From an uncultured Actinomycetota bacterium (GTDB lineage Bacteria; Actinomycetota; Actinomycetes; Actinomycetales; Kineosporiaceae): 64,000 nucleotides of DNA. Both the position numbers and the translations under genes were made by a program. The notes beneath the pieces are model-generated. The model had not been told where the DNA came from, made no database searches, and saw only the letters and a list, made by a program, of their open reading frames with translations. The stretch is taken from the NCBI GenBank assembly GCA_963794075.1, contig CAWCCY010000005.1, positions 11,678 through 75,677 of the forward strand, read 5' to 3'. Of this stretch, positions 1 to 64,000 are shown in pieces. Numbering within the stretch: the first letter of the stretch is position 1; each line of letters opens with the position of its first letter.

Positions 1-551
1 GCGCGGGCCGCTGCGCCGATCGCGGGGATGTCGGATCGGTGCCCGGTCGCCGCCTGCACGGCGCTGAAGGCCACCAGCCGCGTGCCGGCGTCCACCCGCT
101 CGGCGACGTCGCCCGGGTCCATCCCGCCGGACCGGAACGGGACCTGGCGCACCTCGTAGCCCTTGCGCGCCAGTTGCCGCCAGGGGAAGTGGTTGGAGCT
201 GTACTCCTGTCGTCCGATGACGACGTTGTCGCCCGCCTCCGCGGGGCCGAACTGGGCCGCGACGAGGCCGGCCGCGGCGGACACCGAGGGGATCAGCGCC
301 AGGTCGCGCGGCTCGGCGCCGATCAGGCGCGCGACCACGGCGCGCGCACGCCCGGCTGCCTGCTCCCCGCGGGCGAAGTCGAGCCCTGACGCGCTCCAGT
401 CGTCGATGACCTCGTGGTAGGCCGCCGCGAGCTGACGGCTCGCGAGCCCGACCGCCGCGGTGTTGAAGTAGGCCCTGCCCACGGTCGCGGGAAACTGCCG
501 GCGCGCCTCGCGGATGTCATCGCTCGCAACCACGGGCAGGGCGTCGGCCAT
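1..551 (-). CDS. class V aminotransferase-fold PLP enzyme (cysteine desulfurase/epimerase-like), 5' part only; gene continues past window start
   Basis: Own minus-strand translation from the ATG at 549-551 gives MADALPVVASDDIREARRQFPATVGRAYFNTAAVGLASRQLAAAYHEVIDDW...LVAFSAVQAATGHRSDIPAIG. It stays open to base 1, so it is absent from the ORF track (no stop in window). Codons are GC3-rich. Confidence 0.6.
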   Translation of the reverse strand, partial: MADALPVVASDDIREARRQFPATVGRAYFNTAAVGLASRQLAAAYHEVIDDWSASGLDFARGEQAAGRARAVVARLIGAEPRDLALIPSVSAAAGLVAAQFGPAEAGDNVVIGRQEYSSNHFPWRQLARKGYEVRQVPFRSGGMDPGDVAERVDAGTRLVAFSAVQAATGHRSDIPAIGAAAR

Positions 552-631
552 GCATCCACGGTACTGGATCATGACTTCGGTCGGCGGGGGCAGCAGCCCC
601 GGCGGCGGTCGCCCCGGCGGATGCTCCGGCC

Positions 632-1777
632 TCAGCAGGCCGAGAAGCGCGCCGCCTCCTCGGCGAGCCGCGCCTTGGCCGCGGCGCCGGTCATGACGTC
701 GGGCGCCCCGCCGTGGATCGTCGCGGGGTGCCACGTGCTGCCGGCCACCCCCGCGCGGGTCACGTCGACGGTCAGCACGCCGCTCTCGTTGCCGAGCCCG
801 CCGTTCGCGTAGAACTGGAAGTTCCCGAGGCCGTACCGCACGAGCGTGTGCCCGACCGAGCCCGCAGGTTGCACGACGTGCGCGTGGCTGCCGACCACGA
901 TGTCCGCGCCCGCAGCCGAGAGCTGCTGGGCGAGCCCCCGCTGGCGCGCGGTCGGGCAGACGGTGCGCTCGACGCCCCAGTGGAGGAAGACGACGACGAC
1001 GTCGGCCCGGGCGCGCTCGGCACGCACGGCCGCGAGCAGCCGCGCCGGGTCCTTCGCGGAGGCGAGCCCGGGGACGCCGTCCCCGGCCACCCAGGTCGTC
1101 TGGGCGAAGTCGTCGAGCACGTCGGTGGCGGCGAGGATCGACACCCGGACGCCACCCACCTCCCGCCGCAGCGGGGAGAACGCGGCGGCGGCGTCGACGC
1201 CGGCACCGAGCAGCGGCATGCCGTACCGGCGCGCGGCGGCGAGCGTGTCCTGCAGGCCGACGCGGCCGTAGTCCATGCCGTGGTTGTTCGCCACGGTCAC
1301 GGCGTCGATGCCGGCCCGCCGGAGCATGCCGAACGCGGCGGCGGGCGCGCGGAAGGTGAACTCCTTCGGCTGGGCGTTCCCCCGGTCGGTGACGGCGGTC
1401 TCGAGGTTGACCATCGCCAGGTCGGCGCCGCGCAGCACCGAGAAGGCGGTGCCGACATGCCCCGCCAGGGCTGCGGCGGCCGTCCCCTCGAAGTGCACGT
1501 CGCCGGCGAACGCGAGCTCGGCGTGCCCGCCGCTGCCCCTCTTCGCCTGGGCGGCGGGGGCGGGCGTGGACGCCGCCGTCCCCGCACCGGCCCCGGCCTT
1601 GGCGGATGCCGGCGCCGGCGCGGTCGGGGCGGCGGCGCGCGGCGTCGCCCCGGGCGGCAGCGCCGCGTTCCGTTGCGGGTCGCCTGCCGCCGCGCAGCCC
1701 GTCAGGACAAGGGCCGTCGCGACGAGCGCGAGCGCCGGCAGGCCGGGGCGACGGACGGTGACGGCACGGGTTGTCAC
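632..1777 (-). CDS. CapA-family metallophosphatase-like lipoprotein
   Basis: ORF 632..1777. Lipobox LVLTGCAAAG near the N-terminus. CapA-type motifs AFAGDVHFEG, MVNLETAV, ANNHGMDYG, FLHWGVE. Confidence 0.8.
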   Translation of the reverse strand: MTTRAVTVRRPGLPALALVATALVLTGCAAAGDPQRNAALPPGATPRAAAPTAPAPASAKAGAGAGTAASTPAPAAQAKRGSGGHAELAFAGDVHFEGTAAAALAGHVGTAFSVLRGADLAMVNLETAVTDRGNAQPKEFTFRAPAAAFGMLRRAGIDAVTVANNHGMDYGRVGLQDTLAAARRYGMPLLGAGVDAAAAFSPLRREVGGVRVSILAATDVLDDFAQTTWVAGDGVPGLASAKDPARLLAAVRAERARADVVVVFLHWGVERTVCPTARQRGLAQQLSAAGADIVVGSHAHVVQPAGSVGHTLVRYGLGNFQFYANGGLGNESGVLTVDVTRAGVAGSTWHPATIHGGAPDVMTGAAAKARLAEEAARFSAC

Positions 1778-1893
1778 TCGGACATTCTGACCGCCCGGGC
1801 GTCACCGTCGGAACACGACCGGCCGTCAGTCCCCGTTTCCGAGCGCGATTACCACGTTCAGTGAGTATCGAGGCGCTGATGGTGACGCGATCG

Positions 1894-4424
1894 TCACGCT
1901 CCCCGCTGGACCGCTCCCACCAGGTTCGAGGCCGCCCGGACCGCGGCGTCCCGGGCCGCGGCCGACTCGGCGGCGGTGAGGGTGCGGTCGGCCGCCCGCA
2001 ACCGCAGCGCGAAGGCCAGCGACTTTCGCCCCTCGCCCACCTGCGGGCCGGTGTAGACGTCGAAGAGGCGGACCGACTCGAGCAGGTCGCCGGCTCCCTC
2101 GCGGAGCGCCGCCTCGACGGCGGCCGCCGGCACGGCCGTGTCGACGACCAGCGCGACGTCCTCCTTCGCCAGCGGGAACGTCGAGACGGGCTCGGCGGCG
2201 CGGATGCCGCCGGCCGCACCGAGCAGCAGGTCGAGCTCGAGCTCGGCGGCGCACGTGCGCGGCGGCAGACCGAGCCGCTCCACCACCTTCGGGTGCAGCT
2301 CGCCGGCGTGGCCCACGGTGACGCCCGCGTACTCGAGCCGCGCGCAGCGGCCCGGGTGCCACGGCGCGTGGTCGTCCTGCGCGACGGTGAGTGTCAGCCC
2401 GATGGTCCGGGCGACGAGCAGGGCGGCGTCGACGGCGTCGGTCCAGTCGGCCGGCCGCCCCGGGCCGTACCAGCCGGCCTGCTCGCGCTGCCCGGCCAGC
2501 AGCACGCCCACCCGCCGAGGCTGGCGCGGCACCGCGGCCGCGATCTCGGCCAGCTCGCGATCGGTCGGCCGCCGGTCCACGGGGGGCCGCGGCGCGACGG
2601 CGTCCGCGCCGTGGACCGGACGCGTCACCAGGCCGATCTCGAACAGCGCCAGGTCGGTCCGGCCGCGGCCGAGGTTGCGGCGGGCGGCCTCGACGAGGGT
2701 CGGGATGATCCAGGACCGCAGGTAGGGCTGCTCCTCCGAGAGCGGGTTCACGAGCCGCAGCGCGGGCCGCCGGGCGTCGTCGGCCGGCAGGCCGTAGACG
2801 TCGGCGGTCTCCGGCCCGACGAAGGGATAGGTGAGGACCTCGACGAGACCGTGCTCGGCCAGCGCGCGGGCGATCGAGCGCCGGGCGTGCTGCGCGGCCG
2901 TCAGGCCCCGGCCGGCCGGGGCGACGGGCAGCACCGAGTCGATCTTCTCGTAGCCGTCGACGCGCGCCACCTCTTCGACGAGGTCGACGCCGAGGCGCAG
3001 GTCGGGACGCCACGAGGGGGCCTGGACGACGAGCTCGCCGCTCGTCGCGTCCACCGTGCAGCCCACGGCCTCGAGGAGCTCGACGACGCGGGCCGGGCCG
3101 TAGGCACGGCCCACGAGACGGTCGGGCAGGTCGACGGCCATGCGCACCGGGTCGCGCGGCGTGCGGAGGTCGACGTCGGTGACGGGGCCGGCGGTGCCGC
3201 CGCCGTGCTCCACGAGCAGGCGCACCGCGAGCTCGGCGGCCGCCGCGGCCAGGGCGTCGTCGACGCCCCGCTCGAACCGGCGGCTCGCCTCGGTGGAGAG
3301 CTTGTGGCGGCGGGCCGTGCGGGCCACCGTGACGGGATCGAAGTGCGCCGCCTCGACGAGGATGTCCGTCGTCGCCGGCGTCACCTCGCTGCTGGCGCCG
3401 CCCATGACGCCGGCGAGCGCGAGCACGCGGGCACCCTCGGGCGACCCCGCACCGTCGGGCGAGCCGGGCGAGTCGGTGATCAGCAGGTCCTCGGGGTCGA
3501 GCGCGCGCTCGACGCCGTCCAGGGTCTCCAGGCGCTCCCCGGCCCGGGCGCGGCGGACGACGATCGGCCCACCGAGCCGCGCGAGGTCGAAGGCGTGCAG
3601 GGGCTGGCCGAGCGCCAGCATCACGTAGTTCGTCACGTCGACGGCCAGGCTGATGGGGCGCATGCCGGCCTGTTCGAGACGGCGCTGCATCCAGCGGGGG
3701 CTCGGGCCGGCGGCCTGCACCCCTCGGACGACGCGCGCGACGTAGCGGTCGCAGCCCGGGGCGCCGCGCATCGGCGCGTCGTCCGCCAGGTGCACGGCGA
3801 AGCCGTCGGGAGTCGCCGCGGGGGCGTCGAGGGCGGCGGGGTCGGTGAAGGCCGCGCCGGTGGCCAGCGCGTACTCGCGCGCGATGCCCCGGATGCTCAG
3901 GGCGTAACCGCGGTCGGGGTTGACGTTGACCTCGACCGTCTCCTCGGCGAGGCCGAGGATCTCGATCGCGTCGGCGCCGACGGGGGCCTCGACGCCCCAC
4001 TCGGCGAGCCGGATGATCCCCTCGTGGTCGTCGCCGAGGCCGAGCTCCTTGGCGGAGCAGATCATGCCGTCGCTGACGTGCCCGTAGGTCTTGCGGGCGG
4101 TGATGGCGAAGCCGCCGGGCAGCACGGCGCCGGGGAGGCTGACGACGACGAGGTCGCCCTCGGTGAAGTTGTGCGCGCCGCAGACGATGCCGCGGGGCTC
4201 GGGCTCGCCGACGTCGACGCGGCACCAGCGGATCGTCTTGCCGTTCTTCTGCGGCTCGTCCGCGAACGCCAGCACGCGGCCGACCACGAGCGGGCCCGTG
4301 ACGTCGCCGCCGTGCAGGGCCTCCTCCTCGAGGCCGACGGTGACGAGGGCGGCCGCGACCTGCTCGCCGGTCGTTCCGTCCGGCAGCGTCGCGTACTCCG
4401 CGAGCCAGCCCAGCGGGACGCGCA

Positions 4425-4425
<1 letters not shown>
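1894..4425 (-). CDS. pheT: phenylalanine--tRNA ligase beta subunit
   Basis: ORF 1894..5061 trimmed to ATG 4425 (MRVPLGWLAEYATLPDG...), which overlaps the pheS stop as ATGA. 843 aa, uninterrupted. Conserved stretches include DRGYALSIRGIAREYA and FDVYTGPQVGEGRKSLAFALRL. Confidence 0.95.
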
Positions 4426-5679
<1,254 letters not shown>

Positions 5680-5700
<21 letters not shown>

Positions 5701-6630
5701 GCGGCGGGGGCCGTGGCTCCGGTCGGTGCCATCGGCGCCGAGGGTGTCGCGGGTGCGGTGGGCGCGAGCCGAGGCGTAGAGGCAGACGGTGGCGGCGGTG
5801 GCGAGGTTGAGACTCTCGGCGCGGCCGTGCACGGGGACGCGGACGACGGCGTCGACGGCGTCGAGCGCCTCGCCGGGCAGGCCCCAGGCCTCGTTCCCGA
5901 ACACCCAGGCGGTGGGGCCGGCGAGACCGCCGGGCTGCCCCGCCTCGGCGGCGTCGAGCAGGTCGTCGAGGTCGACGTCGCCGGCCACGTCGGCCGCGTA
6001 GACGGTCAGGCCCGCGGCCCGAAGACCGGCGACGGCGGCCTCGAACGGCACGCCCGTCGCCACCGGCAGGTGGAAGATCGAGCCGGCGCTCGCCCGCACG
6101 CACTTCGGGTTGTGCACGTCGACGCTCGCGTCGGTCAGCACGACGGCGCCGGCGCCGGCGGCGTCCGCGGCCCGCAGCACGGTCCCGGCGTTGCCGGGGT
6201 CGCGGACGAAGGCCAGGACGGCGACCAGCCGCGGCGGGCCGGCGAGCACGCGCTCCAGCGGAACGTCGACGAGCGCGCAGACGGCGAGCAGCCCCTGCGG
6301 CGTCACGGTGTCGCCCATGGCGGCGAGCACCTCGGGCGTGGCGAGCCGGACGACGAGCCCGGCGGAGCGGGCCGTCGCGACGAGGTCGGCATGACGCTCG
6401 GCGGCGTTCGGGGTCGCGTAGAGCTCCCGGACGACGGCGGGAGCCCCGGCGCGGACGGCGTCCGCGTGCGCCCCGACCGCCTCGGCGACGGCCTGCGGAC
6501 CCTCGGCCACGAAGCGGCCCTCGCGCCGGCGCGCCGAGCGCCCGGACAGCCGCCGCACCGCCCGCACCCGGTCGGAACCGGGGTTGGACAGGACGGCGGC
6601 CACCGGGCGCTCGGCCGGGGCGGGGTTCAC
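5680..6630 (-). CDS. TrmH/SpoU-family RNA 2'-O-methyltransferase
   Basis: Part of ORF 5680..6876, trimmed to GTG 6630 just downstream of the rplT stop. Motifs VLAFVRDPGNAGTVLRAADAAGA, VFGNEAWGL, ESLNLATAATVCLY. Confidence 0.85.
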
Positions 6631-6641
6631 CCCGGAACTGC

Positions 6642-7055
6642 TCAGGCGGCCGGGGACTCGGCGGCAGCAGCCGCGTGGGCGTCGCCCGACCCGGCCGCGT
6701 TCCGTACGGCCGACTTCGCCGTGGCGACGAGCGCCGCGAAGGCCGCGGGGTCGTTGACCGCCAGGTCGGCGAGGATGCGGCGGTCGACCTCGACGCCCGC
6801 CAGCTTCAGGCCCTGGATGAAGCGGTTGTAGGTGATGCCGTTCTCGCGGGCCGCGGCGTTGATGCGCTGGATCCACAGCCGGCGGAAGTCTCCCTTGCGG
6901 GCGCGGCGGTCACGGTAGGCGTAGACGAGGGAGTGGGTGACCTGCTCCTTCGCCTTGCGGTAGAGCCGCGAGCGCTGCCCGCGATAGCCGCTGGCCTGCT
7001 CGAGGACCTCTCGGCGCTTCTTCTGGGCGTTGACCGCCCGCTTCACGCGTGCCAC
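6642..7055 (-). CDS. rplT: 50S ribosomal protein L20
   Basis: ORF 6642..7055: [39 protein letters not shown]... Confidence 0.97.
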
Positions 7056-7124
7056 GTGCTGTCTCCTCGGTTCGTGTGCCGCGCGCTCGCGGGTGCGGCG
7101 CTGCGGCGGGGAAGGACGGTCAGC

Positions 7125-7319
7125 TCACTTGCCGAGCAGTCGCTTGGCCTTCTTGGTGTCGGCCGGGGACAGGACGACGTCGCCCTGCAGGCTGCGCACC
7201 TTCTTGCCCGACTTGACCTCCAGGAGGTGGCGCAGGCCCGCACGCTCACGCATGACCTTGCCGGTCCCGGTGACCCGGAATCGCTTCTTCGCACCGCTGT
7301 GGGTCTTGTTCTTCGGCAT
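7125..7319 (-). CDS. rpmI: 50S ribosomal protein L35
   Basis: ORF 7125..7319: MPKNKTHSGAKKRFRVTGTGKVMRERAGLRHLLEVKSGKK... Confidence 0.97.
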   Translation of the reverse strand: MPKNKTHSGAKKRFRVTGTGKVMRERAGLRHLLEVKSGKKVRSLQGDVVLSPADTKKAKRLLGK

Positions 7320-7460
7320 GGCTGCCGTGGTCTCCTCGTCGCCTCCACGCCGCCTCGCGGCGGCGCGGTTCGCTGTGCGGCCGCCCGGGTGGGCGGCCGC
7401 CGTGTCCGTTCGCTCGGCGGGACCCGCTCGCGCGGTTCCGCTTCGCTGTCCGTGCCGGCC

Positions 7461-8105
7461 TCAGGCCTGCGCGGTCTCCTCCGCGGGGGTGCTCGCGGTG
7501 ACGTCCGTGCCGCCGTCGATGCCGTCGACGTCGATTGCCTCGACGCCCTCGACATCGTCGGGCCGGCGCTTGCGCTGTTCGGCCTTGGCCTCGGCCTTCT
7601 TCTTGTGCGGGCCGATCACCATGATCATGTTTCGGCCGTCCTGCTTCGGGTTGCTCTCGATGTAGCCGAGCTCGGCGACGTCGGCCGCCATCCGCTGGAG
7701 GAGGCGGTAACCCATCTCGGGGCGGGACTGCTCACGACCACGGAACATGATCATGACCTTTACCTTGTCGCCCGCGGCCAGGAACCGCTCGACGTGGCCC
7801 TTCTTCGTGCCGTAGTCGTGCGGGTCGATCTTCAGCCGGAGCCGGATCTCCTTGAGGACGGTGTGCGCCTGGTTGCGGCGCGCCTCGCGGGCCTTCATGT
7901 CCGACTCGTACTTGAACTTTCCGAAGTCCATGAGCTTGCAGACCGGGGGCCGTGCCAGCGGGGCGACCTCGACGAGGTCGAGGTCGGACTCCTGCGCCAG
8001 CTGCAGCGCCTGCTCGATGCGGACGATGCCGACCTGCTCCCCGTTGGGGCCGACCAGCCGCACCTCGGGGACGCGGATGCGGTCGTTGATCCGGGGCTCG
8101 CTGAT
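7461..8105 (-). CDS. infC: translation initiation factor IF-3, probable AUC start
   Basis: ORF 7461..8189 contains IF-3 ([49 protein letters not shown]). The upstream part of the tracked ORF uses rare codons (GGT AGA, TTT, GTA). AAGGAG-N6-ATC at 8103-8105 yields (M)SEPRINDRI, the usual IF-3 N-terminus. Confidence 0.85.
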
Positions 8106-8376
8106 GTGGTGCTCCTTCGCGACGTCGTGGCGACCGTCGCGTACGAGAAAGGCTCCCGTGCGCGGACGCTGGGAGCCTCTACCTGCCACCGATCAGGGAA
8201 CGCCGGAGCATCACGGCGCACGCCTGCGCCGCATCCCGCGGGCCGGAGGGGACCCGCGAGACCCTGACCGAGACCTGACCACCGCGCCGCCGGAGCGGGG
8301 GTGACAGGTGGGAGAGACTCCACTTCGCGTACCGGGCCCTCACGGGCACGGTCGGTCGATCTGAAAGGCTACCAGC

Positions 8377-8811
8377 ATGACGGGCGATCGTTCGATCCCG
8401 GCTGCCGGCAATGGTGTCAACGCCACCGCGGAAGGGTCGCATTCCCCGGGCGCCGATCCCCCGGACGCCGCCGGTGCCGGCCCGCTCGATCACGAGGAGC
8501 AGGCCGCGCGCGACATCGCCGAGGTGCCGGCCGTCGAGGTCATCACCGCGGCCGCGGTGCACCTGATGAGCGCGGCCGCGGTGAAGTGCGGCCTGGCGGA
8601 GGACGTCGACGCCGACCTCGACGAGGCCCGCAAGCTCATCACCGCGCTCGCCGCCCTGGTCACGGCCGCGGCGCCGGAGATCGGCAACCAGCACGCGCGG
8701 CCGCTGCGCGACGGGCTGCGCAGTCTGCAACTGGCGTTCCGTGAGGCGTCGATGGTGCCGGACGCTCCCGGCCAGGGCCCCGGCGAGAAGTGGACCGGCG
8801 CCGTGTCGTGA
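8377..8811 (+). CDS. DUF1844-like acidic protein
   Basis: ORF 8377..8811 with ...VITAAAVHLMSAAAVKCGLAEDVDADLDEARKLITALA... The family assignment and its usual position beside infC are recalled, not searched. Confidence 0.65.
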   Translation: MTGDRSIPAAGNGVNATAEGSHSPGADPPDAAGAGPLDHEEQAARDIAEVPAVEVITAAAVHLMSAAAVKCGLAEDVDADLDEARKLITALAALVTAAAPEIGNQHARPLRDGLRSLQLAFREASMVPDAPGQGPGEKWTGAVS

Positions 8812-8864
8812 CGATCTACCGTCACATCGACAGGTGAACGCGCCTGGCGTGCTCGCGTAACGCC

Positions 8865-8923
8865 GCGTTACTCCTCGGAAGCCGGGTTTCGGGGTCCGAT
8901 GACCGGCTTTCGAGGAGTAACGC
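8865..8923. terminator. bidirectional stem-loop between convergent genes
   Basis: 8865-8885 (gcgttactcctcggaagccgg) and 8903-8923 (ccggctttcgaggagtaacgc) form a 21-bp stem with one mismatch and a 17-nt loop. There is no T-tract. It lies between the DUF1844 stop (8811) and the MFS stop (8962). Confidence 0.4.
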
Positions 8924-8961
8924 AGCTCTGGAGGAGCAACCCTGCCGGCGAGGAGCAGGCC

Positions 8962-10293
8962 TCAGCAGGCGACGGCCGACTGCGGCTCGGGCGCCACGTC
9001 GAGCCCGCCGACCTGAGCCGCCTCACCCGGCCTGGCGGCTCCGGCGAGCCCGGCGGCCTCGCCCGGCCGGGCAGCTCCGGCGGCCTCGGCCGCTCCGCGC
9101 GTCTGGCGGCGGACCACCAGGCGCTGGGCGGCGAGCCCGGCGCCGGCGAGCACGAGGCCCACGGTGCCGACGGCGGCGAAGCCCGCCCAGGCGCCGAACG
9201 CGTCGATGGCCGACCCCGCGAGCGGCGCACCGACCGCGGTGCCGACGGTCAGCGACGATCCGTGCCAGCCCATCGCCTCGCCGCGGACCCGTCCGGGCAC
9301 GCGCCGGGACACCTCCTCGGCGGTCGCCGTGATCAGCGGCGCGCACAGGGCGCCCGCCGGCAGGATGGCCAGCGCGAGCACCCACGGGCTGCCCGCGAGC
9401 CCCACCGGGATCGTCAGCACGGCCAGCACGGCGAGCAGGACCAGCGGCGAGACCGGCCGTCGCAGGGCCCCGAAGACGACCGCGCCGAGCATCGACGCCA
9501 GACCCCAGGCCGCGAAGACGAGACCGGTCAGGCCGATCGCGTCGTGGGTCCGGAGCACGGCGACGACGCCGACGTCGGTGCCCGCCAGCACGATGGTCGC
9601 GGCGGCGGACGCCGCGAGCACCGCCGCGAGGCCCCCTGTGAACCAGGACCTGACGCCGCCGCCGGCGGGCGCGGCCACACCGGCGATCGGTTCGGGCTGC
9701 CCCTCCGAACGTGTCGGCGGGTCGAAGGCGAACAGCGCGAGGCCGGCCGTGACCATGCACACGCCCACCCCGAGCATCGCGACGGTCGAGGAGACCTGCG
9801 TCGCGACGACCACGCCCAGCGCCGGGCCGAGCATGAACGACAGCTCCACGCCCATCGAGTCGAGCGAGTATGCGGTGCGCCGCTGGTCCTCCATCACGAG
9901 CACCGAGAGGCTCTGCCGGGTCACGGTGAAGATCGGCAGACCGAGGAGGCCACCGAAGAACGCGAGGACGAGCAGCACCTCGTAGTGGACGAAGGGCGCG
10001 ACTCCCCAGACCGCGGCCTCGGCGACGATCGACGGCACGAGGGCGCGCCGCAGCCCGAGCTGGTCGACGGCCCGGCCGCGCCAGGGGGACCCCACTGCCA
10101 TGCCCACGGTCACCGCGGTCGCGACAAGACCCGCCGCCCCGTAGCCGCGCCCGAGGCCGAGGACGACGTGCAGCGTCAGGACGACGCCACCGGCGGTGGC
10201 GGGCACGCGGGCGAGCACACCGAACAGCAACAGGCGCGGGACACCGGGGCGCGCGAGCACCCGGCGGTAGGGGGTCAGGGACATGCTCGCCAT
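8962..10293 (-). CDS. MFS transporter
   Basis: ORF 8962..10293, 443 aa. Multiple hydrophobic helices throughout, with a basic loop after the first helices (RGRAVDQLGLRR). Confidence 0.8.
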   Translation of the reverse strand: MASMSLTPYRRVLARPGVPRLLLFGVLARVPATAGGVVLTLHVVLGLGRGYGAAGLVATAVTVGMAVGSPWRGRAVDQLGLRRALVPSIVAEAAVWGVAPFVHYEVLLVLAFFGGLLGLPIFTVTRQSLSVLVMEDQRRTAYSLDSMGVELSFMLGPALGVVVATQVSSTVAMLGVGVCMVTAGLALFAFDPPTRSEGQPEPIAGVAAPAGGGVRSWFTGGLAAVLAASAAATIVLAGTDVGVVAVLRTHDAIGLTGLVFAAWGLASMLGAVVFGALRRPVSPLVLLAVLAVLTIPVGLAGSPWVLALAILPAGALCAPLITATAEEVSRRVPGRVRGEAMGWHGSSLTVGTAVGAPLAGSAIDAFGAWAGFAAVGTVGLVLAGAGLAAQRLVVRRQTRGAAEAAGAARPGEAAGLAGAARPGEAAQVGGLDVAPEPQSAVAC

Positions 10294-10354
10294 AATCGCA
10301 GGATCGTCCGACGAATTCCCAGTGCTTTTCCTGGCGATCCCCGTGACGCCGTTT

Positions 10355-10400
10355 CATGATCCCGCTGGATTCCTTGATCCCGCTGGATTCCTTGATCAGC
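10355..10400. repeat. 18-bp tandem repeat (gatcccgctggattcctt x2 plus gatcagcgcc)
   Basis: Units at 10358-10375 and 10376-10393, then a partial unit. Immediately 3' of the sseB-like stop (10409). Related to the motifs at 5604-5700 and 12489-12634. Confidence 0.85.
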
Positions 10401-10408
10401 GCCCGACG

Positions 10409-11152
10409 TCAGGGGGCGGGGACCACCGCCAGGTCGAGGGCGTCGACGCGCTCGGCCAGCACCGGTGCCGCGCCGAGACGGTCGCGCACCGCGTCGACGA
10501 GAGCGGACAGCTCGGCGGCGTCCAGGCGCGGGCGGACGGCGACCACGAGCCGCAGGCCGGCGACGCCGAGCGGCTCGACCCGGGCGCCGGCGACCTCGGG
10601 CACCGCCAGGCAGGCGTGCACGGCGTCGAGCACCTCCGGGTCGTCCGCCGGGGGCAGCCACGCCCGCGCCTGCGCGAGCGCCCACACGACCGGGCGCGGC
10701 AGGACCGCCGTGACCGGCCCGGCGGGGTCGACGACGAGCAGCGTGCACCCGTCCTGGACGGCCGAGAGCGCCGCGCGCGGGCCTTCCGCGGGCACCGGCC
10801 GCGCGGTCGCGTCCCAGGCGGCCAGGGCGGCGAGCGAGCTGAACACCGGCAGGGCCCGGCTCCCGTCGGGCGCGACGAGCGTCGCGACCGCCATGTCGGC
10901 GGCCATGTCGACGGGCAGGCCCGACGGCTCGGTGGGCGCGGGCCCGTCGCCGATCACCGCCACGACCGGCACGAGCACGCGGGCCGCGGCGAGAGCCGCT
11001 GCGACGGCGGCCGGCTCCCCCGCCTGGAGCGCCGCCGCCAGCACCGGGTCGGCCGTGCCGTCGTCGCCGGCGAAGGGCTGGGGCGTGAGGGTCCGGCCCG
11101 ACCACGGGACGCCGGCGGAGTCGGCCCCGCCGGCGTGCTCCGGACCGGTCAC
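10409..11152 (-). CDS. SseB-family protein (tentative)
   Basis: Part of ORF 10409..11758, trimmed to GTG 11152, which overlaps the priA stop as GTGA. Sequence ...[20 protein letters not shown]...VLVPVVAV... and the position after priA match actinobacterial SseB-like proteins (recalled). Confidence 0.55.
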
Positions 11153-11892
11153 GGCCGGCCGGCCACGCCGAGCGCGTCCTCGAGGGTGAAAGCTCCGGCA
11201 TACAGGGCCTTGCCGACGATCGCGCCCTCGACGCCTTCGGGGACGAGCACGCGCAGCTCCTCTAGGTCGGCCAGGCTCGACACCCCCCCGCTGGCGACGA
11301 CGGGCCGCTCGGTGCGCCGGCAGACCTCGCGCAGCAGGTCGACGTTGGGGCCGCGCAGCGTGCCGTCCTTCGTGACGTCCGTGACGACGTAGCGGGCGCA
11401 GCCGTCGGCGTCCAGGCGGGCCATGGTCTCCCAGAGGTCCCCGCCCTCCTGGGTCCAGCCGCGCGCGGCCAGGGTCGTGCCGCGCACGTCGAGCCCGACG
11501 GCGACACGCTCGCCGTACCTGCCGATCGCGCGGCGCGTCCAGTCGGGGTCCTCCAGCGCCGCGGTCCCGAGGTTCACCCGGGCACAGCCGGTGGCGAGGG
11601 CAGCCTCGAGGCTGTCGTCGTCCCGGATCCCGCCCGACAGCTCCACCCGCACGTCCAGGGCTCGGACGACGCCCGCCAGCAGGTCGGCGTTCGAACCACG
11701 GCCGAAGGCGGCGTCGAGGTCGACGAGGTGGATCCACTCGGCGCCCGCGGACTGCCACGCGAGCGCGGCGTCGAGCGGATCGCCGTAGGCGGTCTCGCTG
11801 CCGGATTCGCCCTGGACGAGCCGGACGGCGACACCGCCGGCGACGTCCACGGCGGGCAGCAGCTGCAGGCGGGGCGCAGGCGAGCCGGTCAC
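11149..11892 (-). CDS. priA: bifunctional HisA/TrpF isomerase (PriA)
   Basis: ORF 11149..11955 trimmed to GTG 11892. [50 protein letters not shown]. Confidence 0.9.
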
Positions 11893-11902
11893 GCGCGGCA
11901 GG

Positions 11903-12070
11903 TTAGTCGGCGCCGGGAGCCCCCGGCGGGGCCGGGGCCGCGGGACCTGCGCCACGGCGGCGGTCGGCGTCCTGGATCGCGTGCCGGACCGCGACCCGGA
12001 TCACCCAGTAGAAGAGGAAGAGGATCACGGCGTAGAAGAGCAGGCCGACGAGGGGGGCGATGGAACTCAC
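11903..12070 (-). CDS. small single-pass membrane protein (55 aa), hypothetical
   Basis: Own translation from GTG 12070: [55 protein letters not shown], stop TAA at 11903-11905. Too short for the ORF track. Clear TM helix and good GC3. Confidence 0.4.
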
Positions 12071-12098
12071 GCCGGGGAGCCTAGGGCTGCCGGACCGG

Positions 12099-12458
12099 CT
12101 AGCGGGACGGACGGCGGTCGAAGAACACGACGACGAGCACCGGCCAGGCGAGCGCCGTCGCGACGAGCGCGCCGGCCCGCCAGGACCATGCGGGCTGGAC
12201 GAGCCAGTAGACGGTGTTCAGCGGCAGCAGGACGGCGAGCAGAAGCCCGTTCTGACGCCCTCGGTGGCGGCCGAGCGCGCTGCTCGGTGCCCGGCGGCTC
12301 GCGGGCGCTGCGGAGCGTGGGTGACGGCTGACCCGGAGGGCGTGCAGACGCCGGAGGCCGGTCAGGGAGCGCAGCCGGTCACGGCGAGCGGCGCGGGTGC
12401 GCGCGAGCTCGGCGGCCGCCTCGCGCTCGGTCCGGCGGCGGGCGCGCTCCTTGCTCAC
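12099..12458 (-). CDS. hypothetical membrane protein (basic N-terminus, two C-terminal TM helices)
   Basis: Part of ORF 12099..12644, trimmed to GTG 12458. The upstream part of the ORF is the 18-bp repeat array. Sequence: VSKERARRRTEREAAAELARTRAARRD...LLLAVLLPLNTVYWLVQPAWSWRAGALVATALAWPVLVVVFF. Confidence 0.5.
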   Translation of the reverse strand: MSKERARRRTEREAAAELARTRAARRDRLRSLTGLRRLHALRVSRHPRSAAPASRRAPSSALGRHRGRQNGLLLAVLLPLNTVYWLVQPAWSWRAGALVATALAWPVLVVVFFDRRPSR

Positions 12459-12488
12459 GAGCTGCTCATGGAGGTGCTCACGCTGAGG

Positions 12489-12634
12489 GCATCCGCATGA
12501 TCGGAGCGGATTGCATGATCGGACCGGATTGCATGATCGGACCGAGATTGCATGATCAGCGAGAGTGGTGTGATCAGCGAGAGTGGTGTGATCAGCGAGA
12601 GTGGTGTGATCAGCGAGTAGTCGTGTGATCAGGC
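12489..12634. repeat. array of eight 18-bp tandem units (two subfamilies sharing TGATC)
   Basis: cggattgcatgatcggac at 12507 and 12525, cgagattgcatgatcagc at 12543, gagagtggtgtgatcagc at 12561, 12579 and 12597, and degenerate units at both ends. Starts 7 nt 3' of the hisB stop. Confidence 0.9.
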
Positions 12635-12640
12635 AGCTGT

Positions 12641-13240
12641 TCACAGGGTGCCCTTGGTGCTCGGGACGCCGCGGACGCGCGGGTCCGGCTCGACGGCCGC
12701 GCGTAGGGCCCTGGCCAGCGCCTTGAACTGGGCCTCGACGACGTGGTGCGGGTCGCGGCCCGACAACACCCGCACGTGCACGGCGATGCCCGCGGTCAGC
12801 GCGAGGGTCTCGAACACGTGCCGGGTCAGCGAACCGGCGTACGAGCCGCCGATGACGACGTAGGCCTGGCCCTCCGGCTCACCGCTGTGCACGCAGAACG
12901 GGCGCCCGGACACGTCGACGGCGGCTTGGACGAGGCACTCGTCGAGGGGCACCAGCGCGTCCCCGAACCGGCGGATGCCGACCTTGTCACCGAGCGCCTC
13001 ACGCAGGGCCTGCCCGAGCACGATGGCGACGTCCTCGACGGTGTGGTGCGCGTCGACGTCGACGTCACCCTTCGCCTCGACGTCGAGGTCGAGCAGGGCG
13101 TGCTTGGCCAGGCTCGCCAGCATGTGGTCGTAGAACGGGACGCCGGTCGACACGGACGACCGCCCGCTGCCGTCGAGGTCGAGCTCGACGACGACGGCCG
13201 ACTCCCCCGTCCGGCGCTCGACCCGTGCGGTGCGGCTCAT
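12641..13240 (-). CDS. hisB: imidazoleglycerol-phosphate dehydratase
   Basis: ORF 12641..13405 trimmed to ATG 13240 (ATGA overlap with the hisC stop). [14 protein letters not shown]...[10 protein letters not shown]...[11 protein letters not shown]...[14 protein letters not shown]. Confidence 0.95.
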
Positions 13241-14418
13241 CGGTCCTCCTTGTCGGGCAGGGGTCCCTCGAGCAGGGGTGGCAGCACCTGCGCGGCCGCC
13301 TCGAGGAAGGCCGTGGTCTCGGCCTCGGTGCCGGCGCTGACCCGCAGGTGGCCCGGCAGGCCGACGTCGCGGACGAGCACCCCCCGGTCGAGCAGCCCCT
13401 GCCACGCGGCCCGCGCGTCGGCGAGCCCCCCGAAGAGCACGAAGTTGGCGTCACTCGGCACCGGACGGGCACCGATCGACGTCAGCTCGCGCACCATCCG
13501 GTCCCGCTGCGCCTTGATCGCCTCGACCGTCGCGAGGAGCACCTCGCGGTGGGCCAGGGCGGCCTTCGCCGCGGCCTGGGTGAGCGTCGACAGGTGGTAG
13601 GGCAGGCGGACCAGCCGGAGCGCGTCGCAGAACTCCGGCGCCGCCGCCAGGTAGCCCAGCCGGACGCCGGCGAAGGCGAAGGCCTTGCTCATCGTCCGGC
13701 TGACGGCGAGGCGCTCGCGGCCGGGCAGCAGCGTCAGCGCGCTGGGCGTCCCGGGCCGGGCGAACTCGGCGTACGCCTCGTCGACCACCACGACGCCGTC
13801 GGTGGCGTCGTAGACGGCGGCGACGACGTCGAGGTCGAGCGCGGTCCCGGTGGGATTGTTCGGGCTCGCGAGGAAGACGACGTCCGGCCGGGCCCGGCTC
13901 ACCTGGTCGGCGGCGGCGGCCGCCTCGAGCGCGAACGGGTCGCCGCTCGCACCGCCCGCCTCGAGGGCACCGCGCAGCCCGTCGGCCCAGCCGGTGCCGG
14001 TCCCCTGGCAGTACAGCGGGTACATGGCGTAGCTCGGCGTGAAGCTCATCGCGAGCCGCCCGGGGCCGCCGAAGGCCTGGAGCACGTGCTGAAGCACCTC
14101 GTTGCTGCCGTTGCCCGCCCAGAGCTGCGCCGGGCCGAGCCCGTGCCCGAGGTAGCCGGCCAGCGCCTCGCGCAGCCGGGTGAACTCGCGGTCGGGGTAC
14201 CGGTTGAGGCCGTGAGCCTCGGCCGCGACGGCGTCGACGACCGCGCGGGCCACTTCGGCAGGCACGTCGTGTGTGTTCTCGTTGGTGTTGAGCCGGACCG
14301 GGACGTCGAGCTGGGGGGCGCCGTACGGCGAGGCACCCCGGAGCTCGGGGCGCAGCGGGAGTGGCGGCGTGGCAACGGCCGCAGGGGCTGCTCGGCCCGT
14401 GGTCACGTCGGCGCTCAT
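13237..14418 (-). CDS. hisC: histidinol-phosphate aminotransferase
   Basis: ORF 13237..14808 trimmed to ATG 14418. [25 protein letters not shown]..., [28 protein letters not shown]. Confidence 0.95.
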
Positions 14419-14627
14419 CGGGACGAGTCTAGGCGGGGGAACCGGCCGCGCTGGCTGCCCAACTCCCCGTTCCCTCTGGCAGAGTCGTCCGCCATGGTGC
14501 ACTCCACCGATCTCGGGGGCGCACCACGCACGCGGCGGGAGGCTCGCGCCCTGCGGGAGGCGGATAGGTGGTCCTGGTCGGTGCCGGCACCGGACGCCGC
14601 GCCGGCAACGCCTGACCCGCTGCCGCG

Positions 14628-14957
14628 CCGCCGGGACCTCCGCCCGCCACCGGTCACCACACCCGACCCCGCGCCCCGCCGCCGCGACCTCCGCCCGCCA
14701 CCGGTCACCACACCCGACCCCGCGCCCCGCCGCCGCGACCTCCGCCCACCACCCGTCACCAGACCCGAGGCGCCGCCGCGCCTCGGCGCCGCGACCTCCG
14801 CCCGCCACCGGTCACCACACCCGACCCGGCACCCCGCCGCCGCGACCTCCGCCCGCCACCGGTCACCACACCCGACCCGGCACCCCGCCGCCGCGACCTC
14901 CGCCCACCACCCGCCGCCGGACCCGAGGCGCCGCCGCTGCCTCGGCGCCGCGAGGTG
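14628..14957. repeat. 51-bp tandem repeats organised as two ~159-bp super-repeats
   Basis: The gacctc landmark recurs at 14635, 14686, 14737, 14793, 14844 and 14895 (spacing 51, 51, 56, 51, 51). Each unit encodes RRRDLRPPPVTTPDPAP. The first super-repeat is 158 bp and the second 159 bp. Confidence 0.9.
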
Positions 14958-17126
14958 CGCCCGGGCACCGCATCCGGACGGCCCGAGCCGGCCCCCAAGG
15001 TGGCGTTCCGCCCCGACGTCGAGGGGCTGCGCGCGGTCGCCGTCGTCCTCGTGGTGGCCTTCCACGCCGGCGTGTGGCCACTCGGCGGCGGCTACCTCGG
15101 CGTCGACGTCTTCTTCGTGATCTCCGGCTTCCTGATCACGAGCCTGCTCGTCGACGAGGTGCGCGCGACCGGGACGATCGTGCTGACCGACTTCTACGCG
15201 CGACGGATCCGCCGGTTGCTGCCCGCCGCCGTGCTGGTCCTGGTGGCGACGACACTCGCGACAGCCGTCCTCGTGCCCGCCGTGGACCGCCCGCAGATCG
15301 CCGGGGACGTGCGGGCGGCGGCCCTGCTGGTGGCGAACTGGCACTTCGCCGCCGGCTCGACGGACTACTTCGCCGGCTCCGGCGACAGCCCGGTGCTGCA
15401 CTACTGGTCGCTGTCGCTCGAGGAGCAGTTCTACCTCGTCTGGCCGGCGCTGCTGCTCGTCGTGGCGGGGCGACGGCGTGCCCGCCGGGCCCGCACGCCC
15501 GCTCCGCGCGCCACCGACCGGCGCCTGTGGCTGCTGCTCGCCCCCGTCGGCCTGCTCTCGCTCGGGCTCAGCGCCGCGACGACGGCGTCCGCCGGGCCTT
15601 GGGCCTACTTCGGCACGCACACGCGCGCGTGGGAACTGGCCGCCGGGGCCGCGGTGGCGCTGAGCCGGCCGCAGCTGCACCGCCTCGGCGAGCGGGTGGC
15701 CGTGTTCGGCGGATGGACGGGGCTCGCCCTCGTGCTCGTGTCGGCCGTGGTGCTCGGCGAGAGCACGCCCGTCCCGGGGGTGGCGCTGATCGCGCCCGTG
15801 GCGGGGGCGGCCGCCCTGGTCGCCGCCGGCGCGCGCACCCAGCGGGGCGCCGCCACCCTGCTCGGGCGGCCCAGGGTCGCCGCGATCGGCCGGCTCTCGT
15901 ACAGCTGGTACCTCTGGCACTGGCCGTGCCTGGTGTTCGCGCGCCGGATCTGGTCGGCACCGGCCGTCGACGACCTGCCCGCGCCCGACGCGCCGTGGGC
16001 CATCCGGCTGGGCGCGGTGGCGCTCTCGCTGGGGCTGGCAGCACTCACCTACCGGTTCGTCGAGGCCCCGCTGCGCAGCGCGCGCCTGCTGCGGCCGGCC
16101 GCCGGCCGGGCACTCCCCGCCGGCGCGCTGCTGGCTGCTGCCGCGGTGATCGCGCCGACCGTGGCCCTGGCGACGCCGCCGCCGCCCCCGGTGCAGGCGG
16201 TCGCGGCGTCGCCCGTCACGGCACCGGCCCCCGTGCCCACGCCTCTCGCCGGCCGCGAGACCGGGCCGTCGCGATCGCGGGGGTCGTCGGTGCCCGCAGC
16301 GGTCCCCGCGCACCCCGCCATGACGCCGGCCCAGGCCCGTGCTGACGAGGTCGGCACCCGGGACTGCTTCGCCGGCTTCGCCCCCCGCTCGGCCCCGGCC
16401 GACTGCCGCTTCGGCGACCCCCGCGGTGACCGGGTCGTCGTGCTGGTCGGGGACTCCCACGCGGCGCACTGGTTCCCGGCGTTCGACGCCATCGCCCGGC
16501 AGCGGCACTGGCAGCTGTGGTTCTGGGCGAAGTCGGGGTGCGGCTACGCGCAGGTGCGCGAGGAGCTGGCGGCGTACCACCGCGAGTACAGCGAGTGCAC
16601 GGCCTGGCGGAGCTCGGTGCAGGCCCGGATCGCGGCCCTGCCGGACGTCGACCTGGTCGTCGTCGGCCGCGCGATCTCCTACCTCGGCCAGCTGCTCGAC
16701 GCCTCGGGTGCCGAGGTGACCCGGGACGCCGCAGGCCCCGTGTGGGCCGCCGGGGCCGCGGCGGCGCTGCACGACCTCAGCACCGGCGGGCGGCGCGTCG
16801 TGCTCCTGCGCGACGTCCCGCGGCCAGGGTTCGACGTGCCGGACTGCCTCTCGTCGCACGCGAACGCGTCGTCCGCCTGCACCTTCCCCCAGGCCGGCCA
16901 CCTCCACCCCGACGCGGCGCTGTGGACCGCGGAACAGCCGGTCACCACGGCCGCCGCGGTGGGCGTGGTCGACCTCGCGCCGCTGATCTGCCCGGCCGAT
17001 CCCTGCCAGACGGTCTCGCCCGGCGGCGCGATCATCTACCGGGACGACCACCACCTCACGGCGACGTTCGCCCGGTCGGTCTCGGGCGCCGTCGCCACCG
17101 CCCTCGCCCCGTACCTGCCGCGCTGA
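14955..17126 (+). CDS. acyltransferase-3 family O-acyltransferase with C-terminal SGNH domain
   Basis: ORF 14955..17126. FRPDVEGLRAVAVVLVVAFHAGVWPLGGGYLGVDVFFVISGFLIT..., about 10 TM helices, then the SGNH-like part VVLVGDSHAAHWFPA...IIYRDDHHLT. Start GTG 14955 (or GTG 14998). A frame-shifted upstream extension is possible. Confidence 0.85.
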   Translation: MRPGTASGRPEPAPKVAFRPDVEGLRAVAVVLVVAFHAGVWPLGGGYLGVDVFFVISGFLITSLLVDEVRATGTIVLTDFYARRIRRLLPAAVLVLVATTLATAVLVPAVDRPQIAGDVRAAALLVANWHFAAGSTDYFAGSGDSPVLHYWSLSLEEQFYLVWPALLLVVAGRRRARRARTPAPRATDRRLWLLLAPVGLLSLGLSAATTASAGPWAYFGTHTRAWELAAGAAVALSRPQLHRLGERVAVFGGWTGLALVLVSAVVLGESTPVPGVALIAPVAGAAALVAAGARTQRGAATLLGRPRVAAIGRLSYSWYLWHWPCLVFARRIWSAPAVDDLPAPDAPWAIRLGAVALSLGLAALTYRFVEAPLRSARLLRPAAGRALPAGALLAAAAVIAPTVALATPPPPPVQAVAASPVTAPAPVPTPLAGRETGPSRSRGSSVPAAVPAHPAMTPAQARADEVGTRDCFAGFAPRSAPADCRFGDPRGDRVVVLVGDSHAAHWFPAFDAIARQRHWQLWFWAKSGCGYAQVREELAAYHREYSECTAWRSSVQARIAALPDVDLVVVGRAISYLGQLLDASGAEVTRDAAGPVWAAGAAAALHDLSTGGRRVVLLRDVPRPGFDVPDCLSSHANASSACTFPQAGHLHPDAALWTAEQPVTTAAAVGVVDLAPLICPADPCQTVSPGGAIIYRDDHHLTATFARSVSGAVATALAPYLPR

Positions 17127-17171
17127 CGTCGGCCGCGGCCGGCGATGAGGCCGCCGGCGTTCAGCCCGGCT

Positions 17172-18512
17172 TCAGCCCAGTCGTGCGCTGACCGCCTCGC
17201 CGTGGGCCGGCAGGTCCTCGGCGGCCGACAGCGCCAGGACGTGCGGGGCGACCTCGCGCAGGGCGCCGGCGCCGTACTCGATCACCTGGACGCTCCGCAG
17301 GAACGAGGGGACGCCGAGGCCACTGGAGAAGCAGGCGCACCCGCCGGTGGGCAGCACGTGGTTGGAGCCGGCGCAGTAGTCGCCGAGGCTGACCGGCGAC
17401 CACGGCCCGACGAAGATCGCGCCGGCGTTCGTGACGCGGGCGGCGACGGCGGCGGCGTCCCGGGTCTGGATCTCCAGGTGTTCGGCCGCGTAGGCGTCGA
17501 CGACCTCGAGGCCGGCGTCGAGGTCGTCGACGAGGATCACCGCCGACTGCGGGCCGGCGAGGGCGGTGGCGATGCGGCCCGCGTGCTTCGTCAGCGGCAC
17601 CCGGCGCTCGAGCTCGGCGGTGACGGCGTCCGCGAGGTCGAGACTGGGCGTGACGAGCACCGCCGCCGCCATGGGATCGTGCTCGGCCTGGCTGACGAGG
17701 TCGGCCGCGACGTGGACGGCGTCCGCCGTGTCGTCGGCGAGGACGGCGATCTCGGTCGGACCGGCCTCCGAGTCGATCCCCACCACGCCCTTGAGCAGGC
17801 GCTTGGCGGCGGCCACGTAGATGTTGCCGGGCCCGGTCACGAGGTCGGCGGGCTCGCAGACGAGCTCGCCGGCGCTGCCCTCGCGGTCGTCGCGCGCGCC
17901 GTAGGCGAACATCGCCACCGCCTGGGCGCCGCCGACGGAGTAGACCTCGTCGATCCCGAGCAGGGCGCAGGCGGCGAGGATGGTCGGGTGCGGCAGGCCT
18001 GCGAAGCCGGCGGGGTTCTCGCGCTGCGCGGGGCTGGTCACCGCGATCGAGGCGACGCCGGCCTCCTGCGCGGGCACGACGTTCATGACGACACTGCTCG
18101 GGTAGACCGCGAGGCCGCCTGGCACGTAGAGGCCGACCCGGCCGACCGGCACCCAGCGCTGCGTCACCGTCCCACCCGGGACGACGCGCGTGACATGCCC
18201 GGCCGGCACCTGACCACGGTGCACGAGCCGGGCCCGGCGGATGGACTCCTCGAGGCCCGCCCGCACGTCGGGGTCGAGGCCGGCGAGCGCCGCGGCGAGT
18301 GCCGCCGCCGGCACCCGGATGCCGTCGGGACGCACCCCGTCGAAGCGTTCGGTGAGCTCGAGCAGGGCCTCGACGCCGCGTTCCCGGACGTCGTCGCAGA
18401 GCGGGCGCACCTGCTCGACGGCGTGCTCGACGTCGAGGGCCGCGCGGGGCACGACGCCGCGCAGCGCGCGCGCTCGAAGGGGGCGGCCTCGCAGGTCGAG
18501 TCGTCGGATCAC
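17172..18512 (-). CDS. hisD: histidinol dehydrogenase
   Basis: ORF 17172..19190 trimmed to GTG 18512. [71 protein letters not shown]. Confidence 0.95.
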
Positions 18513-18536
18513 CCCGTCGAGTCTAGGTGCGGGCGT

Positions 18537-18609
18537 GCCCTGCCGCCGCCCTGCCGCCGGCCTGCCGCCGCCCTGCCGCCCGGCCTGCCGCCGTCCTGCC
18601 GCCCGGCCT
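18537..18609. repeat. CCTGCCGCC(n) microsatellite-like repeat in a divergent promoter region
   Basis: Six or seven irregular 10-13 nt units (ccctgccgccg / cctgccgccgg ...) between the hisD start (18512) and the LON-domain gene start (18648). Confidence 0.8.
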
Positions 18610-18647
18610 CGCACGCGATGCGACGGGGGGTGCCGGGCGTCTAGCCT

Positions 18648-19313
18648 GTGGCCGTGGCGACACGCCTGCCCCTCTTCCCTCTCAACGCGGTCCTGGTACC
18701 GGGGCTCGTGCTGCCCCTGCACGTCTTCGAGCCGCGCTACCGGGTGCTCGTCCAGGCGCTCCTGGAGCTTCCGGAGGGGGCCGAGCGGCGGTTCGGCGTG
18801 GTGGCCATCAGGTCGGGTCGTGAGGTCGGCGCCGACGGGGCGAGGGCGTTGCACGCGGTCGGCTGCACGGCCGAGCTGCGCGAGGTGACGCCCTACTCGG
18901 ACGGCCGCTACGACCTCGTGACGGTCGGCGAGACGCGGTTCCGGCTGGCGGGGCTCGACGACGGGGCCGGCACGCCCTACGACACCGGGTTCGTGGAGTT
19001 CCTCCCCGAGCAGGACGGCGACGGCGACGTCGACGCCCTCACCAGCCGCGTGATCGCCGGGTTCGCCGCCTACCGCGAACGGCTCGGGGTCGAGGTCACC
19101 GAACTGCCCGACCAGCCGCAGGTCGTCTCGTACCTGGTGGCGGCCGCGGTCGTGCTCGACCTGCCGGAACGGCAGGGTCTGCTCGAGCAACCGACCACCG
19201 CCGACCGGCTGCGGGCCGAGCTCGAGCTGCTGAGGCGTGAGACGGCGCTCGTGGGTGCCTTCAGGGCGCTGCCGGCCGTCGACCTCGCCCGCGAGAGCGG
19301 GAGCGCGAACTGA
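18648..19313 (+). CDS. LON substrate-binding (N-terminal) domain protein
   Basis: ORF 18648..19313. [29 protein letters not shown]... is typical of stand-alone LON N-domain proteins. Confidence 0.8.
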
Positions 19314-19354
19314 GCCGGCGCGGCGAGCGGGCTGCCGCGGGCACGCCCGCGACG

Positions 19355-19816
19355 GTGGCCTTGTCCGCGGCCGGGGTGTCGCACACGCTGCGCGCGTACG
19401 AGCACGACCCGCGCGCCCGTGAGCGCGGCCTGTCGTTCGGGATGGAGGCGGCGCAGGCGCTCGGGCTCGACCCGGCGCAGGTGTTCAAGACCCTGCTGGC
19501 GGACGTCGACGGCCGCCTCGTCGTGGCCGTCGTGCCGGTCGACCGCTCGCTCGACCTGAAGGCGCTCGCCGCGGCGGCCGGTGGCAAGCGGGCGGTGATG
19601 GCGGAGCCCGCCGCGGCCGAGCGCGCCACGGGCTACGTGCTGGGCGGGATCTCGCCGCTCGGCCAGCGGCGGCGGCTGCCGACGGTCGTCGACGCGTCGG
19701 CGGCGCAGTGGCCGGCGATCCTGGTGAGCGCCGGCCGGCGCGGTCTCGACGTCGAACTGGCCCCCGCGGACCTCGTCGCGCTGACGGGCGCCGTCACGGC
19801 ACCCATCGCCCGCTGA
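19355..19816 (+). CDS. ybaK: Cys-tRNA(Pro)/Cys-tRNA(Cys) deacylase YbaK
   Basis: ORF 19355..19816. [17 protein letters not shown]..., [33 protein letters not shown]. The true start may lie a few codons upstream (in-frame ...GTPAT precedes the GTG). Confidence 0.8.
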
Positions 19817-19890
19817 GCCCGCCCGTTGATCGCCTTGCGGTCGCCAGCTCGCTGAGCCCGCCCGTTGTCGCTGGCGGTCGCGCCGGCGTC

Positions 19891-20301
19891 TCAGGACGGC
19901 GAGATCACCAGCGCCGTGACCGCCCGCAGGGCCGTGAGCACGGCGACGGCGAGGGCCCACAGCAGCAGCACACCCGGGGCGCCGACCGACAGGCCGGTCA
20001 GGTGTCCGACCAGCCAGGCGAGGCCACCGCCGGCCAGCGAGCCGCCGAGGACCACCGCCAGGCGGAGCGCCGGCTGCGGCCCAGGGCGCAGCGCGATCAG
20101 CACGGCGGTGACGAGACCGGCGGCCAGCAGCAGCAGCGCGAGCGTCCCGTCGACGGCGATGCGCGCCTCACCGGGGTCGGCCCGGCGGGCGACCGCCGGG
20201 GCCAGCTCTGCCCACAGCCCACCCAGGGCGACCCCCGCCCCGAGGAGCGCCAGGACGAGCGCGGTCTCGCGCGCGACCGCGGGCCGGAGCGAGCCCGTCA
20301 T
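19891..20301 (-). CDS. hypothetical four-helix membrane protein
   Basis: ORF 19891..20301, hydrophobic throughout. Its start overlaps the stop of the upstream gene by 4 nt. Confidence 0.5.
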   Translation of the reverse strand: MTGSLRPAVARETALVLALLGAGVALGGLWAELAPAVARRADPGEARIAVDGTLALLLLAAGLVTAVLIALRPGPQPALRLAVVLGGSLAGGGLAWLVGHLTGLSVGAPGVLLLWALAVAVLTALRAVTALVISPS

Positions 20302-22022
20302 CGCGTGGTGACCCGCAGGGTCATCGCGAGGCCGTCGCCCGTCTGGCTGGCGCTGAGGCCGACCGCCTTCAGTGCCTTGAGGCTGTCGTCGGCGCCGCTG
20401 CCGAGCATGCTCGTGTACGCGCCGGCGAGGCGCTCGACGTCGACGTACACGACCGCCTGCGCCGCGTCGGCGGCCGGGACGGCGTCACGGAAGGCATCGG
20501 TGCCGCCGAGGCCTCCCCCACCCGCGGCGAGCGCCGCGAGCTGCTGGCGGCTGGTGGAGAGCACGTACCCGCCCGGGACGTCGCGGCGCTCCAGCGGCAG
20601 GCCGGCCGCGTCGGTGGCCTGCAGGAGCCGGTCGAGGGCGCCGCTGCTGGCCGCGGACGCGCTCGTGCCGCGGGCACCCACGACCGGCTGGCCGCGGTCG
20701 TCCGGGCCGCCGACGGCGAGCGCGAACTGCTGGCCGAGCAGGTCGGCGACGTCGTCGGGGAGCTTCAGGCCCGACGCGTCCTCGATCGAGCGCAGCGAGT
20801 CCTGACCGGCGGGAAGGCGGCCGGCGAGCTTGGCCCAGTTCTGCCGCAGGGTGTCACCGGCGCCGGACACGCCGACGGCGACCACGGTGTCGGCCGGCAG
20901 CGCACCGACGGCCGGCCCCGCCCCGGTGGTGGCCGGCCCTACCGGGGCGCCGAAGGTGCGCAGCGACATCTCGGCGTTGCCGCCGGTGAACCGTGCCACG
21001 AACGCCACGTGCTGCTTGACGCCGCCGACGCCGGCGCCGAACGGGACGGCCGCAAGCGCTCCGGCGTCGGCGAGGTCGGGCAACCGTGAGGTGTCGGCCC
21101 AGCCGGCGAGGACGCCGGGGTCGCCGAGGGCTTGTGTGTCGTGCTGGAAGGTCGCGTCGTCGGCCAGGGTGCCCTTGGCCGTGGCGGATGCGACGGCGTC
21201 GAGGTGCGCCTGGCTGTCGGAGACGACGGCCCAGCCGTCGGCGACGCGGGCGACCATGTCGGCGCCGCGGTGCGCGTCGAAGGTCGCCCTCGCCTTCGCG
21301 TCGTCGCTCACCTGGAGCACGGCGACCGGCACGGTGTGACCGTCGACGGGCACGGCGCCGAGCGCGGCGCGGTCGCCGAGCCAGGCCTGGACCTCGCTCC
21401 ACTGCGGGGCCGAGGGCGTGTCCTGCGCGAGCCGCTCGTAGATGAAGCGCTTCGGATCCTGACCCGAGTCGCCCGCCAGGTCCTTGCCGAAGGGGAACTT
21501 CGCGAAGAACCGGACGGCGTCGATCTTCTGCCCGCCGGAGGGGTCGAGGTCGGCCTTGACGAGGGCGGCGGCGGTGGCCGGCAGGTGCCGCTCCGGCTGG
21601 TCGCCGGTGTCGCCGTTGAACGCCGCCCACGCCACCGCGGCCCCGCCGACGAGCGCGACGGCGACCCCGGCGGAGACCAGCGCGAGCACCCCGCGTCCGC
21701 GGCGCGGCGGTGCGTCGCCGCCCGGCCCGTCGATGACCTCGGCGGGAGTGACGTTCCACGGGTCGGCGCCGCCTGCCGGCGCGAGGTAGCCCTCCACCTC
21801 GATGCGGGGCTGCCCCTGGGCCGGGACGGGCGGCGGCACGGGCGGGGCTGCCGGGACGGGCGGCGGCACGGGCGGGGCTGCCGGGACCGGCGGGACCGGC
21901 GGGACCGGCGCGACCGGCGGGACCGGCGGGACCGGCGGCTCGGCCTGCGCCGGTAAGGGCGGGACCCCCGACCCGGCCTGCGCCGGCGGCGAGGTCGGGA
22001 CGGTGGGCTGGTCGTCGCTCAT
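20298..22022 (-). CDS. membrane-anchored protein with Pro-rich N-terminus (DUF3352-like, tentative)
   Basis: ORF 20298..22073 trimmed to ATG 22022 (MSDDQPTV...). (PPV)n tract, one TM (VLALVSAGVAVALVGGAAVAWAA), then a large extracytoplasmic domain. Family name recalled, not searched. Confidence 0.6.
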   Translation of the reverse strand: MSDDQPTVPTSPPAQAGSGVPPLPAQAEPPVPPVPPVAPVPPVPPVPAAPPVPPPVPAAPPVPPPVPAQGQPRIEVEGYLAPAGGADPWNVTPAEVIDGPGGDAPPRRGRGVLALVSAGVAVALVGGAAVAWAAFNGDTGDQPERHLPATAAALVKADLDPSGGQKIDAVRFFAKFPFGKDLAGDSGQDPKRFIYERLAQDTPSAPQWSEVQAWLGDRAALGAVPVDGHTVPVAVLQVSDDAKARATFDAHRGADMVARVADGWAVVSDSQAHLDAVASATAKGTLADDATFQHDTQALGDPGVLAGWADTSRLPDLADAGALAAVPFGAGVGGVKQHVAFVARFTGGNAEMSLRTFGAPVGPATTGAGPAVGALPADTVVAVGVSGAGDTLRQNWAKLAGRLPAGQDSLRSIEDASGLKLPDDVADLLGQQFALAVGGPDDRGQPVVGARGTSASAASSGALDRLLQATDAAGLPLERRDVPGGYVLSTSRQQLAALAAGGGGLGGTDAFRDAVPAADAAQAVVYVDVERLAGAYTSMLGSGADDSLKALKAVGLSASQTGDGLAMTLRVTTR

Positions 22023-22175
22023 TGCGGGATGTCCCCCCAGGTCGGGCCCGGCGGACCGCACGGGCGGCGCCAATCCTAGGTGAGCGACGGCGACCTGGTG
22101 GTGACCCGCACCAAGGCCACGCCGCCCCGACCGCTCGGACCGCTCGGACCGCTCCGGCGAGGCAGGTCGGCCCGG

Positions 22176-25100
22176 TCAGACGAGGCAGCTCGGCCCGAGC
22201 AGGGCCTTCAGGTCGCCGAAGAGCGCCGGTGTGGGGGCGACGCGGAGCCCGTCGTCGAGACGCATCAGCGTCGTGCGCCCGCTCTGGGTGAGGCGCAGGT
22301 GCACCTCGGTGGGGCCCGGGTGGGTGGCCAGCACGTCCTTGAGGCGCTCCACGACGGGCGGCGTGCACCGCGTCACCGGCAGCGAGACCACGACAGGGCC
22401 GCGCGGCCCTTCGTCGAGGTCCGGCAGAGTGAGCTCGGCCGCGTAGATCGTGGGGACGTCGTCACGCCGGTTCACCCGCCCACGGACGACGACGACCAGG
22501 TCCTCCGCGAGGACGTGCGAGACGGTCTGGTACGCCTGCGGGAAGAACAGGACCTCGATGGCGCCGTCCAGGTCTTCGACGGTGGCGATGGCCCACGGGT
22601 TGCCGTTCTTGGTCATCTTGCGCTGCAGGCGAACTGATCATCCCCGCGATCGTGACGGTGGCGCCGTCGGGCCGGCCGTCGTCGGCCGTGAGCGCGGCGA
22701 TCGGGGTGTCGGCCGCCCGGGCGAGGATGTGCTCGACGCCGAAGAGCGGGTGGTCGCTCACGTAGAGGCCGAGCATCTCGCGCTCCGACGAGAGCAGGGT
22801 CTGCTTGTCCCACTCCCCCTCGGGTACCGGGGGCACCACGGACAGGCTGGGCCCGTCGCCGTCGAGGCCGCCGAACAGCGAGTCCTGCCCGATGGCCTCC
22901 TGGCGCTTGTCGGACGACCACGGCGTCGACGGCGCCCTCGTGCACCGCCACCAGACCGCGCCGGGTGTGCCCGAGGGAGTCGAACGCACCGGCCTTGATG
23001 AGCGACTCGATGGTCCGCTTGTTGCAGACCACGACCGGCACCTTGCGCAGGAAGTCCTCGAACGAGGCGTAGCGGCCCTTCTCTGCGCGGGCCGCCACGA
23101 TGGCGTCGACCACGTTCGCGCCGACGTTGCGGATCGCGGTGAGGCCGAAGCGGATGTCGGTGCCGATCGGGGTGAAGTTCGCCGCGGACTCGTTGACGTC
23201 GGGCGGGAGCACCTTGATGCCGAGCCGGCGGCACTCGTTCAGGTACAGCGCCGACTTGTCCTTGTCGTCCCGCACGCTCGTGAGGAGCGCCGCCATGTAC
23301 TCGGCCGGGTAGTTCGCCTTGAGATAGGCGGTCCAGTAGGAGACCAGGCCGTACGCCGCCGAGTGCGCCTTGTTGAACGCGTAGTCGGAGAACGGCACCA
23401 GGACGTCCCACAGCGCCTTGATCGACGCGGCGCTGAAACCGCGCTCCAGCATCCCCTGCTCGAACCCGACGTACTCGGCGTCGAGCACGGAGCGCTTCTT
23501 CTTGCCCATCGCCCGGCGCAGCAGGTCGGCCTTGCCGAGCGTGTACCCGGCGAGCTGCTGGGCGATGGCCATGACCTGTTCCTGGTACACGATCAGGCCG
23601 TACGTCGTACCCAGGATGGGCTTCAGCGCCTCGGCCAGGTCGGGGTGCAGGTAGGTGACCTCCTGCTGCTTGTTCTTGCGCAGGGCGTAGTTCGTGTGCG
23701 AATTGGCGCCCATCGGCCCGGGGCGGTAGAGGGCGCCGACGGCCGAGATGTCCTCGAAGTTGTCGGGCCGCATGAGCCGCAGCAGCGCCCGCATCGGGCC
23801 GCCGTCGAACTGGAAGACCCCGAGCGTGTCGCCGCGGGCGAGCAGGTCGTACGTGGCGGGGTCGGTCGGGTCCTTCGAGAGCTCGTCGAGGTCGATGTCG
23901 ACGTCGCGGTTGGCCTTCACGTTGACGAGCGCGTCGTCGAGGATCGTCAGGTTGCGCAGCCCGAGGAAGTCCATCTTGACCAGCCCGAGCGACTCGCAGG
24001 TCGGGTAGTCGAACTGCGTGATGATCTGCCCGTCCTGCTCGCGCCGCATGATCGGCACCAGGTCGATCAGCGGCTCGCTGGACATGATGACGCCGGCGGC
24101 GTGCACGCCCCACTGGCGCTTCAGGTTCTCGAGGCCGCGCGCCGTCTCGACCACACGGGCGACGTCGGGGTCCGACGCGTGCAGCTGGCGGAACTCCTCC
24201 GCCTCCTTGTAGCGGGGGTGCTCGGGATCGAAGATGCCCGACAGCGGGATGTCCTTGCCCATCACGGCCTGCGGCATGGCCTTCGTCATGCGCTCGCCGA
24301 GGGAGAACGGGTAGCCCAGCACGCGGCCGGCGTCCTTGAGGGCCTGCTTGGCCTTGATCGTGCCGTAGGTGACGATCTGCGCGACGCGGTCGTCGCCGTA
24401 CCGCTCGGTGACGTAGCGGATCACCTCGCCCCGCCGGCGCTCGTCGAAGTCGACGTCGAAGTCGGGCATGGACATGCGCTCGGGATTGAGGAAGCGCTCG
24501 AAGATCAGGCCGTGCTGGAGGGGGTCGAGGTCGGTGATCCGCATCGCGTAGGCGCACATCGAACCGGCACCCGAGCCACGGCCGGGCCCGACCCGGATGC
24601 CGTGCTCCTTGGCCCAGTTGATGAAGTCGGCGACCACCAGGAAGTAGCCCGCGTAGCCCTTGGACGTGATGACCTCGAGCTCGTACGCCGCCTGCTTGCG
24701 CACCGCGTCGGGGACGCCCTGGGGGTAGCGGCGATGGAGGCCTGCCTCGACCTCCTTGACGAACCAGGACTCCTCGTTCTCACCGGGGGGGCAGGGGAAG
24801 CGGGGCATGTACTGCCCCTCCCCCTCGGTGAACGTGACGTCGCAGCGTTCGGCGATGAGGAGGGTGTTGTCGCACGCCTCGGGGAGCTCGCGCCAGAGGT
24901 GGCGCATCTCCTGCGGGCTCTTGAGGTAGAACTCGTCGGCGTCGAACTTGAAGCGTTTCGGGGTCGGCGAGCGTCGACCCGGACTGCACGCACAGCAGGA
25001 CGGCGTGGGCCTGCGCGTCCTCCGCCCGGGTGTAGTGCAGGTCGTTCGTCGCGACGAGCGGCAGGCCGAGGTCGCGTGCCAGGCGCAGCAGATCCTGCTG

Positions 25101-26888
25101 GACGCGGCGCTCGATGCCGAGGCCGTGGTCCATGAGCTCGCAGAAGAAGTTCTCTGCGCCGAAGAGGTCGCGGAAGTCGGCGGCCGCCTCGCGAGCGGCG
25201 TCGTACTGGCCCAGGCGCAGCTTGGTCTGGACCTCCCCCGAGGGGCAGCCTGTCGTCGCGATCAGCCCCTCGCCGTAGGTCGCGAGCAGCTCACGGTCCA
25301 TCCGGGGCTTGTAGAAGTGGCCCTCGAGGCTGGCGAGCGAGGCCATCCGGAAGAGGTTGTGCATCCCGCCGGTCGTCCGGGCGAGCAGGGTCATGTGGGT
25401 GTAGGCGCCCGTGCCCGAGACGTCGTCCTCGCCGCCCTCGCCCCACCGCACCCGGGTGCGGTCGCGCCGGGCCGTGCCCGGCGTGATGTAGGCCTCGCAG
25501 TTGTGGAGGACGAAATCCGAGACGTAGGAGTTGTCCTCCTCGACCTCGAAGTTGAAGACCTCTGTGGCAAGGCGCTGACTGCGCACGGAGGCAATCGGGC
25601 GGTAAATGTAGTCGTCGTCCTCGATCGTCCGAGAGTACGAGCGACCGGGGTTCACGGAAAGGATGAAGTATTCCCGCTGCCCGGAACTCCGACCGCCAGG
25701 CAGCTTCGACTCGGCCGTTCCATGAGAGACAGCGCTCCATTGACCGAGGTCAGCGAGCAGGGTACGCATGCCCCACGCAAGGTTCTTCGACGCGACCTTG
25801 AGGTCTCGGCGCCCGCGCACGTTGCTTTCACGAAGAGGGTTCTTGCCGTCGCCGTCCAGAACGCCGTCGACGAAGCCTCGGCGAGCTTCGTGACTACCGA
25901 CGACCACCTGTGGTGGTACGCGTTTGGCGTGAGCACCCTCGCCGCACAACGCAGCGAACACGTGAGCAAGGGGAACACTGCACCCGTAGACATGGACGCC
26001 ACCACGCTCTGGACGCACGTGGACCGCGACTGTCACTCCCCACTCGGACACGATGTCCCGGAGTCGTTCTACGATCCAATGCTCATCCATACCCAGATGG
26101 AAGCCGAAGGTTCCGGTGAGCTGCCCGCCGACTCGGCCGACCGTGCCCTCTGCGCAGAAGAGTCCAAGAAGCCAGCCCGTCTCGTAATCAAGTGAAAGCT
26201 GCGCGGGAAACTGTTCCCACTGCTCGTTCGCGCGATACTTGGATTCGTAGCGACGAGCAACACCTACTGTCCCGTCGTCGCCAGGAGTAGAAAATGCACT
26301 GGGGACGAGGCTGACGACGTCTATAGAGTCGACCTCCTCGCTGAGCTTCGGCAGGCATGCGTAAGAGTTCCACTGGCGCACTCCGCCCTTGACGCCGGGT
26401 CTACCGGCGACCACGTCGCCGGGCTTGGACCAGTCGACCAACCCGTCTCGGCGCCGCACGAGGATCGGATGCTCCTCGGTAAGAGTCAGCGTTCGCGGAT
26501 GACGCCCTGCAAGTTGCACGTCGTACGCAACGCCTTCATATGGCCGGCGCATCGTGCGAAGGACGCGCCGGAAACGGCCTCGATGCGTCAGCACCAGGTC
26601 ACCGACCTCGATCTGCTCGACGGGGACAACCCCGTCTGCGGTGACGATCTCCTGACCTGCCAGGAGACAGCCGATGATCGGCTTGACGCCGTGCTTCTTC
26701 GCCTTCTGCCAGAACTCGTAGGCGCCGAACACGTAGCCGTGGTCGGTCGTCGCCACCGCGGGCATCCCCATCCGCGCGGCCTCGGCGAAGAGGTCGTCGA
26801 TCTTGGCGGCACCGTCGAGCATCGAGTACTCGGTGTGCACATGGAGGTGCACGAACGAGTCGCTGCTCGCGGACGGGCCGGTCGACAC
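22176..26888 (-). pseudogene. dnaE: DNA polymerase III alpha subunit DnaE1, intein-containing; three +1 frame breaks as sequenced
   Basis: Four colinear pieces. ORF 24780..27278 runs from GGAGG-N6-GTG 26888: VSTGPSASSDSFVHLHVHTEYSMLDG... intein ...[16 protein letters not shown] 22613..24907: ([17 protein letters not shown])[13 protein letters not shown]...[11 protein letters not shown]... ORF 22462..22989: [15 protein letters not shown]...[15 protein letters not shown] 22176..22616: (LQRK)[18 protein letters not shown]...LLGPSCLV. Breaks near 24959, 22912-22918 and 22618. Confidence 0.9.
25500..26669 (-). mobile_element. class-1 intein with LAGLIDADG homing endonuclease (390 aa) in the DnaE1 PHP domain
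   Basis: Junctions are ...GVKPIIG|CLLAGQEIVTADG... and ...SYVSDFVLHN|CEAYITPG... Block B is LTLTEEHPILV. LAGLIDADG motifs are GWLLGLFCAEGTV and RRGFVDGVLDGDGK. Locally lower GC than the flanks. Confidence 0.85.
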
Positions 26889-27337
26889 GGGGCGCCTCCA
26901 GGGGCATGGGCACCGGGCGCAGGCAGGAGAGCACGACGGGTCTCGTCGTGTCACCCGCGGGCGCGGGGCGGTACGGATCGCGCGCGCTGCCGGGGGAAGC
27001 CCGACGAGATGACACCGGAGACCGGCCCCTCGCCGAGCGGCTGCGCTCACGGCCCAGTCTAGGCAGCGGGCCCGACAGACGAGGCCGCGACCGAGGCGTC
27101 GCTGGAAGGCCCGGCGTGTCGTCGGGCGGCGGGTGCGGACGCCGGGGGGCAGGGATGGGCGCAGCGTCACCGGCCGCGGCCGGGAGTGACCGCCGAGCGG
27201 CCCGGCCGCGTCGCCGGCCGAAGGGTGATGTGTGGTCCACCCACGCGCCGCCGTCGTGTCGCCCGGGCTCGCTAGCATCGGCTGCAGGGGCGGTGGACGC
27301 AGCGGGCGGCCGCCGGGTCGGTGCGAGGGAGTCAGCG

Positions 27338-28498
27338 ATGGGCCTGATGGACAAGCTGCGCGGTGAGTTCGTCGACATCGTCGAATGGCTCGACGACACC
27401 AGGGACACCATCGTCTGGCGCTTCCCCCGGTACGACAACGAGATCAAGATGGGCGCGAAGCTCGTCGTCCGCGAGTCCCAGGTCGCGGTGTTCGTGAACG
27501 AGGGCCAGGTGGCCGACGCGTTCACTCCGGGCACCTACACGCTCGAGACCCAGAACCTGCCGATCCTGTCGACGCTCAAGGGCTGGAAGTACGGCTTCAA
27601 CTCCCCGTGGAAGGCCGAGGTCTACTTCGTCAGCACCCGGCTCTTCACCGACATGAAGTGGGGGACGCAGAACCCCGTCATCGTCCGCGACCCCGAGTTC
27701 GGGATGGTCCGGCTGCGGGCGTTCGGCGCGTACGCGGCACGCGTGATCGACGCGACGAAGCTGCTGCGCGAGCTCGTCGGCACCGACCCGCAGTTCCGCA
27801 CCGAGGAGGTGCAGGAGTACCTGCGGCAGATGATCGTCAGCCGGCTCGGCAGCGCGCTCGCCTCGGCCGGCATCCCGATGCTCGACCTCGCGGCGCAGCA
27901 GCAGACCATCGGCAGCACGATCGGCGCCGTCCTGTCCGAAGACCTGGCCAACGTGGGCCTGACGATCCCGACCTTCATCATCGAGAACATCTCGGTGCCG
28001 CCGGAGGTCGAGGCGGCGCTCGACAAGCGCACCCAGATGGGGATTCTCGGCGACCTGAACCGGTACACCCAGTTCCAGGCGGCGAACGCCGTCGAGGCGG
28101 CGGCGAACAACCCGGGCGGGGCGGGCGAGGGCGTCGGCCTGGGCATGGGCCTGGCCGTGGGCCAGCAGATGGCACAGGCCCTGGGCCGCCAGGACCAGCC
28201 GGCCCAGCAGACCGGCCAGCAGACCGGCCAGCAGACCGGCCAGCAGACGGGGCCGCCGGCAGCGCAGCAGCCGGGGCCCCCGCCGTTGCCGCAGCAGGCC
28301 CAGTGGTACGTGGGGGTCGGCGGTCAGCAGCAGGGCCCGTACGACGCCGCCGCGCTCGCGGGGCAGGCGCAGGCGGGTGCGCTCACCGGCGCCACGCTCG
28401 TGTGGCGCAGCGGGATGCCCGCGTGGACCCCCGCCCAGGACGTGCCCGAGGTCGCCGCGGTCCTCGGCGCCGTGCCGCCGCCGCTCCCCCCGCACTGA
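27338..28498 (+). CDS. SPFH/band-7 domain protein with Q-rich linker and C-terminal GYF_2-like domain
   Basis: ORF 26906..28498 trimmed to ATG 27338 (gagggag RBS). MGLMDKLRGEFVDIVEWLDDTRDTIVWRFPRYDNEIKMGAKLVVRESQVAVFV..., (QQTG)4, and C-terminal WYVGVGGQQQGPYDAAALAGQAQAGALTGATLVWRSGMPAWTPAQDVPEV. Confidence 0.85.
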   Translation: MGLMDKLRGEFVDIVEWLDDTRDTIVWRFPRYDNEIKMGAKLVVRESQVAVFVNEGQVADAFTPGTYTLETQNLPILSTLKGWKYGFNSPWKAEVYFVSTRLFTDMKWGTQNPVIVRDPEFGMVRLRAFGAYAARVIDATKLLRELVGTDPQFRTEEVQEYLRQMIVSRLGSALASAGIPMLDLAAQQQTIGSTIGAVLSEDLANVGLTIPTFIIENISVPPEVEAALDKRTQMGILGDLNRYTQFQAANAVEAAANNPGGAGEGVGLGMGLAVGQQMAQALGRQDQPAQQTGQQTGQQTGQQTGPPAAQQPGPPPLPQQAQWYVGVGGQQQGPYDAAALAGQAQAGALTGATLVWRSGMPAWTPAQDVPEVAAVLGAVPPPLPPH

Positions 28499-28589
28499 GC
28501 ACGTCCCGCCGAGCCACGGCGCACCGAGCGCCCCACCTCAGGCCGCCCCCCGCACCGACCGGCGGCCCTGCTCCGAGGAGTCTCACGTC

Positions 28590-29732
28590 ATGACCGAGCC
28601 GGTTGCCGGGGCCCCCGGCCCCACCCCGGACGCCGCGGGCGCCGCGGTCCCCGCCGCGCGCCCGGGCAGCATGACGTTCCCCTGCTCCCAGTGCGGCGCC
28701 CGGTTGGAGTTCGCGCCCGGCACGTCGTCGCTGCGCTGCCCGTACTGCGGGCACCTCCAGGACGTGCCGGCGGCGACCGCCGTCATCGAGGAGCACTCCT
28801 TCGACGCCTGGGCGGCGCTGCCGCCGAAGCCCCGTGCGCCCGCGGGCGCCTACCGGCTCACCTGCCACCGCTGCGGTGCTCAGACCGACAGCGACAACCT
28901 CTCCGACAGCTGCCCCTTCTGCGGGGCGCCGATCGTCGCCGAGACGGCGGGCGGCGACCAGATCGCCCCCGAGGCGGTGGTTCCGTTCGGGATCGACCCG
29001 CGCGCCGCCCAGGACTCCGTGCGCGGCTGGGTCCGCTCGCGGTGGTTCGCCCCGAACAAGCTCAAGAAGGTGGGGGCCACCGAGCAGCTCCACGGCACCT
29101 ACCTGCCGCACTGGACGTACGACGCCGCCACGGCGACCGACTACGCGGGGATGCGGGGCGAGCACTACTGGGAGACCGAGACCTACAGCGAGAACGGCGA
29201 GACGAAGACCCGCGAGGTCATGCGCACCGCCTGGTACGGCGCCTCCGGGCACGTCGAGCGCGCCTTCGACGACGTCCTCGTGCCCGGCTCGACACGGCTG
29301 TCGCCCGAGCGCGTCCAGCAGCTCGCGCCGTGGCCGCTGGAGCGCGCCGTCTCCTACCAGCCCGACTACTTGTCGGGGTACCAGACGCTGCGCTACGACG
29401 TCGAGCCCGACCAGGGGCTGGCCGCCGCGAAGCAGCAGATGGAGCAGGTCATCGAGGGCGACTGCCGCGACGACATCGGCGGCGACGAGCAGCGCGTGAA
29501 CTCGATGGACGTCCGCTACGCCGAGATCATGTTCAAGCTCGTGCTGCTCCCCGTCTGGATCGCCGCCTACCTCTACGCCGGCCGGACCTACCAGGTCTTC
29601 GTCAACGCCCACACCGGGCAGGTCGTCGGCGAGCGCCCGTACAGCATCCCGAAGATCGTCTCCGCGGCGCTGGCGGTGACGGTCGTGGTCGTCGCGGCGC
29701 TCGTCCTGTACGCGAGGTCCCGCCAGAGCTGA
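28590..29732 (+). CDS. double zinc-ribbon protein with C-terminal TM anchor
   Basis: ORF 28377..29732 trimmed to ATG 28590 (gaggag RBS). CSQCGARLEF...CPYCG and CHRCGAQTD...CPFCG. C-terminal helix IPKIVSAALAVTVVVVAALVLYA. Confidence 0.7.
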   Translation: MTEPVAGAPGPTPDAAGAAVPAARPGSMTFPCSQCGARLEFAPGTSSLRCPYCGHLQDVPAATAVIEEHSFDAWAALPPKPRAPAGAYRLTCHRCGAQTDSDNLSDSCPFCGAPIVAETAGGDQIAPEAVVPFGIDPRAAQDSVRGWVRSRWFAPNKLKKVGATEQLHGTYLPHWTYDAATATDYAGMRGEHYWETETYSENGETKTREVMRTAWYGASGHVERAFDDVLVPGSTRLSPERVQQLAPWPLERAVSYQPDYLSGYQTLRYDVEPDQGLAAAKQQMEQVIEGDCRDDIGGDEQRVNSMDVRYAEIMFKLVLLPVWIAAYLYAGRTYQVFVNAHTGQVVGERPYSIPKIVSAALAVTVVVVAALVLYARSRQS

Positions 29733-29793
29733 CCGCTCCCGCTCCTGCCGGAGCCGCCGCTCCCACGTCCGCCGGAGCCGGCGGCTGCGAGGC

Positions 29794-30720
29794 TCAGCTC
29801 GCCGCGAGCCGTTCGAGCGCCGTCGCCAGGTCCTGCGGGTACGAGCTCGTGAACTCGATCCACTGGTCGGTACCCGGGTGTGTGAACCCCAGCCGGACGG
29901 CGTGCAACCACTGCCGCGAGAGGCCGAGCTGCTCGGCGAGACGGGGGTCGGCGCCGTAGGTGAGGTCCCCCACGCAGGGGTGGCGCAGCGCCGCGAAGTG
30001 CACGCGGATCTGGTGGGTCCTGCCGGTCTCGAGGTGGATCTCGGTGAGGCACGCCGCGCGGAACGCCTCGAGCACCTCGTAGTGGGTCACGCTGGGCTTG
30101 CCCTCCGCCACGACCGCCCACTTGTAGTCGGCTGTGGGATGCCGCCCGATGGGGGCGTCGATGGTGCCGACGAGAGGGTCGGGGTGGCCCTGCACGAGGG
30201 CGTGGTAGGTCTTGTCGACGGTGCGCTCGCGGAAGGCCTGCTTGAGCCTGCTGTAGGCGTACTCGCTCTTCGCCACCACCATGAGCCCGCTGGTGCCCAC
30301 GTCGAGCCGATGGACGACGCCCTGCCGCTCGGCCGCTCCCGACGTGGCGATCCGGTAGCCCGCGGCGGCCAGCCCGCCGACCACGGTCGGGCCGGTCCAC
30401 CCGGGGCTGGGGTGGGCGGCGACCCCGACGGGCTTGTCGACGACGACGAGGTCGTCGTCGTCGTGCACGACGAGCAGCCCCGGAACGGGTTCGGGCGGGG
30501 CTGCGGGGACGGCGTCCGCGGGGTCGGGGAGGTCGACCTCGAGCCAGCTGCCGGGGCGCAGCCGCTCGCTCTTGGCGACCTCGCGGCCGTCGATCCGGAC
30601 GCGCCCGGCGTCGGCGAGCTCGACCACCGCCGAGCGGGACAGTCCGAGGAGGCGGGCGAGCGCGGCGTCGAGGCGCTCCCCCACGAGGCCGTCGGGCACC
30701 GGCAGCGAACGGGAGGTCAC
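29794..30720 (-). CDS. RluA/RluD-family pseudouridine synthase
   Basis: ORF 29794..30720. S4-like N-terminus ([17 protein letters not shown]), catalytic [21 protein letters not shown]. Confidence 0.9.
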
Positions 30721-31445
30721 TGGTGCCCCCGCGGTGCCTCGGCCTCGGAAGGGTCGGCGCCGGAGGTGCAGGCCTCCGCACTACCGGTGTCGGAGGTGCC
30801 GGCCTCCAAGGTGCCGGCGTCCGAGGTGCCGGCCTCCGAGGTGCCGGCCTCCGAGGTGCCGGCGTCCGAGGTGCCGGCGCCCGAAGTGCCGGCGTCCGAA
30901 GTGCCGGCGTCCGAAGTGGCGGCGTCCGGCGGTGTGGTCCCGTCGAACCGCACGCCCCGCCAGGCGAGCAGCCCCAGCAGGGCGGCCGCCGTGGTGATCG
31001 CGGCGTCGGCGACGTTGAAGACGAACAGCCGGGGCAGGTCGATGAAGTCGACGACGTGCCCCTGCGCGAAGGCCGGCTCCCGGAACAGGCGGTCGAGCAG
31101 GTTGCCCACCGCACCGCCGAGCAGGAGCCCCAGCGCGAGGGCCCACCAGGCGCTCCCGAGGCGCCGGGACAGGCGCACGATCGCGACGCTGGCCGCGGTC
31201 GCGACCAGGGTGAAGATCCAGGTCGTGCCGGTGGCGAACGAGAACGCCGCGCCCGGGTTGCGGAACAACCGGAGCTGCACGGCCTGGCCGAGCACGTCGA
31301 CCGTGCTGCCGTCGGCGAGGCTCCTGACCGCCCACGCCTTGGTCAGCTGGTCGAGGACGACCACGACCACGGCCGTGGCCAGGAGACCCACGACGAGGGC
31401 GGTGCGGCGTGAGGGTTGGGCACGCCCGGCGGGGGTCTCGTCCAT
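30717..31445 (-). CDS. lspA: lipoprotein signal peptidase II with repeat-containing C-terminal tail
   Basis: ORF 30717..32132 trimmed to ATG 31445. [45 protein letters not shown]. Tail is (D/E)AGTS x about 8. GTGA overlap with the downstream gene. Confidence 0.9.
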
Positions 31446-31507
31446 GGTGGTCCCAGGGTCCCATGCCTGGGCGGGCGGTCCTGCCGGGGCGGCGGGTCTC
31501 GCCGGCG

Positions 31508-31948
31508 TCAGCGGCGTTCCTGGCGCTGCTTGCAGGTCACGCAGAACGTGGCGCGGGGGAAGGCCTGCAGCCGGGCCTTGCCGATCGGGCCCCCGCAGTT
31601 CTCGCAGGTGCCGTAGGTGCCGGCATCGATGCGCTCGAGCGCGCGCCGGGTCTGGAACAGCATGTCGCGCGCATTGGCGAGCAGGGTCATCTCCTGGTCG
31701 CGCTCGAAGGCTTTCGCGCCGGTGTCGGCCTGGTCGTCGCCCGCCCCGTCGCCGCCGTCCCGCAGCACGTCGGACAGCGCCGACCCGAGCGACTCGACCT
31801 CGCCCTCGATCCTGCTGAGCTCCGCGTCGAGGACGGCTCGCTGTTCCGCGAGCTCCTCGTCCGTCCAGGGAGCCTCCCCCGGAGCGACCGCCATCGAGCT
31901 CGCGTCGAGCGCGACCGGTGCGTTCGCTGCAGCCTTGCGGTCTGCCAT
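31508..31948 (-). CDS. TraR/DksA-family zinc-finger regulator
   Basis: ORF 31508..31948. Coiled-coil N-terminal part and C-terminal CENCGGPIGKARLQAFPRATFCVTC. Confidence 0.8.
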   Translation of the reverse strand: MADRKAAANAPVALDASSMAVAPGEAPWTDEELAEQRAVLDAELSRIEGEVESLGSALSDVLRDGGDGAGDDQADTGAKAFERDQEMTLLANARDMLFQTRRALERIDAGTYGTCENCGGPIGKARLQAFPRATFCVTCKQRQERR

Positions 31949-32192
31949 TGGTCCTCCCCCACCTGCACGAGGCAGGTATCGACGGTCCCGGAAGGATAGG
32001 GCGTCGCAGCCTGCTCCTCAACGCACCACCCCTCGCCGCGAGGCCGCCTGCGCGCCCCAACCGCACCGGACGCAGGGGCGGGCGAGAAACGCGGCAGCGG
32101 CCCCCGGTGCCCCGCTCGTGCGCGGGAACCACCAGGAGCCGCCGTTCGCCGATCTCGTGACCTCGGGCTGCCGGCGCGACGCCGGCGGGGCG

Positions 32193-32990
32193 TCAGCCCC
32201 GGTCGCCGAAGGGGTAGCTCTGGCTCGACTGGTCGCTGCCGTTGTCAGCGGCGTAGGCACCGCGGGTGGGCAACGGGCCGTTGCCGTACCCCATCGGCGC
32301 GCTGCCGGCGAGGCTCGGAGCGGGCTGCTGCGCACGGCCGGGGACGACCGCCGCCTTGGACTCGAGCTCGCGCAGCTGACCCTCGAGGTAGGACTTCAGC
32401 CGGCTGCGGTACTCGCGCTCGAACGCCCGCAGCTCGTCGATCTTGCGCTCGAGCAGTGAACGCTCCTGCTCGAGGGAGCCGAGCGTCTGGCGCTGCTTCT
32501 CCTCGGCCTCGCGCACCAGCCGGGTGGCGTGCTCGCGCGCCTCGCTGACGATGCGGTCGCGCTGCTGCTCGCCGTTGCGCACGTACTCGTCGTGCAGCTT
32601 CTGGGCGAGGGCGAGCATGCCCGCGGCCTCCTGGGGACCCTGCGGGCCCTCGAGCGCCGCGCCCATAGCCGCGCTCATGGGAGCGGGCATCGGGCGCGCG
32701 GGCTCGGGCGCGACGGGCTGCGGCGCCGGAGCGGCCATGACGGGCGCGGCTTCACGCTCCCGCTCGCGCTCGTCGGTGCCCTCGCGGGAGACCGTGGCCC
32801 GGGAGAGCTCACCCACGCGGCGCTCGCAGGCGCCGAGCTTGGAGCGCAGGTCCTCGTTCTCCTCGCCCAGGCGGCGGAGCTCGTTGACGACCTCGTCGAG
32901 GAAGTCGTCGACCTCGTCCTGGTCGTAGCCCTCGCGGAACTTCGTCGCTTGGAAGCGCTTGTTGACTACGTCCTCTGGCGTCAGAGCCAT
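32193..32990 (-). CDS. divIVA: DivIVA/Wag31 cell-pole protein
   Basis: ORF 32193..32999, preferred ATG 32990. MALTPEDVVNKRFQATKFREGYDQDEVDDFLDEVV... Confidence 0.9.
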   Translation of the reverse strand: MALTPEDVVNKRFQATKFREGYDQDEVDDFLDEVVNELRRLGEENEDLRSKLGACERRVGELSRATVSREGTDEREREREAAPVMAAPAPQPVAPEPARPMPAPMSAAMGAALEGPQGPQEAAGMLALAQKLHDEYVRNGEQQRDRIVSEAREHATRLVREAEEKQRQTLGSLEQERSLLERKIDELRAFEREYRSRLKSYLEGQLRELESKAAVVPGRAQQPAPSLAGSAPMGYGNGPLPTRGAYAADNGSDQSSQSYPFGDRG

Positions 32991-33230
32991 GCTGGTCACC
33001 TCGCGGGAGAGACTAGATCGGCGGATCGGCGTCGCCGTGTCACCGTATCGGATGCCGGTGGGGTAAACGAACAGCTGCCGGCCGGGGAACGGCCATGGAC
33101 TCTGAGTGACTGCGACAACACGGATAGTACATGGACGCGAGGCGTGAGCAAGGCACCGCGCAGGGCGCCGAGCATGGTCCGAACGGGTGGAGGAAGCGCC
33201 CCGACCCTGCCCCGAACTGGGGGGATGCGC

Positions 33231-33521
33231 TCAGGGCGCGAGGATGCCGAGCAGGATCACGGTCACGATGAAGATCACCGGGAACGCGAGGTCCAGCGCG
33301 ACAGCGCCCAGCCGGATCGGCGGCAGCAACCGGCGCAGCGTCTTCACGGCGGGATCCGTGGCCGAGTAGGCACCCTCGGCGAGAACGAGGACGGGCCCGC
33401 GGGGGCGCCACTCGCGCGAGAAGTACTGGATCCAGTCGAAGACCAGCCGCACGATGAGCGCGATGAAGAAGAGGAAGACCACGAGGTAGAGCACGGTTCG
33501 GACCGCGTCGATCGGCGTCAC
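33231..33521 (-). CDS. yggT: YggT-family membrane protein
   Basis: ORF 33231..33605 trimmed to GTG 33521. VTPIDAVRTVLYLVVFLFFIALIVRLVFDWIQYF...DPAVKTLRRLLPPIRLGAVALDLAFPV. Confidence 0.8.
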   Translation of the reverse strand: MTPIDAVRTVLYLVVFLFFIALIVRLVFDWIQYFSREWRPRGPVLVLAEGAYSATDPAVKTLRRLLPPIRLGAVALDLAFPVIFIVTVILLGILAP

Positions 33522-33672
33522 GGGTCGGGGGTTCCCATCGGTGGGGGCACGCCTGCCGCGGACGGCGACATGCGAGGGCGGACCCCCCGATGGTAGAGCG
33601 GGCACCGCCGACGTCGTCGGCTGGCGTCGACGGTGCGGGCGGCGCCCGGCAGACCGGTGACTCCGGTCGAGC

Positions 33673-34193
33673 TCAGCTCTGGTTGAAGAAGGTCCGCTCG
33701 GGCACGTGCTGGGGCTTCTCGGCCGGCGTGACCTCGACGTGCGACGGCGACAGCAGGAAGACCTTGCTCGTCACCTTCTCGATGGCCCCGTGCAGGCCGA
33801 AGACGAGGCCGGCCGCGAAGTCGACCAGGCGCTTGGCGTCGGCGTCCGCCATGTCCCCGAGGTTCATGATGACCGGGGTCCCGACCTGAACGACTCGCCG
33901 ATCGTCTTCGCCTCGTTATACGTGCGGGGGTGGATCGTCGTGATGCGGTGGAGCTCTCCCATCGGAGCCGGCGCGGGCACGACACGCGCAGCCCGGGCAC
34001 TCGCGATCGGGGTCACCGCGGCGCGGCGCTCCAGCTCACGCGGTTCGGGGCGCCGTGGCTCCTCGATCGTGTCGTCGGCCACCTCGTCCTCCGCCTCGTA
34101 CTCCGGGTCGTCCTCGGCGTCGTAGGCGTCGTACCGCTCGTCGTCCTCGGCGAGGCCCAGGTACACCATGGTCTTACGTAGCGCGCCGCCCAT
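33673..34193 (-). pseudogene. sepF: cell-division protein SepF, one frame break (G-run one base short) as sequenced
   Basis: ORF 33864..34217 (MGGALRKTMVYLGLAEDD...[20 protein letters not shown]) continues in ORF 33673..33867 ((GTPVI)[32 protein letters not shown]). Break at the ccc run, 33880-33882. Confidence 0.85.
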
Positions 34194-34232
34194 CGGTGCT
34201 CCTTGCCTCGTCGTCACCCACGGTCGTGGACG

Positions 34233-34976
34233 TTACCTGAGCGTCGGGCGCGCACCGAGGATCGCGGTCCCGACACGCAGGTGTGTCGCGCCGGACGCGA
34301 CCGCCGCCTCGAGGTCTCCGCTCATGCCGGCCGAGAGGACGTCAGCCTCGGGGGCGTACCGGGCGGCCCGCTCGAGCAGCCCGGGCAGGGCCGCGAACGC
34401 GCGGGTGGGATCGGCGTCGAGCGGGGCGACGGCCATGACGCCGCGCAGGCGCAGCGACGCGGCGTCGGCGACCGCGGCGGCCAGCGCGTCGAACCCGTCC
34501 ACGGCCACGCCACCGCGCCCGGTGTCGCCGTCCAGGCTGACCTGGACCAGGCAGTCGAGCCGGCGGCCCGCCGCGTGGGCGCCCCGGTCGAGCGCGCCCA
34601 CCAGCGCGGGCCGGTCGACGGAGTGGACCATGTCGGCGTAGCGGGCCACCGAACGCGCCTTGTTCGACTGGAGCCGCCCGATGAAATGCCAGCGCAGGTC
34701 CAGGCCGGCGCACTCCCCGTGCTTCGCAGCCGCCTCCTGGTCGCGGTTCTCGCCCACGTCCCGGACGCCGAGGCCCGCGAGCAGGGCGACGTCGGAGGCG
34801 GGATGTGTCTTGGTGACGACGACGAGGGTGACGTCCTCGTCGTGGCGCCCGGCCTGCCGGCACGCCTCGCTCACCCGGGCGCGCACCGCCGACAGCCGCA
34901 CTGCCAGCTCGGCTCGCCGGTCGGAGCCGGGCGCGACGGCGTCCGCGCCGTGGGACGGGGCTGGGGGAGAGGTCAT
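34233..34976 (-). CDS. yggS: YggS-family PLP homeostasis protein
   Basis: ORF 34233..35657 trimmed to ATG 34976. LVVVTKTHP, FGENRDQE-like VGENRDQEA, WHFIGRLQSNKA, LSAGMSGD. Confidence 0.9.
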   Translation of the reverse strand: MTSPPAPSHGADAVAPGSDRRAELAVRLSAVRARVSEACRQAGRHDEDVTLVVVTKTHPASDVALLAGLGVRDVGENRDQEAAAKHGECAGLDLRWHFIGRLQSNKARSVARYADMVHSVDRPALVGALDRGAHAAGRRLDCLVQVSLDGDTGRGGVAVDGFDALAAAVADAASLRLRGVMAVAPLDADPTRAFAALPGLLERAARYAPEADVLSAGMSGDLEAAVASGATHLRVGTAILGARPTLR

Positions 34977-35761
34977 GGCAGCAGGGTGACGACGCCGGCG
35001 AACCGGCCGGTGACGGCGGCGCGGCGGTAGGAGTACAGGGATGGGTCCTCGATGGTGCACCCGCCGACGGGCTCGACGTGTGCCAGGCCGAGCGCGGTGA
35101 GCTCGGCGACCGCTCCCGCCCGCAGGTCGAGCGCGGGGGTGCCCCAGCTCGTCGTTGACCGCAGCTCGGGCCGGGCGGCGACGGCCTGCGCCTGCAGCTC
35201 GGCCGGCACCTCGTAGCAGCAACCACCGGCGGCGGGGCCGATCGCCGCGCGGATGGCGCCCGGGTGGGCGCCGCGGGCGGCCATGGCGGAGACGACCTCC
35301 GTCAGCACGCCGGCGAGCAGGCCCCGGCGGCCGGCGTGCGCGGCGGCCACGACGCCGGCGGCGGCATCGGCGAGCAGCACGGGCACGCAGTCGGCCACGA
35401 GCACACCCAGCGGGAGACCGCGCCGAGCGGTGACGAGGCCGTCGGCCTCGGGCCCGTCGTCGTCGCCGGGGGCGAGGGGGTCCTGCGTGGGGGCCGGCCA
35501 CTCGGCGGCGGCGTCCGCGGGGTCGAGAACGGTGGTGCCGTGGACCTGGCGGGCGAACCGGACCGGCCCGCCCGCCCAGCCCGCGAGGACGCGGCGGTTG
35601 CGACGCACCGCCGCGGGGTCGTCGCCCACGTGGAGGGCGAGGTCGAAACCGCCCCACGGGCCGCGCGAGGTGTCGCCGGCCCCGCTCGTGAACCCGGCCC
35701 GGACCCCCGGGCCGAGGTCGACGGCGACGACGGGGGCCGGGACGACGTCGTTGAGCTGCAC
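34973..35761 (-). CDS. pgeF: peptidoglycan editing factor PgeF (YfiH/laccase-domain protein)
   Basis: ORF 34973..35761. QVHGTTV, ADGLVT, LGVLVADCVPVLL, AAHAGRRG, IGPAAGGCCYEV. ATGA overlap with yggS. Confidence 0.85.
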   Translation of the reverse strand: MQLNDVVPAPVVAVDLGPGVRAGFTSGAGDTSRGPWGGFDLALHVGDDPAAVRRNRRVLAGWAGGPVRFARQVHGTTVLDPADAAAEWPAPTQDPLAPGDDDGPEADGLVTARRGLPLGVLVADCVPVLLADAAAGVVAAAHAGRRGLLAGVLTEVVSAMAARGAHPGAIRAAIGPAAGGCCYEVPAELQAQAVAARPELRSTTSWGTPALDLRAGAVAELTALGLAHVEPVGGCTIEDPSLYSYRRAAVTGRFAGVVTLLP

Positions 35762-35775
35762 CCCTCGAGCGTGCC

Positions 35776-37353
35776 CTACTTGAGGAAGTCGGGGACGTCG
35801 AGGTCGTCGTCGATGACGATCGGGCGGGGGGTCGGCCGGGCGGCGGGGCGAGGCTCGTGCGGCAGCTCGACGAAGCGCCCGCCCTGCTCGTGCACGACGG
35901 CCGGCTCGCGGTCGGGCTGCGGCTGGGGCTGCTGCGGCTGGTGCTGGGCCGGCTGCTGCGGCGCGTGCTGCTGCTGCTGCTGCGGGGCGTGCTGCTGAGG
36001 CGCGTGCTGCTGGGACGCCTGCTGCTGCGGCTGGGCGGAGGGGTAGGAGCCGTTGGTGCCCGACCCGGCCGGCGGGCCGAGCGGTGCCCCCGTGACCGGG
36101 GGCGTCACGGGCGGCAGACCGGCGGGGGCGGAGCCGTTGGCGCCCACCGGCGCGGCCTCGGAGGTGCGGTACTCACCCAGGCCACGCCGGGCGGGCTCGG
36201 CCGGGGCGGGCTGCCCGTATCCGCGGTGCTCCCCGTAGGGCGACGCGTCGAGCGGCTGGGGCCGGCCGGGCGAGCCGGCACCGTTGGCCGAGCTGGTGGC
36301 GCCGGCGCCGACCATCGGGCGGCCGGGGGCGGCCGGCGCCGCCGGCGCGGGCACGCTGCGGCCGGACACCTGACCGAGGGCTCGCTCGTCGCGCCGGCGC
36401 GTGGGGGCACCCCCGTCGAAGCCGGCGGCGATGACGGTGACACGCACCTCGTCACCGAGGGCGTCGTCGATGACCGCGCCGAAGATGATGTTGGCCTCGG
36501 GGTGCGCGGCCTCCTGGACCAGCCGGGCCGCCTCGTTGATCTCGAACAGGCCCAGGTCGGAGCCGCCCTGGATGGAGAGGAGGACGCCGTGGGCCCCGTC
36601 GACGCTCGCCTCGAGCAGCGGGCTCGAGATTGCGGTCTCGGCGGCCTGGATCGCGCGGTCCTCGCCGCGCGCCGAGCCGATGCCCATGAGCGCGCTGCCG
36701 GCGCCCTGCATGACCGACTTCACGTCGGCGAAGTCGAGGTTGATCAGGCCCGGCGTGGTGATGAGGTCGGTGATGCCCTGGACGCCGGAGAGCAGCACCT
36801 GGTCGGCCGAGCGGAAGGCGTCGAGCACGCTCACGTGCTTGTCGCTGATCGACAGCAGCCGGTCGTTGGGGATCGTGATGAGGGTGTCGACCTCTTCGCG
36901 CAGGCCCGTGATCCCCGAGTCCGCCTGGGTGGCGCGGCGGCGGCCCTCGAAGGTGAAGGGACGGGTGACGACACCGATCGTGAGGGCGCCGAGCGAGCGG
37001 GCGATGCGCGCGACGACGGGAGCGCCGCCCGTGCCGGTGCCGCCGCCCTCGCCCGCGGTCACGAAGACCATGTCGGCGCCCTTGATGACCTCTTCGATCT
37101 CCTCCGCGTGGTCCTCGGCGGCCTTGCGGCCGACCTCAGGATCCGCGCCGGCGCCGAGACCGCGCGTGAGCTCGCGGCCGACGTCGAGCTTGACGTCGGC
37201 GTCGCTCATGAGCAGCGCCTGCGCGTCCGTGTTGATCGCGATGAACTCGACGCCCTTGAGCCCGACCTCGATCATGCGATTGACGGCGTTGACGCCGCCG
37301 CCGCCGATACCGACGACCTTGATGACGGCAAGGTAGTTCTGAGGTGCAGCCAC
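35776..37353 (-). CDS. ftsZ: cell-division GTPase FtsZ (long Q/P-rich linker)
   Basis: ORF 35776..37353. [44 protein letters not shown]-terminal [17 protein letters not shown] before the GTG start. Confidence 0.97.
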
Positions 37354-37561
37354 GTCGGGTGCCTTCCACTCGCGGTCGGGGGTTGGAGACTCTCACCCTC
37401 AGGTAGAGGGTTATAGTTATGTCAACCAGCTCCTGATGCTTGTGACCGTACGGGGGCCTACGGAGCGACTCAACGACCGCCTTCGGCGTGTCGGCCTGCC
37501 GGCGTGCCGTCTCGCGGCATACCTCGGCGTCCTGGCGGAGCGAGGGAGATCGACGGCCGTC

Positions 37562-37631
37562 CCGAACCTCGGACGATGTGGCAGCCGAGGTAGGCGTGGG
37601 CCGCTCCCCGGCGACATCGTCCGAGGTTCGG
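37562..37631. other. 18-bp perfect inverted repeat (stem-loop) in the ftsQ-ftsZ intergenic region
   Basis: ccgaacctcggacgatgt (37562-37579) and acatcgtccgaggttcgg (37614-37631), separated by a 34-nt spacer. 32 nt downstream of the ftsQ stop. Confidence 0.8.
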
Positions 37632-37662
37632 CGCGCCTCGCCGCGATCGCCGCGCTGCGGGG

Positions 37663-38628
37663 TCAGGGGGTCGAGACGGCGGGCGCGTCGGGTGCGCTCA
37701 CGTCGAAAGTCGTCCCCGGGGCAGCCGGCACGGACCGGCGCAGCACCGCGAGCATCTCGGCCTTCACGGCACCGTCACCGGGCCCGCCCCACACCACCCG
37801 AGCCCCGCCGCGCAGCCCGAACCACACCCCGTCCGGGCTCGTCGCCCCGACGCGCACCACGTCGCGGGCCAGCCCGGCCGGCAACCCTCGGCGGGCCTGC
37901 TCGGCGGCGAGCACCGTCCGTGGCCCGACCGCGGCGGGCGGCACGGACAGCAGCGGCAGGCCGGCGGGTGCGGCGGGCTCGAGGCCGAGGTCGACGCCGT
38001 CCGCGGCGAAGAGCCGGACACCGCCGGGCACCGGCACGGCCACGGCCGGCGGCCGTTCGACGACGGCCACCGTGAGCACTCCGGGCCACCGGACGCCGAC
38101 GACGGCGGACCGCACCCCGGGCACGGCCGCGACGCGTGCGCGGATGCCGTCGTCGCGGGCGAGCAGCAGCGGGCGGCCGACGGCGTCGGCCGCCGCAGCC
38201 CGCACCGCCGGCGCCCACCGCTGCGACGCTCCGGTCACCTCGACGGAGCGCACGGTCGCGTACGGCGATGCCAGCAGCGCCCAGGCGAGGACGCCCACCC
38301 CGGCCGCGGCGGCCAAGGGCACGAGCACACGCCGGCGCCTGGAGGCCGCAGGCCTCGACGGACCCCGTACGCACGACAGCGCCGGCCGATCGGCGGGCGC
38401 CGCGAGAGCGCCGTCCGTGGAGGGCGGCGCGACAGCCTTGTCCGCGGAGGGTGAGGTCGCCGGCACGCGGGACGGGACCATCGCCCCGCGTGCGGCGCGC
38501 AGGACGGGCCGCACGGGCCGCACCACGGGCCCTAGCACCGGGCGGAGGACAGGCTTGAGAGCGGGCAGCAGGGCGCCGGGCCGCGTGCGGGCCCCGCGGA
38601 GTGCGCCCCCCGGCGCCACCGCGGTCAT
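37663..38628 (-). CDS. ftsQ: cell-division protein FtsQ/DivIB
   Basis: ORF 37663..38628. One TM (LVPLAAAAGVGVLAWALLA), then a POTRA-like region YATVRSVEVTG...VRSAVVGVRWPGVLTVAVVER. ATGA overlap with the murC stop. Confidence 0.8.
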   Translation of the reverse strand: MTAVAPGGALRGARTRPGALLPALKPVLRPVLGPVVRPVRPVLRAARGAMVPSRVPATSPSADKAVAPPSTDGALAAPADRPALSCVRGPSRPAASRRRRVLVPLAAAAGVGVLAWALLASPYATVRSVEVTGASQRWAPAVRAAAADAVGRPLLLARDDGIRARVAAVPGVRSAVVGVRWPGVLTVAVVERPPAVAVPVPGGVRLFAADGVDLGLEPAAPAGLPLLSVPPAAVGPRTVLAAEQARRGLPAGLARDVVRVGATSPDGVWFGLRGGARVVWGGPGDGAVKAEMLAVLRRSVPAAPGTTFDVSAPDAPAVSTP

Positions 38629-40067
38629 CCAGCGCGCTCCCCCACCGGGCGCCGCTCCGCCAGCCGGGCCAGCACGGCCGGCCCCAGGGTCGTGACGTCG
38701 CCCGCGCCGAGCGTCAGGACGACGTCACCGGGATTGGCGAGGTCGGCGAGCCGGCGCACCGCCGCCGTGCGATCGGGTTCGAAGACGGCCCGGCCCGGCG
38801 GGAGCGGCACGGCGCGGGCGACGAGCTCACCGGTCACGCCCGGCTCGGGGTCCTCCCGGGCGCCGTAGACGTCGAGCACGACGACCTCGTCGGCGAGCCC
38901 GAGCGCCGCACCGAAGGCGGCCGCGAAGATCCTGGTCCGGCTGTACAGGTGCGGCTGGAAGACCGCGAGCACGCGGCCGTCGCCGCTCACGCCTCGCACC
39001 GCGCGCAGCACGGCGGTCACCTCCGACGGGTGGTGGGCGTAGTCGTCGACCACGCGCACGCCGCCCTCGACACCCTTGGCCTCGAACCGCCGCCGGGCGC
39101 CGCCGAACCCGGCGAGACCCTCGGCGAGCAGCTCCGGGTCGGCCCCGAGCCAGCTGCCGGCGGCCCACGCCGCGGCGGCGTTCAGGGCGTTGTGGGCGCC
39201 GGGCACGCGCAGGGCCAGGTCGACGTCGGGCAGCCCGTCCGCCCGCAGGCCGAAGCGCGCACCGGGCCCGGACGCGTCGAGCCCGACGACGCGCACGTCC
39301 GCCACCGCGGCCCTGCCGTAGGTCCGGACGGCGTCGGCGCCGCGCCGCTCCCGCACGGCCGCAGCCAGCCAGGCCGCTCCGGGGTCGTCGGCGCAGGCGA
39401 CGAGAACGCCGCCGGGCACCACGCGGTCGGCGAACGCGTCGAACGCGGCGGTGACCGCCTCGGCCGTGCCGTAGTGGTCGAGGTGGTCGGGCTCGATGTT
39501 GGTGACGACCGCCACCGTGGGCGAGTACAGCAGGAAGGACCCGTCCGACTCGTCGGCCTCGGCGACGAACACGTCGCCGGCGCCCTCGTGGGCCGAGTCG
39601 CCGCCCTCGGTCAGCTCCCCGCCGATGGCGAACGACGGGTCAGCGCCCGCATGCCGCAGGGCGACGGTGAGCATCGAGGTGGTGGTCGTCTTGCCGTGCG
39701 TCCCGGCGACGGCCACAGCCCGCCGCTGGCGCATCAGCGCGGCCAGCGCCTGCGAGCGGTGCAGCACCAGCAGCCCCCGCCGGCGGGCCTCGACGAGCTC
39801 GGGGTTGCCCTCGCGGGCCGCGGAGGTGACGACGACGGTGTCGGCCGCGGCGACGTGCGCGGCGTCGTGGCCGACGTGCACGGTGGCACCGAGCGCCCGC
39901 AGCGCGTCGAGCGCACCGGAGGCGCTGGCGTCGCTGCCCGACACCGTCACCCCGCGCTCGAGCATGATCCGGGCGATGCCCGCCATGCCGACACCGCCGA
40001 TGCCGACGAAGTGCACGCGGCCGAGGCCCGCCGCCGGCGGCACCTCGAGGCTCAGGTCGGGCTTCAC
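38625..40067 (-). CDS. murC: UDP-N-acetylmuramate--L-alanine ligase
   Basis: ORF 38625..40247 trimmed to GTG 40067 (GTGA overlap with the murG stop). VHFVGIGGVGMAGIA, VAGTHGKTTTTSM, EADESDGSF, DDYAHHPSEV. Confidence 0.95.
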   Translation of the reverse strand: MKPDLSLEVPPAAGLGRVHFVGIGGVGMAGIARIMLERGVTVSGSDASASGALDALRALGATVHVGHDAAHVAAADTVVVTSAAREGNPELVEARRRGLLVLHRSQALAALMRQRRAVAVAGTHGKTTTTSMLTVALRHAGADPSFAIGGELTEGGDSAHEGAGDVFVAEADESDGSFLLYSPTVAVVTNIEPDHLDHYGTAEAVTAAFDAFADRVVPGGVLVACADDPGAAWLAAAVRERRGADAVRTYGRAAVADVRVVGLDASGPGARFGLRADGLPDVDLALRVPGAHNALNAAAAWAAGSWLGADPELLAEGLAGFGGARRRFEAKGVEGGVRVVDDYAHHPSEVTAVLRAVRGVSGDGRVLAVFQPHLYSRTRIFAAAFGAALGLADEVVVLDVYGAREDPEPGVTGELVARAVPLPPGRAVFEPDRTAAVRRLADLANPGDVVLTLGAGDVTTLGPAVLARLAERRPVGERAG

Positions 40068-41236
40068 CGGGCGCTCCGGCGCTCCGTCGCCGGCGAGGCC
40101 TCTGCGACAGCCAGGTCGACGAGGTCGGCCAGCCGCTCGTCGCCGTCCGTGATCCCGAAGGCCGCGGCGGCCTTGCTCATGGCGGCGAGCTCGCCGGGGT
40201 CGGTGAGCAGCGGCAGCAGGCTGTCGCGGACCCACTGCGGCGTGCACTGCGCGTCGTCGACGAGCAGGCCGCCGCCGGCCTCGACCACCGGCTCGGCGTT
40301 GAGCCGCTGCTCGCCGTTCCCGATGGGCAGCGGCACGTAGGCGGCCGGCAGGCCGACCGTCGTCAGCTCGCAGACGGTGCCGGCACCCGCCCGGCAGACG
40401 ACCGCGTCGGCGGCGGCGTACGCCAGGTCCATCCGGTCGACGTACTCCACCGCCACGTACCGCGGCCGCGCGCCGGAGCCGGGCGCCCCGCCCGCCGAGA
40501 GGTCGGCGAACAGGTCAGCGGAGGCGTCGGCGAGACCCTCGACGGTCTTGCCGCGCCCCGTCACGTGCAGCACCTGGACACCCGCGTCGGCGAGCACGTC
40601 GCGGGACTGACCGAAGGTCACGTTGAGGCGCTGGGCGCCGAGCGAGCCGCCGAAGACGAGCAGCGTGGTGCGCCGGGGATCGAGCCCGAACCTCGCCAGC
40701 GCCTCGTCGCGCCGCGCCGACCGGTCGAGCCGGGTGATCTGCTGCCGCAGCGGCATCCCGATCACGCGGGCCCCCCGGAGCGGGGTGCCGGGGAAGGTGG
40801 TGGCGACGTACGGGGTGAACCGCGCACCGAGCCGGTTGGCGAGGCCGGGGCGGGCGTTCTGCTCGTGCACGACGATCGGCAACCCGAGCCGGCGGGCGGC
40901 GAGGTAGGCGGGGGTCGAGACGTAGCCGCCGAACCCGACGACGACCTGGGCGGCGGCCTCGTCCATGGCGCGTGAGGCGGCGGCGATCGCGGCGCGCAGC
41001 CGCCACGGCAGCCGGCCGAGGTCGGCCGAGGGCCTGCGGGGCAGCGGGACGCGGGGCACGACGGCGAACGGCAGGCCCGCCTCGGGCACCAGCCGGGCCT
41101 CCAGCCCCTCGGCGGTGCCGAGGGCGGTGACGCGGACGCCGGGGTCACGCCGGCGCAGGCAGTCGGCCAGCGCCAGCAGCGGCGCGACATGGCCGGTGGA
41201 CCCGCCGCCCGCGAGGATCACCGACATCGAGCTCAC
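40064..41236 (-). CDS. murG: undecaprenyldiphospho-muramoylpentapeptide beta-N-acetylglucosaminyltransferase
   Basis: ORF 40064..41236. ILAGGGSTGHVAPLLALAD, GFGGYVSTPAYLAA, VHEQNARPGLANR, CRAGAGTVCELT. Confidence 0.95.
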   Translation of the reverse strand: MSSMSVILAGGGSTGHVAPLLALADCLRRRDPGVRVTALGTAEGLEARLVPEAGLPFAVVPRVPLPRRPSADLGRLPWRLRAAIAAASRAMDEAAAQVVVGFGGYVSTPAYLAARRLGLPIVVHEQNARPGLANRLGARFTPYVATTFPGTPLRGARVIGMPLRQQITRLDRSARRDEALARFGLDPRRTTLLVFGGSLGAQRLNVTFGQSRDVLADAGVQVLHVTGRGKTVEGLADASADLFADLSAGGAPGSGARPRYVAVEYVDRMDLAYAAADAVVCRAGAGTVCELTTVGLPAAYVPLPIGNGEQRLNAEPVVEAGGGLLVDDAQCTPQWVRDSLLPLLTDPGELAAMSKAAAAFGITDGDERLADLVDLAVAEASPATERRSAR

Positions 41237-42522
41237 CCACTACCCCCGTTCCGCCGCCCGGGAAGCACCGCGAGCGATCGCCTGACCACCGACGGACGTG
41301 AGGCTAGCGCCTCCACCGCGCCCGGGACGCGCCGGGCGAAACCGAGCACCATGCCCAGCCCGATCAGGGTCGTCACGAGGGCGGAGCCGCCGCTGCTGAC
41401 CAGCGGGAGCGGCACGCCGATCACCGGCAGCAGCCCGACCACGGCGCCGATGTTGACCAGCGCCTGGCCGAGGATCCAGGCGAGCACCCCACCGGTGGCG
41501 ATCTTGACGAACATGTCGTCACTGGCGACGACGAGCCGGAACAGCCCGACGGCCAGGATGGCGAACAGCGCGAGCACCGCGAGCGTGCCGACCAGGCCGA
41601 GCTCCTCGCCGATGATCGCGAAGATGAAGTCGTTGTGGGCCTCGGGCAGCCAGCGCCACTTCTGCCGGCTCTCCCCGAGCCCGAGCCCCCACCAGCCACC
41701 GCTGGCGAGCGCCCACAGCCCGTGCAGCGGCTGGTAGCCGACGCCCTGCGGGTCGGCCGCGCTGTCGCCGCCGTAGGTGTGGGCGAAGCGCTGCATCCGG
41801 TTGGCGCTGGTCTGCACGAGAAGGAACACGCCCACGGTGGCGAGCGCGCCGCCCCAGGCGAAGACCCGCAGCGGCACCCCGGCGGCGAACATCAGCGCCG
41901 CGACCAGCCCGAGGATGACGAGCGCGGTGCCGAGGTCGCGCCCGGCCAGGACGAGCGCGAGCAGGACGACCGTCACCGGCAGCACGGGCACGACCGCGTG
42001 CACGGTGCGGTCGAACAGCGCCCGCTTGCGCTCGAGGACGGCCGCGACCCAGACGACGAGAGCGAGCTTGACCGCCTCCGACGGCTGCAGCGACAGCCCC
42101 GCGACCCGCACCCAGTTCTGGTTGCCGTTGACGTTCGTGCCCGCCACGAGCACGAACAGCAGCGCGGCGGCGCCCGCCAGCAGGAGCGGCCAGGCCAGGA
42201 CCTTCCAGGCGCGGACGGGCAGCCGAACGCCGCTCCCACGGCGAGCGGCAGGCCGATCGCGGCGAACATGGCCTGCTTGGCGAAGATCGTGTACGACGAG
42301 TGGAGCGTCTGCAGCGACTCCACGCTCGAGCTCGAGAGCACCATGATGAGCCCGATGACGACCAGGGCGATGGTCGAGCCGAGCACGAGGTAGTAGGCGG
42401 CCAGCGGCGACCGCAGCCGCGCCGCCCACGCGCCGGCCAGCGGGCGCGCGGTGGCGAGCGTGCGCGCGTTGCCGCGGGGCCGGCCGCGGCGGCGCCGGCA
42501 CGGGGCTCAGCCGGGCCGGCAC
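41233..42522 (-). pseudogene. ftsW: FtsW (SEDS peptidoglycan glycosyltransferase), one certain and one suspected frame break as sequenced
   Basis: TM1 region GNARTLATARPLAGAWAARLRSPLAAYYLVLGSTIALVVIGLIMVLSSSSVESLQ...IGLPLAVGAAF is in the frame of ORF 41973..42386. The rest (RLPVRAWKVLAWPLLL...GESRQKWRWLPEAHNDFIF...PLPLVSSGGSAL) is in ORF 41233..42522. The break is at about 42225 (ccggaa expected, ccgaa seen). The start codon is unresolved. Confidence 0.8.
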
Positions 42523-42525
42523 GGC

Positions 42526-44067
42526 TCAGCCCTGCCCGCCGCCGTGTGCGACGTGACGGCGCACCGCGGCGGCGAACGCGTCGCCGCGCTCGCCGTAGTC
42601 GGCGAACTGGTCGAGGGAGGCGCACGCCGGCGAGAGCAGCACCGTGTCGCCGGGCCGGGCGAGCGACGCCGCGGCCTCGACGACGAGGTCCATGAGCCCG
42701 TCCGGGCTGGCAGCGGTCACCCTCCAGTCTGGGCGACGTCGACCTCGAGGACCGGAACATCCGGGGCGTGTCGGGCCAGCGCCTCGCGCACGAGGTCGCG
42801 GTCGCGACCGAGGAGCACCGCGCCGCGCAGCCGCGGGGCGTGCGCCGCGACGAGGTCCTCGAACCGGGCGCCCTTGGCGAGGCCGCCGGCGACCCAGACC
42901 ACCGTGTCGAAGCCCCGCAGCGCCGCGTCGGCCGCATGCGGGTTCGTCGCCTTCGAGTCGTCGATCCACGTCACGCCGCCGCTCTCGGCGACGCGCGCGA
43001 GCCGGTGCGCGGGCGGCACGAGCGCGCGCAGACCGTCGCGGACGGCCACGGGCGGCACGCCGGCGGCGCGGGCGAGGGCCGCGGCGGCGAGCGCGTTCTC
43101 GACCAGGTGCGGCGCGAGGACGCCGCCGGCGCCGGCCCGCACGTCGTCGAGGGTGGCGAGCTCGGCGGCCGAGGTCCGCCGCTGCGCGACGAAGGCCCGG
43201 TCGGCGAGGACGTCCTCGACCACCCCCAGCATCGACAGCCCGGGGATCCCCAGCGTGAAGCCGACGGCGCGGCAGCCCTCGACGACGTCGGCCTCGCGGA
43301 CGAGCTCCTCGGTCGCGCGGGTCGGCGACGTTGTAGACGCAGGCGACCTGGGTGTTCTCGTAGACCCTGCCCTTGTCGCGGGTGTAGGCCGCCATGCTGC
43401 CGTGCCAGTCGAGGTGGTCGACCGCGATGTTGAGGCAGGCGCTGGCCAGCGGCGACACGGACGCCGTCGAGTGCAGCTGGAAGCTGGAGAGCTCGACGGC
43501 CAGCACGTCGTACGGCTGCGGGTGGAGCACGGCCTCGAGCACGGGTGTGCCCGCGTTGCCCACCGCGGCACTGCGCAGGCCGGCGGCGGTGAGCATCGCC
43601 GCGAGCATGGTCACCGTCGTCGTCTTGCCGTTGGTGCCGGTCACCGTGAGCCACGGGGCCGCGCCGGTGGCCGGGCGCATCCGCCAGGCGAGCTCCACCT
43701 CGCTCCACACCGGGACGCCGGCGCCGGCCGCCCCGGCGAGCACGGGGTGGTCCGGGCGCCAGCCGGGCGACGTCACCACGAGGTCGGCGGCCCCGTCGCC
43801 GACCGCCGGGAGGGCGTCGGCCGCACCCGCGCCGAGGCGCACCTGCGCGCCGAGGGTGTCCAGGATGACGGCGCGTTCGCGCTGGGCGGGCCCGTCGCCG
43901 GCGTCGACGACGACCACGCGGGCGCCACGCTCGACCAGGGCGTCGGCGGCCGCGAAGCCCGACGCGCCGATGCCGGCGACCACCACGCGCAGGCCGGCCC
44001 AGTCGGCGCCGCCGTGGGTGAGGCCCGCGAGCCGCCCCGGCGCGGCGGCGGAGGCGTCGGACGTCAC
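42526..44067 (-). pseudogene. murD: UDP-N-acetylmuramoylalanine--D-glutamate ligase, compensated pair of frame breaks as sequenced
   Basis: The N-terminal part ([10 protein letters not shown]...VVAGIGASGFAAA...VTGTNGKTTTVTM...ACVYNVADP) and C-terminal part (VTAASPDGLMDLVV...LLSPACASLDQF) are in the frame of ORF 42526..44370. The middle 600 nt (TEELVREADVVEGCRAVGFTLG...WIDDSKATNPHAA...VLEVDVAQTGG) is in ORF 42717..43571. Breaks near 43312-43316 and 42720-42722. Confidence 0.85.
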
Positions 44068-45149
44068 TGGCCCACCACCCACTCGGCGTAGAACACGCCC
44101 AGGCCGAGCCCGACGAAGAGCCCGGCGATGATCCAGAACCGGATGACGATCGTCACCTCGGCCCATCCGGCCAGTTCGAAGTGGTGCTGCAGCGGCGCCA
44201 TCCGGAACACCCGTTTCCCGGTGAGCTTGAACGACCCGACCTGGATGACGACCGACAGCGTGATGAGAACGAACAGGCCGCCGAGGAGCACCAGCAGCAG
44301 CTCGGTGCGGCGACGTGATCGCCAGCCCGGCGAGCGCCCCGCCGAGGGCGAGCGAGCCGGTGTCGCCCATGAAGATCTTCGCCGGCGACGGCGTTCCACC
44401 AGAGGAAGCCGAAGCACGATCCCAGCGCGGCCGCCGCGACGACCGCGAGGTCGCGGGGGTCGCGTACCTCGTAGCACTGCACGCCCGGCCGCTCCAGGCA
44501 GGAGTTGTTCGACTGCCAGATCCCGATCAGCACGTACGCGCTGAACACGAGCACGCGAGGCGCCGGTGGCGAGGCCGTCGAGCCCGTCGGTGAGGTTCAC
44601 CCCGTTGCTCCAGGCGGCGATCATGAGCAGCGCCCAGATCACGAACAGCACCAGCCCGACGGCGGCTCCCGCGAACGCGAGGTCGATCCCGGTGTCGCGG
44701 ATGAACGAGATCCGGGTCGAGGCCGGCGTCCGGAACGAGGTGCTCGGGAACTGCGAGCGCGAGCAGCGGCGAACGTGATGGCCACGGCGGACTGCCCGGC
44801 GAGCTTGGCGCCGGCGCGCAGCCCCAGGCTGCGCTGCCGCGAGATCTTCAGGTAGTCGTCGAGGAAGCCCACGATGCCCAGCCCGGTCATGAGGAACAGC
44901 ACGAGCACCGCCGACATCGTCGGCTCCCACATCGTCGCCCCGTGCGCGACGGCGTAGCCGAGCAGGGTCGCCGCCGATGATCACGGCGCCGCCCATCGTC
45001 GGCGTGCCGCGCTTGGTGTGGTGCCCGGTCGGCCCGTCGTCGCGGATGAACTGGCCGTACCCGCGCGCCACAGGAACCGGATGTAGAGCGGGGTTCCGAA
45101 GAGCGAGCAGACCAGGCGCGACCGCAGCCGCGATGAGGACGGTCTTCAC
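44064..45149 (-). pseudogene. mraY: phospho-N-acetylmuramoyl-pentapeptide transferase MraY, at least seven frame breaks as sequenced
   Basis: Conserved MraY sequence must be followed through ORFs 44064..45341, 44639..44932, 44153..44554 and 42526..44370 plus one short unlisted frame. See the finding for the segment list. Confidence 0.85.
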
Positions 45150-46590
45150 GCGGCGGTCCCCCGGCCCCACGGGGGACGTCGTCGAGCAGGGCGGCCGCGA
45201 CGACGTCGAGGCCGACCGACCTGGAGGCCTTGACGAGGACGACGTCACCGGGGGCCAGCTCCGCGCGCAGCAGGGCGAGGGCGGCGGCGGCGTCCGGCAC
45301 CCAGGCCGACTCCTCACCCCAGGACCCCTCCTGGCCCGCACCGGTGTGGATCGCGCGCGCGCCGGCGCCGACCGCGACGAGCCGGGAGATGTCGAGGCGG
45401 ACGGCCAGCCGGCCGATCCGGTCGTGCTCGTCGAGCGCGTCGGCGCCGAGCTCGAGCATCTCCCCGAGGACCGCCCAGGTGCGGCGTCCGGCCGGTCGCG
45501 CGGTGTGCGCCCTCGGGCCGGCCCATCGCGGCGAGCGCCTTCAGCGCGGCGCGCACCGAGTCGGGGTTCGCGTTGTACGCGTCGTTGACGACGGTGACGC
45601 CGTCGGCGCGGGTGGTGACCTCCATCCGCCAGCGGCTCGCCGGCCGGGCGCCCGAGAGGAGCTCGGCGATCCGGGCCGGCGACAGGCCCGCCTCGAGCCC
45701 GACGGCGGCGGCGGCGAGCGCGTTCGCGACGTGGTGCTCCCCGTGGAGCAGCAGGGCGACGCGTGCGCTGCCCTGGGGACAGGAGAGGGTGAACGAGGGC
45801 CGCGACCAGGCGTCGAGGCTGACGTCGTCCGCGCGGACGTGCGCGTGCGGCGCGCGGCCGGTCAGGACCACCCGGCCCCGGGTGCGCGCGGCCATGGCGG
45901 CGACGAGCGGGTCGTCGGCGTTCAGCACCGCCACGCCGCTCTCCCCCACGGCCGCCGGCAGCTCGCCCTTGGTGGCGGCCGTCGCCTCCCGCGAGCCGAA
46001 GACGCCGGCGTGGGCGGCGCCGACGTTGAGGACCACGGCGACGTCGGGCGGCGTGATCCGGGTGAGGTAGGCGATGTTGCCGGGCCTGCGCGCACCCATC
46101 TCGGCGACCAGCCAGCGCGTGCCCTCGTCGCAGCGCAGCGCCGTCAGGGGCAGCCCGATCTCGTTGTTGAGCGAGCCGACCGGCGCGATCGTCGGCCCGA
46201 CGGCGCCCAGCAGGACCGCCAGCAGGTCCTTCGTACTCGTCTTGCCGGACGACCCGGTGACGCCGACGACGCGCAGGTCGGGCAGCGCGTCGACGACGTG
46301 CCGGGCGAGGGCGCCCAACGCTTCGAGCTGATCGGGGACGACGACGCAGGGGGCGTCGACCTCGCGGCCGGCCAGGACGGCCACCGCCCCCGCCGCGACG
46401 GCCTCGGCGGCGTGGTCGTGGCCGTCGGCCCGGGTGCCCTCGAGCGCGACGAAGAGCGCGCCCGGCGCGGCCTGCCTGCTGTCGACGACGACGGGCCCGG
46501 TGACGACGGCGTCCTCGGCCAGGTCTCCCGCTCCCCGGCGAGCCGGCCGCCGGTGACCGCGGCCAGCTCGGGCAGCCCGATCGCGATCAC
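45146..46590 (-). pseudogene. murF: UDP-N-acetylmuramoyl-tripeptide--D-alanyl-D-alanine ligase MurF, three frame breaks as sequenced
   Basis: [19 protein letters not shown] is in ORF 46144..46590. [17 protein letters not shown]...[14 protein letters not shown]...[10 protein letters not shown]...ALAAMG is in ORF 45314..46384. [23 protein letters not shown]...[12 protein letters not shown] is in ORF 44887..45459. The inferred stop TGA 45146-45148 overlaps the mraY GTG and sits in a third frame. Breaks near 46527-46529, 45481-45486 and 45150-45185. Confidence 0.85.
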
Positions 46591-48160
46591 CGGGCCTCCC
46601 GCTCGGCGGCCTCGTCGAGCGCGGCGCGCAGGGCGGTGCGGTCGTCGAACGGGTGGACCACGCCTGCGACCTCCTGGCCCTGCTCGTGTCCCTTGCCCGC
46701 GACGAGGACGACCCCGCCGCCCCAGGCGCGGCGCACGCCCTGCGCGATCGCCTCGGCCCGGCCGGGCACCTCGAGCACGGTGGCGCCGCCGGCGGCGGCC
46801 TCGCGCCGGGCGCCGTCGAGCAGGGCCGCGCGGATCGCCGCCGGGTCCTCCGAGCGCGGGTTGTCGTCGGTCACGACCACGACGTCGGCGCCCCGCGCGG
46901 CGGCGGCGCCCATCAGCGGGCGCTTCTCACGGTCGCGGTCGCCGCCGGCGCCGAGCACGACGACGAGCGGGCCGCCCGCGCCGGGCGCCGCGCCGTGCAG
47001 GGCCGCGAGCGCCTGGTCGACGGCGTCCGGGGAGTGGGCGAAGTCGACGACCGCCAGCGGGGCACCCGGCGGGCGGCCCGGCTCCCCGACGCGTTCCATC
47101 CGCCCGGGCACCGGGCCGGCGACGGCCAGCGCCTTGGCGGCGTGCTCCGCGTCGAGCCCCGCCTCCACCAGGACGGCGAGGGCGAGCAGGGTGTTGGCCA
47201 GGTTGAAGCGGCCCGGCAGGGGGCTGCGCAGCTCGATGTCGATGCCGGCGGGGCCGGCGACGCGGGCCACCGACAGGCCGGCGTCCGACCGTCCGAGACG
47301 ACGCGCCAGTCCGCGGCAGCCGCCGCACCCGGCCGTGTCGCGACGGTGGTCACCGGCACGCGTGTCACGCTCGCGGCGAGCCGGGCGCCGGCCTCGTCGT
47401 CGACGCAGACCACGCCGCGGCGGGAGTGTTCGGGGGTGAAGAGGGACGCCTTGGCCGCGAAGTACGCCTCCATCGACCCGTGGAAGTCGAGGTGGTCCCG
47501 GCTGAGGTTGGTGAAGGCCGCCACGTCGACCACGAGGCCGTCGACGCGGTGCTGCGCGAGCGCGTGGCTGGAGATCTCCATCGAGCACACCGTCACGCCG
47601 CGCTCGACCATCACGGCGAGCAGGGCGTGCAGGTCCGGGGCCTCCGGTGTGGTGCCCGTCGACGGGATGCGCAGCCCCCCGGCCCGCAGCTCGACGGTCC
47701 CGACCAGGCCGGTGCGCCGGCCGGCGGCCCGCAGCGCCGCGTCGAGCAGTGTCGTGCTCGTCGTCTTGCCGTTCGTGCCGGTCACGCCGAGCGTCAGCAG
47801 CTTCGCCGCCGGCTCGCCGTAGAGCCACGCGGCCAGGGAGCCGAGGACGGCCCGCGGCTCGGCCACGACGGCGACCGGCAGGCCGGCGGCCGCGGCCGGC
47901 CCGGCGCCGGCCGGATCCGTGAGGACGGCCACCGCACCCGCCCGCGCCGCCTGCTCGGCGTACTGCGCACCGTGGGTGCGTGACCCGGGGAGCGCCGCGT
48001 AGAGGTCACCGGGCCGCACCGCCCGCGAGCTGAGGGTCACCCCTGTCACCGGGGCCGCGGGCTCCGGCCGGCGCAGCGGATCGAGGCCCAGGTACGCGAG
48101 GACCTCGGCCAGGGGCCGGGGGACGACGTGGTCGGGGCGGGGGCCGCCGGGGATCGGCAC
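46587..48160 (-). pseudogene. murE: UDP-N-acetylmuramoyl-L-alanyl-D-glutamate--2,6-diaminopimelate ligase MurE, one frame break as sequenced
   Basis: ORF 46913..48160 (..LGVTGTNGKTTSTTL...CSMEISSHAL...FTNLSRDHLDFHG...) continues in ORF 46587..47828 (..SDAGLSVARVAGPAGIDIELRSPLPGRFNLANT...DFAHSPDA...GAGGDRDREKRP..GKGHE). Break at 47283-47297. Start GTG 48160 is tentative. Confidence 0.85.
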
Positions 48161-48178
48161 GATGCGTCAGGCTACCGG

Positions 48179-50272
48179 TCAGTTCCAGCGCAGCGGCATG
48201 CGAGGCGTGGTCGTGCCCGTCGGCGGGATCTTCTGCTGCGCCAGCGCGTACGCCATGAGCTGGGAGAAGACCGGCGCCGCCGCCTGCCCGCCGAAGTAGT
48301 CGTGCTTCGGCCGGTCGAACACGACGGCCACGACGAGATGCGGGTCGTCGGCGGGCGCCATCCCGATGAAGCTCGCGGTGTACGCGCCCGCCTGGTAGCC
48401 GCCGTGACCGTCCGGGTACTGGGCCGTACCGGTCTTGCCCGCGACCCGGTAGCCGGGGATGGCCGCCTTGATCGCGGTGCCGTTGGTGCTGACCACCTGC
48501 TCCATCATCAGGCGCATCTTCCGGGCCGTGTCGGCACTGACCACGCGCAGTCCGTCGGTGGCCGGGGCCGGCCGGAAGACCCCGTCGGCGCAGGTCTGCC
48601 CCGAGACGATCCGGGGCTGGCGGCGGACGCCGTCGTTGGCGAGGGTCGCGAAGACGTCGGCCGCCTGCAGGGTGGTCACCGAGAGGCCTTGGCCGAACAT
48701 GACGGTGTACCGCTGCGACCCGCTCCACTGCTCGTACGGAGCGAGCAGCCCCGGCGACTCGGCGAGCCCGATCCCGGTGGGCGCGCCGAGGCCGAACAGG
48801 CGCAGGTACTTGTCGAGGGTCACGGGCGCGAGCTTCTCGCCGGTCAGGATCGTGCCGATGTTGCTCGACTGCGCGAGGACGCCGGCCACCGTCAGCTGCT
48901 CGGTGCCGTGGAACTCGGCATCGTGGAACGTCACGTCGGCGCGCCGCAGCACCGGCGGGACGGAGACCTTCGTGGCGGGCGTGGAGCTCTTCTCCTCCAG
49001 GGCGGCCGCCAGCGTGATCACCTTGGCGGTGGACCCGGGCTCGAAGGTGTCGAGCAGGCTGCGGTCGTTCAGGGTCGACTGGCCGGCCTTCTCGGGATGG
49101 TTCGGGTCGTAGGTCGGCACGACGGCGAGCGCGCGCACCTCGAACGTGCGGGTGTCGACGACGACCGCGTACCCACCCTTGGCCTGCAGCGCCGACACCT
49201 GCGCCGAGAGCAGCTGCTGCGCCTTCCACTGCAGGTCGCGGTCGATGGTGGTGCGGATCGTGCAGCCGTCGCGCGGGTCGACGTCGGCGAGCACACCCGT
49301 CGGGATCTGCGCGCCGTCCAGGCTCTGCTCGTACGTGATCTGGCCCGGCGTGCCGGCCAGCTGGCTGTTGTAGGCCTGCTCGAGGCCGCCGTGCGCGGTG
49401 CCGTCGCCGGTGCCGACGAAGCCGAGCACGTTGGCGGCGACCAGGCCGGAGGGGTAGAGCCGCCGGCTCGTCTGGTAGGTGGCCAGGCCCGGGATGGCGA
49501 GGCGCAGCACCTGGCGTGCCACGTCGGGGGCGACGCCGCGGGCGATCGTCGCGCCCCGGCTCGTTCCGGTCAGCTTCGCCGCGAGGGCGTCGACGGACTG
49601 GCCCAGCAACGGCGCGAGATCCTCGGCGGCACCGCGCAGCCCGACCGTGGGGCGGTCCTCCCCGACCTGCCGCTTGTACCGGCCGACGAGGGTCTGGTCG
49701 ACCCGGATGTCGCGCAGCTCCACGGTCGTGGCGAGGGTGGCCCCGGCGGCGTCCAGGATGTCGCCGCGGTGGGCGAAGAGTGGCTGGCTGCGGGTGCGGT
49801 TCTTGAGCGCCTGCGCGGCGAGCGCGGAGGCGTCGAGCCCCTGCACCTGGATCAGTCGCCCGCCGAAGAGGCTCAGCAGGAAGAGCATGACGACCAGAGC
49901 CACGCGCAGGCGGCGTGCCGGGTCGGGCGGCGGCCGCCAGCGGCGCAACCGCGGCGGCCGGCGCGGCGGGGCAGGCGGACGGCGGCGTCCGCCCGGCGCG
50001 ACCGCACGGGCGCGACCGTTGGACGACGGGCGCACCGTTCCGTGCCGCCGGCTCCCTCGCGGCTCTCCCCTGGCTCTGCCGGCCCTGCTCGCTCTGCCGG
50101 CCCTGACCGCTCGGCCGGCTCGCTTGACGCTGCCGGCTCGGCCGGCCCGCGCGACTCTCCCTCGGCTCGGGCTCGCTGCGGCTCTCCGGGCTCGCGCGGC
50201 TCTCCGGGCTCGCGCGGCTCTCCGTGCCCGCTTGCCGTGGCGTGCCCGCTGGACGTCGCGGGCCTGCTTCAC
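48179..50272 (-). CDS. ftsI: class B penicillin-binding protein FtsI (PBP3)
   Basis: ORF 48179..50272. [19 protein letters not shown], dimerisation domain, transpeptidase motifs [12 protein letters not shown] (SxxK), SSN, KTGT. The real N-terminus is uncertain: a GGAGGGAGGG-ATG at 50432 opens another frame that may be the true start. Confidence 0.85.
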
Positions 50273-50496
50273 GCTTGCGGGGCTGCGGGTCGCGGGGAGG
50301 CTGGGGCCGGCTCGGCTGGGTCGACGCGGGGCGCCCCGGCGTGCGGGCTCGGCCCGCGGGGACCGTGCGGGAGGACGACGACGAGGCGCCGGGCTTGCGC
50401 CCGCGCCCCGGGGAACGGTCCTCGCCGTCCATCCCGCCCTCCCTCCGCCGTGCCGCCCGGGCCGGCCCCCGCCGCCCCGCCTCCGTTCCCCGTGCG

Positions 50497-51134
50497 TCAG
50501 TGCTTCGCGGCCGCCGTCCCGGGCTTCGGGCCGGCCGCGGTCCCGGCCGCCGTGTGCTTCGCCGTCGGCGTGCCCGCAGTCGGTTTGCCGGCCGCTGCCG
50601 CCGTGCCCGAGTCGGCTTGCCGGCCGCTGCCGCCGTGCCCGAAGCAGTTACTTTGGGCTTGACCGTGTTGACCGTAGGTGACGGTGGCGGCGTGGCCTTC
50701 TGCGCCACGCCGAGGGTGCGGCCGTCGGGCAGCACGAACGGCACCCCGGGCGCGGCGTCGACCATGCCGAGCCGCCGGGCGCTCCCGGCGAGCGCGTCCG
50801 GCGCCTCCAGCCCCCGGAGCTCGAGGGTGACCTTCTGCGCCTGCTCGCGCAGCTGCTCCGCCCGCGTGCTCTGGTCGCGCAAGTCGTAGGCGCCTCGCTC
50901 GAGGCTGACGTTGAGCAGGAGCAGCCCGACCAGGCCGACGAGGAGCAGGCAGACGCACACCACGACGAGCCCCGCCCGGCTGCGCGTGTGCCGCGGTGCG
51001 CTGACCGCGCGGAGCCGCGGCGCGGGCGCCGCGAGCCGGGCCGGGTGGCGCGGCGCCGAGCGCGCCGCCGGGCGGGCCGCCGGCCGCGGGGCCGTCCTCG
51101 GAGCCGTCTTCGTTGCCGCTGCCGACTGGCTCAT
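50497..51134 (-). pseudogene. ftsL: FtsL-like septation protein, frame-shifted by a 32-bp tandem duplication in its tail
   Basis: ATG 51134 overlaps the inferred rsmH stop (ATGA). [16 protein letters not shown]...[72 protein letters not shown]... Removing one copy of 50579-50642 restores a 201-aa ORF ending at TGA 50497. Confidence 0.65.
50579..50642. repeat. 32-bp tandem duplication (one mismatch)
   Basis: gtcggtttgccggccgctgccgccgtgcccga (50579-50610) followed by gtcggcttgccggccgctgccgccgtgcccga (50611-50642). Confidence 0.95.
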
Positions 51135-52209
51135 GCCGCATCCCCTCCCGCTGCTCCCCGGGCGCCCGCCGCGCGGGCACCCGTCGTCCGCCGGGCACGA
51201 TCCGTCCGCCGCCCGGCAGTGGCCCCCCCGGGCCTGATCCGTTCGCGCTGCCCGCAGCCGCACCGACGCGGCCCGCGGGTTCTCCTCGATCTCGGCCGGC
51301 GAGGCCGTCTCGGCACCCCGCGTCAGCAGCCGCAACCGCGGCGCGTGCTCGGGCGGCTCGACCGGCAGCCCGGGCGGGGCGGTGCTCGCCGCCCCGGCCG
51401 CCAGCACCCGCTTGGCGATGCGGTCCTCCAGCGAGTGGTACGCCAGGACGACGATGCGACCGCCGACGGCGAGCGCGTCGACCGCGGCGGGGACCGCCCG
51501 CCGAGGACCTCGAGCTCGCCGTTGACCTCGATCCGCAACGCCTGGAAGGTGCGCTTCGCCGGGTTCCCGCCGACCCGCCGGGTGGCCGCGGGCACGTTGG
51601 CGCGGACGACGTCCACGAGGCGCGCGCTCGTCGTGAAGGGCACGCGCTCGCGCTCGCGCACCACGGCCTTGGCGATGCGCAGGGCGAAGCGCTCCTCGCC
51701 GTAATCGCGCAGCACCCGGGCCAGCGCGCGCGGCGTCGTAGGTGTTGAGGAGTCCGCCGCCGTCGCGGCCGGCCGTCGGGTCCATCCGCATGTCGAGGGG
51801 GGCGTCGACGGAGTACGCGAAGCCGCGGTCGGCCTCGTCGAGCTGGAGCGAGGAGACGCCGAGGTCGAAGAGGACGCCCTGCACCTGCGGCGCCGATGCC
51901 GAGCTCGGCGAGGACGTCAGGGATGTCGTCGTACACCGCGTGGACGAGCCGGACCCGCGCACCGAAGGGCGCGAGCCGGCGCCCCGCGAGCGCCAGGGCC
52001 TGCGGGTCGCGGTCGATGCCCACGAGGGTCGCCGCCGGGCACTGCTCGAGCAGTGCCTCGGAGTGACCGCCCATGCCCAGCGTGGCGTCGACGACGACCG
52101 AACCCGGCTCGACCAGGGCCGGGGCCAGGAGCGCCACGCAGCGCCGGAGCATGACCGGCACGTGCCGCTCGCGCGCGTCGTCACCGCCCGGTGTGCCCGT
52201 GCCCGCCAT
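51131..52209 (-). pseudogene. rsmH: 16S rRNA (cytosine1402-N4)-methyltransferase RsmH, four frame breaks as sequenced
   Basis: [39 protein letters not shown]...AELGIGA is in ORF 50497..52209. [36 protein letters not shown] is in the 48006..52184 frame. [22 protein letters not shown]...[14 protein letters not shown] is in ORF 51323..51715. [31 protein letters not shown]...[12 protein letters not shown] is in the 48006..52184 frame again. ERIRPGG...* is in the ORF 51131..51316 frame. Confidence 0.85.
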
Positions 52210-52433
52210 CTCGACCCTCCTCGTGGCGCTAGCGCCCGCCCTGCCGCCGTGCCCGCGTGCGCCCCTGCCGTCCGCCGCGGGCGGACGCCGACCGGCGGTC
52301 AGGTCTCCCTCCGCTCCGGCCGGCCTGACACCGGGGAAGTGCGTCAGGACGTCGTAGCGGCTGGAGACCTCACCGCCGGTGCATGGCCCACCAGCTGATC
52401 CACCAGCTGGTCAGCAGGTGATCCACGGAACTG

Positions 52434-52865
52434 TCAGAACAGTCCCGGCACCACCTCCTCCGCCTGCTCGGCGAAGACCTCTTCCTGCCGGGCCAGGTAG
52501 GACTCCCAGGCCACGGCGTCCCAGATCTCGACGCGCTGGCCCGCGCCGATGACGGCGCAGTCGCGCTCGAGGCCCGCGTACGTCCGCAGCACCGGTGGGA
52601 TGGTGATCCGGCCCTGCTTGTCGAGCACCTCGTCGCTGGCTCCGGAGAGGAAGACACGCAGGTAGTCGCGGGCCTGCTTGCTCGTCACCGGTGCCTGGCG
52701 CAACTGGTCCGCCAGCCGCTCGAACTCGGCCATCGGGAAGACGTACAGGCAGCGTTCCTGCCCACGCGTCACCACGACCCCCGCCTCGAGCTGCTCGCGG
52801 AACTTCGCGGGAAGGATCAACCTCCCCTTGTCGTCCAGGCGGGGTGCATGGGTGCCGAGGAACAC
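52434..52865 (-). CDS. mraZ: transcriptional regulator MraZ
   Basis: ORF 52434..52931 trimmed to GTG 52865. [23 protein letters not shown]...[13 protein letters not shown] (two SpoVT/AbrB-like halves). Confidence 0.95.
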
Positions 52866-52914
52866 GGCCCTCGCCTCCCATCCAGGCCCCCGTACCTCCC
52901 GCCTGCCCCAGTGG

Positions 52915-52948
52915 CCCCCACAGTACCCCACTTTCCTCCACCGTCAAC
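52915..52948 (-). promoter_or_regulatory. candidate dcw promoter with three 10-bp-spaced GTGG(R)G repeats (MraZ-box-like)
   Basis: Minus strand reads GCGTTGACGGTGGAGGAAAGTGGGGTACTGTGGGGGCCAC. This gives TTGACG-16 nt-TACTGT, and GTGG starts exactly every 10 nt. About 50-80 nt upstream of the mraZ GTG. Confidence 0.45.
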
Positions 52949-53328
52949 GCCGGAGCTCTCCCGCCGCCTCCGGACGGCGCATATCGGGCCTGGTCAGAGG
53001 CGGTGGCGCAGGGTGGGGGGCGTCGGGACGCGCCGGAGCGGCCGGGCGCCCCGCGGGCACGAGAAAGGGCGCGAATCGGGCGTTCGAGGTCCCTCGACAC
53101 GGTGAGACGCGGTGAACGGAGGGTTGTGGGAGGTCCTGCATCGCCCGGCCGGGTGACGGTGGGGGAAGGTGGGGGATCCCGGCGCGCCGCGGTGGGGCAC
53201 GGTGGCCAGGACGGCCGGTACCTCGGCCCGGGCGGGGTGGTGGATCCGGGAGCCGAACGGGTGAAGATCGGGAACGAGGTCGGCCGACCATTCGTCCGTG
53301 CACCTGAGAGACTGACCCCGGGGCACCG

Positions 53329-54417
53329 GTGCTGGCGGGTGCCGCGGTCGATGTCGTCGGGGCAGAAGGAGCCGTGTTGACCACCACGCCGATGTCGCTC
53401 GACGCGTTCCTCCACACCACGGCGTCGATCCGGTCCGCGGTCGAGACCGTCCTCGACGGCAAGCCCGAGGTCGTCGACCTCGCCGTCACGGTGCTGGTCG
53501 CCGAGGGCCACCTGCTGCTCGAGGACGTCCCGGGCGTCGGCAAGACCATGCTCGCCAAGGCGCTCGCGCGCGTCGATCGGCTGCGTCGGTGCGGCGCATC
53601 CAGTTCACGCCCGACCTGCTGCCCGAGCGACATCACCGGCGTCAGCGTCTACAACCAGGAGCGCAAGGACTTCGAGTTCAAGCCGGGCGCGGTCTTCGCC
53701 AACGTCGTCGTCGGCGACGAGATCAACCGCGCCAGCCCGAAGACGCAGTCGGCGCTGCTCGAGTGCATGGAGGAGCGCCAGGTCACCGTCGACGGCGTCA
53801 CCTACCAGCTGCCGCCGCCGTTCATCGTCGTCGCCACCCAGAACCCGATCGAGATGGAGGGGACCTACCCGCTGCCCGAGGCGCAGCGCGACCGCTTCAT
53901 GGCCCGCGTGTCGATGGGGTACCCGTCGGCCGCGGCCGAGAGCGAGATGCTCGACCGGCACGCCGGCAGGGACCCGCTGGCCGAGCTCGCCCCCGTGACC
54001 GACGCCGAGACCGTGCGCGACCTCATCCGGACGGCGCGCGGCGTCTACGCCTCCCCCGCGGTCAAGGAGTACGTGGTCGAGATCGTCCGCGCCACGCGGT
54101 CGACGTCCGACCTGCGCCTGGGCGCCTCCCCGCGCTCGGCCCTCCACCTGCTCCAGGCGGCCAAGGCGAGCGCGGCGATGGCCGGCCGCGAGCACGTCCT
54201 GCCCGACGACATCCGCGAGCTGGCGCACGCCGTCCTCGCGCACCGCCTGCTGCCCAGCGCGGACGCGGTGCTCGCCCGCCGGAGCCCCGAGGACGTCCTG
54301 AGCGCCGTGCTCACCCAGGTCGGCCCAGCCGCGCGCGCGGGCCAGCGCCTGAGGCCGCTCGTCGGCGACGACACCCGCGGGCGGGTCCACGGAGCCGAGC
54401 CGGATCCGGCTCGGTGA
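53329..54417 (+). pseudogene. moxR: MoxR-family AAA+ ATPase; ORF open but contains three compensating +1 insertions within 55 nt
   Basis: ORF 53329..54417. LLEDVPGVGKTMLAKALAR, then a scrambled stretch where SIGC / SVRRIQFTPDLLP / SDITGVSVYNQ lie in three different frames (53572-53626). The rest is normal (FANVVVGDEINRASPKTQSALLECMEE, ATQNPIEMEGTYPLPEAQRDRF). The start may be 53374 or 53392 instead. Confidence 0.85.
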
Positions 54418-55708
54418 CCTCGACCATGCGCGGCCGGTCCTTCCTCGCCGCAGGTGTCACCGCCGTTCTCTGCGCCCTCGTGCTCGACCAGCGCGACCTG
54501 CTGCGCGTCGGGATCCTGCTCGTGGTGCTGCCGATCGGCGCGCTGGTCGCCACCAGCCGGTACCGCTACCGGCTCGCGCTCAAGCGGACGATCTCCCCGG
54601 CCCGGGTCGTCGCCGGCACGACCGCGCGCGTGCGCCTGGAGCTCGAGAACCTCACCCGGCTGTCGACCCGGGTGCTGCTCGCGGAGGACCGCGTGCCCTA
54701 CGCGCTGGGGCCTTCCCCGCGGTTCGTGCTCGCCCGGCTCCCGGGGGGCCGCCGTGCGGCCGTCACCTACACCCTGCGGTCGGAGCTGCGCGGCCGTTAC
54801 GCGCTGGGGCCGCTGCGGCTCCGCCTCACCGACCCCTTCGGCATGTGCGAGGTCGCCCGCTCGTTCACCGGCGTCGACCAGCTGATCGTCGTCCCCCGGC
54901 GTACCCCCTGGCCGGCGGTCGGCGGCGGCGGCCAGTGGTCGGGCACGGGCGACTCGCTCACCCGCAGCGCGGCCGCGTCGGGCGAGGACGACATCACGAC
55001 CCGCGAGTACCGCTACGGCGACGACCTGCGGCGGGTGCACTGGCGCTCGACCGCGCAAGCGGGGCGAGCTGATGGTGCGCCGCGACGAGCAGCCCCGGCA
55101 GATGCGCGCGACCGTGCTCGCTCGACAGCCGCTCGGTCGGCCACCGGGGCGACGGCCCGGCCTCGAGCTTCGAGTGGGCGGTGAGCGCGGCGGCCTCCGT
55201 CGCGGTGCACCTGGCCGGGCACCGGTACGGCTTGCGGCTGCTCCTCGACGGCCGGCCGGCGGGGTGGGCGACGGCCGACGCCGGCGGACGGCGGCGGCGC
55301 CGTCCTCGACGACCTCGCGGTCGTGCGGCTCGGCGGGCCCCGCGAGCTCGCCGACGCCGTCGGCGACGCTGACGCGCACCGGCGGCGACGGCATGGTCGT
55401 GGCGGTCCTCGGCGAGGCGCCGCAGGACGAGGTGAACGCGCTGCGCCGCGCTGGGCCGGCACGGTGCCCGCGGGGTCGCGATCCTGCTGCGCACGACGGA
55501 ATGGTCGGCCGGCCTGCCCGAGCGGCGCGCCGCCGAGCTCGACGAGCAGCGCGCCCACAACGCCGAGGTCCTGCGCGCCGGCGGCTGGTCCGTCGCCGAG
55601 GCCGGCGCGGCCGATCCCGTGCCCGAGGTCTGGGCGCGCGCCGCCGCATCGCTCCCCCTCCGCCGGCCCCGGCCGGCCCCGCATGGTCGTCGTCCCCACC
55701 GGCGGTGA
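54414..55708 (+). pseudogene. DUF58 (vWA-like) protein, five successive +1 frame breaks as sequenced
   Basis: GTG 54414 overlaps the moxR stop (GTGA). The N-terminal part is in ORF 53589..55184 (...REYRYGDDLRRVHWRSTA). It then continues as KRGELMVRRDEQPRQMRATVL (frame 1), LDSRSVGHRGDGPASSFEWAVSAAASVAVHLAGHRYGLRLLLDG (frame 2), DGGGAVLDDLAVVRLGGPRELADAVG (frame 0), TLTRTGGDGMVVAVLGEAPQDEVNALRRAG (frame 1) and HGARGVAILLRTTEWSAGLPERRAAELDEQRAHNAEVLRAGGWSV...* (frame 2, TGA 55706-55708). Confidence 0.8.
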
Positions 55709-55711
55709 ATC

Positions 55712-58083
55712 GTGACAGCGTCCGCGTCGGTCCGGCTCGCGACGGCGGGCTGGATCGCCACCATGCTCGCGAGCATGACGATCTTCCCGCTCGTGCAGGG
55801 CGGGGGCTGGTGGCTCGCCCTCGGCATCGTGGCCGCGGTCGTGGCCGGCACCGGCCTGCTGGTGCGGCGCTTCACCTCCTCGCCGGCGCTGGTGGTCGCC
55901 ACCCAGGTCGCGATGTGGGCCGTCGTCATGACGGTGATCTTCCTGCCACGGCAGGCGTACGCCGGCCTGCTCCCCGGGCCCGACGCGATCGACGGAGGGC
56001 CGCCGGCTCTTCGACCTCGGTCTGCGCGTGATGCACCGGGCGGCCCCGCCGGTCGACGACACCCCGGGCGTCATCTTCGTGACCGCGGGCGGTCTGACTC
56101 TGGTCGCCCTGCTCGTGGACGTCCTCGCGGTGACCTTGCGCCGACCGGCCGTCGCCGGCCTGCCGCTGCTCGCCGTCTACTGCGTGCCGGCCGCCGTCCT
56201 GCCCGACGGTCTGCCCTGGCCCTACTTCCTGCTGGCCGCGCTGGGCTTCCTGGTGCTCGTCGGCGTCGACTCCGTCGACCGGGTGCAGGCCTGGGGGCGG
56301 GTGCTGGCGGGCACCGACTCGCAAGGCCGGTCGAGCATCGCCTTCGGCGGCGCGCGCAAGATCGCCTCGGTCAGCCTGGCCTTCGCGGTCGTGCTGCCGC
56401 TGCTCGTGCCGGGGCTGGGCGAGCGGGTGCTGGGCGAGCACTCCGGCACGGGCGTGGGCAAGGGCGCCGGCGGTGGCGCCGTCGTGCTCAACCCGCTGCT
56501 GAACCTGCGGCAGGACCTGACGGCACCGAGCGACGCCCCCCTCTTCACGTACCAGACGACGATGACCGATCCGCAGCCGCTGCGGGTCGTCGTCGACGAC
56601 GTCTTCACGGGGGACACCTGGGAGCCGTCGACGACGTCGGTGCCGCAGGACCAGCGGCCGCAGGCCGGGGCTCCCGACCCCGAGGGCCTGACGGACGACT
56701 CCGTCGCACGGCAGCGCCAGACGACCGACGTGACCATCGGGAACCTCGCCCAGTCGTACCTCCCGCTGCCGTACCCGTGGAGCAGGGTCGCCGTCAAGGG
56801 CGACTGGTACTACGACCTGTCCACCCGGACCGTGGTCGGCACGGGGCAGACGACGCAGGGGCTGAGCTACACGGTCGACCACTTCACGGTCGGGGCGACG
56901 GCCGCGCAGCTGCGGTCGGCGCCCGGGCCCGACCCCGCGATCCTCGAGCGGTACACGCAGCTGCCCCAGGGGATGGACCCTCGAGATCGCCAAGCTGGCC
57001 GCGACGCACGCGCGCACGGGCACGGCCTTCGACCAGGCCGAGAACCTGCGGAACTGGCTGCGGACGTTCACCTACTCCCTGGACGCCCCCGGCAACGGGC
57101 CGGACGACAGCGGCATGGACGCCGTGCTCGCCTTCCTCAAGGAGCGCAAGGGGTACTGCGTGCACTTCGCCTCCGCCATGGCCGTCATGGCGAGGACGCT
57201 CAACATCCCGTCGCGCGTGGTCGTCGGGTTCCTCCCTGGCACGCAGGACGAGCAGGGCACCTGGACGGTCCGCCTCAAGGACGCCCACGCCTGGCCGGAG
57301 CTCTACTTCCAGGGGGTCGGCTGGGTGCGCTTCGAGCCGACGCCGGCCGCACGCACCCAGAACGTGGGCGACGTCGTCGGTGGCGGCGCGCAGCAGCAGC
57401 CGACCGCGTCGGCCGGCGCGCAGCCCACCGCGAGCGCGTCGGCGACCAACGGCCGGCGGAAGCCGGAGGACCCGACCCCCGGGTCGACGGCGGCGGCGAC
57501 GGCGGGCGCCCAGGTGGCCGGCTGGCGCCGGGTCGCCGACGCCCTGCCGTGGCCGTGGCTCGCCGCCGGCGGGGTGCTGGTGCTGGCCGCCCTCGCGCCG
57601 ATGCTGGCCGCCGGGCTGAGCCGCCGGCGACGGTGGCGGGCCGCGGAGAGCCGCGCCGGCCGGGCCGAGGCCGCGTTCGACGAGCTCGCGGAGCGCCTCG
57701 CCGATCTGGGGTTGCAGGTGTCACCGGCGTGGACCCCCCGGGAGCTGCGGCAGTGGCTGGTCGGCGCCGAGCACGTCCCCGCGAACCGGACGGAGTCGCT
57801 CGACCGCATCGTCGGCGCGCTGGAGTCGGCGCGCTACGCGCCCCCCGGCGGCGACGGGCCCCCGGCGGGTGAGCTGCGTGACGCCGTGGACGAGGTCGTG
57901 CGTGTGGTGGCGGAGCAGGTGCCGGCGGGCCGCCGGCGGCTCGCCCGGTTCCTGCCGCGGTCGGGTGTCCGCGCGCTCACGCGCGCGGCCCGGCAGGCGG
58001 ACGTCGTGGCGGAGGACGCCGGCCGGCGGGTGCTCGACCAGGTCGACGAGGTGCGCAAGCTGGTGGGCGGGCGGCGGCGGTAG
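55712..58083 (+). pseudogene. transglutaminase-like membrane protein (TgpA/DUF3488-type), two +1 frame breaks as sequenced
   Basis: ORF 55712..57619 holds the N-terminal TM part. ORF 56028..57872 holds the middle (RLFDLGLRVMHRAAPPVDDTPGVIFVTAGG...). ORF 57115..58083 holds the C-terminal part with the core KGYCVHFASAMAVMARTLNIPSRVVVGF...DAHAWPELYF. Breaks near 55997-56000 and 56978-56980. Confidence 0.8.
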
Positions 58084-58170
58084 CGCTGCGGGGCGCCGCC
58101 GCTCGAGGGTCATTCGAGGGCCAAGGGCCTGAGAACGGACAGCGACACGGGGAGCTGCGGAACGCTCGGC

Positions 58171-58210
58171 GCTCGGTGGGAAGCGTCAGCGCTCGGTGGG
58201 AAGCGTCAGC
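58171..58210. repeat. perfect 20-bp tandem duplication spanning the DUF3040 stop codon
   Basis: gctcggtgggaagcgtcagc at 58171-58190 and again at 58191-58210. Confidence 0.95.
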
Positions 58211-58595
58211 GCTCTTCGCGGCGGCGGTCCCAGCGCTCCTCGAGGCGGTGCATGAACGAGCCGCGGCGACGGCGGTTCGGGGTCACGGGGCGGACGCTAC
58301 CGGCGCGGTTCACCACGCCGGCGGGGCCGGGCTTGCGCCGGGAGGAGACGGTGTAGGCGAAGGCCGCCAGCATCACGAGGAAGCCGACGATGCCCACGAT
58401 GACCTGCTGACCGGCCACGCCCACGAGCAGGAGCACCAGGCCGAGGACGACACCGGCGATACCGAGGAGCAGCCGTCTGGCCGAACTCGATCGACGGACG
58501 GCGCCCCGCATGGCCGAGGCCCACTTCGGGTCCTCGGCGTAGAGAGCGCGCTCCATCTGCTCGAGCAGGCGCTGCTCGTTCTCGGAGAGCGGCAC
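58206..58595 (-). CDS. DUF3040-like small membrane protein
   Basis: ORF 58206..58595. MPLSENEQRLLEQMERALYAEDPKWASAMRG... followed by two TM helices. Family recalled, not searched. Confidence 0.75.
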   Translation of the reverse strand: MPLSENEQRLLEQMERALYAEDPKWASAMRGAVRRSSSARRLLLGIAGVVLGLVLLLVGVAGQQVIVGIVGFLVMLAAFAYTVSSRRKPGPAGVVNRAGSVRPVTPNRRRRGSFMHRLEERWDRRREER

Positions 58596-58778
58596 GTCGA
58601 CCTCCTGGGTGCATGGTGCGATGGAGACAGGATAGGTCCGGCCACGCCGGTGCGAAACCCGGTCGGGTCATCGTCGACACCCCGCTGTCATCACTTGACG
58701 TGACCTTAGCCTGACGGTGTCGCAGTTCGGACCCGGAAGAGCGCAAAAGCTCACGAAACATCGACGCAGGGTCACGGC

Positions 58779-60068
58779 TCAGGACGCTGGGCGCCGCTCC
58801 GACATTCCAGCGGATCGGTTCGAGCCGTCGGGGACGAGCGTCGCCGGCCGGACGGCGCCCGCGCCGAAGCGGGCGCTGGCGCGGTCGACGGCCCGCTCGG
58901 CCTCACGCCAGCCCTGGGGCGCTCGTCGAGGGCCAGCTGCCGGTGCCCGCTCGCGGCGGCGCCCAGCCCCTCGACCCGGACGCCGACCAGGCGCAGCCGG
59001 GCCCGCTCGAGCCCGAGCCGCTGGAAGAGTCGCGGGCGCGTGGCGTAGACGACCCGGCGCGACGTCGGTGGGCTCGCCCAGGGTGCGCGACCGGGTGATG
59101 GTCGTGAAGTCGGCGAACCGCACCTTGAGGACCACCGTGCGCCCGACGGCGTCGCCCGCGCGCAGCCGCGCGGCGACCCGCTCGGACAGGCGGAGCACCT
59201 CGCGCAGGACGACCTCGGGGTCGTCGACGTCCTGCGCGAAGGTCTCCTCCGCGCCGACGCTCTTCTCGACGTGTTCGGCGACGACCGTGCGGGGGTCGCG
59301 ACCCCAGGCGAGCGCGTGCAGGTGGGCGCCGGCCGCCTCCCCCAGCGCCCGCTTGAGGGTGTCGAGCGGGGTGTGCGCGATGTCGGAGACGGTGCGCAGC
59401 CCGAGCCGCTGCAGCGTCTCCTCGGTCCGCTCGCCCACTCCCCAGAGCGCTCCCACCGGCAGCGGCGTGCAGGAAGGGCACGGTCTCGTCGCCGGGGACG
59501 ACGAGCAGGCCGTCGGGCTTGGCGCGCGCGGAGGCGAGCTTGGCGACGAACTTCGTGGTGGCGACGCCGACCGAGCAGGTGATCCGCTGCTCGTCGGCGA
59601 CCCGGTCGCGGATCAGCTGGGCGATCACGGACGGGCGGCCCAGCCGGCGCACGGCGCCGGAGACGTCGAGGAAGGCCTCGTCGAGGCTGAGAGCGGCTCG
59701 ACCAGCGGCGTCACCGACCGGAAGATCTCCATCACCCCGCGGGAGACCTCGGGGTAGCGGTCGTGGTCGGGCTCGACCACGACGGCCTGCGGGCACAGCC
59801 GGCGGGCCCGGCCCATCGGCATCGCCGAGTGCACGCCGAACGCGGCGGGCCTCGTAGGTCGCCGAGAGCACGACACCGCGGCTGCCGCCCCCGCCGACGA
59901 TGACGGGCGGACCCGCAGATGCGGGCGGTCGATCAGCTCGACCGAGGCGTAGAACGCGTCCATGTCGACGTGCAGGACCGTGCAGCCGTTGTCGTCGCCG
60001 GAGAGCGAGGCGCGGTCGTCGGCCCGGCGCGGTCGAGCTGGCGGCGGCTCACGTGCTACCCGTGCCAT
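58779..60068 (-). pseudogene. dinB: DNA polymerase IV (DinB), six frame breaks as sequenced
   Basis: Starts at ATG 60068. VLHVDMDAFYASVELIDRPHLR / G.PVIVGGGGSRGVVLSATYEAR / FGVHSAMPMGRARRLCPQAVVVEPDHDRYPEVSRGVMEIFRSVTPLVEPLS / LDEAFLDVSG...CSVGVATTKFVAKLASARAKPDGLLVV / PLPVGALWGVGERTEETL...VLKVRFADFTTITRSRTL / RVVYAT..LFQRLGLERARLRLVGVRVEGL / QGWREAERAVDRASARFG. These alternate among ORFs 59625..61337, 58903..59871, 58779..59456 and an unlisted frame. Confidence 0.85.
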
Positions 60069-60069
60069 C

Positions 60070-60867
60070 TCAGCCCGGCGCGTCGGGCGCCGGGCGCCCC
60101 GCTGCAGGACGACGTGGAGCTGGGCGGCAGACGGCCGCGAGTTCGGGGTGCTCGCTCGCGGCCCGCTCGAGGTCGAGCAGGCCGCGGCCGGCGTCGGGGT
60201 CGCCGTCGACGAGCGCACCGGGGAGCAGGTCGGTGACGAGCCGGACACCGTGGGCGGCTCGCAGCCTGACCGGCTCGGCCGCGAAGAGCGCCAGCAGGCC
60301 GGCGCGGTCGAACCGGCGGGCGATCGGGTCCTGCGGGCCCGTGCGCCCGTCGGGGTCGTCGAGCAGCCGGCGGGCCGCGGCGAACCGGCCCGAGAGCGCC
60401 CGGCGCCGAGCAGCGCACCCGATGCCGCTGGGCGACGAGCACGCTGACCAGGCCGCCGGGGCGGAGCACCTCGAGCATGTCGAGGACCGCCGCCTTCGGG
60501 TCGTCGACGTGCTCCAGCACGCCGTGGCACAGCAGAAGATCGGCCGAGGAGGGGCCGACCACCGCTGCGAGGGCGCCCGCGTCGCCCTGCTCGGCCCTGA
60601 CGCGCACCGGCCACGCCGGCCTCGGCCGCGCGGCGCTGGAGCGCGGCGAGCGCGTCGGGGCTGGGGTCGACGACGATGACGCGGTGGCCGAGCCCGGCGA
60701 GCGGCACGGCGAAGCCGCCGGTGCCGCCGCCGACGTCGACGACGTCCAGCGGGCACCGGTCACCGGTCTCGCGCAGCAGGGTGTCGAGGACGCCCCAGAC
60801 GACGGCCGTCCGGACGGCCTGGCGCGGATCGGCGCGGGCCGCCCAGCGGCGACGGTTCGTCGGACAC
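60070..60867 (-). pseudogene. class I SAM-dependent methyltransferase, at least five frame breaks as sequenced
   Basis: GGGAGA-N6-GTG at 60867. VVWGVLDTLLRETGDRCPLDVVDVGGGTGGFAVPLAGLGHRVIVVDPSPDALAALQRRAAEAGV (570-aa ORF frame). RVRAEQGDAGALAAVVGPSSADLLLCHGVLEHVDDPKAAVLDMLEVLRPGGLVSVLVAQRH (ORF 60056..60763). ALSGRFAAARRLLDDPDG...LLDLERAASEHPELAAV (ORF 60070..60756). AAQLHVVLQRG (570-aa ORF frame). The stop is assumed to be TGA 60070. Confidence 0.7.
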
Positions 60868-61003
60868 GGCCGGTCTCCCAGCGGGGCGAGGGGGCGGGGC
60901 TGACCAGGCCACCCTAGCGACGACGGGTGACACGGCCGAGGAGCGCGCGCTGCCGTCACCCGTGCGTGCTCGGCGCTCCCGGCGATGGCCCCCGCGAGTG
61001 CGC

Positions 61004-64000
61004 TCACCGGCCCGAGCTCCCGGGGCTCGCGTGCCAGAGCTTGCGCGGTGCTTCGCCGCGGCGGCGGTCCGCACGGTCCTGCGAGGTCTCGGCGGCGGTC
61101 ATCCGGCGCGTGTCCCGGGTCTGCTCGCCGGGGGTCCCCACGTCGGCGTACGGCGACTGGCGGTACCCCGTGGCGTGCTCGACCAGCACCCGGCGGTACC
61201 CCGGACCGCCACCCATGCCGCCCGCCCGGCGCTGGCCGCGCCCCCGTTCCCGCCCGCGGCGGCCGCGGCGGCCGCGGGCCGCCTCGGGTCGTCCCGGTCG
61301 CCGACCGGGAGCCCGGAGGCCGCGACCTCCTGCTCACGGTCGTAGGGCGCGTCGATGCTGACGCCGAACTCGGTGACCGGCGGTCGGGCGAGCACCGGCC
61401 TGGCCGAGTGGCTGGCGGCGGCGCCCGTCACCGCCGCCGGGGTGGCACCGGCCCACCCGGGCGTCGCGTCGAGCAGGGCGCTGACGGCCTCGCGGCCGCC
61501 GTCGATCCAGGCGTCCCACAGCACGGGCAGCTCCCAGGCACCGGTCGCACGCAGGCTGACCCCGCGGGGGCCGGTGCGCCGGAGCACCCCGCGCACGACG
61601 AGGAGCCAGGAGTGGAACACGGTGGCCGCGTACGGCCCCTGCACGTCCTCGAAGAAGGTCGCGTCGACCGGGCCGGTCGCGTCGTCGAGGGTGAGGAAGA
61701 CGACCCGGCGCCCCGAGCGGATCGGCGGGGTCTGGGTGGCGACCTTGACGCCGGCGACGAGCAGGTCGGCCCGGCTGCGCCGCTGCAGCAGATCGCGGGA
61801 GCGCGTGACGCCGAGCGCGTCGAGCAGCGGGCCGTAGAAGTCGAGCACGTGCCGGCTGGCGTCCAGGCCCAGCACCTCGAGCTCGGCCCGGACCCGCTCG
61901 GCGCCCGTCATCTCGGCCAGCCCCGCGGGCGCGGGTCTCGTCGGGCGCGTCGCCGAGGTCGAGGGCGAGCTGCACGGGCTGCAGCCGCGCCGGCGGCGCG
62001 GCCGCGGAGCCTGCGACTGGCGGGCGGCCGCCGCGCGGACGACGTCCGGCGCCTCGGTCGCCGGCGCCGAGGCTCGCGGCCCGCGCCTGGCCGCGTGCCG
62101 CGTGCCGGGAGCCGCGCACGCCGCGCGTGCGCCCGCGGTCGGCGGCACGGGTCCAGCGGTCGAGCTCGGCGACCTGGAGCAGCAGGTCGCGCCGGGTGAC
62201 CCGGCCGCGGCGGCGGACGGGGACCGGCGACCCGAGGCCGTAGAGGGTGTCGAAGCCGCCGGCCACGACGAGCCGCTCGACGACCGGGCGGGACACCCCG
62301 GCGCGGTGCCAGAAGTCGGCGAGCGAGTGGTAGGGCCGGCCCGCGACGATCCGCTCGACCTCGGCGTCGGTGATGCCCTTCACGTCGGCGAGGGAGAGCC
62401 GGATGCCGTAGGCGCGCCCGTCGGGCAGGTCGGGATGCGCGGCGCTCCGCGCGGCGGCTCGGGGTCCCCGAGCTGGTCAGGACCCGCGGCGGCGGCTCGT
62501 CCCACCAGGTCACCTTCTCGACGCGGTAGGTCGCCTGGGAACGGTTGACGTCGAGCGGCAGCACGGCGATGCCGAGGTTGCGGGCGTCGTCGAGGATCAG
62601 CCGCTTGGGGTACATCCCGGGGTCGTGGGTGAGCACGCCGGCGAGGAACGCCGCCGGGTGGTGCGCCTTGAGCCAGGCGGACTGGTACGTCGGCAGCGCG
62701 AAGGCCGCGGCGTGCGCCTTGCAGAACCCGAACGAGGCGAAGGCCTTGAGCACCTCCCAGACCCGGTCGACCGTCGCCTCGTCGAAACCCTGCGCCGCGG
62801 GCCACGCGGGCGGAACCACTGCCTCGACCTCGGCCTGCCCCTCGCGGCTGCCGAGGGTGCGCCGGACCTCGTCGGCCTCGGCCAGCCCGCACCCGGTCAT
62901 CTCGTCGATGATCTCGCAGCACCTGCTCGTGGAAGACGACGACGCCGCCGGTCGGCGCCAGCGCCTGCTCCAGGCGCGGGTGCAGGTAGTCGGCGCTCGT
63001 CCCAGCCCTGCCGGGCCCGCAGGAACGGGGTGACCATGTCGGACTTCACCGGGCCGGGCCGGAACAGCGAGATGTCGATGACGAGGTCGAGGAAGGTCTC
63101 GGGGCCGAACTTGCCGACGAGCTCGCGCTGGCCCGGCGACTCGATCTGGAAGCAGCCGAGGGTGTGGGCGGTCCGGATCAGCCGGAACGTCGGCCTCGTC
63201 GTCGTGCGGGACGGCGTCGAGGTCGATCCGGCCGTGGCAGCGTCGAGGTAGGGCGCGTCGGGGCGTGGCCGCCGGCGCGACGCGTCGGCCCGTCGACCCG
63301 GGCGATCTCGTCGAGCGCGTACGCCATCGCCGACTGCATCCGGATGCCGAGGACGTCGAGCTTGAGCAGCCCCATCTGCTCGACGTCGTCCTTGTCGAAC
63401 TGGCTCATCGGGAAGCCGAGCCAGCTGGCCTCGACCGGGGTGCGGTCGAGCAGGCTCGCGTCGGAGATGAGGACCCCGCAGGGGTGCAGCGCGACGTGAC
63501 GGGGCAGCCCGTCGAGCCGCTCGACGAGGTCGAAGAGCACGTCGAGGCGCGACGAGGCGATGCCCGGAGGCACGCAGCTCGGGCAGCTCGACGAGGGCGT
63601 GCCGCACGTCGCGGGCCCGGATGTGCGGGAACGACTTGGCGATGACGTCGATCTCGCCGGGCGCAGGCCCGAGCGCGGCGCCGACGTCGCGGATGGCGTG
63701 CCGTACCCGGTAGGTGTCCATCATCGAGACGCAGGCGCACCCGGTCGGTGCCGAAGCGCTGCAGGATCGCCTCGTACACCTCGGTGCGGCGGGCGGACTC
63801 GACGTCGAGGTCGATGTCGGGCAGGGCGATGCGCAGCGGGGTGAGGAACCGTTCCATCAGCAGGTCGTAGCGGATCGGGTCGACGCCCGAGATGCCGAGC
63901 AGGTGGTTGACCAGGCTGCCGGCGCCGGACCCCCGGGCGGCGACCCGGACGCCGAGATCGCCGGACCGTCGCAGACCTCTTCGACGGTGAGGAAGTAGGA
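61004..64000 (-). pseudogene. dnaE2: error-prone DNA polymerase DnaE2 (5' end outside window), about ten frame breaks as sequenced
   Basis: Colinear DnaE2 sequence crosses the frames of ORFs 63405..63857, 62897..63724, 63178..63573, 61908..62900, 61334..62383, 61099..62148 and 61004..61216. In order: SYFLTVEEV.. GDLGVRVAARGSGAGSLVNHLLGISGVDPIRYDLLMERFLTPLRIALPDIDLDVES.. CVSMMDTYRVRHAIRDVG.. LDVLFDLVERLDGLPRHVALHPCGVLIS.. TLGCFQIESPGQRELVG..SLFRPGPVKSDMV.. VVVFHEQVL.. FGFCKAHAAAFALPTYQSAWLKAH.. VKGITDAEVERIV.. VKVATQTPPIRSGRRVVFLTLDDATGPVDATFF.. RRVLVEHATGYRQSPYADV...PRKLWHASPGSSGR*. Confidence 0.85.

Follow-up and report, generated by a model that had tools for sequence, protein, structure and literature searches.

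The window analysed here, a stretch of DNA of 64 kb in its entirety, contains at least about 62 frame-breaking insertions and deletions between 22.6 and 64 kb and none in its first 22 kb; comparison with intact contigs of the same species indicates that these breaks are very probably consensus or assembly errors of the record and not part of the organism's DNA. With a G + C content of about 75%, the window is a segment of an actinobacterial chromosome, and its nearest named relatives are Kineosporiaceae MAGs. Its gene content includes pheST, hisD, dnaE1, the dcw cluster (divIVA-sepF-ftsZ...mraZ, on the minus strand), moxR-DUF58-tgpA, dinB, a methyltransferase gene and dnaE2.

Frame breaks were sought independently of any reference with a codon-usage model trained on the window, using Viterbi segmentation into six frames and a non-coding state, and for each same-strand frame switch the distance to the stop codon of the upstream frame was measured. 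Between 1 and 22.6 kb all switches lay 3-19 nt from a stop, with one exception, and thus represent true gene boundaries; the exception, at 11962, concerns a weak 150-nt segment at 11963-12116, within a small stretch at 11963-12242. Past 22.6 kb, about 50 switches were found 24 to ~3700 nt from the stop of the upstream frame. In the first 22 kb, the Pfam domains of the ten largest ORFs were each complete within a single ORF, examples being PheT, PheS, HisD and an acyltransferase. By our own arithmetic, the chance that 62 uniformly placed events would leave the first 22.6 of 64 kb empty is ~2e-12. Uninterrupted stretches were also found further on, at 25-33.8 kb, 34-42.2 kb and 47.3-50.0 kb, and murG, murC, ftsZ and pbpB are untouched though they are neighbours of broken genes. 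The earlier note on this DNA had put the indels at about fifty, with coordinates and per-gene counts close to ours, and had placed none in the first 22 kb, where the switch distances and the Pfam domains bear it out. The uninterrupted stretches that it named hold as well, and the one at 47.3-50.0 kb with pbpB, which it did not list, is to be added to them.

Different approaches were used for counting in different regions: base-level comparison from 34.0 to 55.2 kb, protein-level alignment for dnaE1 and sepF, and the codon HMM from 55.2 to 64 kb. For protein-level alignment, a frameshift-tolerant protein-versus-DNA aligner was written and run with ORFs from 12 related loci. When MurG was compared with species-representative genomes, no relative above 66% identity was found among the matches listed, and relatives at this distance were usable for protein-level alignment only. 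The best match of DnaE1 to metagenome contigs, among those listed, was 84%, so that 22.6-34 kb has no base-level reference; a search with the SPFH protein for 27-29 kb likewise found no same-species contig, the best match being 90%. The contigs that did serve for base-level comparison were found with the frame-corrected MraY, and comprised one ENA contig (contig_81101 of ERZ25039539, here L081) and JGI contigs from five readable samples, three of which (L082-L084, from three samples) were long enough to be used as references.

Over 34-55 kb, the nucleotide identity of these contigs to the window was 96.0-96.6% (96.3-96.6% for the three JGI contigs); the intact references are therefore of the same species, at ~96% nucleotide identity, but of another strain. 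All dcw genes are full length in the JGI contigs, as is moxR where the contig extends that far, with lengths of 361 aa for rsmH, 216 for ftsL, 569 for pbpB, 524 for murE, 483 for murF, 359 for mraY, 513 for murD, 429 for ftsW and 324 for moxR. A five-way MAFFT alignment revealed 56 indels in the window relative to the JGI contigs, of which 34, located between 34.0 and 55.2 kb, are genic, frame-breaking and present in the window only. They consist of 21 events of +1, eight of -1, two of +2, two of -2 and one of -7, and are distributed over mraY (8), rsmH (6), murF (5), moxR (4), the first part of the DUF58 gene (4), murD (2), ftsW (2), ftsL (1), murE (1) and ftsQ (1), the last being doubtful as it lies in a low-complexity region. 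At all 34 positions the independent ENA contig L081 has the state of the JGI contigs and not that of the window, and the lesions are thus private to the window. Most of the indels common to the window and L081 are in the intergenic DNA between mraZ and moxR, and a few are in the DUF58 gene, ftsQ and the ftsZ linker; they look like natural differences between populations. The events are listed gene by gene in the table.

Table. Frame-breaking events in the window (positions are those of the window; +n and -n give inserted and missing nucleotides)
Feature	Coordinates	Strand	Events	Evidence
Control region	1..22175	.	no frame breaks	codon-HMM switch distances; Pfam
dnaE1	22176..27278	-	three +1, at ~22629, ~22915, ~24962	identical events with 9/9 DnaE1 references
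sepF	33676..34184	-	one -1, at ~33880	10/10 references
ftsW	41233..42522	-	+2 (GC) at 42223; -2 (GG) at 42476	base-level alignment
murD	42526..44070 (ends approximate)	-	-1 at 42724; +1 (G) at 43314	L081 and JGI contigs agree against the window
mraY	44064..45150	-	+1 at 44310, 44388, 44560, 44754, 44767, 44972, 45117; -1 at 45072	protein and base level
murF	45147..46600	-	+1 at 45154, 45175; -7 at 45502; -1 at 45508, 46537	protein and base level
murE	46587..48165	-	one -1 (T), at 47287	protein and base level
ftsL tail	50569..50642	-	32-nt tandem duplication and 1-nt deficit at 50610	TRF; alignment with three-frame translation
rsmH	51212..52215	-	+1 at 51245, 51733, 51765; -1 at 51503, 51752; -2 at 51891	protein and base level
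moxR	53371..54345 (ends approximate)	+	+1 at 53573, 53583, 53624 (net +3); +1 at 54327	base level; Phycicoccus
DUF58 gene	54355..55715	+	+1 at 54363, 54422, 55061, 55121	base level
tgpA (transglutaminase)	55709..58083	+	switches at ~55993, ~56978	codon HMM
dinB	58818..60011	-	switches at ~58921, 59054, 59463, 59690, 59846, 59904	codon HMM
Class I methyltransferase gene	60129..60894	-	at least 2 switches (~60397, ~60608), probably more	codon HMM
dnaE2 (runs off the window)	61076..64000	-	10 switches: 61227, 61926, 62444, 62916, 62995, 63188, 63237, 63567, 63731, 63955	codon HMM

Frameshift-aware alignment against orthologues, which the earlier note had proposed, recovered the breaks, as seen with every reference used for sepF and dnaE1. 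In dnaE1 the stops of the upstream frames are reached 168-300 nt past the switches; this gene also holds an in-frame intein at 25500-26666. For sepF, nucleotide alignment with relatives showed that one base is missing from GGTCCGG in the window. With all or nearly all references, the aligner placed events at ~33880 in sepF, ~42226 in ftsW, ~42704 and 43314 in murD, 44310, 44389, 44555, 44754, 44767, 44975, 45063 and 45116 in mraY, ~45496 and 46529 in murF, ~47277 in murE, and 51245, 51504, 51729 and 51891 in rsmH.

In ftsW the +2 and -2 events compensate each other, leaving an ORF that stays open for all 429 aa although 84 of its codons are read out of frame, and its identity to the JGI protein is, in order, 15/15, 18/85 and 326/348 residues. 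The product of the 84 out-of-frame codons is arginine-rich junk. The duplication in the ftsL tail, which had been reported as 32 bp before, is present in 2.3 copies with 95% matches according to TRF, and the frame is broken within the region of GKPTAG repeats. The moxR insertion at 54327 is near the C-terminus.

Only one contig of the same species was available for 55-64 kb (L167, ERZ25039539). It was rejected as a reference, having 471 gaps relative to the window and called ORFs that are partly out of frame. Since this contig is itself badly damaged, the counts for 55-64 kb rest on the codon HMM, on Pfam continuity and on a distant Phycicoccus locus. The codon HMM reproduces the base-level events of mraY to within a few bases. 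From 55.2 to 64 kb it gave four more switches in the DUF58 gene (~55285, ~55367, ~55444 and ~55661), two in tgpA, six in dinB, at least two in the methyltransferase gene and 10 in dnaE2. The Phycicoccus locus confirmed the moxR events and about six in the DUF58 gene, dynamic programming (DP) against the Phycicoccus DUF58 protein giving six events.

For 55.2-64 kb, joining the frames turned the partial Pfam matches of the raw ORFs into full-length ones. The joined DinB matches IMS over positions 1-147 of 148 and IMS_C over 2-109 of 109, as against 1-95 and 2-70 in the raw ORFs, and the joined methyltransferase matches Methyltransf_11 over 1-93 of 95, as against 1-43 of 95. TgpA_N profile positions 2-74 and 77-327 flank the switch at 55993, and the joined DnaE2 contains DNA_pol3_alpha (41-260 of 260), the finger domain, HHH_6 and the OB fold, in order.

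Once the indels are removed, the encoded proteins share 97-99% identity with intact orthologues. The frame-corrected MraY has 98% identity at 100% coverage to an intact MraY of 359 aa and 97% identity to a second intact match; in this gene the eight indels stand beside 14 substitutions that are mostly synonymous. Substitutions found in the window only fall at codon positions 1, 2 and 3 in the numbers 29, 17 and 102, that is, 69% at the third position (68% for substitutions shared with L081), which indicates that purifying selection still acts on the genes and that they are not drifting as pseudogenes. Genes in the patches have a slight excess of changes at positions 1 and 2 (20/52 versus 15/76, our own tally). 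Joined translations of nine reconstructed genes contain no stop codons.

These data bear directly on genuine pseudogenisation, whether in the organism or in relic DNA of dead cells. The references do come from another strain of the same species, and a difference between strains would suit such a reading. However, the broken genes include essential single-copy genes (mraY eight times, and also murD, murE, murF, ftsW and dnaE1), their frameshifts are not shared by the references, the adjacent murG, murC, ftsZ and pbpB are untouched, and the restored proteins show the near-identity, the prevalence of third-position changes and the stop-free frames just described. Bacterial pseudogenes are usually deletion-biased, and the insertion bias in the window is opposite to this. 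We therefore consider pseudogenisation extremely unlikely. That the frames can be restored at all would also agree with recoding, in which the cell would restore them by programmed ribosomal frameshifting or transcriptional slippage, but nothing beyond this speaks for it: about 60 sites mix +1, -1, 2-nt and 7-nt events and have no motif in common, and none is conserved in the same-species orthologues, all of which are single-frame. The probability of recoding is practically negligible. A frame structure shared by relatives, which the earlier note would have taken as evidence against error, was thus not seen. Its verdict of sequence error or a faulty record, and not of pseudogenes or recoding, agrees with the same-species contigs that lack every break, with the preserved identity and selection of the proteins, and with the similar lesions in sibling assemblies described below.

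The 34 base-level events were used to characterise the lesions. Insertions exceed deletions by 23 to 11. The inserted single bases (n = 21) are nine G, nine C, two T and one A, roughly following base composition, and by codon junction they are distributed 7/7/7. Together, the even junctions and the composition-like choice of base show that the process is blind to coding. It was considered that each insertion might arise where the consensus retained both alleles of a polymorphic third-position site and so contains the site twice; this is rejected by the 7/7/7 distribution. Fourteen of the 21 single-base insertions do not adjoin an identical base, and five of the eight single-base deletions are outside runs. 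No convincing shared motif, such as a methylation site, was found at the indels after multiple-test correction; the top k-mers, GCGA/TCGC in the window and AGCG/CGCT in L081, were marginal after correction and differ from each other. No link of the indels to local GC content was apparent in the window.

This signature departs in several respects from that in the earlier note, which had described each insertion as an extra G or C (true of 18 of 21) and deletions as shortening runs (true of only three of the eight single-base deletions). Its excess of insertions is real, and the ratio, put there at 2-3 to 1, is 23:11 at base level. Nor is the cause that it proposed, GC compression or homopolymer miscalls, supported by events that mostly lie outside homopolymers. 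A classical base-calling artefact of this kind, whether Sanger GC compression or the misjudged homopolymer lengths known from 454, Ion Torrent and early nanopore data, would explain the few events that alter run length: GGGGG to GGGG in murF (46537), CCCC to CCCCC (45175) and GG to GGG (53624). But run length is 1 at 14 of the 21 insertions and five of the eight deletions, and GC compression yields deletions, so that the observed excess of insertions is in the wrong direction. Such an artefact is accordingly very unlikely.

Events that are phase-blind, mostly non-homopolymer, composition-like and without a convincing motif also look like random injection, and we considered whether the record was corrupted after assembly by accidental, deliberate or simulated insertion of small indels. 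A uniform choice of base is rejected (A or T in 3 of 21 insertions), intergenic DNA within the patches is affected as well as genes, and the lesions match those of public contigs in ENA, from this species and related ones, in both style and patchiness, so that an ordinary pipeline origin suffices. Corruption of the record is decidedly unlikely.

Those sibling ENA contigs bear Flye-style 'contig_N' names and have their lesions elsewhere. In L081 there are 90 private indels, most of them +1 and in patches, and the stretch from mraY to murG is clean. Two further contigs, L169 (ERZ25039574) and L170 (ERZ25039577), represent nearly one strain: most of their 1-kb bins are 99.5-100% identical, three of them exactly, but identity falls to 89-95% in patches that contain many indels. 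In both, dnaE1 is fragmented; ftsZ and ylmE are fragmented in L169 only. The names and the behaviour of these contigs fit long-read metagenome assemblies.

The window itself would then most likely come from an under-polished single-molecule long-read metagenome assembly. Stretches of 2-6 kb with ~4-6 small indels per kb alternate in it with essentially error-free ones, and the usual error is a single additional base whose position is independent of homopolymers and codon phase. The bad stretches may have been built from very few or heterogeneous reads, on which polishing would have been ineffective, and the density of indels would fit a consensus drawn from a few fairly accurate long reads or even one. 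We infer both the platform and the cause of the patchy distribution from these patterns; a non-homopolymer signature with a 2:1 bias to insertions is unlike that of classical nanopore data, which makes the platform uncertain. Nanopore indels concentrate in homopolymers, and frameshifting indels in long-read consensus sequences are documented, especially below ~40x coverage (PMC9262707). Frameshifting indels of long reads are also addressed in the publications on proovframe (bioRxiv 10.1101/2021.08.23.457338) and Kastor (PMC12007338).

Damage to dnaE1, dnaE2, rsmH and moxR-DUF58 recurs in two or three independent assemblies, which hints at a region-dependent cause. In addition, the bad patches of L081 contain substitutions enriched at third positions, as if a second haplotype had been blended in. 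For these two reasons we considered that the patches might reflect more than low coverage and mark regions where consensus calling repeatedly fails for physical or populational reasons, such as DNA modification or the collapse of reads from co-occurring close relatives in highly conserved genes. We regard this as unlikely, and real frameshifts in the DNA as far less likely again.

If the breaks are errors, as we believe, they represent no new biology but mark the record as unreliable. Genes between 22.6 and 64 kb need frame correction before they enter annotations, counts of pseudogenes, tests of selection or protein databases. Part of the damage is invisible to gene callers, as in ftsW, where a full-length ORF carries 84 wrong residues. 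Polishing or filtering aimed at homopolymers only would miss errors that are phase-blind, mostly non-homopolymer, insertion-biased and patchy.

Three known systems invite comparison. Degrading genomes, such as those of Mycobacterium leprae and of recent host-restricted pathogens, also have many frameshifted genes in one stretch. Real decay, however, spares essential single-copy genes, is deletion-biased, adds stops and non-synonymous changes, and is common to related strains, traits that are absent from the window. In programmed frameshifting, as in prfB (+1) and dnaX (-1), a functional protein likewise spans two frames, but such a site occurs singly, depends on a motif and is conserved among orthologues, whereas the window has about 60 sites that lack a motif and have no counterpart in its orthologues. 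The indel errors of long-read assemblies, as treated in the literature, stress homopolymer length, whereas two thirds of the insertions in the window lie outside runs, insertions are in 2:1 excess, and the distribution is strongly patchy with 22 kb entirely clean. In the remaining respects the likeness to long-read assembly errors is close: small consensus indels split conserved genes, are private to one assembly, vanish in accurate assemblies, and recur in the same style in the sibling 'contig_N' contigs.

The ftsW gene contains a stretch of 84 codons which is out of frame and is bounded by a compensating +2/-2 pair. As the two shifts offset each other and the length of the ORF is kept (Table), this damage would be missed by a gene caller. 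Within the first 22 kb of the window, a hidden frame problem may be present only at the segment where the codon-usage Viterbi segmentation (HMM) was ambiguous; a Pfam search with the 181-aa ORF located there (12099-12644) found no match.

Table. Coordinates of the features discussed in the window
Feature	Position	Strand	Remarks
Segment with weak or ambiguous coding signal	11963-12643		HMM gives two short segments whose frames differ
Intein in the PHP domain of dnaE1	25500-26666	-	389 aa, in-frame; Pfam Hint_2 and LAGLIDADG_3 matches
SPFH/Band_7-GYF_2 gene and neighbour gene	27335-29714	+	
ftsZ linker	35916-35997	-	Length variation in alignment
ftsQ N-terminal low-complexity region	38409-38422	-	Length variation in alignment
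ftsW ORF	41233-42522	-	429 aa, equal to orthologue length; apparently intact
mraW RNA motif (RF01746)	52281-52386	-	Full-length match, 65.6 bits; upstream of rsmH

The length differences in the ftsZ linker are in-frame, with one of +18 nt and another of -15 nt, the latter being common to L081, an ENA contig of the same species. The N-terminal low-complexity region of ftsQ is also variable, and a 252-nt insertion was found there in L081. The variation at both sites looks like natural variation in repeat number rather than error. The intein of dnaE1 has a lower GC content than its flanking sequence, and is absent from the three related contigs compared over this gene (L168-L170), whose alignments to the window skip from 25497 to approximately 26666-26671.

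The public ENA contigs were found to carry patchy damage of their own, both those of the window's species (L081 and L167, ERZ25039539) and the related L169 and L170 (ERZ25039574 and ERZ25039577). In L081 it amounts to as much as 12-16% mismatches and indels per 500 nt. Inside the damaged patches, substitutions are partly enriched at the third codon position, and they appear as if the consensus had been mixed with reads from a second, more divergent population.

Around the SPFH gene and its neighbour, the genome may be more variable or less sampled than elsewhere. Of these two genes, only the SPFH protein was searched; its top database match is 90%, versus relatives of 97-98% for MraY of the division and cell-wall (dcw) cluster.

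Follow-up and report, generated by a model that had tools for sequence, protein, structure and literature searches.

Novikova et al. (2016; Mol Biol Evol 33:783, PMC4760082) report 116 bacterial PolIII-alpha inteins with Actinobacteria among the host phyla, and their main text describes additional insertion points in the PHP domain without giving exact residues. As far as that main text goes, these PHP inteins have both host protein and host domain in common with the intein presented here. The cyanobacterial split DnaE inteins (Ssp DnaE, Npu DnaE) and Ter DnaE-3 are likewise hosted by PolIII-alpha and use the same class-1 chemistry with Cys1 and a +1 Cys. However, the main text (PMC4760082) describes them as split over two genes, devoid of an endonuclease and located in the finger domain, whereas the present intein is contiguous, carries an endonuclease domain and resides in the PHP domain, which rules out a naturally split intein of the cyanobacterial type. 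Tth DnaE-1 and -2 and Ter DnaE-1 and -2 are DnaE inteins that are likewise contiguous and contain (putative) endonuclease domains; some of these inteins splice in E. coli (PMC3620165, PMC3359363); none of them is found among the relatives of the present intein that we recovered. PI-SceI (yeast VMA1), PI-PkoII, TliVMA/PhoVMA and PI-PfuI share with it a two-domain layout, in which the Hint domain is interrupted by a LAGLIDADG domain; they belong to other host proteins, of archaea or yeast.

The element described here interrupts the dnaE1 gene of an uncultured, high-GC actinomycete in a stretch of 64,000 nucleotides, which was analysed as a whole and is termed the window. We are highly confident that the insert is a true class-1 intein of full length, in which a double-motif LAGLIDADG homing endonuclease is nested, and that it lies in the PHP (proofreading exonuclease) domain of the replicative polymerase DnaE1.

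Extent and anatomy of the intein

The intein occupies positions 25500-26669 of the minus strand (1170 nt) and comprises 390 aa from Cys1 to Asn390, without a stop or frame break in the translation of ORF 24780..27278 (-). The original prediction of a full-length class-1 LAGLIDADG intein at this place is borne out to the base, and every motif quoted in it is present. With a slash at each splice junction, the minus-strand translation reads ...KKHGVKPIIG/CLLAGQEIVTADG...(390 aa)...NSYVSDFVLHN/CEAYITPGTARRD. The features are as follows.

26670..26888 (-): dnaE1 N-extein, GTG start at 26888, 73 aa, C-terminal ...GVKPIIG
25500..26669 (-): complete intein (sequence, profile, homologue and structure-model evidence)
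26349..26669 (-): N-terminal splicing (Hint) region, about aa 1-107, with the Hint_2 match at aa 1-46
26631-26669 (-): block A CLLAGQEIVTADG, in the Hint region
26457-26492 (-): block B TLTLTEEHPILV, aa 60-71, with T64 and H67; T and H invariant in 12 relatives
25638..26348 (-): nested LAGLIDADG homing-endonuclease domain with linker/DNA-recognition region, about aa 108-344 (profile, AlphaFold, Foldseek and conservation)
26139-26177 (-): LAGLIDADG motif 1 GWLLGLFCAEGTV, aa 165-177, with E174; A-E-G invariant in relatives
25842-25883 (-): LAGLIDADG motif 2 RRGFVDGVLDGDGK, aa 263-276, with D274; G-D-G invariant in relatives
25500..25637 (-): C-terminal splicing region, about aa 345-390 (alignment with relatives)
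25521-25562 (-): block F EVFNFEVEEDNSYV, in the C-terminal splicing region
25500-25520 (-): block G SDFVLHN, terminal H389-N390, followed by the +1 Cys
22176..25499 (-): dnaE1 C-extein, +1 Cys at 25497-25499, stop codon at 22176-22178

The residues of a class-1 intein are in place: Cys1, which is conserved in all 20 same-site inteins (see below), the block-B motif T-x-x-H as T64-E-E-H67, and a C-terminal H389-N390 with Cys at +1. Both LAGLIDADG helices (GWLLGLFCAE174G and VDGVLDGD274G) end in an acidic residue; the claim that two motifs with their acidic residues are retained therefore holds. Block F departs from the consensus of many class-1 inteins, which have Asp and His at the positions of N373 and N380. 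All 12 aligned relatives keep N373, within VYNFEV or VYNIEV, and at position 380, N in the window intein, the family has either N or H. This deviation is probably tolerated, since it is common to relatives in intact DnaE genes.

Host gene and insertion site

The insertion point lies between G71 and V72 of M. tuberculosis (Mtb) DnaE1, one residue before the zinc ligand E73. In Mtb DnaE1, E73 is a ligand of both Zn1 and Zn2, and the substitution E73Q abolishes expression (PMC5636811). The N-extein represents the first PHP portion (PHP model positions 1-66) and includes residues matching Mtb H14, H16, D23 and H48 in the alignment to 7pu7_A; the corresponding protein of a sister contig (P0001 on contig L001) has the N-terminus MSTGPSASS.... 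The PHP domain is split between model positions 66 and 67, and right after the insert the match to the NCBIfam DnaE model PRK05673 picks up again at 67. In the C-extein, the Glu at +2 is the equivalent of Mtb E73 and is followed by the remainder of the PHP domain, and all DnaE1 domains are present in the order PHP, pol3_alpha, finger, HhH and OB. The middle dnaE fragment alone scores 1035 bits against NF004226/PRK05673 (cut-off 1002), versus 479 bits for the model of the error-prone DnaE2. A promoter and terminator scan of the dnaE region gave nothing above shuffled background.

The spliced exteins align with Mtb DnaE1 (7pu7/5lew) at E 6e-90 and without a gap at the junction. The flanks had been predicted to rejoin to the PHP motif KPIIG-x-EAYI, and they do, colinear with intein-less DnaE1. 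The opposite case, in which orthologues would carry colinear sequence here as an ordinary domain, was also checked; the orthologues lack the insert, and in P0049-P0054 as well as in Mtb DnaE1 the sequence runs through the junction as an ungapped KPIIG-[I/V/L]-EAY. The exact site (Mtb G71/V72) is not named in the literature searched, which included the main text of Novikova et al. (2016).

Domain profiles and predicted fold

Pfam Hint_2 matches the intein with 33.0 bits (cut-off 28.4) over aa 1-46 only; the expected Hint profile was thus recovered above the Pfam threshold. The LAGLIDADG profile came out less clearly: a match to LAGLIDADG_3 (PF14528) is present, at 20.1 bits (E 8e-4) and hence below the cut-off of 22.5 for the window copy. 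PF14528 is a precomputed match in most relatives of the intein. A sequence search of the PDB with the intein gave marginal matches only (PI-PkoII, E 2e-3), and a fold search was therefore needed. The AlphaFold (AF2) model of the intein has a pLDDT of 92.7 and a pTM of 0.91, and its endonuclease domain consists of two alpha-beta-beta-alpha-beta-beta-alpha halves related by two-fold pseudo-symmetry. The best PDB matches of this model in Foldseek are all endonuclease-containing inteins (7qsu, 2cw7, 1vde, 1dq3), with E 3e-16 to 4e-9 and TM 0.5-0.6 for PI-SceI, PI-PkoII, TliVMA/PhoVMA and PI-PfuI at 9-15% sequence identity. I-DmoI and I-Tsp061I come next (E 2e-5 to 2e-4, target TM ~0.65).

Distribution and composition

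Homologous inteins are found at exactly the same site (G/C...HN/CE) in at least 19 other genomes, isolates included. Hosts are Thermoactinospora rubra, Spirillospora spp., Actinomadura bangladeshensis, A. soli, Phytohabitans kaempferiae and Branchiibius; metagenome-assembled hosts belong to Nocardioidaceae, Acidimicrobiia, Saccharibacteria, Pyrinomonadaceae and Abditibacterium. The same-site inteins are 374-390 aa long, have the block sequences TEEHP, AEG, DGDG and VYNFEVEEDNSYVSDFxLHN in common and are 32-57% identical to the window intein, the nearest being 57% identical. Since these homologues in other DnaE proteins match at E 1e-140 to 1e-60 and at the same DnaE site, the motifs of the insert are beyond chance. 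At E<=1e-30 the family numbers 96 cluster representatives (50% identity). Comparison of family members gives dN/dS values of 0.06-0.16 for the splicing regions and of 0.13-0.22 for the endonuclease domain; these values were computed on relatives and not on the window copy, whose nearest same-site relative is 57% identical. The endonuclease domain has no deletions versus aligned relatives.

The hosts of same-site inteins are not the closest relatives of the window organism, whereas the closest relatives lack the intein: a Hint domain is present in 0 of the 120 closest extein relatives. The relative P0049 (contig L082), with an extein identity of 96%, reads KPIIG/IEAYV without an insert, and its intein-less dnaE site is 5'-GGCGTCAAGCCGATCATCGGCATCGAGGCGTACGTCACGCCG-3'. 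L082 might be taken for an intein-free strain of the window species, a reading that we rejected. With flanking genes that reach no more than 76-92% identity, L082 represents a related species and not a polymorphism of the same population.

The GC content is 0.624 in the intein, 0.696 in the rest of dnaE and 0.750 in the window, and GC3 is 0.705 in the intein versus 0.83-0.97 in the flanks. No other 1170-nt stretch of the 64 kb has a GC content as low as that of the intein, which lies about 3.9 SD below the mean; only 0.02% of all 1170-nt windows are as GC-poor, and all of these are the intein itself. That the insert is less GC-rich than its host gene had been noted in the original prediction, and the measured values agree. 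As for the horizontal acquisition deduced from it, the composition is indeed foreign, but low GC and patchy distribution are circumstantial and do not amount to proof.

Intein and extein identities are correlated across the family (r = 0.78). Some pairs are discordant, for example L002/L006 with 64% intein versus 47% extein identity, which is no more than suggestive of horizontal transfer. Contigs of phages in IMG/VR carry the same intein at the same DnaE site and may possibly act as vectors. In tblastn searches against isolate phages and plasmids no close vector was found; the only matches were ~25%-identical inteins in P1-like Dmt/Dam methyltransferases and jumbo-phage methylases.

Frame breaks and alternative readings

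The source of the window is a noisy long-read metagenome assembly, in which the reading frame of dnaE1 is interrupted three times.

24959 (-): frame break 1, one extra G; the window has GACCCCGAAACGCTTC (DPETLQ...), the G is missing from L001 and L082, where the translation is DPKRFKF
22916..22918 (-): frame break 2, two extra bases versus sister contig L001
22629 (-): frame break 3, one extra C versus sister contig L001

Taken at face value, these breaks would make dnaE1 a decaying pseudogene with real frameshifts and an intact intein relic, replication being carried out by another polymerase copy. This appears very unlikely. Every break is an insertion of 1-2 nt that is absent from L001 (break 1 also from L082), and away from the breaks dnaE reaches the above score against the DnaE equivalog model. 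The three breaks fall within a block where the window and L001, otherwise ~99.8% identical, differ by 6-14% with many indels. Such errors are general, since a second dnaE-like gene at 61100-63860 is broken up into no fewer than five frames and different breaks occur in L001, one of them inside the intein. We therefore attribute the three breaks to assembly errors and not to decay. The contrast drawn in the original prediction between an unbroken intein and a broken dnaE is accordingly correct as to the breaks themselves, but has no biological meaning, the breaks being private insertions. At ~0.9 breaks per kb about one would be expected in 1170 nt, and the intein would remain break-free by chance with P(0) ~0.37 (~37%); local assembly quality also differs for a technical reason. 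The clean frame as a sign of selection on the intein was rejected for this reason. The assembly is a mosaic directly 3' of the intein, which could also suggest a chimera with an intein misjoined to dnaE. We give this reading hardly any credence: each junction keeps the frame to the codon and restores the PHP motif, and the same junctions recur in L001/P0001, which is an independent assembly, as well as in 19 other genomes, isolates among them. Just as improbable is an ordinary lineage-specific DnaE1 domain, or an unexcised bacterial intein-like (BIL)/Hint module, for which the coverage of no more than the first 46 residues by Hint_2 could be adduced. Orthologues that are 68-96% identical lack the insert and are colinear across the site, complete class-1 junction residues are placed at an active-site motif, and the modelled fold matches canonical inteins end to end. 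An unexcised insert of 390 aa one residue from a zinc ligand would, moreover, disrupt the PHP barrel.

A more serious alternative concerns the endonuclease. Many bacterial inteins are in a degenerative phase of the homing cycle, with an endonuclease that is no longer homing, and the window intein may likewise splice as a vertically inherited passenger whose endonuclease is dead. In favour of this reading are the sub-threshold LAGLIDADG_3 score of the window copy, a GC3 that has already reached 0.70 and suggests long residence, and the 57% identity of the nearest same-site intein, which gives no sign of a very recent transfer from a sampled donor. On the other hand, both catalytic acidic residues and the full pseudo-symmetric fold are retained, the domain has suffered no deletions, purifying selection on it is family-wide, and the closest extein relatives are without the intein. 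We regard a dead endonuclease as a substantial possibility, though one that we would not favour. The sister contig, from the same kind of sample, bears on this question as well. Over 1.6 kb, a length that takes in the N-extein and the entire intein, 2 substitutions separate it from the window (~99.9% identity); at 13 nt past the intein/C-extein junction it switches to a divergence of 6-14%, up to the end of dnaE. The divergence in the C-extein is biased toward third codon positions and hence reflects real alleles. If biological rather than an assembly collapse, the divergent block might be a natural recombination footprint bounded by the insertion site, which we consider rather improbable. It would then point to co-occurring species with and without the intein that exchange sequence by homing or gene conversion, and thus to an endonuclease active in the community today.

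Proposed splicing and homing mechanism

The splicing steps are modelled on the established class-1 pathway. Translation of dnaE1 would yield a precursor of ~1570 aa with an interrupted PHP barrel. Cys1 would undergo an N-S acyl shift assisted by T64 and H67 of block B, and attack of the +1 Cys on the thioester would give a branched intermediate. Cyclisation of Asn390, assisted by H389, would release the intein, and an S-N shift would restore a normal peptide bond in ...KPIIG-C-EAYI.... Splicing must be efficient, because DnaE1 is essential and substitution of E73 abolishes the expression of Mtb DnaE1. The released intein, or the precursor, would act as a monomeric LAGLIDADG endonuclease with E174 and D274 as predicted catalytic residues. 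It is predicted to cut intein-less dnaE alleles across ...AAGCCGATCATCGGC/ATCGAGGCGTAC..., and repair from an intein-bearing allele would copy the element into the cut dnaE.

Significance

In actinobacteria, M. tuberculosis among them, proofreading is the task of the trinuclear zinc centre of DnaE1. The intein interrupts this replicase, which is essential, at a distance of one residue from a ligand of that centre; replication and its fidelity would therefore depend on post-translational splicing. Redox control of splicing via Cys1 and the +1 Cys is possible in principle, which is speculation. One practical gain is a further compact Cys1/Cys+1 intein, whose natural -1/+2 context is hydrophobic; another is a candidate LAGLIDADG rare cutter whose target is a highly conserved dnaE sequence. 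For annotation, entries such as 'PHP domain-containing protein, partial' or 'LAGLIDADG family homing endonuclease' in actinomycetes often represent a hidden intein-bearing dnaE1.

The kind of element, its host protein and its host domain have already been described, and the same intein is widespread at the same site in genomes and phages; the discovery is thus incremental. More intriguing than the intein itself are its splicing-dead, free-standing derivatives, which lie directly upstream of an intein-less dnaE in 4 of 4 unrelated contigs examined.

Anatomy of the insert and its host gene

Conceptual translation of the open reading frame 24780..27278 (minus strand) yields ...FVHLHVHTEYSMLDG...KKHGVKPIIG / CLLAGQEIVTADG ... 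NSYVSDFVLHN / CEAYITPGTARRD..., with slashes marking the borders of the insert. Script-derived limits place the intein at window positions 25500..26669 exactly (1170 nt, 390 codons, without stops or frame changes), which matches the unbroken span of the original prediction to the base. Every motif quoted there is present in the translation (Cys1, TxxH, both LAGLIDADG motifs, the terminal His-Asn and the +1 Cys), and its interpretation as an intein is real and correct. The probable start of dnaE1 is the GTG at 26888, giving an N-extein of 73 aa.

Features of the insert (intein residue numbers)
Intein, 25500..26669, minus strand
Block A, minus strand, begins at intein Cys1
Block B, minus strand, TLTLTEEHPILV, with T64 and H67
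LAGLIDADG motif 1, minus strand, GWLLGLFCAEGTV, with E174
LAGLIDADG motif 2, minus strand, RRGFVDGVLDGDGK, with D274
Block F, minus strand, EVFNFEVEEDNSYV
Block G, minus strand, SDFVLHN, with H389 and N390, followed by the +1 Cys

Judged by its sequence, the interrupted gene product is DnaE1. The PHP domain is interrupted at model position 66, and the NCBIfam equivalog PRK05673 picks up at 67 directly after the insert. The mid-gene fragment alone scores 1035 bits against PRK05673, versus 479 against the error-prone DnaE2 model, and the domains pol3_alpha, finger, HhH and OB follow downstream in this order. The conceptually spliced extein aligns with M. tuberculosis (Mtb) DnaE1 (7pu7_A, 5lew_A) at E 6e-90 and without a gap at the junction (gvkpiigCEAYItpg versus GIKPIIGVEAYIAPG), which bears out the proposed insertion into the PHP domain with rejoining flanks.

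Interruption of active-site strands is typical of inteins. Here the insertion point lies between G71 and V72 in Mtb numbering, with the +1 Cys in place of V72 and E73 next. Mtb E73 is a ligand of Zn1 and Zn2 in the trinuclear zinc centre of the PHP proofreading exonuclease, and expression of the protein is lost in the E73Q mutant (Banos-Mateos et al. 2017, PMC5636811). Being placed beside this zinc ligand, the intein breaks an active-site strand; an unspliced DnaE1 precursor could hardly function.

Domains, predicted fold and proposed mechanism

Pfam Hint_2 matches intein residues 1–46 above its cut-off (33.0 versus 28.4 bits), while LAGLIDADG_3 on residues 161–223 falls slightly below (20.1 versus 22.5 bits). 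Since a PDB sequence search with the intein returned almost nothing (PI-PkoII at E 2e-3), its structure was predicted from a 33-sequence alignment (mean pLDDT 92.7, pTM 0.91). The top 16 Foldseek matches of this model in the PDB are all inteins with nested LAGLIDADG endonucleases (E 3e-16 to 4e-9), among them TliVMA (7qsu), PI-PkoII (2cw7), PI-SceI (1vde/1ef0/1lws), PhoVMA (7qst) and PI-PfuI (1dq3), with which the window intein is predicted to share its fold; free-standing LAGLIDADG enzymes such as I-DmoI follow at about 2e-5. Pfam and fold matches together show that the element has the two domains expected in a canonical 'large' intein, and Cys1 assigns it to class 1, as had been proposed.

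Anatomy, fold, site, family membership and the existence of intein-less alleles are the established part of this account. Following the class-1 pathway, Cys1, with T64 and H67 assisting, would undergo an N-S acyl shift; the +1 Cys would enter trans-thioesterification, and Asn390 would cyclise with help from H389. A last S-N shift would then release mature DnaE1, in which Cys takes the place of Mtb V72. As to mobility, the intein-less site would be cut by the LAGLIDADG domain (E174, D274) and would acquire a copy of the intein during recombinational repair. Many inteins carry Asp and His at two positions of block F where this intein has Asn (N373 and N380). N373 is conserved in 12 of 12 aligned relatives, and position 380 is N or H across the family; as this includes intact dnaE genes of isolates, the deviation is probably tolerated.

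Relatives and distribution

In a word-indexed search, 5.8 billion proteins yielded 48 intein relatives, the best being DnaE N-terminal fragments with PHP, Hint_2 and LAGLIDADG_3 (51–57% identity); a 99%-identical copy (P0001) lies on ENA contig ERZ25039539:contig_81101. Scanning one genome per GTDB species gave 124 relatives. Junctions extracted from 19 loci all fall at the identical point, G/C...HN/CE. Isolate hosts with this site include Thermoactinospora rubra, Spirillospora spp., Actinomadura bangladeshensis, A. soli, Phytohabitans kaempferiae and Branchiibius; hosts known as MAGs include members of Nocardioidaceae, Acidimicrobiia, Saccharibacteria, Nealsonbacteria, Pyrinomonadaceae and Abditibacterium. 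The intein also occupies this DnaE site in IMG/VR phage contigs (133–494 kb, 29–48% GC); a search for a close copy in isolate phages and plasmids found none.

A sister group of the family uses a second PHP site, YKPR/C...HN/CDWELL, in Acidimicrobiales and Acidobacteria, so that a single intein lineage exploits two sites within one domain. The second-site loci (L016, L017, L019, L021–L023, L028 and L030, from MAGs of these groups) place it about 50 residues downstream of the window's site. Among 1.84 billion 50%-identity representatives searched exhaustively with HMMER, 96 match at E<=1e-30, and the matches usually begin at host residue ~65–75 or ~120, as expected for the two PHP sites. Remoter members reside in IMP dehydrogenase, ribonucleotide reductase and cytosine methylases.

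This kind of intein is already known: a survey that counted 116 PolIII-alpha inteins listed Actinobacteria as one host group and noted PHP-domain insertion points (Novikova et al. 2016, PMC4760082), and PolIII-alpha has been added as an intein host in actinobacteriophages (2025 preprint). Host protein and domain have both been reported and the same allele is widespread; the interest of this copy is modest.

Intein-less alleles and probable horizontal acquisition

Searching with the spliced PHP domain gave 4667 relatives; none of the best 120 (68–96% identity, including Angustibacter and Oryzihumus) contains a Hint domain. The closest extein relative among the matches listed, P0049, is 96% identical and reads KPIIG/IEAYV. 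Its contig, L082, has ...AAGCCGATCATCGGC/ATCGAGGCGTACGTC... versus ...ATCATCGGC/(intein)/TGCGAGGCCTACATC... in the window. The flanking genes of L082 are 76–92% identical to those of the window, which marks a related species and rules out the same strain without the intein. The +1 position is V or L in other intein-less relatives and Cys in every allele with the intein.

The lower GC content claimed for the insert is borne out by a sliding window: at 0.624, versus a mean of 0.750 (SD 0.032), the intein is the lowest 1170-nt stretch of the 64 kb, and its GC3 of 0.705 compares with 0.83–0.97 in the adjacent exteins. Intein and extein identities are loosely coupled among loci (r = 0.78). The closest intein-bearing extein (L029, 72%) holds an intein of only 50% identity, the closest intein (L002, 57%) interrupts an extein of 62% identity, and some locus pairs have inteins far more similar than their exteins. 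Between family members, dN/dS is 0.06–0.16 in the splicing regions and 0.13–0.22 in the endonuclease domain, the latter indicating past purifying selection. Together with the intein-less relatives, these data fit a partly ameliorated, horizontally acquired mobile element; we infer such an origin, in line with the original prediction, from composition and patchy distribution short of proof.

Frame breaks and the divergent block

Using the intact intein-bearing DnaE1 of Phytohabitans (L007) as query, tblastn resolves four frame segments in the window, placing the three previously noted breaks at ~24959, 22917 and 22629. Relative to L001, a sister contig carrying the same intein, the window has 1, 2 and 1 extra bases there, respectively. 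The first is missing in L082 too, which reads the expected ADPKRFKF. L001 is broken at other positions, among them 25799 within the intein, where the break truncates P0001. The contig_NNNNN names and fragmentary gene calls of L001 and L082 point to long-read metagenome assemblies. A second dnaE-like gene (~61100–63860, minus strand; 32–45% identity to DnaE1), probably error-prone dnaE2/imuC, runs off the window end in at least five reading frames, which shows frameshift errors to be a general feature of the assembly. With ~0.9 breaks per kb, chance alone would leave a 1170-nt intein unbroken in ~37% of cases; no biological message therefore attaches to the contrast originally drawn between a clean intein and a broken dnaE.

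Window and L001 are ~99.9% identical from 27094 to 25500, with just 2 substitutions and 1 indel across N-extein and complete intein. At 25487, after the first 13 nt of the C-extein, identity drops to 86–94%; it stays low through the rest of dnaE, down to ~21800, and then returns to 98–100%. All three frame breaks fall within this block. Its mismatches by codon position (40/23/96) are biased to the third position and so are real allelic differences; in a three-way comparison of the C-extein, window, L001 and L082 are roughly equidistant (119, 153 and 179 private changes). Similar blocks occur in the dcw cell-division cluster and rluD (window 33000–35800 and 29600–30800; 70–95% identity to L001, many indels), while less conserved stretches beside them are 98–100% identical. 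This pattern is the opposite of that expected from real divergence and consistent with a mixed-strain consensus in conserved genes. For the dnaE block we prefer an assembler collapse of the conserved part of dnaE from co-occurring intein-less relatives: as homology to these starts exactly at the insertion site, the collapse would account for both the sharp boundary and the three breaks inside the block. Real recombination bounded by the intein is a less probable alternative.

Derivatives and variant copies

Five ORFs of 340–402 aa (P0006, P0011, P0185, P0218, P0242) clearly descend from the DnaE-PHP intein family described here. They lack Cys1 and the final His-Asn, most have lost TxxH as well, and both LAGLIDADG acidic residues are kept. 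In all four contexts examined, the ORF stands free, 0–250 nt upstream of an intein-less dnaE.

Free-standing ORFs upstream of dnaE
L083:6001-7209, Spirillospora sp. CA-253888
L163:6001-7131, Logan contig SRR32573215
L164:206-1228, JGI 3300037810
L165:5001-6176, phage-like contig SRR28209420

The intein-less dnaE of L165 retains a Cys at what was once the +1 position. These arrangements may suggest repeated conversion of the intein into a free-standing homing-endonuclease gene beside its target, resembling the yeast WHO/HO elements (PMC7282813), and deserve separate study.

Microtetraspora sp. NBRC 16547 has a copy of this intein that is truncated at its 5' end and starts with block B (L013:6001-7038, P0007). 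Behind it come 12 residues of DnaE C-extein (CEAYVAPASRHH), after which the frame is lost; the copy is apparently left over from a partial dnaE/intein duplication. Protein P0012, on a 71.9 kb IMG/VR phage contig (L096), has the PHP-site intein, and its DnaE fragment ends in an extra stretch, …LSLKEVVERVKSGEEILTLSYDEDRNKVVFAKV…; precomputed Pfam Hint-type matches are listed for the protein without coordinates. This terminal stretch looks like the start of another, candidate intein, which, if true, would be a second one within the same polymerase.
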